A stretch of 54,502 bases of DNA from Prorocentrum cordatum (GCA_963575745.1 CAUYUJ010000233.1:62001-116502), one strand, 5' to 3'. Shown: positions 1-54,502, counted from the stretch's first letter. The notes: generated from the sequence alone by a model not told the origin. Translations and numbers: made by a program.

Positions 1-15400: not shown

Positions 15401-16489
15401 GTGGAGGGGACGCGGCGAGGCCCGCGAGAGCGCCCGCGAGGGCCGACGCTTCCCTGAGGGAAGAGGGCCGAGGCCGTCCGGGTGAGGCATAGACGCAAAG
15501 TACTAGGTTAGCGACGCGATTGAATGGTGCATGGGGCCCAGGGGGCTGCCGGCGTCAGCGCGATGGGTCCAGGCACGCCAGGCGGTGGGGACCTTTTGAT
15601 ACGGGGCGCTGGTCTTGCGGCGCCGGGGCGTTCCGCGGGGGCGACGCGCGCAATCTCGCCAAACGGGGAGGCAGCCCGCCAATGAAGCTGCCGTTTCGAC
15701 GGAGGGGGGGGTCGTGCCATGTCGCAAGCGCGGCGGGCGCGTCCATGTTATGAGGAAAATCCTGGAGACCTCGCGCAGCACCTCGAGACCAAATTTAAAT
15801 CCGATCCACGTCGGATCTGCGCTGGCCTCCCGTCGGATTCACGTCGGATTTACGCCGGGGCATCGCCGCGCGAACGTCGACCCATAGATTACGGAGCCGA
15901 CGTGCCGATTGGATGATACAGCTACTGCGCGCAGCGCCAGGCTTACAGGTTTCCCCGCAACCCACGGCGGCGTCCGCGTCCTCCCCCGTGTGGGGGCGGG
16001 AGTCGCGGCGCGGGCGACGAGGGGGCTGGTCCGGGCTCGGGTGCCCCAAACGGTGTGGTGGCCACACCGCGCGGCGAGTCAGTGAGGTTTCGGCGGGTTT
16101 GGGGGACTCGCGCCGCCATCCGATCATAGCTCGGGCAACCAGGGCCTGCGAAGTCCCCAGACTGCGCGGGGACAGACCGCGCGGCGTGGCCTTCTCGGAG
16201 TTCGAGGTCCCCGCGCGGTCCATCAACCACACGGATTTTGAGCCCCCCGACGGGCGGGGGCGCCAACGCTCGCCAGGGCGGGCCAGCCCCGCCCGAGGAG
16301 CGGCCCTGAGGAGCGCCGCCCGGCGGGGAAAGGCATCCACCTCGGTGCCCTGCCGTCGCGGAGGAGGCACGGCGGTGGGCGCGGAGCAGGGCGGTGGAGA
16401 CGCCGGCGAGCGCGCGGCCCCTCGGACGGCGGCGCCGCGCAGGGGAGTTCCTGCAGGTTGGGGCGCCCTCACCACTGCATGGTGCTGAA

Positions 16490-16735
16490 ATGGATGGTGG
16501 CGACGGAGATGATGATGGATGCTGGTGACGATGAGATGGCATAATGAAATAATGAGTTGGATGGTGGTGATACGATGATGGTGATGAGACTTGGAGATGA
16601 GGATTGAGGCGGCCAACTGACGATGATGATGGTGAGATCGATGCTATGGCATGACTAACCGAAGGATGGTGGCGGGATGCACGGTGGTGATGGTGATGAC
16701 TACATGGATGATGGTGCTGGTGATGGATGCTGACT
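16490..16735. repeat. degenerate (GAT/GGT)n tract
   Basis: direct inspection. Confidence 0.7.
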
Positions 16736-16769
16736 ATTACCAGGCGCAGCAGCCGCACGAGGCATAACT

Positions 16770-18150
16770 ACGAGGTACACAACACACACCGACCAGGCAC
16801 ACCAGGCAAACCACCCAGGCACACCAGGCAAACTGATCAAGCACAACAGGCACACCAACCAGACTGACCAGGCACACCAGGCACACCGCCCAGGCACACC
16901 AGGCACCCTACCAGGCACACCAGGCGCAACTACCAAACACACCAAGCACACCAACCAGGAAAAACAAGCACACCGACCAGGCGCACCAGACGCACCAGAC
17001 GCACATGATTACACACACACACACACTCTCACACACACAGGCACACCAGGCACACCGACCAGGCACACTGGGCACCCCAGGCGCACCCACCATGCACACC
17101 AAGCACACCAAGCACACCGAGCGGACACACCAGGTACCACGCCCAAGTACACCAGGCACACCAGGCACACAAGGCACACCGACCAGACACCAGGCACACC
17201 GCCCAGGCACACCAGGCACACCAGGCACACCAGGCACACCAGGCGCGCAAACCATGCAAACCAGGCACACCGCCCAAGCACACAAGGCATGCAGCCCAGG
17301 CACACCGAAGAGTCACACAAACCGAGCACACCACGCATACCAGCCAGGCACACCAGGCACAGCGACCAGGCAGGCCAAGCACGCCGACCTGGCACAACAG
17401 GCACACCAGGCACGCCAGGCGCATCGCCCAGGAACACCAGCAACACCGACTATGAACACCAGACGCACCAACCAGACACACCTGGCACACACCCCACGCA
17501 CACCAGGCACACCAGGCACACGGACCAGGCAAACCAGCCACACCGATCACGCACACAAGGCACTCAGCCCAGGCAACCCGGGCATTCCAGGCACACCAGG
17601 CACACCGACCAAGCTCAACAGACACACCGCCCAGGCACATCAGGAACACCACGCACACCGACTGGGCATAGCAGGAACGCCACCCTGGCACACCAAGCAC
17701 ACCGCCCAGGCACACCGGGCACACCGGCCAAACGCAACAGGCTACCCGCCCAGGCACACCACCCACACCGACAGGGCAAACGAGGCACACCGACCAAACA
17801 CACCAGGCACACCGGCCACACCGACTGGGCACAACAGGCACATTGCCCAAGGAACATCAGGCACCCCGACCAAGCACCTCACGCACACCGCCCTGGCCCA
17901 CCAGGAACACCAAGCACCGACCAGGCACACCAAGCACACCAACCAGGCACACCAGGCACACCGACCAGGCACGCCAGGCACACCAGGCACACCGCTTAGG
18001 AAAAAGAAGCACAAAGAAACACAGCGACCAGGCACAACAAGTACACCGCCCAGGCACACTAAGCACACCACGCAACCCGACCAGGCACACCAGAAAAACA
18101 CCGCTCAGGCACACTGGGCACGCCGACCAGACACACACGGCACATCGACC
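16770..18150. repeat. (CACCAGGCA)n 9-bp degenerate satellite
   Basis: 9-mer repeated over ~1.4 kb; produces the PGT-repeat ORF 17005-18537. Confidence 0.9.
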
Positions 18151-18199
18151 AAGTGGCGGGCAAGGGCAAGCGGCCTTCCTTGCTGCAGCGCGGGGACCC

Positions 18200-19226
18200 C
18201 AGTCGATGCGCTGGTGCACGTCTGCAACGGGCAGGCTATAGTCTGCGTCGGCGCTACCCATGCCATGTTCCTGTACAAAACCCACCCGATTCAAGGACCG
18301 CCTCGCTCGACCGCACAAGCCCTGCCCGTTCATGCCTGGGATGTTAGAGCACGCGCTGTCCGCGCTTCGGCTCACCCTCCCCGTCTGGTTCCCCGTGCAT
18401 CATTACATAGCTCCGAGCACGGAGCAGCAGATGAGGAATGGCGGCTCGTTCACGGCCGAGCAAAGGAAAATTGTGAAAAGCTGGGTGGCCCGACCAGGTC
18501 AGAACGACAAGCGGCTGCAAGAACCCGCAGTCCGTGATAAGTTTGACATGGCCATCGGCTGGGAGGCCGTGCTCAGGCAGACGCAGCATCGCGCCGTGCG
18601 GGGGGCCAGGAAAAAGGACGAGATGCTACTGCACGCGCAGCCGGTGGACCTGCCTCAGCACCGCCTCTCGCAGGAAGAACACATGGGCATGCTGCAAGTG
18701 CCGAACATCGATACTTGTCTCATCATATCGGCACGTGCCCACTGTACATAGGCACGCGTGTTCGGCCGACGCTGAAGATGTCGGCGAAGGACCAGATCGG
18801 GCAGGACGCAACCGGGACAGTCCCGGGGCCTGAAGTCCCATCCCAACGAGTTCCCGACACAGGATGACAAGGCGGATTGGCGCCGAAAAAAAATCACGAA
18901 GCCCACAGGCGCGGGCACTATCGATGTAGCAGATTGCCTAGCTGCGTCCTCGTCAAGTTTGATGGCTCCTGGAAGCTTTCTGGGTCGGGCAGGTCTCGGC
19001 GCACAGGTCGCCCTGGGAATTCAAGGCGCACTACCGAGAGTCTGGTGTGCGAAAGCCTCACAATCTTAGGGCTACGACGCACCACTTCCCATCGATGCCA
19101 GAGCGGGCGCGCACCGCGCAGACCGCGCAGGGCACGGGCAAAGACGCGGCCGCCAAGGCGCTCCAGAAGCACCTGCACATGAGCCACGACGACTGGTGGA
19201 TGTCACGCACAGTCGCGCTCGCGCGG
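18200..19226 (+). pseudogene. PIF1-like SF1B helicase, C-terminal half, frameshifted (Helitron-type RepHel remnant?)
   Basis: in order: THAMFLYKTH/RFKD, GTRVRPT...QDATGTV, LPSCVLVKFD, FPSMPERARTAQTAQG (motif V-like), MSHDDWWM...VALAR (motif VI-like); matches the remnant at 27477-27952. Confidence 0.7.
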
Positions 19227-19519
19227 CCCATAGCGCCCCCGTCTACAACCTGCCGCCCTGGGACGTCCTGCAGAGGGGCGGGCCCGCGCATGTCCGGGAC
19301 CGGGTCCGCCGCGTCGAGAGGATGACGGCCAGGAATTTCGCGGTCGCCAAGCAGGGGCGCTAGAGCACGGATGGGGCGCGGGGAATGGCCCCGCGGAACC
19401 GAGCGGCGCGGCGGGGGCGGGCGCCGCGACCCAGCATGGAGAGGGCGCCGCGCCGGAGTCGGGCTCGGCGCCTGCGCCGCCGACGGCGCCGAGGGCGTCG
19501 CCGCTAGGCCTAACGCCGC

Positions 19520-20062
19520 CCCGCGACCGCGACCGCGACCAATCCTGGTCTCGGTCGCGGCTTGGATGCACCATTCGGAAACATTCAATAATGCTGCCCG
19601 CAAGCCAGGACCGCGACTGGTCACGGTTGCGGCGACACTATTCGGATACATGAATAGTGCGCCAGACCAGGACCAGAACCACGACCAGGACTTGTCACGG
19701 TCCGGAGGTGGCTTTCGAATGTAATCCTGATAATGCTGCAGGACAACGACCAGAACCGCGACTGGTCACGATCCTGGTCTCGGGGCGACATTATTATTCC
19801 CGAATGCTAATAATGCCACTCCGAGACCGAGACCGCGACTGGTCACGGTCCTGGTCCAGGGGCGGACTTGCTGTTCCCGATTCTTACTAATGCCACACCG
19901 AGACCGAGACCAAGACAGGCCACGGTCCTGGTCCCGGAGCGGCATTATGAATCCTGCATCCTAACAATGCCGCCCCGAGTCCAAGACCGCGACTTGTCAC
20001 GGTCCTGGTCTCGGAGCGGCATTAATATTCCCAAATCCTAATAGTGCCGCCCCGAGACCGAG
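19520..20062. repeat. ~75-bp minisatellite, ~7 units (CCGAGACCGCGACTGGTCACGGTCCTGGTC core)
   Basis: core near 19611, 19684, 19757, 19833, 19910, 19987. Confidence 0.8.
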
Positions 20063-20064
20063 GC

Positions 20065-23000
20065 CCTTCAGTCTAGAGGATCGGGACGCCTGACATCGAT
20101 CTGCTGCTCGAGCTATGGCCGAAAAAAAACAGTTGCACTATGTGACTCTTTGGGGGAATTGTTTGGATGTTCACCTTGGTCTGACATTCAAAGCATTAAC
20201 GGCGGTTCAACGTTCACGGCTAGGTTCAGAAGCATCAGAAGTTCCCGTTCACCTGGTCTAAGAGACTGAGATCGGTGTGCTACTTGAGCTACGTTTGAAC
20301 AAATATTTGCACTTTGTGATTTTTGTGGGCACATGCTCGGTTGTTCGATTTGATCTCTCGGAGCAGCTGCAGAGATTTCGCGCACCGATAGCTTGAGCAG
20401 CACCGGAAGCTCTAGTCTAAAGGATCAGCACGCCTGTGGTCGGCCTGCTACTCGAGCGATGGCCGAAAAAACGATTTACACTTTACAACTCTTTGGGGCA
20501 AACAGTCGGTTCGTCGTCTTAAGCTCATTCTGGGCAGCTACAGAAATTACATGTACACAATGGGTTTCAAAAGCATGAGAAGCTTTCGTTTACATGCTCC
20601 AAAAACCTGAGATCAGCTTGCGTCTTTAGCCACGATCGAAAAATACACGCACTCTGCACCTGATGTTGGCACATGCTCTGGTTTTAGATTCGATCTCGGA
20701 GATTTCAACTGCGCAAAAAAAACTCCAGCAGCATCGGGATCACCAATCTGCTGAGATCAGTTTGCTCCTCGAGCTACTGCAGAAAAACAATTCGCATAAG
20801 GAAAATACTGATTACAGAATCTCTCTGAATGTCGATCAGCTTGGTCCAACAAACTGCGAAGCACAAGCCATTGCCAAGGTTCCAACTGATTTCTCCCGCA
20901 GATGATTAATAAATGAATTATGTAGAACCGTGACGAGTCGAAATTTGTCACTCTAAGAATAATCGCAATGAAAAAACGTTATTGTCTCAATTCGAAAGGG
21001 CGGCTGCGGCTGCGGCCGCGTCTGCGGCCGCGGCTGGCGGCTGCGCAGCTGCGCGGCTGCGCAGCTGCGCGGCTGCGCGGCTGCGGCCGCGCGGCCGCGA
21101 TTGCGGCGATTGCGGCTGCGCCTGCGGAGGGAGCTCTACGAGGTCCCCGGCGGTCGACGGTTAACCGCCGGCGCCCAGTTGGCCGACCCCGGAGAGAGGA
21201 AAGGGGGGGAAAAAAAAAGAAGAAGAAGAAGAAGAAGAAGAGGCAAGAAAAAAACAAAAAGAATGACCGAAAGAAAAATTAAATCCAAAGCGTTTTCAAG
21301 GAGATGCTCCAGGAAGGTTTCTCTCTACATTCAGAGCATTCTTACGCCTGCAAGGAGCACCACGAAGTCCCCGGCGGCAACCAGCACCTCGTAGAGCTCT
21401 TCGGCTGGATGAGCCATGAGGAATCGGGGGGCAGGGCGGAGCTAGTTGGCCGACCCGGTCAGCAAGGACAGTATGACAACCTGGGGTAGGTTTTTGAAGT
21501 TGTTAAGCAACAAGTAACAATTCATTTTACATGCCCAGATGTTCCTACTGAGCATTGGACCACGCTGCGCTTGCTGGTGAAAGCGTCAAAACTGCAGCTG
21601 CAACATTTTCATCGAATCACTTCCAGCAACCGACCTTCAGAAAATATTGTTTCCCAGCAGCATCGGAAGCTCCAGACTAGAGGATCGGGGAGTCTGGAAT
21701 CGGTATGCCACTCGAGCCGTGGCCGAAAGACTTATCACGCTCTGGAACGCTCTCATCTAAGCGTTCAGGTCTTTCGGCCTGATCCCAACAGTTAGGGAGA
21801 CAACGGAGGTTTCATGTAGACGAATGAATATATTCAGGAGCATCAACAGCTTGTGTTCGCATAGCCCATCAGTCTTAGATCGGTGGAGCTCGAGCTACAT
21901 CCGAAAAACTCTTTGCACATTGCACTTCTTGCGAAAATTGCCACGCTGTTCGACTCGACCTCGAGATTCGGAGCAGCTACGGAGATATAATGCACGGACG
22001 TCGGACGCATTGGTCCAGAGAATCAGGACGCCTGCGGTCGTTTCGAGACTCGAGCTAGGGCAGACATGACGGCTCGCACTCCGCAGCCCCCGGGGGCGAA
22101 TGTTCGGTTTTTGTTGCCGCGATCTCGACATTTACAACGTCTACATATGTGCTATGTTGAAAACGAGGTCCCGCAACGTCAAACGCTAGCGTTCAAATCG
22201 CGTCGGACGCCTCAGAACGGTTTGCTTATCAAGGTACTTTCGAATAACTGTTCAAACTCTGCAATGTTTCTGAGCATCCCCTCAGTTTTGCGACTCGCTC
22301 GAGATTCGGAGCAGCTGCAGAGATTCACGCGCATCAGTCACTTCTGCAGCATCAGGAGCTCACGCCCACATAGTCAAACAGCCTAAGATCGGTTTTCTCC
22401 TCGAACTGTGGCCGAAGCACTATTCGCACTCTTCAACTCTTCGGTGGAGATATTTGGTTGTCCTGCTCGATTCCGAGGTCCCATGTGAAAAATATACTGA
22501 GCAGCATCAGAAGTTCCCGTTCGCATGCTCCGAACGCATGCGATTGTCCGAAAAACTACGCGCATGATTCGGCTGCTGCACGTCTGCGGCTGCGCGACTG
22601 CGGCTGCGACCGCGGCCGCGGCCGCGGAGCTCCGCGAGGTCCCCGGCGGCAACTAGGTTGACGTTTTGCCGCTGGCGCCCAGTGAAGCGGTAGAACTAGT
22701 CGCCGACCCGGGGCAAAAAAAACCGGCGACCAGGGGCTGGCACCTCGTGGAGCTCTTCGGCTGGATAAGCTAAGGCATACCTCGTAAAGATCTAGCTAGA
22801 AATACCTCGCAGAGCTCTTCGGCAAGATGTGCTAAGAGGAATACTCGCACGGCCCCCCGAGAAAGATGAGCTCGGACGAATTTTCCCGCATAGCTCCGGC
22901 TAGGTGGGCCAAGAGGAATTCGGCGGCAGGGTGGAGCTAGTACCTCGTAGAGCGTTTCGGCTAGAGCTACGAAGTCGGCAGAATAACACGTAGAGCTCCC

Positions 23001-25720
23001 CTGATAGCGAAGCTGCAAAAGCTAAGAGTAATACGGAATCACTTCTGGGTTAGCTGGCGACGAGAATCTCAACGGACAAATTGACAACATTTACCAAAAA
23101 GAATAATATGTTGGGGGACGTTTGACAAGTAATTTTGGATGGGGCAAGTTCTCCGGACAACTTCGATATTACTCCTGCTCGCCAACTTGATCTCAGGTCG
23201 AACGGGGCTGACGCGCACAATCTCGCAGGGCAACTCGCCCTGAGAGCATATTTTGTCCGCGCGTTCGGCTTATAGACCGAATCTCAGGATTCAGAGCACC
23301 TACAGAGGTTTCACATGCACGAATAGCTTCAGCAGCATCGTTTGCATTAGTCTGGAGGCACGAGAAGTCTGAGATCAGGTCTGCTACTCGAGCTATGGCC
23401 CGAAAACAATTCGCACTCGGTAGATTGTTCAGGTAAACATTTTCCGATGTGTTGCTTCAAGTAGACATGAAGAACATATACAGAGGTTTGACGTGTACAA
23501 ACAGGTTCAGCAGAATCAGAAGCACTCGTTCATATGCTCGAGGGGTCGCAGGTCGGTCTGCTACTCGAGCTACGATCACAAACTATTCGCACGATGAACT
23601 TTTTTGGGGCACATGTTCGGTTATTCTGATTCATCTCGAGATTTAAAGCAGCTACAGGGGGTTCATGTGCACCAATAGCTGCATCTGCTTTGGAAACATC
23701 AACGCACAGGGTCCAGAAGCCTGGAATCGATCTGCTACTCGAGCTATGGCCAACAAACTACTCGCGCCCTACAACTTGTTCGTCGCATGCTCGGATGCCC
23801 GAAATGATCGCCCAATCTGAGCACTTACAGCGGTCTGATGCGCACCCATGTCTGCAGCAGTATTAGGAGCGTCAGGCTAGAGAATCTAGAGAGCTTGAGA
23901 TCGGTCTCTTACTCACGCTGCGCGCGCTGGAAAAAGTCTGACGGCTGTGTCTGCATTGTTCCTATCGACTCACTTCCAGGGACCGACCTAAAGAATAGCT
24001 TAGCAAATTCCAGGTTTGCAGACAATTATCAGACGTGCCTCATAGAGCTCCTCACACGCATGGAAGCGCAGACAAGCTTCTTTGAACGACATCTTGAAAA
24101 CTGGAACGTTGTAGGCTCCAACGCAAAATTTGTCATGCCAAGTCTTTTGGTCGTAATGCCGCAGCTAGAGACATGAGAATGTTACCAGCAAGCGCGAAGG
24201 ATACCACTCCAGATGCAGAAAATAATAACTCTGCAAATAAAGTGTCAAATATCTCATAATTCCCAGAAAACATGTTGTCTCGGAAAAAAAGGTTATCCTT
24301 CGCACCTGGAAGTGCATAGACAGAGATATTGCAGATACAGCGAACACAGATCCGAATACAAATTCTCAAATCTCTCAGAATGTTCGAAAAACCGCCCAAG
24401 TCATCACAAGCTGCATTCTGACCCGATCGGCAAGCTCTGATCGAGGTACTTGACAGAACTCACTGTATGTTGAACTCAAAGAACACTTTTCCAGTTTTCA
24501 ACCACAGTAAGAGCATTCCACGCGTGGAAGGAGGTCCTAGGCGGCAACCTGATTGACGGTTTACCGCCGGCGCCCAGTCTGTGAATATCAAGAAGAAGCT
24601 CTCGCTGGGCGTGTAGAGCACGATCGCTTCATATCGAACGATGCGTTCCGCTTCGTAGCTGCCCACTGATCGACCCGAGCTAGAGGAATTTGGCGGCAGA
24701 GCGGGGCCGGCACCTCGTAGAGCTCTTGGTTCGACCGGAGATCGGGCCAGCATGCAACTTATGGTGACCTGGGCGTGACTCGTAGAGCTTTCCAATTAGC
24801 GAAGCGGCGAAGCTCTAGAGCAATTCCATAGCGCCAGCGGGCTAGTTGGCTCGAAAAATCTCGACGGCAATTGTGATGAAGAGGCCTCTTGAAAATTCTG
24901 CTCTCGCAACTTAACAAACCGTTTGGGATCTTCCAAAAAAACGCGCATCATTCACTGAATGATCGGAAGTTGTAGTCTCAGCTGCCTGAAATCTATCTGC
25001 TATGAGAGTATTGACCCTGGGAGCGGGCAGTAAACCACCAAGCTCAGCTTTTCCCTTCAAAGGGTCCGCTGGGCCCCGCCTGGGCCAGGAAGCTAGGCCC
25101 CGGGACAGTGGAGCCGCGGGGGGGCAGGCGAGCCTGCACGCCCCTCCCAATGAGGGGGTCACTCGGGCAAGCGGAATGAGCTCTCTTATGACTAAAGCAA
25201 GCCAGCGCCTCAGGAAAAGTGAAGGTAAACGCAGCTTCCGACGTCTGTAGCCGTCTCATCCACACTGCCTCCATTCTGACCGCGGAGGGCAACTAACCGA
25301 AAATTATCAACGAATGGCACCTGCCCTGTCTCGCATCATGCGTCAGCACGTCCGTTCTCTCGTTTCCTGAAAATTTGACTGTCAGACGCGGCATGACGAA
25401 CTACAGGTGCGGAAAATATGGGTTTTCCATACGAACAGTCAAATCTCTCAGAATGTTTGCAACCAACCTGAAGTTGTGCATTGCCGGGCCGGGTCGGTCA
25501 AGTAGTTCCATTCCACGCCGAAATTTCTCTCCGCCTGCAAGCATTCTGCCACACACGAGCACAAACACCAGAGAGAACAGCAGCAGCTGGCGGCATCAAT
25601 CGGCGCCGCTTTGAATCCACACCTGACTCTCGAAACGCAACCGGCGGTGAACCGTCAACCTGGCTACGGCCGGGAGCCTCGACCCGGCCGAGCTCAAACT
25701 TGAGTTTCTAAGATCATTTT
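20065..25720 (+). mobile_element. cluster of old, diverged Helitron2-like non-autonomous elements, mostly opposite in orientation to the 32-54 kb pile
   Basis: terminal motif ...TTACCGCCGGCGCCCAG|T ends at 21178, 22682, 24577; (T/C)ACCTCGTAGAGCTC starts near 21385, 22741, 22941, 24711; interiors resemble the downstream repeat. Confidence 0.65.
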
Positions 25721-25954
25721 CTTTCGAGCTTGAACATTCCACATTTTGAGCGTCAGCATGGCATCAGCTCCTGGAAGTGAACAGACAGTAGAACTACTTC
25801 TGGAGATCTTATGGGTTCTCTGATTCCCACCAGCCCTCTGGGCTCAGGTGATATAACGCGTTTTTGTTCTTCTCTCTTCCACTGGACCCCCCCCCCCCGA
25901 CCCCCTGCCCTGGGCTTGGGCGGAGCGCGCCGCGAGGCGTTAGAGCGTTTGATA

Positions 25955-26670
25955 TGGACCAAGATGGCCCAAGATCGCTCCCAGAGGCGTTCAAAGTCGC
26001 AAGATGGCCTCCAAGATGGCCCATGTCACTTCAAGATGGGTCAAGATAGCCTCCGACATACCCCCAAGAAGCCCCAAGGCAGCCCCAAGACGGATCCAAG
26101 TGCCCTTCGAGCCCTCCACGGCGCCCTCCAAGATGCCAAGACCCTTCAAAAGCCTATGGGAAATGCATGTTTTTGGCATTATCGCCTTTTCGCTTCCGAT
26201 GGGCTTTGGAAGCCTCAAAACGGCACCACGATGGCCAACGAAGGCCCCAAGAGGGGCCCAAGAAGGGCGAAGACGGCCCCAAGATCGCCCAAGAGGCGCC
26301 CAAGAGCGCTCCAAGACGGCCCCAAGACGCCGTTTGAGAGCCTCCGATGGGGGGGATCCGAATTGAGGAACCGCCTCTTTTTGAAACAGACATGGGGCCC
26401 AAGATGGCCCCAAGAGGCCTCCCAGCCTCTCCCGAAGACCCCCACCCCGCCCTTTTCGGCCCAAAATGGCTCCAAGAGAGCCCTAGATAGCCCAAGATGG
26501 CCTTCAAAATGGCCTACGATAGCCAACCATGGCTCAAGATAGCCTCCGACGGACCTCCAGGAGGCCTCAAGGCAGCCTCACGATGGCCCAAGATTGCCGA
26601 GCATGGCTCAAGATAGCCTCCGACAGCCTCTAGCCGAGCATGGCTCAAGATAGCCTCCAAGAGGCCTTAA
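25955..26670. repeat. CAAGATGGCC/CCCAAGAGG ~11-bp satellite
   Basis: direct inspection. Confidence 0.8.
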
Positions 26671-27476
26671 GGAAACTGGCAATCAATTATGGTCGGGCTG
26701 GTAGGGGCACTTTTTTGGTCGCGGCCGCGAGACAGAGGTCAGGCGGCAAGAGCAAAGTCCAGGACGCGAACTAAGCAAAATAGCTATAACAGGCACAGGC
26801 CGGCCGGCCCACTCACACAGCAGCCGCGAAACTGAGAGGGAGAGCTGACAGCGGACGGCATTCTGAGAACTCGAGCACGCGCACAGGACAAAGTATCACG
26901 GAATTCGGTGCTTGCCATGGCACGACCCACACAGTAGAGACGTGAACCAGGACGGTCAAGCCCGTCGCGCCGAGCGGGGGCACGTGGGAGGCCATTAAAA
27001 TGAGTCGCCAATTACTCCGACGGTAGGACCCCACATGAGAATCTGTTTAGCTTACCCTTTGCCCTTTCCTCCTCCTCCTGGCGGACACCCTCTCCTCTCG
27101 CCCCCTGCACTGTCCTCTCTCCCCCTGTATATTTATCTTCCTCCTCCTCTTTCTCCTCCGCCTCCTCCTCCTCCTCCTCGTCCTCCTCCTCTCGCGCCAC
27201 CTCCTCCTCGTCGTCGGCCCCCCCCATGCCCCTTCCCTCCTCATCCCCCTGCCTTTTCTCCATGTGCACCTCCCCTTCCCCCTCGTCGGGGCAAGCAAAT
27301 CCATTTTCCTCAGCGCCGTCGCCGCCTCGGCCAGCGCGCGCGCCCGCCGACGGCTAGATCGCGAAGCCGTCGGGACAAACCTTCGGGCTGGGCCGTTGAG
27401 ACAACATCGCAGGCCGCTGGGGCCTGGGAGCTAGCCGCCGGGACAACCCCGCGGGCCTCCAGGCGCGCCGCGGCGC

Positions 27477-27952
27477 TCAGGCGGGGGGCAGCATGAAGCC
27501 CAGCTCTGCCGCGAGCTGCTCCGCCTCAGCCCTGGAGCCCACCGCTCTCTTGTCGAACTCCTCGAGCGCCTTCCGCAGGGACGCCGGCGGCCCGCGCTCC
27601 AGGAACTCTCGCGCGGGCGGCCGCAGGATCAGCATGTTCCGCATGCACGTGGCGCGGGAGAACATGACGTAGAGGTGCAGCCACCACATATCGTCCGACA
27701 TGCCCGTGCGGCCAGCGCCCTCATCCCTGGCGCAGTCGATGGTGACGCCCTTGCGCAGCGTCTGGCCCTGCGACAGCGTGGAGGTCAGGTAGGACGCGTG
27801 CGTCAGTGTGAATCCCGAGCGGCGCACAGAGTGCGCCCCCCAGCTTTGCCACGTGAACTCCTGCTCGCTGGGCCTGAACATGAGCAAGCTCCTCGCCCGC
27901 GCTTCGGCCTCGCCGTCGTCGGCAGCGCCATCGGCGCCCTGCTGCAGCCTCC
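27477..27952 (-). pseudogene. PIF1-like helicase C-terminus (open frame to stop; 5' side cut by tandem repeat)
   Basis: RRSGFTLTHASYLTSTLSQGQTL (motif V) and WWLHLYVMFSRAT (motif VI); strongly GC3-biased codons; could be a last exon rather than a pseudogene. Confidence 0.8.
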
Positions 27953-28789
27953 CGAGGCCCCCGCTCGAGACTTCCTCCATATTCAGGTCTCAAGAGCCCA
28001 AAAGTGACGACAGTTGCACGTTGCGGATGACCCGCTCGGATTCGAACATGAAGTGCGGGCCCCATAGGGAGAGGGGCCCCGCCTGAGACTTCCTCACAAT
28101 TCACTCACAGACGAGGCTCCCGCCTGATACTTCCTCCATATTCAGGCCTCAAGAGCCAAAAAGTGACGACATTTACACGTTTCGGATGACCCGCTCGGAT
28201 TCGAACATGAAGTGCGGGCCCCATAGGGAGAGGGCCCCCGCCTGAGACTTCCTCACAATTCACTCACAAACGAGGCTCCCGCTCGAGACTTCCTCCATAT
28301 TCAGGTCTCAAGAGCCCAAAAGTGACGACAGTTGCACGTTGCGGATGACCCGCTCGGATTCGAACATGAAGTGCGGGCCCCATAGGGAGGGGGCTCCCGC
28401 CTGAGACTTCCTCACAATTCACTCACAGACGAGGCTCCCGCCTGATACTTCCTCCATATTCAGGCCTCAAGAGCCCAAAAGTGACGACAGTTACACGTTG
28501 CGGATGACCCGCTCGGATTCGAACATGAAGTGCGGGCCCCATAGGGAGGGGGGTCCCGCCTGAGACTTCCTCGCAATTCACTCACAGACGAAGCTCCCGC
28601 TCGAGACTTCCTCCATATTCAAGTCTCAAGAGCCCAAAAGTGACGACAGTTGCACGTTGCGGATGACCCGCCCGGATTCGAACATGAAGCGCGGGCCCCA
28701 TAGGGAGGGGGCTCCCGCCTGAGACTTCCTCACAATTCACTCACAGACGAGGCCCCCGCCTGATACTTCCTCCACATTCAGGCCTCAAG
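27953..28789. repeat. 159-bp tandem repeat, ~5.2 units, with 318-bp higher-order dimer
   Basis: CTTCCTCCA starts at 27971, 28130, 28289, 28448, 28607, 28766. Confidence 0.95.
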
Positions 28790-29650
28790 TCAGCGAGTAG
28801 CGATGCTGATGATGATGATGATCGTTCGATGCCGATGATGGTGAGTGATCGCGGGATGGTGATGGTGATGCTGATGGTGACGATGATGATGAGTGGGGAG
28901 TGATGGTGATGGTGATGATGATGCGGAGGAGGAAACAAAGAGGAGCAGAGGAGAGGGAGGAGGAGGAGGAGGAGAGATCCTGCGCGGAGGGTGTGCAGAG
29001 AAAACAAGAACCCCACTTAGGATGTGGGGAATAAGACGCCAAACTCCAAACACCCTGACGACTTGAGCTAGCCAGAAAGGCTGAGCTGTCGTGAGCCGTG
29101 GTGCAACGCAACTGGGGAAAGCTGAAGGTGAGCCTGGAATGCTGTACCTGCTGCGGAAAGCTGAACCACCCCGAAACGAAGCCAACACCTGGCAGACCAC
29201 CCCACAGCGCAAGGGGGGAACCGAGCGACTGTGAGCCACGCAGTGCGCGCCAGCAAGGCGCAAGGCCTCTGAGCGGGGGGGGAAGCCAGCTGGCGTGGTC
29301 AGCATCGCCAGCGGGGTAGAATAGAGGGAGCTGCACTGATGGCAGCGTTGCCCTAAAGCCGAAACTAGACCAGAGCAGGCGAATCCCCAAGAGAACAGAA
29401 CTGGGAGCCGGCGGTAAACCGTCAACCTCGGTTTTTTGCGGTCTCTGCGGTCGACCGCGCGGGCCGTCTGGCCCAGTCGCAAGCAAGAAACGGGCATCAT
29501 ACAGGGTGAGCCAAACCGCCCACCACAGCGAGTGCGGAAGCTTGGGAGCGAAGCCTTTATAAGAACAAGTGACACTCAAGCGAAGCTCTTATTGAACACA
29601 CGTGCATGCATGAGAACGTACAAGTAAGAAGAAAGCAACGCAATCACAAA

Positions 29651-30260
29651 TCACAATAGGTCAAACTCGAAGTATGTGGATACAACCCGTGGAAGAACAT
29701 CAATGATATGTTCAATCGCCGACATCTCGGCATCGGTAACTGTAGCATTGTTGTCAATATAGAGAAAGCAGCACTGTAGACCTCCGCCCACACACTATCT
29801 CTGGATCTCGGCTTACGACATGTCCGTAAGACACGACCAACATCAATCCAGCAACAGACTCCGACACCAGCCGTCGACACGCCGCCATCGATGCCACAAC
29901 CGATGGCACAATACCTGTATATACTCGAAATCTCATTGAGTTCCTGCCCTATACCATCCTGAAATATGTCGTCGCCCTCACGGGCAGTATGAGTGAGCAC
30001 GTCCGCCCTTGTATCCCATTCCCTGAAGCAGTGTTCGCTCAAATCCCGTCCAGGAGCAAAGGGCCGTATATGGAACATAAAAGACATACCATCCAGGCGG
30101 TTAATAATCCTGTCAACTCTCCTCTGGAAATCCTTATTGATCACTTGCCAGTATCCCTGGCACCATGATACAACCAGGAGGCTATCACCATGAATACTTA
30201 TGGGGACTCCGAAGGCTTCAAGATCCCAATCGGCATTTTCCCATTTGGATGCGTGTACAG
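29651..30260 (-). pseudogene. RNase H-like domain with permuted motif order
   Basis: IHGDSLLVV (30181-30189), HCFREWDTRAD (30001), CGIDGG (29881-29892), then after a frameshift NATVTDAEMSAI (29726-29734); stop at 29651. Confidence 0.7.
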
Positions 30261-30910
30261 CTAGACGTTTAGCGAGACGATCCTTGGCGAGTTGCGAGCC
30301 CTCTGTCACTTCATACTCCCGAAGTTCCTGTCGGGTTTGGATGTGGACCTCACCTGTAACCCGAGGATGACTGAGACCTCTCAACACGAATCTGGAAGAA
30401 ATCGAGCAAATCCCGCGAGCAGGCATGCGCAGCGAACTGCTCAAAGGCCCCAGGCGTAGCACGAAAATCTTTCCATCACTTGGGCCCGAAGAACTCCGAG
30501 AACGTGTGGGTCCAATGCCTTTGTCCGATGGCCAGGCCCCCTCCTCTTTGGCGTTTCATCTGGCTGGATTCCCGAGAGAAGAAATTCATGCGCCGTACGA
30601 AAACGATCCCACATCACACCGTATGCACACAGACAAGCACGCACATCGCGCCACGGCCGATCTGCACTCCTCCACCCCTCGCATATATCCGCATCGAGGA
30701 CATGGATAAACTCGCAGGTATCTGTGGCCAGGTTCCAGGAAACACGAAGAAACCTCTGCACCATGGATGCAAGCCCCTCCTAGCCTCCGCATATGTCCCC
30801 CGACTCCATGTGGAAACATCCTCGCCAGGCGCCCTGGGACATGTGAACATTTTACATAAACAGAACCCCATCGAGGGAGTGCATACGCTGGAGAGGATGA
30901 TTGTCGAGCG

Positions 30911-31546
30911 TCATACCCTCAATCCCGTGCATGGCAATCCCTTGGACCTTCTCCTGATACCTCCAGAATTTGTCACGAATACTTCAGCCGGACAGCGGAA
31001 ATAATTTGCCATACCGAAGAAGCTCTTACGTGCCATGGACAAACGGTAATCAACATCAGGATGGGTAGAAGTATTGAACTCAGAATGGATCTCGACGCCG
31101 AGCACACTCAGCGAGGAAACTATGCGGAAACGTAAGACCGCTGGCGCGACGACAATGAGGTCTTCCGCGGGCACGAACACACCGTCTGCATCACAGCGTG
31201 GTGCTATCCCACAGGACATGAACCGCAATGATGACGCCTTCCACGCCATACCGAATGAGAAAAGTGGCAATGTTAGATCATGAATCATGGCCCTGAGATC
31301 TCGAACAGAGCCGGCTACAAGATAGACGTTGTCCGCCCAGAGGAAGTGACTGATGAGGAGCCCCTTACGTGCGGACCCGAAAAGGCCTTCGACTCGGTAG
31401 CCCATTCCCTTCACATCCCACGATCTGTAGACCTCGGTCCACATCGCCACGGTAATCAAGTTGAACACCAGAGGCCCCTCAGGGCCCCCCGTACGTAGAC
31501 ACCTATCCCAATGGAGCCCAAGAATTTCCATCCCCTCGACGATCAC
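30911..31546 (-). pseudogene. reverse transcriptase, domains 4-7 and thumb
   Basis: LRTGGPEGPLVFN (QGxxxSPxLF equivalent), SHFLWADNVYLV (YADD equivalent, 31328-31339), LSVLG, RLSMARKSF. Confidence 0.85.
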
Positions 31547-31676
31547 TGCATATATTGTCCCACATAACGGAAGCAGGAGAGCAGATTGAAGATATGGGGG
31601 GGTACATGTGCGTGTTGTAACCCTTTCCTCACATTGGCTTAACTACAATGATCGAACGCCTGTTTCATATCAGCAC

Positions 31677-31890
31677 TCACGATGTACACACTCCCACTCT
31701 TACCCTACGCATCCCCATGTTGAGCCAGTGTTTTGGAACTGATAGTAATTTCCCGTGCCTCCTGGAACCCAAAGATACCCAAGTTATGGGATATTCCAGA
31801 ACGCTGAACAAAGAATTCTCGACACGACGACAGAACACAAGCTTTCGCGTGAGGACGTCAATTTCTTGGAGCAGTGAGGGTTTCCAGAGG
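31677..31890 (-). pseudogene. APE-type endonuclease N-terminal fragment
   Basis: LLQEID at 31857-31874, upstream of RT on the same strand; only one motif seen. Confidence 0.4.
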
Positions 31891-32987
31891 ATTTCAAGTA
31901 TTCGAACACCGTCACGTTTGCAGCTATGTCTCAGCAGGAACCAGCAGGTGAGCCCCGTTCCAAAAAGAGCAAGGCTGAGGGCGAGGATGAGGACATGATT
32001 CAGGCAAGCAGTGAGGAATATGAGCAGTTTGGGGATTATGATGACGGCAATCCTCAGAAACAACCATTTGCCATGATGAAAGCGATGTTAGCAAGACAGA
32101 ACACACAGAAGAAACGCATGACACGGATAGAGCATGATGTCAACGTATCGATCAACGTCGAAATGAGGCAGATATTGCAGCTATGCAGCAGCAGATCCGT
32201 TTGCTTCAGCACGGTCGATCCCGCCGCAGTGCTTCTTGGCAGTAAAATCTACCCGACCGACCTGAGATTAAGACGGCGAGCGGGAATATGATCGAATATC
32301 ACAAGCAAAAATACTAGAGTTCTAACGAATGGTTGAATTTCGAGATACAATTTTAAGCCGACCAAAAGTCATAAAAAAGTCCCTCGAGATTTTTCTTGCG
32401 AACTAGCTCTCCGGCGCCCCGGAATTACTCAAGCTTCCAGCATCTAGCTAAGGGAAGCTCTACGAGTTACTAGCTTCACCCAGAAGGCCCACCCAGCGAG
32501 GCGGGATGAGGTTCCACGGATGCTTGGAGTAACTATGCGGGCCCAGTGGCGTCCACTGCCACGGCCACAGCTCCTAGGTATGGAAATCGTACGCCAGTCC
32601 GTGAATGGAATCGAGTGCGGGAGGACTGGGAACCGGCGGTAGACCGTCAACCAGACCGCCGGGGCCCTCGTAAAGCCTTTCCTCGCACGGCGCTCCTCGG
32701 TACACATGAAGGAGAGTTTGGAGCAAGACCCAAAAAACTCGAAAAATCCGTTTTATGTTTTTATCCAAAGACGTTCCCCCAAGTGTTTTGATAGTAATAC
32801 TGCAGCTACGGACCTGAAACATTATTGGCGGACGCGAAATAACCCACTACAGGTGCGAGAAATACCAGTTCTCAAAACGAATATTCAAATCTCTCAGAAA
32901 GTTCACAACCGACCAAAGTTCACACATTGTCCATCCGGGCCGGGTGGCTCAACTAGCTGCACACCGCGCCGGAATTCCTCTAGCTAA

Positions 32988-33527
32988 TACCTCGCAGAGC
33001 TCTCGGCAAAGAGCTAAGAAGAATTCGGGCGCAGGGTGGAGCTAGTTGGACCCGTTAAGAGACAATGTGGTAACTTTGGGTCGGTTTTGCAATCTTTGTG
33101 CAAAATTTTGAAGTCATTTTGAGAAGTGAGAGTTTCATTCCCTGCAGTAAGCTATAGCGCAGCTGCTGGTGAATTGTTCATCGGTCTAGGGGAAGTACTA
33201 CTATCAAAACACTTGGAAGAACCGACTTTCTATCGACCGCCAAAGAAAGCATTTTTCTGAGTCATGATAAGCTTTTGCGGTGAGCAGGCAGGGGGAAGGG
33301 AGGAAAGTGGGTTATGCCGCGTGTATCAATCAAATTATCACGCTCGTAGGTGCAATGTTACTATCTTATCGCTTGGAGAAACCGACCTCAGATGAAACCA
33401 AAAAAACGTGATTGCTCGAGTTTTTCCGCTCTTGCTTTAGGCTTCTTTCATGTGTTCCGAGAAGCGCAGTGCAAGAAGAGGGCCTATGCCCGGCAGTAAC
33501 TTGGTTCGGTTTACCGCCAGTTCCCAG
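32988..33527 (+). mobile_element. inverted B-type copy nested in the B-type copy 32626-33553
   Basis: starts TACCTCGCAGAGCTC, ends TTCCCAG|T; flanks rejoin as CTAGCTAA|TCGATG, matching intact CTAGCTCATCGATG. Confidence 0.75.
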
Positions 33528-35161
33528 TCGATGTCGAAGAGCTATACGAGGTACTCCACACCGACCTTCATCCAGCTAACAAGCTGGAGGTGGAGCCGGT
33601 AACCTCAAGACCCGCTCAACAGACATGCTCTCTTGGGAACTGGGCGCCGGCGGTAAGCCGTCAACCATTCTTACCGCCAGAATCGTAGAGCTTCCTGACA
33701 ACATATAATATCGGAAAAAATTGCAGAGAACAAATAGTTTTTTGGCCCAAGCGATTTCAGAGCTCTGCAACAGCGGAACTCCCCCGATGCTTCTGCATTG
33801 TCTCTGTACGAGCTTTGTAGCTCTCCTACAATACAGCCCGAGTTACGCGCGTATATCGAGAGCACCTCTCAAGATGACTCGAACATACGAATAGTTTGGC
33901 GAACCTAGCTCAAGTGTCAGGCCGACCTCTCGATGCGACAGGCGGACGCGTCTGATGTCTTCGAATCGATTCCTGTGATTACCAGCCCTGAATCCCCCCT
34001 ACAGCCCGAGTTAAGGTAGAAAACCAACAGCACCTCTCAGGATGACTCGAAAACTACGGATAGTTTCGCGCACCTAGTTCGGGCGGCAGACTCAGTTCCG
34101 AGCTCTGGATTCGACAGGTGGACGCGCCTGATGTCTCCAAATCGATTCCTATGATTGCCAGCCCTGGAGCCCCGAGTCAAGTACCGAAAACCGACAGCAC
34201 CTCTCAAGATGACTCGAACAATACGAATAGTTTCGTTTCTAGATCGCAGAGCAGACCGATTTCACAGCTCGAGAATCAAGAGACAACCACAACTGAGGAT
34301 TCTGAACCAGTTTCTGTAAGTATCAGCTCTGTAACTGTCATATGCCTCGAATTGAGTACAGACAACAGAGAGCGCCTATCAAGATGACTCGAATAATACG
34401 AATAGGTTTGCGGACCTTGCTCGGCTAGCAGACCGAAATCAGACTTCAGGATGCAACAGACAAACGCGCCTCATCATTCTGAATCGGTAAGATGTACTCA
34501 CCAGCTCTGTAGCTGTTCTGTATCTCGAGTTAAGTCCAATATACCGACATTCAACAGACATGATATCTTTGGAACTTGCTCTGCCTGTTATTCGTAAGTT
34601 TGTTCGTGGCACGGGGAGGATGACTGACGAGCATGTTGACATCAGTACGATCGAGCGGGGGCAGAAACTGGCGCCGGCGGTGAACCGTCAACCGTGTGAG
34701 AGAGCTGAGAGTCGAAAGAGAGAGCTTCTGGAGGCATTTCTCGAAAAAATGAACATTGTTTTTGTTTTATGTCGAAACGAAGTTGGTTCCTCCAAGTGTG
34801 TCGGTAGTAAAAGTGCCCCTAGAGAGCTTATATTAAGACGCTGAGGCTCTCATAACCTTCCACAGGTGCGAAAAATCTGCTTTCTGCAAATAAATTGTCA
34901 AACATCTTTCAAATATTGATAAATCACCGAAAAGTTATGACTTTGTCATTTCTGGTCGGGTCAACGAACTAGCTCCACCCCGCGCCGGATTCCTCTAGCT
35001 CATCGATGACGAAGAGCTCTACGAGGTAAACAAACCCTATCACTGTATCGAATCCGATTCTATGTTCAGAATGGCAAGTTAACCAATGATGACATATGGG
35101 AAATCCGCAATTCCTCGGCCATGGAGATCGAAAATTATATGCATGCTTAAAATACAGCAGA

Positions 35162-35562
35162 CTGGGAATCGGCGGTAAACCGTCAACCAGGTTACCCCAG
35201 GGGCGCTCGTAGAGCTCTTTTTCTCACACGGCGCTCATCGGTAAGCATGAAGAAAGCGTCTGGAGCAAGACCTGAGAAACTCAAAAAATCACGTTTTTCT
35301 GTTTTTATCTAACGTTGGTTCCTCCAAGTGTTTTGATAGTAATACTACAGCTACGGACCTAAAAGTTTTACTGGCAGACGGGTCTTAACCCACTACAGGT
35401 GCGAAAAATCTGCTTTCTCAAAATGAATTGTCAAATATCTTTCAAATATTCGCAAAAACACCAGAAGTTATCACTTTCTCCTTTCTCAACGGGTCGACCA
35501 ACTAGCTCCATCCCGCGCCGGAATTCCTCTAGCTCATCGATGCTGAAGAGCTCTACGAGGTA
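35162..35562 (-). mobile_element. complete B-type element (401 bp)
   Basis: CTGGGAATCGGCGGTAAACC...CTCGTAGAGCTCTT / AAGAGCTCTACGAGGTA with unique flanks. Confidence 0.8.
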
Positions 35563-38500
35563 TCACCCCCCAACTTTGGAAAATCATGTGAACCAGCGCC
35601 TTGGAAGCAGCCGCATGGTTCCTCTGTGGGTCGTTACCAAGCTATTTTTGCTACTCAGAGGAGTCGCCCTCAGTGGCTGAAAGGTGAGATGGGCCCCTCC
35701 ATCATCTACATGTGGAGCTATCCCTCGGCAGTGACGTCGAAGACTGAGGGAGTGTGTATTGCCGCTTTCGATCAACTTGGTAGCATCAAAAAACCGAAGA
35801 GCAACTGGGCGCCGGCGGTAAACCGTCAACCTTGGTTACCGCCGGAAGACTCGTAGAGCTTCCTAGCTCGACTTAAGTTGAGAAAACCGACAGCACCCAC
35901 CAACATTCCGACTCATAGTGAATATTCTTTGACCTCTGAATGCGACAGGCGGACGCGTCTGATGTCTGCGAATCGACTCCTGTCATTACCAAGGCCCTCA
36001 GCCCCCTACAGCCAGAGTTAAGTGCAGAAAACGGACAGCACCTCTCAGGATGACTCGAACAATACAGTTGTTTCGCAGACCTAATTCGGGTAGCAGACCG
36101 AGTTCCGAGCTCTGGATTCGACAGGCGGACGCGCCTGATGTCTTCAAATCGATTCCTGTGACAACAAGCACTGTAGCCCCCCTCAGCGCGAGTTCAGTGA
36201 AGAAAACCGAGAGCACTTCTCAAGATGACTCGACAAATACGAATAGTTCGCGATTCTAGATCGGGCAGCAAACCGAGTTCAGGCCCTGGATCACAGACAA
36301 AACCAACTGATGATTCTGAATTGTTTTCAGTAAATACCCTCTGTAGCTGTCCTACAGCTCGATTTAAGTACAGAAAACCGAGAGTACCTGTCAAGATGAC
36401 TCGAATAATACGAATAGGTTTGCGGACCTAGCTCGGCTAACAGACCGAGTTCAGACCTCTGGATTCAACAGGCGAACGCGCCTAATCATTCTACATCGAT
36501 TAGCTGTGCTTACCAGCTCTGTAGCTGTCCTAAAGCTCGAGTTATGTTCAGAAAACCGTCAGCGCGTATCAAGATGACTCAAAACGGCCGATCCCGCAAC
36601 AGTGCTTTTCGATAGTAATATTCACCCGATCGAGCTTGAGATCAAGATGGCAGCGGGAATTAAGCCTAGTATCCTGGAAAAATACAGAGCACTAACGAAT
36701 GGTTGATTTTCGAGAACGAATTTTCAACCGACCAAAAAAAAAAAAAAAAAAAGTCAGCAGACTATCCGTCGAGATTTTTCGAGCCAACTAGCTCTCCAGC
36801 GCGCCGGAATTACTGGGCGCCGGCGGTAAACCGTCAACCTTGGTTACCGCCGGGAGACTCGTAGAGCTTCCTAGCTCAACTTAAGTTGAGAAAACCGACA
36901 GCACCTACCAACATTCCGACTCATAGTGAATATTTTTTGACCTCTGAATGCGACAGGCGGACGCGTCTGATGTCTGCGAATCGACTCCTGTCATTACCAG
37001 CCCTGCAGCTCCCCTACAGCCCGAGTTAAGTGCAGAAAACCGACAGCACCTCTCAGGATGACTCGAACAATACAGTCGTTTCGCAGACCTAATTCGGGCA
37101 GCAGACCGAGTTCCGAGCTCTGGATTCGACAGGCGGACGCGCCTGATGTCTTCAAATCGATTCCTGTGACCACCAGCACTGTAGCCCCCCTCAGCGCGAG
37201 TTGAGTGAAGAAAACCGAGAGCACTTCTCAAGATGACTCGACCAATACGAATAGTTTCGCGATTCTAGATCGGGCAGCAGACCGAGTTCAGAGTTCTGAC
37301 GCAACTGATGATTGAATCGGTTTCTGAAAAAATATCAGCAATGTAGCTGTCCTACAGCTCGAGTTAAGTACAGAAAACCGAGAGTTCCTGTCAAGATGAC
37401 TCGAATAATACGAATAGGTTTGCGGACCTAGCTCGGCTAACAGACCGAGTTCAGACCTCTGGATTCAACGGGCGAACGCGCCTAATCATTCTACATCGAT
37501 TAGCTTTGCTTACCAGCTCTGTAGCTGTCCTTAAGCTCGAGTTATGTTCAGAAAACCGTCAGCGCGTATCAAGATGACTCGAAACGGCCGATCCCGCCAC
37601 AGTGCTTATTCGATGTAATATTCACCCGATCGAGCTGAGATCAAGATGGCGAGCGGGAATAAGATCGAATATCACGGGAAAAAATACTAGAGCTCAAACG
37701 ACTTGTTGAATTTTGAGAAGAAAATTTTCAACCGACCAAAAATCACCAAAAGTTCCGTCGAGATTTTTCTTGCCAACTAGCTCTCCAGCGCGCCGGAATT
37801 ACTGGGCGCCGGCGGTAAACCGTCAACCTTCGTTACCGCCGGGGGACTCGTAGAGCTTCCTGACAACATATAATGTCGAAAAACATTACACAGAAAAAAT
37901 ATGTTTTCAGCCCAAGCTATTTTAGACCTCTGGGATGCAACAGCCGAACGCTCCCGATGCTTCTGGATTGTCTTCTGTACAAGCTCTGTAGCTCTCCTAC
38001 AGCCCTAGATACGTGCGTAAATCGACAGCAGCTCTCAAGATGACTCGAACAATACGAATAGTTTGGCAAACCTAGCTCGAGTATCAGACCGAGTTCAGAT
38101 ACATGCGACAGGCGGACACGTCTGATGTCTCTGAATCGATTTCTGTGATTACCAGCCCTGCAGCCCCCCCTAGAGCCCGAGTTAAGTGCAGGAAACCGAC
38201 AGCACCTCTCAGGATGACTCGAACAATACGAATGGTTTCGCGAACCTAGTTCGGGCAGCAGACAAAGTTCGGTGCTCTGGATTCGAAAGGCGGACGCGCC
38301 TGTTGTCTCCGAATCGATTCCAGTGATTACCAGCATGCAGACCCCTACAGCCCGAGTTAAGTGCAGAGAACCGACAGAATCTCTAAAGATGACTCGAACA
38401 ATACAGTTTCGCGATTCTAGATCGGGCAGCAGACCGAGTTCAGAGCTCTGGATTCAACAGACAACGGCCACTGATGATTCTGAATCCGATTCTGTACGTA

Positions 38501-39363
38501 ACAGCTCTGTAGCTGCCCTGTAGCTCGAGTTAAGTACAGAAAACCGAGAGCGTCTGTCAAGACTACTCGAATAATACGAATAGGTTTGCGGATCTAGCTC
38601 GGCTAGCAGACCGAGGTCAGACCTCTGGATTCAACAGGCGAACGCGCCTCATCATGCTGAATCGATTAGCTGTGCTTATCAGGTCTGTAGTTGTCCTAAA
38701 GCTCGAGTTATCTGAAGAAAACCGTCATCGCATGACAAGATGACCCGAAACGGGCGATCCCGCCTGAACGCTTTTTGGGAGTAAAAGCTACCCGATCGAG
38801 CTGAGATCAAGATGGCGAGCGGGAATAAGATCGAATATTATGGGAAATACTAAGAGCCTAAACGCAAATTGGTTGATGTCGAGACAAAATTTTCAAAAAT
38901 CCCGACCAAATTCCTCAAAATGTTCGTCGTATTTTTCGTGTCAACTAGCTCTCTCAACAAATAAACTCAACACTCCAAAGAAGCCAACCAAATACGCCAA
39001 CAGCGCCCCGAAACTGGCGCCGGCGGTGAAAACCGTCAACCTGGTCACCGCCGGGAACCTCGTAGAGCTCCTTTCAGCGTAAGAGTGCTCCAGGGTCGCA
39101 AGAAGAGAAAAAACAAAAAAAAACAAAAAAAAAAAAAAAGGCTTCTCTTTCCTGGAAGCATTTCTCGAAAAGGGGAAAAATGATTTTTTCGTGTCGACAT
39201 GAAGATGGTTGCTCCAAGTGTTTTGATAGTGAAAGAGCGCCTACGGAGCTCATACTAAGACAGAGAGGCCCTCATAGTCGTTTACAGGTGCGAAAAATCT
39301 GCTTTCTCAAAATGAATTGTCAAATATCTTTGAAAAAATTGCAAAACCACCCAAAAGTTATCA

Positions 39364-39764
39364 CTGGCCGCCGGCGGTGAACCGTCACCTGGTCGCCGCC
39401 GGGAACCCTTCGTAGAGCTCATTTCACGCGTAAGAGTGCTCGGAGTCGAAAGAGAGAGCTTCTGGAAGCATTTCTCGAAAAAGAGAAAAATTGTTCTTTT
39501 TCGTGTCGACATGAAGATGGTTCCGCCAAGTGTTTTGATAGTGAAAGTGCGCCTACAGAGCTCATACTAAGACAGAGAGGCCCTCATAGTCGTTTACAGG
39601 TTCGAAAAATCTGCTTCCTCAAAATGAATTGTCAAATATCTTTCAAAAAATTGCAAAACCACCCAAAAGTTACCACTCTGTCCTTTCTGGCCGGGTCGAC
39701 CAACTAGCTCCACCCTGCGCCAGAATTCCTCTAGCTCATCGATGCCGAAGAGCTCTACGAGGTA
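39364..39764 (-). mobile_element. complete C-type element (401 bp), joined head-to-tail to a deleted A copy (39765-40003)
   Basis: junction CTACGAGGTA|CTGGGCGCC; the dimer's flanks rejoin as GTTATCA|CTTTGTCC. Confidence 0.8.
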
Positions 39765-41558
39765 CTGGGCGCCGGCGGCAAACCGTCAACATTGGAGATC
39801 AAGATGGCGAGAGGGAATAAGATCGAATATCACGGGAAAAAATACTAGAGCTCTAACGAATTGTTGAATTTCGATAACAAAATTTTCAACCGACGAAAAG
39901 TCAGCAAAAGTTCCGTCGAGATTTTTCGAGCCAACTTGCCTGCCAGTGCGTCCGAATTACTCTTAAGCTTCCAGCTGCTAGCTTTGGGAAGCTCTACGAG
40001 TCACTTTGTCCTTCCTGGCCGGGTCGACCAACTGGGCGCCGGCGGTAAACCGTCAACCTTCCTTACCGCCGGAGGACTCGTAGAGCTTAGAGAGAACGAA
40101 TAGTTTTCCAGCCCAAGCGATTTCAGACCTCTCGATGCAACAGCCGAACGCCCCATCTAATACAACGAATAATTTGGCAATCCAGCTCGAGTATCAAACC
40201 GAGTTCAGACCTCTGAGTGCGACAGGCGGACGCGTCTGATGTCTGCGAATCGACTCCTGTAATTGCCAGCCCTGCAGCCCCCCTACACCCCGAGTTCAGT
40301 GCAGAAAAGCGACAGGATGAGAACAATACAATGGTTTCGCAGACCTAGTTCGGGCAGCAGGCCGAATTCCGAGCTCTGGATTCGACAGGCGGACGCGCCT
40401 GATGTCTCCGAATCGATTCCAGTGATGACCAGCCATGCTGCCCCCCTACAGCCCGAGTCAAGTGCAGAGAACAGACAGCACTTCTCAATATGACTCGAAC
40501 AATACGAATAGTTTCGCGATTCTAGATCTGGCATCAGACCGAGTTCAGAGCTCTCGATTCAACAGACAGATGCGACTGGTGATTCTGAATCGGTTTCTGT
40601 AAGTATTAGCTCTGTAGCTGTCCTATAGCTCGAGACAAGTACAGAAAACCGAGAGCGTCTGTCAAGATAACTCCAAAAATACGAAAAGGTTTGCGGACCT
40701 AGCTCGGCTAGCAGACCGATTCTAGACCTCTAGATTCTACAGACGAACGCGCCTGATCGTTCGGAATCGACTAGCAGTGCTTACCAGCTCTGTAGCTGTC
40801 CTAAGGCTCGAGTTAAGAAAACCGAGAGCGTCTGTCAAGATGACTCGAATAATACGAATGGGTTTGCGGACCTAGCTCGGCTAGCAGACCGAGTTCAGGC
40901 TTCTAGATTCAACAGGCGAACGCGCCTGATCATTCTGAATCGATTAGCTGTGCTTACCAGCTCTGTAGCTGTGCTAGAGCTCGAGTTATCTTCAGAAAAT
41001 AGTCATCGCGTTCCAAGATGACTTAAAACGGCCGATCTCGCCTGCCTGCTTTTTGGCAGTAAAAGATACCCTATCGAGCTGAGATCAAGATTGCGAGCGG
41101 GAGCAAGATCAAATATCAAGGGAAAAAATACTAGAGCTCAAACGAATTGTTGAATTTCGAGAACAACATTTTCAACCGACCAAAAGTCTAGCGCCCCGGA
41201 AGTGGCGCCGGCGGTGAACCGTCAACCTGGTCACCGCCGGGAACCTCGTAGAGCTCATTTCACGCGTAAGAGTGCTCGGAGTCGAAAGAGAGAGCTTCTG
41301 GAAGCATTTCTCGAAAAAAAGAAAAAATGATTTTTTCGTGTCGACATGAAGATGGTTCCGCCAAGTGTTTTGATAGTAAAAGTGCGCCTACAAAACAAAA
41401 AACTAAAAAACCGAAAAAAAAACAAAAACAAAGAAAACAAAACACAAACAAACAAAAAAAAAAAAAAAAAAACAAAGAAACATAACAAATACCAAAAAAA
41501 AAACAAAAAAAAAACGACAAAACAAAACAACCCAAAAAAGCCAAAAAACAAAGGACAC

Positions 41559-41589
<31 letters not shown>

Positions 41590-44500
41590 CACAAAAAAAC
41601 AAACACTAAAAGAAAGGCTCATACTAAGACAGAGAGGCCCTCATAGTCGTTTACAGGTGCAAAAAAACTGCTTTCTCACAATGAATTGTCAAATATCTTT
41701 CAAAAAAATGCAAAACCACCCAAACTGGACGACGGCGGTAAACCGTCAACCTTGGTCACCGCCGGGAGACTCGTAGAGCTTCCTGACCATACATCATGTC
41801 GAAGAAAATTGCAAAGAACGAATATTTTTTCAGCCTAAACGATTTCAGACCTCTCGATGCAACAGCCAAACGCCCCTCATGCTTCTCATCGTTTTCTGTG
41901 CACACGAGCTCCGTAGCTCTCCTACAGCCCGAGTTACGTGCGAAAATCGACAGCACCTCTCAAGATGACTCGAAGAAAACGAATAGTTTGGTTCAGACCT
42001 CTGAATGCGACAGACGGACGTGCCTGATGTCTCCCGAATCGATTCCTGTGATCACCAGCCCTGCAGCCCCCTTACAGCCCGAGTTAAGTGCAGAAAATCG
42101 ACAGCACCTCTCAAGATGACTCGAAGAAAACGAATAGTTTGGTTCAGACCTCAGAATGCGACAGACGGACGTGCCTGATGTCTCCCGAATCGATTCCAGT
42201 GATTACCAGCCCTGCAGCCCCCTTACAGCTCGAGTTAAGTGCAGAAAACGGACAGCACCTCTCAAGATGACTCGACGAATACGAAAGGTTTTGCGAACCT
42301 GGTCAGGCAGCACACCGAGTTCTCAGCTCTGGATTCGGCAGGCGGACGCGCCTGATGTCTCCGAATCGATTCCTGTGAGTACGAGCCCTGTAGCCCCCCT
42401 ACAGCCCGAGTTAAGAGCAGAAAACTGTCAGCACCTCTCAAGATTATTCCAACAACACGAATAGTTTCGCGAACCTAGCTCGGGCAGCAGACCGAGGTCA
42501 GACCTCTAGATGGAACAGACGAATGCGCCTGATGATTCGCAATCGATTGCTGTGAGAATGAGCTCTGTAGCTGCCCTACAGCTCGAGTTAAGTACAAAAT
42601 ACCGACAACGCGTATCAAGATGACTTGAAACAGCCGATCCCGCCGCGATGCTTTTTTGCAGAAATATTTACCCGATCGAGCTGAAATTAAGATGGCGAGC
42701 GGGAATAAGATCGAATATGGTCAGAAAAAATACTAGAGCTCTAACGAATTGTTGAATTTCGAGAACAAAATTTTCAACCGACCAAAAGTCAGCAAAAGGT
42801 CCGTCGAGATTTTTCTTGCCAACTAGCTCTCCAGCGCGCCGGAACTGTAACCGGCAGTAAACCGTCAACCAGTTTACCGCCGGACACCTCGTAGAGCTCT
42901 TTTCTTGCACAGCGCTCCTCCGAACACATAGAGGAAGCTTCTGAAGAGAGACATGCAAAGTCGGTTCCGCCAAGTGTTTTGATAGTAATACTGCACCTAC
43001 AGACCTGGAAATGTTACTGGCAGACGCGGCATAACCCACTACAGGTGCGAAAAATCTGATCTCTCGAAATGAACTGTCAAATATCTTTCAAATATTCGCA
43101 AAACCACCCAAAAGTTAACACTTTGTCCTTTCTGGCCGCGTCGACCAACTAGCTCCACCCCGCGCCGGAATTCCTCTAGCTCATCGATAACGAGGAGCTC
43201 TACGAGGCACTGGGCGCCAACGGTAAACCGTCAACCTTTCTTACCGCCGGGGGACTCGTAGAGCTTCCTGACAATATATAATGTGGAAAGAAAATTGCAG
43301 AGAACGAATAGTTTTTCAGCCCAAGCGATTTCAGACCACTCGATGCAACAGCCGAACGCCCCCGACGTCTTCTTCACGAGCTCTTTAGCTATCCTACAGC
43401 CCGAGTTACGCGCGTCAATCGACAGCACCTCTCAAGATGACTCTAACAAAACGAATAGTTTAGCAACCCAGCTCGAATATCAAACCGAGTTCAGACCTCT
43501 GAATGCGACAGGCGGGCGCGTCTGATGTCTGCGAATCGACTCCTGTCATTACCAGCCCTGCAGCCCCCTACAGGCCGAGTTAAGTGCAGAAAACCGACAG
43601 CACCTCTCAGGATAACTCGAACAATACAATAGTTTTGCGGACCTAGTTCGGGGAGCAGACCGAGTTCCGAGCTTTGGATTCGACAGGCGGATGCGCCTGA
43701 TGTCTTCAAATCGATTCCTGTGACCACCAGCACTGTAGCTCCCCCAACCCGAGTTGAGTGCAGAAAACCGAGAGCACTTCTCAAGATGAGTCGAACAATA
43801 CAAATAGTTTCGCGATTCTAGATCGGGCAGCAGACCGAGTTCAGAGCTCTGGATGCAACAGACAAATTCGACTAATGATTCTGAATCGGTTTCTGTAAGT
43901 ATCAGCTCTGTAGCTGCCCTATAGCTCGAGTTAAGTATAGAAAACCGAGAGCGTCTGTCAAGATGACTCGAATATTACGAATAGAATTGTGGACCTAGCT
44001 CGGCTAGCAGACCGAGTTCAGACCTCTAGATTCAACAGACGAACGCGCCTGATCATTCCAAGTCGATTAGCTGTGCTTACCAGCTCTGCAGCTGTCCTAA
44101 AGCTCGAGTTATGTTCAGAAAACCGTCATCGCGTGTCAAGATGACTTGAAACGGCCGATCCCGCCTGCCTGCTTTTTGGCAGTAAAAGGTACCCGATCGA
44201 GCTGAGATCAAGATGGCGAGCGGGAATCAGATCAAATATCATGGGAAAAATACTAGAGCTCAAACGAATTCTTGAATTTCGAGCACAAAATTTTCAACCG
44301 ACCAAAAGTCACTAAAAAGTCTGTCGAGATTTTTCTTGCCAACTAGCTCTCCAGCGCCCCGGAATTACTCTTAAGCTTTCATCGATAACTGGGCGCCGGC
44401 GGTAAACCGTCAACCTTTCTTACCGCCGGGGGACTCGTAGAGCTTCCTGATCATCTATAATGTCGAAAATGATTGCAGGGAACAAATATTTTTTCTGCCC

Positions 44501-45433
44501 GAGCAATTTCAGACCGATCGATGAACACCGCTGATGCGTCTGGATCGTTTCCTGCGCGTACGAGCTCTGTAGCTCTCCTACAGCCCGAGTAACGTGCGAA
44601 AAGTGACAGCACCTCTCAAGATAACTCCAATAATATGCATAGCTTCGCGAACCTAGCTCGAGTATCAGACCGAGTTCAGACCTCTGAATGCGACCGGCGG
44701 ACACGCCTGATGTCTCTGAATCGATTCATGTGATTACCAGCCCCGTAACCCCCCTACAGACCGAGAAAATCGACTCTCAAGATGACCCGAACAATACGAA
44801 TAGTCAGGCTAGCTCGGGAAGCAGAGGAATTTAGAGCTCTGGAATCAACGAAGAAACGCAACTAATGTCTGCAAATCGATTCCTGTGACCATCAGCCCTG
44901 TAGCCCCCCTACAGCCCGAGCTAGTACGGAAAACTAACAGCACCTCTCAAGATGACTCGAAGAATACGAATAGCTTCGCGAACTTAGCTCGGGCAGCAGA
45001 CCGAGTTTAGAGCTCTGGATTCAACAAACGAACGCGTCTGATGTCTTCGAATCGATTCCTGTAATTACAAGCCCTGTAGCCCCCCGACAGCCCGAGTTAC
45101 GTGCAGAAAACTGGCAGCATCTCTCAAGATGACTCGAACGATACGAATGGTTTTGCGAACCTAGCTCGGGCAGCAGACCGTGTTTAGAGCTCTCGATTTA
45201 ACAGACACGTTCCTGTAAGTATCAGCTCTGTAGCTGCCCTACAGCTCGAGTTAAGTATAAAATACTGAGAGCGTGTATCAAGATTATTCAAAACGGCCGA
45301 TCCCGCCGCAACGCTTTTTGGCAGTAATATTCACCCGATCGATCTGAGATTAAGATGGCGAGCGGGAATAAGATCGAATATGGTCAGAAAAAATACTAGA
45401 GCTCAAACGAATTGTTGAATTCCGAGAACAAAA

Positions 45434-46645
45434 CTGGGCGCCGGCGGTAAACCGTCAACCTTTCTTACCGCCGGGGGACTCGTAGAGCTTCCTGACAATG
45501 TATAATGTCGAAAAAAATTGCAGAGAACGAGTAGTTTCCCAGCCCAAGCGATTTCAGACCTCTCGATGCAACAGCCGAACGCCCCCGATGCTTCTGGATT
45601 GTCTTCTGTACGAGCTCTGTAGCTCTCCTACAGCCCGAGTTACGTGCGTGAATCGACAGCAACCCTGAAGATCACTCGAACAATACGAATAGTTTGGCAA
45701 ACCTAGCTCGAGTATCAGACCAAGTTCAGGCCTCTCAATGCGACAGGCGGACACGTCTGATGTCTCCAAATCGATTCCTGTGATAACCAGCCCTGCAGCC
45801 CCCCTACAGCCCGAGTTAAGTGTAGAAAACCGACAGCATCCCAGGATGACTTGAACAATACGAATAGTTTCGCGGACCTAGTTCGGGCAGCAGACCGAGG
45901 TCCGAGCTCTGGATTCGACAGGCGGACGCGCCTGGTGTCTCCAAATCGATATGTGACTACCAGCACTGTAGCCACTCCCCAGAACTCGAGTTAAGTACAG
46001 AAACCACCTCTCAAGATGACTCGAACAATACGAATAGGTTCGCGATTCTAGAGCGGGCAGCAGACCGAGTTCAGAGCTCTCGATTCAACAGACAAACGCG
46101 ACTGATGACTCTGAATCGGTTTCTGTAAGTATCAGCTCTGTAGCTGTCATATAGCTCGAGTTAAGTTCAGAAAACCGAAAGCGCCTGTCAAGATGACTCG
46201 AATAATACGAATAGGTTTGCGGACCTAGCTCGGCTAGCAGACCGAGTTCAGACCTCTGGATGCGACAGACGAACGCGCCTGATCATTCTGCATCGATAAG
46301 GTGTGCTTGCCAGCTCTGTAGCTGTCCTGTATCTCGAATTAAGTCCAATATACCGACAGCGCGTATCAAGCTGACTCGAAACGGCCGATCCCGCCTGAAC
46401 GCTTTTTGGCAGTAACAGGTACCCAATCGAGCTGAGATCAAGATGGCGAGCGGGAATAATATCTAATATCACGGGAAAGAATACTAGAGCTCTAACGAAT
46501 GGTTGAATTTCGAAAACAAAATTTTCAACCGACCAAAAGTCACCAAAAGGTCCGTCTAGATTTTTCTTGTCAACTAGCTCTCCAGCGCCCCGGAATTACC
46601 CTTAAGCTTCCAGCAATAACTTGCTAAGGGAAGCTCTACGAGTTA
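45434..46645 (-). mobile_element. complete A-type element (1212 bp) with ~175-bp internal tandem repeats
   Basis: ATIR ACTCGTAGAGCTTCC / GGAAGCTCTACGAGT; flanks rejoin as GAGAACAAAA|TTTTCAACCGAC. Confidence 0.85.
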
Positions 46646-46802
46646 TTTTCAACCGACACCAAGTCAGCAAAAGGTAGGTCGAGATTTTTCTTGCCAACTA
46701 GCTCTCCAGCGCCCTGGTATTTCTCTTAAGCTTCCAGCAACTGGGCGCCGGCGGTAAACCGTCAACCTTTCTTACCGCCGGGGGGCTCGTAGAGCTTCCT
46801 GA

Positions 46803-46860
<58 letters not shown>

Positions 46861-48015
46861 TTTTCAGCCTATACGATTTCGGACCTCTCGATGCAACAGC
46901 CAAACGCCCCTCATGCTTCTGGATCGTTTTCTGTGCGCACGAGCTCCGTAGCTCTCCTACAGCCCGAGCTGCGTGCGAAAATCGACAGCATCTCACAAGA
47001 TCACTCGAACAATACAAATAGTTTCGCGAATCTAGCTCGAGTACCAGACCGAGTTCAGACCTCTGAGTGCAACAGGCGGACGCGCCTGATGTCTCCGAAT
47101 CGATTCCTGTGATTACAAGCCCTGCATCTCCCTTACACCCCGAGTTAAGTGCAGAAAACCGACAGCACCTCTGAAGATGACTCGAACAATACGAAAAGCT
47201 TCGCGGACCTAGCTCGGGCAGCAGACCGAGTTCAGAGCTCTGAATGCGACAGGCGGACGCGACTGATGTCTCCGAATCGATTCCAGTGATTACCAGCCCT
47301 GCAGCCCCTTACAGCTCGAGTTAAGTGGAGAAAACGGACAGCACCTCTCAAGATGACTCGAAGAATACGAATAGTTTTGCGGATCTAGCTCGGGCAGCAC
47401 ACCGAGTTCTGAGCTCTGGATTTGGCAGGCGGACGCGTCTGATGTCTCCGAATCGATTTCTGTGAGTACGAGCCCTGTAGCTCTCCTAGAGCCCGAGTTA
47501 AGTGCAGAAAACTGACAGCATCTCTCAAGATGACTCGAAACATACGAATAGATTCGCGAACCTAGCTCGGGCAGCAGACCGAGTTCAGACCTCTGGATGG
47601 AACAGACGAACGCGCCTGATGATTTGCAATCATTTTCTGTGCGAATGAGCTCTGTAGCTGCCCTACAGCTCGAGTTAAGTACAAAATACCGACAACGCGT
47701 ATCAAGATAACTCGAAACAGCCAATCCCGCCGCGATGCTTTTTTGCAGAAATATTTACCCGATGGAGCTGAGATTAAGAAGGCGAGCGGGAATAAGATCG
47801 AATATGGTCAGCAAAAATACTAGAGCTCAAACGAATTTTTGAATTTCGAGAACAAAATTTTCAACCGACCAAAAGTCAGCAAAAAGTCCGTCGAGATTTT
47901 TCTTGCCAACTAGCTCTCCAGCGCCCCGGAATTACCGAAAGAATGAGCTCTGTAGGCTGCCCTACGCTCCGCGTTAAGTACAACATCCGTCAACGCGGTA
48001 GCAAAATTACTCGAA

Positions 48016-49225
48016 CTGTGCGCCGGCGTACAAACACCGTCAACCCGTCGAGGACCGCCGTGGACTCGTCGAGGTCCTGAAATTATAATTTAAAAAATGT
48101 AAAGCGAATAGTTTTTCAGCCTCAAGTGTTTCAGACCTCTCGATGCAACAGCCGCAACGCCACCGATGTTCAGAATTGTCCCGATTGCGAACTGCTGTCT
48201 TCCGCCTCCTACAGCCGTCAGTTATGTGCGTAAATCGACCGTACCTCTCAAGAAAACTAACAAAACCATAGTTTGCACCCAGCTCGAGTATCAAACCGAG
48301 TTCAGACCTCTGAATGCGACAGGCGGACGCGTCTGATGTCTGCGAATCGACTCCTGTGATTACCAGCCCTGCAGCCCCCTTACAACCCGAGTTAAGTGCA
48401 GAAAACCGACAGCACCTCTCAGGATGACTCGAGCAATACAATAGTTTCGCGGACCTAGTTCGGGCAGCAGACCGAGTCCCGGCCTCTGGATTCGAAAGGC
48501 GGACGCGCCTGATGTCTTCAAATCGATTCCTGTGACCACCAGCACTGTAGCCCCCCCCAGCCCGAGTTCAGTGCAGAAAACCGAGAGCACTTCTCAAGAT
48601 CACCGAACAATACTAATAGTTCCGCAATTCTAGATCGGGCAGCAGACCGAGTTCAGAGCTCTGGATTTAACAGACAAATGCGAGTGACGATTCTGAATCG
48701 GTGTCTGTAAGCATCAGCTCTGTAGCTGTCCTATAAGTCGAGTTAAGTACAGAAAATCGAGAGCGTCTGTCAAGATGACTCGAATAATACGAATAGGTTT
48801 GCGGACATAGCTCAGCTAGCAGACCGAGTTCAGACCTCTAGATTCAACAGGCGAACGCGCCTGATCATCCTGGATGGATTAGCTGTGCTTACCAGCTCTG
48901 TAGCTGTCCTAAAGATCGAGTTATGTTAGAAAACCGTCATCGCGTGTCAAGATGACTCGAAACGGCCGATCCCGCCTGCCTGCTTTTTGGCAGTAAAAGG
49001 TGCCCGATCGAGCTGAGATCAAGATGGCGAGCGGGAATAAGATCAAATACCATCGTAAAATTACTAGAGCTCTAACGAATGGTTGAATTTCGAGAACAAA
49101 ATTTTCAACCGACCAAAAATCACCAAAAGTTCCGTCGAGATTTGTCTTGCCAACTAGCTCTCCAGCGCCCCGGAATTACTCTTAAGCTTCCAGCAATAAC
49201 TTGCTAAGGGAAGCTCTACGAGTTA
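48016..49225 (-). mobile_element. complete A-type element nested in another A copy
   Basis: flanks rejoin as CTCGAA|CAGCCGATCCCG; the left part is error-rich. Confidence 0.7.
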
Positions 49226-49976
49226 CAGCCGATCCCGCCGCGATGCTTCTTTGCAGAAGTAGTTACCCGATCGAGCTGAGATTAAGACGGCGAGCGGAAA
49301 TAAGATCGAATATGGTCAGAAAAAATACTAGAGCTCTAACGAATGATTGAATTTCGAGAACAAAATTTTCAACCGACCAAAAGTCAGCAAAAGGTCCGTC
49401 GAGATTTTTCTGCCAACTAGCTCTCCAGCGCCCCGGAATTCTTAGGCTTCCAGCAATAACTTGCTAAGGGGAGCTCTACGAGTTACTGGGCGCCGGCGGT
49501 GAACCGTCAACCTTTGTTTTTTGCGGACTTTGCGGTCGACTGTGCAGGCTTTCCAGCCTAGTCGGAAGCAAGGAAGCGGACGTATAGGGAGCAGGCGAAG
49601 CCTCACCGATCCTGACGATCAGGAAGACGACAGCCTAAGCTCTTATGAGTGTGTGAAGTGAAGCACGCACGCACGACACGCACAAGCATGGCATGAGCGA
49701 GCAGCGGACACCTAATCACATCAACTCAAATCCGAAATACGCTTGTACAACCCGCGGTATGACAAGAGTCTTATGCTCAACGTCAAATGTGAAGTGATGA
49801 ATTAATGAGATCAAATACTATCGAACATCTTTGAGGCAACAGTACGTCTCCATCAACAGGCACGTCGGAACGATCAAGAAAATGAATGAAACCTGTCTCT
49901 GAATCCGTCTCACTGAACAAGCACGTGACACAATACAAGCAAGCAACAAAGAGAGGCGGCGGCAGGCAGCATATAC

Positions 49977-51392
49977 TTAGGTGTAATGTATAGTATTAGC
50001 AGGCCTCGTAAACACAGGCCTCGTAGACGCAGCACTCGCCACAGAACCTGATCGCGCCAGTCCCTGAAGTCTCTGGACGAAGGCCTCGAGTTGATTTTGT
50101 CTAGCCTCCAAGCTTCTGTACCTTTTGTCCAAGCTGGAAATTGCAACACCCTGCTTCTGTACCTGGGTCTGAACATTATCGATTTTAATACCCTGAACAA
50201 CTATGGCGTCCTGGATCCTCTCAGTATTGCCATCCATCTTATGCATCGTCTGAAGTAGTAAGCACTTCATGTCATCCTGCCTTCGCTGTTCTACACCGAA
50301 AGTTGCATACCAGTGGTCACGAATAGCTTCATCCCACTCCTCTTCTGTCGCAAAACCGAAAGCTGCATACTCTTGTCCTCGTATGTTGGCGCCTTTAGAG
50401 CTCTTGGCCGGCTTGGCGCTGCTATGATATCGTTGGCCTTTGCCTCTGCCTTTGCGGTGACCTCGTACAGGATTCGATGCCTCATTGAGCGTGACGGGAC
50501 GATTCAGACACTCCTGGGACGCTCCTGACAAGGCGCGGCTATCATAATCAGACTGCACGTTCGGAGAAGACTCCTCACTCGAGGGTGCCTCCAGCTCCTC
50601 CTCCGCCGCCACAGTCACTTTCCCAAGAAGAACTCCTGAAGCTTCTCCCTCCATCCCAACGACACTCTCTGTCTGACAGCCGACTTCACAATGAAAGTCC
50701 GCAACATCCGTACTAGAAGAAGCCTGCACTCCAATATCTACCGAAGAGACCCGTGGGCAAACCACCATCATCTGAGAGAACTGATCGCCTCCGAATCCCT
50801 GACCAACCTCCTCCCGCATCAAACTGCAAGAAAGATTTTCCGAGGGTGTCGTAACGGCAGTTTGCTCCACCTCCAAATGATTATACCGAGTCTGCAATCC
50901 AACATCAAACACGGAATCCGCAGCCAGCACTCCAGCATTTGCCGAAGGGGCACATGGATATTTGGCTTGAAGCATACGGCAAGAAAGATTCTCCGAAACA
51001 GTCGTAATGTCAGCCTCCTCCTCCTCCTCCACCAAACTGCATTTAACAACAAGTGGATCGCGCAACAAGAGATAATCTAGAACCAAATCGGCAGTCGTCC
51101 GTTCCAGCCCTGGTGGTGGGAGACACGTAGGTGGCACCAAACCTTCCAGAGGCAAACGAACAGGTGAATGCACACAGTATCCGTTTTGAACAGCCAGCGC
51201 CCGACGCATAATGCGAGCACTTGCACTCCGCACGCGTGGCATAGCGAAAGATTGCAGAGACTGCCTCGGAAGCACCCAGCAATACAAATCAATCGAAGAC
51301 CACTCAAGGCGATCAAACGTGTCAAATGAAAGGCGGTGCAATATCACTCTAGGCGACAAACGTGTGACCCCCTGACTCGCACTCGATCCCAC
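49977..51392 (-). CDS. ORF1-like protein (471 aa): low-complexity N-half, C-terminal coiled coil
   Basis: long non-repetitive ORF; heptad-like MKCLLLQTM...VQKQGVAISSLDKRYRSLEARQNQLE; true start codon uncertain. Confidence 0.6.
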   Translation of the reverse strand: MGSSASQGVTRLSPRVILHRLSFDTFDRLEWSSIDLYCWVLPRQSLQSFAMPRVRSASARIMRRALAVQNGYCVHSPVRLPLEGLVPPTCLPPPGLERTTADLVLDYLLLRDPLVVKCSLVEEEEEADITTVSENLSCRMLQAKYPCAPSANAGVLAADSVFDVGLQTRYNHLEVEQTAVTTPSENLSCSLMREEVGQGFGGDQFSQMMVVCPRVSSVDIGVQASSSTDVADFHCEVGCQTESVVGMEGEASGVLLGKVTVAAEEELEAPSSEESSPNVQSDYDSRALSGASQECLNRPVTLNEASNPVRGHRKGRGKGQRYHSSAKPAKSSKGANIRGQEYAAFGFATEEEWDEAIRDHWYATFGVEQRRQDDMKCLLLQTMHKMDGNTERIQDAIVVQGIKIDNVQTQVQKQGVAISSLDKRYRSLEARQNQLEAFVQRLQGLARSGSVASAASTRPVFTRPANTIHYT

Positions 51393-51431
51393 TGGAGGTT
51401 ACCCAGGCAGAGGGGATCAAATGTCAAGCGC

Positions 51432-51455
51432 CTTGAGCCGAGATTTTCTTGAGCC
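51432..51455 (-). other. two tandem dinoflagellate spliced-leader relics
   Basis: minus strand GGCTCAAG-AAAATCTC-GGCTCAAG at the exact 5' junction; dinoSL is DCCGTAGCCATTTTGGCTCAAG. Confidence 0.6.
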
Positions 51456-54400
51456 GGGGGACTCGTAGAGCTTCCTGACAACATATAATGTCGAAAAAAG
51501 TTATACAGAAAAAAAGTTTTTCAGCCCAAGCAATTTCAGACCTCTCGGATGGAACAGCCGAACGCCCCCGATGCTTCTGGTGTGTCTGTACGAGCTCTGT
51601 AGCTCTCCTACAGCCCGAGTTACGTGCGTAAATCGACAGCACCTCTCAAGATGACTCGAACAATTCAAATAGTTTGGCAAACCTACCTCGAGTATCAGAC
51701 CGAGTTCAGACCTCTGCATGCGACAGGCGGACGCGTCTGATGTCTCTGAATCGAATCCTGTGATTACCAGCCCTGCAGCCCCCCTACAGCCCCCCTACAA
51801 TATATAATTTGGGAAAAAATGCAGAGAACGAATAGTTTTTCAGCCCAAGCGATGTGAGACCTCTCGATGCAACAGTCGAACGCCCCCGATGCTTCTGGAT
51901 TGTTTTCTTTGCGAGCTCTGTAGCTCTCCTACAGCCCGAGTTAAGTGCAGGAAACCGACAGCACCTCTCAGGATGACTTGAACAATACACATAGTTTCGC
52001 GAACCTAGTTTGAGCAGCAGACAGAGTTCGGAGTTTTGGATTCGAAAGGCGGACGCGCCTGATGTCTCCGAATCGATTCCAATGATTACCAGCCATGCAG
52101 CCCCCCTACAGCCCAAGGTAAGCGCAGAGAACCGATAGCATCTCTCAAGATGACTCGAACAATACGAATAGTTTGGCGATTCTACATCGGGCAGCAGACC
52201 GAGTTCAGAGCTCGGGATTCAACAGAGAACGGCCACTCATGACTCTGGATCAGATTATGTACGCATCAGCTCTGTAGCTGTCCTGTAGCTCGAGTGAAGT
52301 ACAGAAAACCGAGAGTGTCTGTCAAGATGACTCGAATAATACAAATTGATATGCGGATCTAGCTCGGCTAGCAGACCGAATTCAGACCTCTCGGTTCAAC
52401 GGCCCAACGCCCCTGATCATTCTGAATCGATTAGCTGTGCTTACCAGCTCTGTAGCTGTCCTGAAGCTCGAGTTATCTTGAGAAAACCGTCACTGCGTGA
52501 CAAGATAACTCGAAAGGGCCGATGCCGCCAGTGTGCTTCTTAGCAGTAAAAGATACCCGATCGATCTGAGATCGAGACGGCGAGCGGGAATGAGATCGAA
52601 TATCACGGGAAAAAATACTAGAGCTGAAACGAATTGAAAAATCTCGAGAACAAAATTTTGAACCGACCAAAAGTCACCAAAAGGTCCGTCGACATTTTTC
52701 TTGCCAACTAGCTCTCCAGCGCCCCGGAACTGGCGCCGGCGGTGAACCGTCAACTTGGTCACCGCGGGAACCTCGTGGGGCTCGTTGCACGCGTAAGAGT
52801 GCTGAGATGTAAAGCAGACAGCTTCTGAAAGCATTTCTACAAAACACCGAATTGTTTTTTTCGGTATCCACATGATGTCAGTTCCTGAAAATGTTTGGAT
52901 AGTAAAACTCCCTCGAGAGAGCTGAGCTGCTCGCAGAAGGAAGTTTAGATACTGATGTTCGGAGTAAGAACCTGCTTTTTCAAATTTTCGCTAAACCGAC
53001 CCAAAGTTATCACATCTTCTTTTCTGGTCGGGTCGACCACTGGCGCCGGCAGTAAACCGTCAACCTGGTCACCGCCGGGAGCCTCGTAGAGCTCATTTCA
53101 CGCGTAAGAGTGCTCGAAGTCGAAGAGAGAGCTTCTGGAAGCATTTCTCGAAAAAAATGATTTTTTCGTGTCGACATGAAGATGGTTCCGCCAAGTGTTT
53201 TGATAGTAAAAGTGCGCCTACAGAGCTCATACTAAGACAGAGAAGCCCTCATAGTCGTTTACAGGTGCGAAAAATCTGCTTTCTCAAAATGAATTGTCAA
53301 ATATCTTTCAAAAAATTGCAAAACCACCCAAAAGTTACCACTTTGTCCTTTCTGGCCGGGTCGACCAACTGGGCGCCGGCGGTAAACCGTCAACCTTCGT
53401 TACCGCCGGGGGACTCGTAGAGCTTCCTGACATCATATAATGTCGAAAAAATACACTGAAAAAAAAATTCTTCAGCCCAAGAAATTTCAGACCTCTCCGA
53501 TGTAACAGCCGAACGCCCCCGATGCTTCTGGATTGTCTTCTGTACGAGCTCTGTAGCTCTCCTACAGCCCGAGTTACGTGCGTAAATCGACAGCACCTCT
53601 CAAGATGACTCGAACAATACGAATAGTTTGGCAAACCTAGCTCGAGTATCAGACCGAGTTCAGGCCTCTGAATGCGACAGGCGAACGCGTCTGATCTCTC
53701 CGAATCGATACCTGTTGATTACCAGCCCTACTGACAGCCCTTCTACACCCGAGTTTAAAGTGCAGGAAACCGACAGCACCTCTCGGATGACTCGACAATA
53801 CGAAAAATAGTTACGCGACCTAGTTCGGGCATGCAAACAGAGTTCATAGTCTTCGTTCGAAGGCGGGCGCACCTGATGTCCCCGAATCGATTCCAGTGAT
53901 TACCAGCCATGCAGCCCCCCTACAGCCCGAGTTGAGTGCAGAGAACCGACAGCATCTCTCAAGATGACTCGAACAATACGAATAGTTCTGCGATTCTAGA
54001 TCGGGCAGCAGACCGAGTTCAGAGCTCTGGATTCAACAGACAACGGCCACTGATGATTCTGAATCAGATTCTGTACGCATCAGCTCTTTAGCTGTCCTGT
54101 AGCTCGAGTTAAGTACAGAAAACCGAGAGCGCCTGTCAAGATGACTCGAATAATACGAATAGGTTTGCGGACCTAGCTCGGCTAGCAGACCGAATTCAGA
54201 CCTCTGGGTTCAACAGGCGAACGCGCCTGATCATTCTGAATCGATTAGCTGTGCTTACCAGCTCTGTAGCTGTCCTAAAGCTCGAGTTATCTTGAGAAAA
54301 CCGTCACCGCGTGACAAGATGACCCGAAACGGCCGATCCCGCCTGCCTGCTTTTTGGCAGTAAAAGGTACCCGATCGAGCTGAGATCAAGATGGCGAGCG

Positions 54401-54502
54401 GGAATAAGATCGAATATCACGGGAAAAATACTAAAGCTCTAACGAATGTTCAAATTTCGAGAACAAAGTTTTCTACCGACCAAAAGTCACCAAAAGGTCC
54501 GT

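Follow-up and report, generated by a model that had tools for sequence, protein, structure and literature searches.

Insertions with a common LINE tail at the loop edge of a Helitron2-like terminal hairpin in the dinoflagellate Prorocentrum cordatum

A stretch of Prorocentrum cordatum DNA of 54,502 nucleotides, referred to here as the window, contains numerous copies of a short hairpin, two of which are interrupted by inserts ending in related LINE (non-LTR retrotransposon) sequence. This raises the question of whether a LINE family has taken the terminal hairpin of another transposon as its target, or whether the coincidence has some other origin. The initial annotation had regarded the inserts as two copies of one LINE family at the hairpin of a Helitron2-like element, with 3' ends at about 29428 and 49514, and knew of no description of such a pairing.

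The hairpin and its host repeat

About 29 copies of the hairpin, which has a stem of 10 bp and a loop of 14 nt containing CCGTCAACC, have been identified in the window. When 20 intact copies are aligned, 92.5% of the stem cells are paired and compensatory changes occur at 2 of the 10 stem pairs. The stem covariation score was matched by 7 of 500 shuffles, and every slid control pairs far worse. The hairpin is real and conserved across its copies. Many of them terminate the units of an array, which lie nested and in tandem; these units are duplicated and diverge by 15-25% among themselves, and the longer ones (1-1.5 kb) contain internal repeats of about 177 nt.

33638-54502, minus strand: host-unit array, units of about 0.4 kb and of 1-1.5 kb, each with a terminal hairpin
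43195-43290, minus strand: example of an unoccupied paralogous site, comprising the 5' inverted repeat of a unit, an intact hairpin and the 3' inverted repeat of the next unit

The hairpin can be assigned, from the features of its ends, to a non-autonomous repeat with Helitron2-style termini. The terminal features given for Helitron2 by Bao and Jurka 2013 (PMC3627910) are asymmetric inverted repeats of 8-15 bp, of which the 5' one lies 0-2 bp from the end and takes part in a 5' hairpin, while the 3' one directly precedes the 3' hairpin at about 20-30 bp from the end. The host repeat resembles this group in having an asymmetric pair of 12 bp (CTCGTAGAGCTC with GAGCTCTACGAG), a 5' hairpin that includes the 5' repeat, and a 3' hairpin placed after the 3' repeat and followed by a short tail. 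Eleven element ends on the plus strand consist of GAGCTCTACGAG, 2-4 nt more and then variable sequence. The minimum-energy fold pairs part of the 5' inverted repeat with downstream bases in all six 5' ends folded, and is clearly better than shuffles in one of them (z -3.4; the other five range from +0.6 to -1.4). The 3' inverted repeat is situated 4-6 nt upstream of the hairpin, after which 8 nt remain (..CGCCCAGT). At this point, ..CCCAGT, similarity among copies ends sharply and the flanks become variable, which places the element boundary beyond the hairpin by 8 nt rather than in the loop.

The host repeat differs from Helitron2 in that its 3' repeat is placed about 46-50 nt from the end instead of 20-30, because the hairpin covers 34 nt, and in that no RepHel gene was seen among the window ORFs: none of the 67 scanned matched a Rep or helicase of the Helitron or PIF1 family. 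Since the host copies here are short and non-autonomous, a partner may still be encoded elsewhere in the genome. The Helitron2-like character claimed initially is thus retained for the termini and not in the protein sense.

Two inserts at one loop nucleotide

Two minus-strand inserts, A and B, each interrupt one hairpin at the identical place, between GTT and ACC on the 3' edge of the loop. They have a common 3' tail and the same orientation relative to the hairpin. Insertion splits the hairpin in both cases, as had been expected of it. Insert A extends from 29434 to about 32205 and insert B from 49519 to 51452, both on the minus strand.

29400-29433, minus strand: left flank of A, host hairpin outer arm and loop, being the 3' terminal 34 nt of the Helitron2-like element; matches the 20 intact hairpins
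29434-29662, minus strand: LINE 3' UTR of A, ending on the minus strand in ..GTCGACCGCAGAGACCGC and an A run; stop of the ORF2 remnant at about 29660
29663-31842, minus strand: decayed ORF2 of A, with reverse transcriptase from about residue 554 and then an RNase-H-like C-terminus (tblastn)
31843-32205, minus strand: probable additional LINE sequence of A up to the 5' truncation, poorly defined, with weak likeness by eye to the reverse transcriptase N-terminus
32211-32471, minus strand: right flank of A, host-element 5' module beginning with the 5' inverted repeat; 73-86% to 13 other unit ends, e.g. 49230-49487
49485-49518, minus strand: left flank of B, host hairpin outer arm and loop, aligned with intact hairpins
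49519-49795, minus strand: LINE-derived tail of B (3' UTR, last 25 or so ORF2 codons, stop), two collinear blocks shared with A
49977-51398, minus strand: stop-free frame of 473 codons in B, multicopy family; ATG at 51242, stop at 49977-49979
51432-51455, minus strand: 5' end of B, GGCTCAAG twice, the first copy crossing the junction with host GGC; matches the spliced leader of dinoflagellates over its final 8 nt
51453-51475, minus strand: right flank of B, hairpin inner-arm remnant and 3' inverted repeat, GCCGGGGGA-CTCGTAGAGCTTCC, by host-unit similarity

Insert A is identified as a dead, 5'-truncated LINE of APE type that retains its reverse transcriptase and an RNase-H-like end. In a tblastn search residues 554-1279 of a 1279-residue relative (P0155) are aligned to 31818-29663 on the minus strand, in 4 pieces and 2 frames with a joint E-value of about 1e-119; the remnant is interrupted by at least 3 frame changes and by 5 in-frame stops, and its terminal A run is of 4-6 nucleotides. 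Pfam gave no match on A itself, and phmmer with its reverse transcriptase piece detects 295 relatives at E<=1e-3. RVT_1 is present in all nine relatives tested, with seven exceeding the Pfam cut-off. The family profile matches human L1 ORF2p (E=7e-24), which is the best solved relative by profile, as well as R2 (about 1e-18) and RNase H (6e-4). The APE catalytic columns (QE, D.N, NT, D, DH) show no variation among the six long relatives compared, A being truncated before this region; profile evidence for the endonuclease is a weak match to exonuclease III (E=0.31), and Pfam gave no match to the endonuclease region in the relatives tested. An APE-type non-LTR element is therefore predicted at this locus. 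Likeness of the left flank of A to other hairpins begins abruptly at 29399-29400, and on the right likeness to the host begins only at 32205-32216. No right hairpin half adjoins A, whose 5' side meets the host 5' module at about 32205-32211.

Insert B is of a different nature. Its LINE portion is limited to the last 280 nt or so, comprising the 3' UTR and about 25 terminal ORF2 codons, and tblastn for reverse transcriptase or RNase H in B yielded 0 matches at E<0.01. The 473 open codons far exceed those of 2000 shuffles (mean 121, maximum 282), and 13 clusters are related to the frame, of which 12 bear the name Prorocentrum cordatum; the best identity is 95%. Members of this family share their 5' part and differ in their 3' parts; no protein joining the frame to a reverse transcriptase was found, which is weak evidence. 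The 5' end looks like a spliced-leader remnant when compared with the 3' end of the 22-nt dinoflagellate leader, as that sequence is given in PMC6050394. B is a chimeric RNA with a LINE tail, in which a transcript from another multicopy family, with its frame open and a spliced-leader-like tag, is joined to the last part of the LINE.

The likeness between A and B is confined to their tails. The best block is 60 nt at 80% identity (29431-29490 and 49516-49575), and a second collinear block of 67-78 nt at 67% spans about 25 terminal ORF2 codons together with the stop, where B reads ..PRVVQAYFGFELM and A reads ..PRVVSTYFEFDLL before the stop codon. The intervening 140 nt or so are not alignable, and the comparison of the inserts gave no further similarity outside the two blocks. 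The shared LINE tail proposed at the outset is thus confirmed; the assignment of B as a second copy of the LINE is not. A and B are best read as separate retrotransposition events at one loop nucleotide, because their bodies differ, A is dead and B open, and B has a spliced-leader-like 5' end.

On the plus strand the junction of A (29400-29455) reads ..ACTGGGAGCCGGCGGTAAACCGTCAACCTCGG-TTTTTTGCGGTCTCTGCGGTCGAC and that of B (49485-49540) ..ACTGGGCGCCGGCGGTGAACCGTCAACCTTTG-TTTTTTGCGGACTTTGCGGTCGAC. Aligned with the 20 intact hairpins, both follow the host through ..CCGTCAACCT, then C or T, then G or T, then GTT, and diverge at host ACCGCC. The junctions are therefore set at 29433/29434 and 49518/49519, the positions being ambiguous within the T run; this is 4-5 nt further in than first annotated, at the same orientation and equivalent site. 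The loop nucleotides beside the T run vary between A and B as host loops vary, and the outer flanks of the inserts are unrelated past the 34 nt of hairpin. To the right of B the host restarts at 51453 with GCCGGGGGACTCGTAGAGCTTCC, where 51453-51600 is 87-90% identical to the unit starts at 53405, 37838 and 45470, and the two flanks together rebuild one hairpin, or a unit junction like 43195-43290. The loss at this site is 3 nt (ACC) if TT and GCC are counted as host and otherwise up to 8 nt, and comparison of both flanks with intact hairpins revealed no target-site duplication, in agreement with the initial annotation on resumption, loss and duplication alike.

Both LINE tails in the window (2/2) sit at the equivalent hairpin nucleotide. 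For two insertions placed randomly in the 54.5-kb window, the probability of both falling at the equivalent nucleotide and strand of one of the 29 or so hairpins is about 7e-8. Each insert has exactly six T at the junction, which fits a fixed RNA end and equally fits common descent. The cut motif TT/A is itself no more specific than that of L1.

A metagenome contig (X2 record 9, 275 nt) appears to provide a third, A-like tail joined to a hairpin half. It aligns with 29396-29655 at about 84%; 33-38 nt of it fall on the hairpin side, and 25 additional nt do not fit the flank of A. It is the one bridging contig among 24 pieces listed, comes from a metagenome matched at 80% likeness and may derive from another organism; X3 record 19 reaches only 21-26 nt into the hairpin side and is not counted as bridging. 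In X1 the hairpin bin has a summed depth about 500-2600 times as great as the LINE body bins. This ratio gives no copy number; it does show that the LINE does not generate the hairpin as a by-product. X1 contigs across the tail end near 29429-29440, which does not discriminate, since it is expected under variable loops as well as under unrelated flanks. A metagenome scan for the LINE tail returned chance bacterial matches only.

How the site may have been chosen

From the two events in the window and the one bridging contig, we consider it fairly probable that an APE-type LINE family inserts preferentially, and probably specifically, at the 3' edge of the hairpin loop, and that its tail carries other RNAs there too. 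The proposed target on the plus strand is ..CCGTCAACCTTNGTT followed across the insertion point by ACCGCCGG.., in the 3'-terminal hairpin of the Helitron2-like repeat. The plus strand would be nicked after GTT, with the LINE's own endonuclease as the favoured putative enzyme; the terminal T residues could anneal to the short A run ending the LINE RNA, and target-primed reverse transcription would start there. The second junction would fall 3-6 nt off in B and about 1 kb away in A, within the same host element, whose interior would have been deleted. The LINE tail may serve as a cis signal read by the LINE protein, so that any RNA with that 3' end, such as B, would reach the same site. Two retrotransposed RNAs with one LINE tail at one loop nucleotide point to a retrotransposon targeting another transposon. 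The terminal hairpin is thought to be necessary for termination in rolling-circle elements, and each insertion breaks it.

The site could also be fixed and yet not chosen by the LINE, if the loop were nicked or broken beforehand by a HUH-type Rep of the host or through cruciform fragility and the reverse transcriptase primed on the free 3' end. That the loop may break independently of the LINE is suggested by LINE-free breakpoints at 34693, where the loop meets diverged interior sequence, and at 39795, where it meets a 5' module, and by chimeric hairpins with mismatched arm classes at 41743 and 53057. The cut motif is short, we take TT/AC at the loop 3' edge to resemble the nick sites of rolling-circle origins, and the small deletion without target-site duplication at B is usual for endonuclease-independent L1 events. 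Several target-specific LINEs also lack such duplications. We regard this explanation as unlikely, as the element boundary 8 nt outside the hairpin suggests that the host's own cleavage occurs there, the LINE relatives retain all APE catalytic columns, and no Rep gene is found among the 67 window ORFs scanned. A low probability is likewise given to a scheme in which the LINE makes no cut and uses a single-strand nick at TT/AC from rolling-circle Rep or hairpin extrusion, the same route bringing spliced-leader-capped cellular transcripts. If true, a retroelement would be exploiting the replication chemistry of a DNA transposon, and dinoflagellate retrogene formation would have a defined pathway.

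Descent from a single ancient full-length insertion, the composite having been copied by array duplication or host-element mobilisation, would make A and B differently deleted descendants and the frame of B the LINE ORF1. The identical junction and the six T in both are accounted for in this way, and the 15-25% divergence of the duplicated array units is near the 20% of the best 60-nt tail block. The bodies need not overlap, because B may begin at the full-length 5' end while A lacks its 5' part. We find this quite unlikely, since copies of equal age should decay alike: some 140 nt of the tails resist alignment and identity near the stop is only 67%, yet B keeps an intact frame with 95% identity to another genomic copy. 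The outer flanks have no likeness beyond the 34 nt of hairpin, and at the third, A-like junction the outer flank is different again. The B family, with its common 5' part and different 3' parts, is unlike ORF1, and the failure to find a fusion of its frame with a reverse transcriptase points weakly in the same direction.

That the hairpin half of 29-34 nt is the LINE's own 3' end, a possibility the initial annotation had itself raised and under which there would be no targeting, is highly improbable. In its favour, hairpin likeness in A and B stops abruptly where the half ends on its outer side, with different sequence past that point. Against it, the other side of B carries the half that is missing, from the same hairpin, and then the next unit; LINE-free intact hairpins stand to tail-bearing ones at about 27 to 2 within the window and have vastly higher depth; and the loop bases beside the T run differ between A and B as host loops do.

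Relation to known targeted elements

Targeting of an APE-type LINE to a specific sequence within another multicopy transposon is not unprecedented in kind, because Tx1L of Xenopus, also an APE-type LINE, integrates inside the DNA transposon Tx1D, and with stringent targeting according to the account in PMC1950540. The present case, a pairing of which the initial annotation knew no description, would be a variant in which the target is the loop edge of a Helitron2-like terminal hairpin and the host a dinoflagellate. Tx1L makes a short target duplication, in contrast to the small deletion here, and its endonuclease specificity has been demonstrated, whereas cleavage here is putative.

R1/R2, TRAS/SART and the elements of spliced-leader genes (CRE, SLACS, NeSL) also use an abundant, dispensable and repeated target, a safe harbour, with a precise junction. 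Their targets are host RNA genes or telomeres instead of another transposon, and R2, CRE and NeSL have a restriction-like endonuclease where the LINE family described here has APE motifs. R2 is described as using its 3' UTR as a recognition element (PMC3414825).

Insert B is comparable to the tail-sharing partners of LINEs (SINEs, half-L1 and processed retrocopies), being a foreign RNA that has the terminal 280 nt or so of the LINE as its 3' end and is located at the LINE's site. Such an arrangement is expected where a shared 3' tail allows mobilisation in trans. B differs from these partners in its length of 1.9 kb, its long open frame, its spliced-leader-like 5' end and the exchangeable 3' parts of its family. 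It further resembles the dinoflagellate retrogenes with DinoSL relics in carrying two copies of the final 8 nt of the 22-nt leader (PMC6050394). The part of that account drawn upon here names no integration enzyme or site for such retrogenes, whereas the 3' end of B and the site that it occupies point to a particular LINE.

The host repeat and its terminal hairpin

An array of repeat units extends from ~33.6 kb to the end of the window, and solitary copies are located further left. The plus-strand end of every unit is the conserved motif ACTGGGCGCCGGCGGTAA-ACCGTCAACCTTTC-TTACCGCCGG-GGGA-CTCGTAGAGCT, which folds into a hairpin with a 10-bp stem and a 14-nt loop. A one-mismatch search with CCGTCAACC, from which chance matches were removed, has identified ~26 plus-strand copies between 25.6 and 53.4 kb and 3 minus-strand copies; the hairpin pattern has 0 matches in viral_contigs. 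Among 20 intact copies 92.5% of the stem cells are paired, and at two of the ten stem positions double changes have kept the pairing (A-T to G-C and T-A to C-G). The pairing falls to 23-65% when, as a control, the partner is slid by 1-3 columns, and the covariation score is equalled by 7 of 500 shuffles. The array and its unit are organised as follows.

33638..54502, array of units of the host repeat
Minus strand, layout of a host unit: 5'-(T)AC/AA-CTCGTAGAGCTC ... GAGCTCTACGAG, 4-6 nt, hairpin, CGCCCAGT-3'

At one end the copies abruptly cease to resemble each other at ..CCCAGT, at the other end 2-4 nt past the 12-bp repeat; the sequence beyond both points is variable. In the minimum-energy folds of six of six 5' ends the 5' repeat is paired with bases downstream of it, but only one of these folds clearly beats its shuffles. 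According to the accessible part of the work of Bao and Jurka (PMC3627910), the terminal inverted repeats of Helitron2 elements are short and asymmetric, the 5' repeat takes part in a 5' hairpin and the 3' repeat directly precedes the 3' hairpin. The host matches this geometry in its terminal repeats and its 5' hairpin; its 3' repeat is 4-6 nt before the 3' hairpin, but lies ~46-50 nt from the end as against 20-30 nt in that description. Because of this distance, and since no Rep or helicase family has been found among the 67 ORFs of the window that were scanned, the host is referred to as putatively Helitron2-like by structure and no more. Rfam and tRNA scans of the window have revealed nothing relevant, so the array is not one of known small-RNA genes. 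A minicircle or CRESS-like concatemer is not favoured, as the unit boundaries are outside the hairpin and not in its loop.

Summed depth in the metagenome run X1, which is not a copy number, is 62,689 in the hairpin bin and ~84,000-92,000 in the 5' module as against 24-131 in the bins of the LINE body; the hairpin repeat is clearly far commoner than the LINE.

Other features have been observed in and around the host units. At 32472-32623 a segment of ~152 nt exactly fills the space from the 5' end of a host module (..GAGTTACT) to the following hairpin (ACTGGG..). Other copies are without this segment, since 153-157 nt are skipped here by four contigs (three in X1 and one in a second run, X2). 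In view of its raised depth the segment may be a short mobile element inserted at a unit boundary. A pure A run of ~55 nt (46802-46860) directly follows the 3' inverted repeat of a unit, where other units read ..CAATATATAATGTCGA.., and an A-rich stretch of ~250 nt is found at 41380-41640; both may represent microsatellite growth or more retro-insertions. At 21023-21100 of the plus strand, near a minus-strand hairpin copy, ARAGORN reports a tRNA-like fold whose anticodon loop has 4 bases (gcgc); this fold is probably spurious.

Two inserts in the loop of the hairpin

Two copies of the hairpin are split at GTT/ACC by the following inserts.

29434 to ~32205, minus strand, insert A, a LINE remnant
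49519-51452, minus strand, insert B

Aligned to the intact hairpins, A and B both track the host through CCGTCAACCT[CT][GT]GTT, and past GTT both read TTTTGCGG.. where the host has ACCGCC. The initial annotation, in which the 3' ends of the two copies abut the hairpin in one orientation, is borne out, the junctions lying 4-5 nt further in than given there. On the other side of B the host restarts with GCCGGGGGACTCGTAGAGCTTCC and the beginning of the next unit, whose identity to the beginnings of other units is 87-90%. Together the two flanks of B restore one hairpin of the kind seen at 43195-43290, an empty site; 3-8 nt are lost and nothing is duplicated, in agreement with the small loss and lack of a TSD noted earlier for this site. 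The 5' side of A adjoins the 260-nt 5' module of a host element at ~32205-32211 and not the missing half of the hairpin. With half of the hairpin on one side and the 5' module on the other, both flanks of A are parts of a host element, correctly ordered and oriented, whose interior is missing; a deletion of ~1 kb would have accompanied or followed the insertion. Just left of the flank of A, at 27953-28888, are five tandem copies of a G+C-rich unit of 159 nt that are 71-97% alike. For two insertions placed at random in 54.5 kb with ~29 hairpins, the chance of the equivalent nucleotide and strand in both is ~7e-8, which excludes chance and leaves common descent or an insertion-attracting site as the real alternatives.

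For a stop-free piece of A (30911-31642, minus strand), a search of 1.84 billion representatives yielded 295 relatives at E<=1e-3, with 47% identity in the best. RVT_1 is present in all nine tested relatives of this RT piece, in seven of them above the Pfam cut-off. Full-length relatives comprise 1263-1455 aa, and the APE catalytic columns are invariant in six. Their profile matches human L1 ORF2p (E=7e-24) and R2 proteins (~1e-18), and it also matches RNase H over its second half (6e-4). By tblastn, residues 554-1279 of a relative of 1279 aa are aligned to 31818..29663 in two frames with 5 in-frame stops, and the 3' UTR of ~230 nt ends in a short A run. Insert A is hence a dead LINE with a truncated 5' end. 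The Pfam search of the ORFs of the window (A, B and the 67 scanned) returned nothing except two sub-threshold chance matches, and a word-index search of the RT piece against longer proteins returned none.

The C-terminal RNase-H-like domain of this LINE family (29663-30360, minus strand; P0155, P0007, P0162 and P0167), read by eye, has the second-half motifs GDS.. and RE.N..AD.LTH preceding the first-half motifs FDGG..G.G and T.TD.EL.A.E. All the long relatives and copy A keep this order. In solved RNase H chains the profile searches matched nothing outside residues 65-137 (E from 6e-4), and the domain seems to be circularly permuted. The protein P0005, an RT fragment of 101 aa with 74% identity to copy A, is assigned to a Pyramimonas transcriptome, and the relatives of B are from Prorocentrum; P0005 could be a contamination of that transcriptome or point to a LINE family in common.

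Similarity between A and B is limited to 60 nt at 80% and a collinear block of 67-78 nt at 67%, the latter corresponding to the last ~25 ORF2 codons and the stop. No match to RT or RNase H has been found in insert B. Hence the description of the inserts as two copies of one LINE family holds for the common tail (3' UTR and end of ORF2) and not for the body of B. The other 1.66 kb of B has a stop-free frame of 473 codons, where the longest in 2000 shuffles has 282. Relatives of this frame form 13 clusters, 12 of which, at up to 95% identity, are annotated as 'unnamed protein product [Prorocentrum cordatum]'. The window, which is eukaryotic, is hence probably derived from this dinoflagellate or a near relative; a green-algal source, suggested by the Pyramimonas fragment, was rejected on these matches. 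An alignment of eight relatives with the frame of B is conserved over the first ~270 residues and also in the translated 5' UTR. The family in Prorocentrum cordatum (in the window, 49980-51452, minus strand) is modular: its members are nearly identical in the 5' UTR and the first ~270 codons, and one subfamily bears no relation to another in the C-terminal or 3' parts. No known family fits the frame in Pfam or in the atlas, where its recognition is low (1203, best score 0.81, no usable lead), and this low score suggests that the frame may not encode a folded protein. A word-index search against longer proteins also returned none, which is weak evidence. At the 5' end of B on the minus strand, host sequence ..CCCCCGGC is joined to TCAAGAAAATCTCGGCTCAAGG. 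The spliced leader is given as DCCGUAGCCAUUUUGGCUCAAG in the accessible part of PMC6050394; its last 8 nt, GGCTCAAG, occur twice at this end, one copy lying across the junction. The most fitting reading of insert B is a chimeric transcript, leader-capped and ending in the LINE tail, that was retrotransposed.

Mechanism and number of insertion events

The two RNA-derived inserts are located at the same nucleotide in the same orientation with a common tail, and little is lost at B. If the LINE is target-specific, the 3' ends of the tail would join ..AACNNAGGTTGACGG.. of the hairpin at one nucleotide. The plus strand would be nicked after GTT, the terminal T residues would pair with the A run of the RNA, and target-primed reverse transcription would follow. 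The tail may act as the recognition signal, in which case B would have been carried in trans.

The nick could also exist in the loop beforehand and not be made by the LINE, as the loop is a breakpoint without any LINE at 34693/34694 and 39795/39796 (after CCGTCAACC and after CCGTCAACATTGG) and the hairpins at 41743 and 53057 mix arm classes. The loop has the look of a general site of breakage or recombination. The relatives retain the APE catalytic residues, which speaks for the LINE as the source of the nick; a pre-existing nick is considered unlikely.

Descent of A and B from one insertion would account for the run of six T in both, the units of the array are themselves 15-25% diverged, and, were its frame ORF1, B could conceivably be a full-length copy with an internal deletion. 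Against this, the bodies of A and B do not align beyond the blocks of the tail, and A is interrupted by many stops whereas B has an open frame with 95% identity to a further copy in the genome. Further, ~140 nt of the tails are unalignable between the two similar blocks, and the outer flanks have nothing in common past 34 nt of the hairpin. A single insertion is thus quite improbable, and two separate insertion events are the better reading.

Parts of the window are present in three metagenome runs from three studies (X1, X2 and X3); a further run, X4, contributed no pieces. Pieces in X1 and X2 are ~99.6% identical to the 5' part of A, and both runs therefore contain the same species; X1 is a possible source sample and not independent, and its low-cover parts are given no weight. 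The pieces described next were compared at 80% likeness and may stem from a related organism. Record 9 of X2 (275 nt) covers 29396-29655 at ~84%. It spans the junction, reaching 33-38 nt into the hairpin, and has 25 further nt unlike the outer flank of A; it represents a third, A-like junction. Record 19 of X3 spans the junction with 21-26 nt on the hairpin side, which is below the counting rule. These records are 2 of 24 pieces listed, of 24 + 3183 pieces. Among the matches listed, the remaining contigs have T at 29445 and 29456, like B, and none has a loose end just inside the tail. Contigs of X1 end near 29429-29440, as predicted under both readings, and the X1 matches listed decide nothing on the flanks of the tail. 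A scan of metagenome_contigs with a degenerate tail pattern revealed 84 loci, 0 of 84 with T run and hairpin; their contexts look like bacterial genes and one flagged motif in L076 is due to chance.

Relation to known target-specific elements

Target-specific LINEs are rare and are studied as models of harmless-site finding and as leads for site-directed integration; LINEs with multicopy targets are a known kind. A LINE targeting the terminal hairpin loop of a Helitron-like element is moderately well supported by the current analysis. If true, the known types of target would be extended to a structured DNA motif of another parasite, which every insertion disables, and this would be, as far as our searches show, the first such case described in a dinoflagellate.

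DinoSL-marked retrogenes are very abundant in dinoflagellates. Insert B would be an RNA with a spliced-leader remnant and only the tail of the LINE, integrated at the site of the LINE. It would tie such retrogenes to a specific reverse-transcription machinery, which is unnamed in the accessible part of PMC6050394.

No LINE aimed at a Helitron-type hairpin is described in the accessible parts of the literature on target-specific non-LTR elements and Helitrons. The same holds for such a LINE in dinoflagellates in the accessible parts of the P. cordatum genome paper, a dinoflagellate genomics review and an introner survey, on which supplementary repeat libraries may bear. The pairing has a precedent in kind in Tx1L in Tx1D, which is, in the accessible part of PMC1950540, a stringently targeted APE-type LINE within a DNA transposon.
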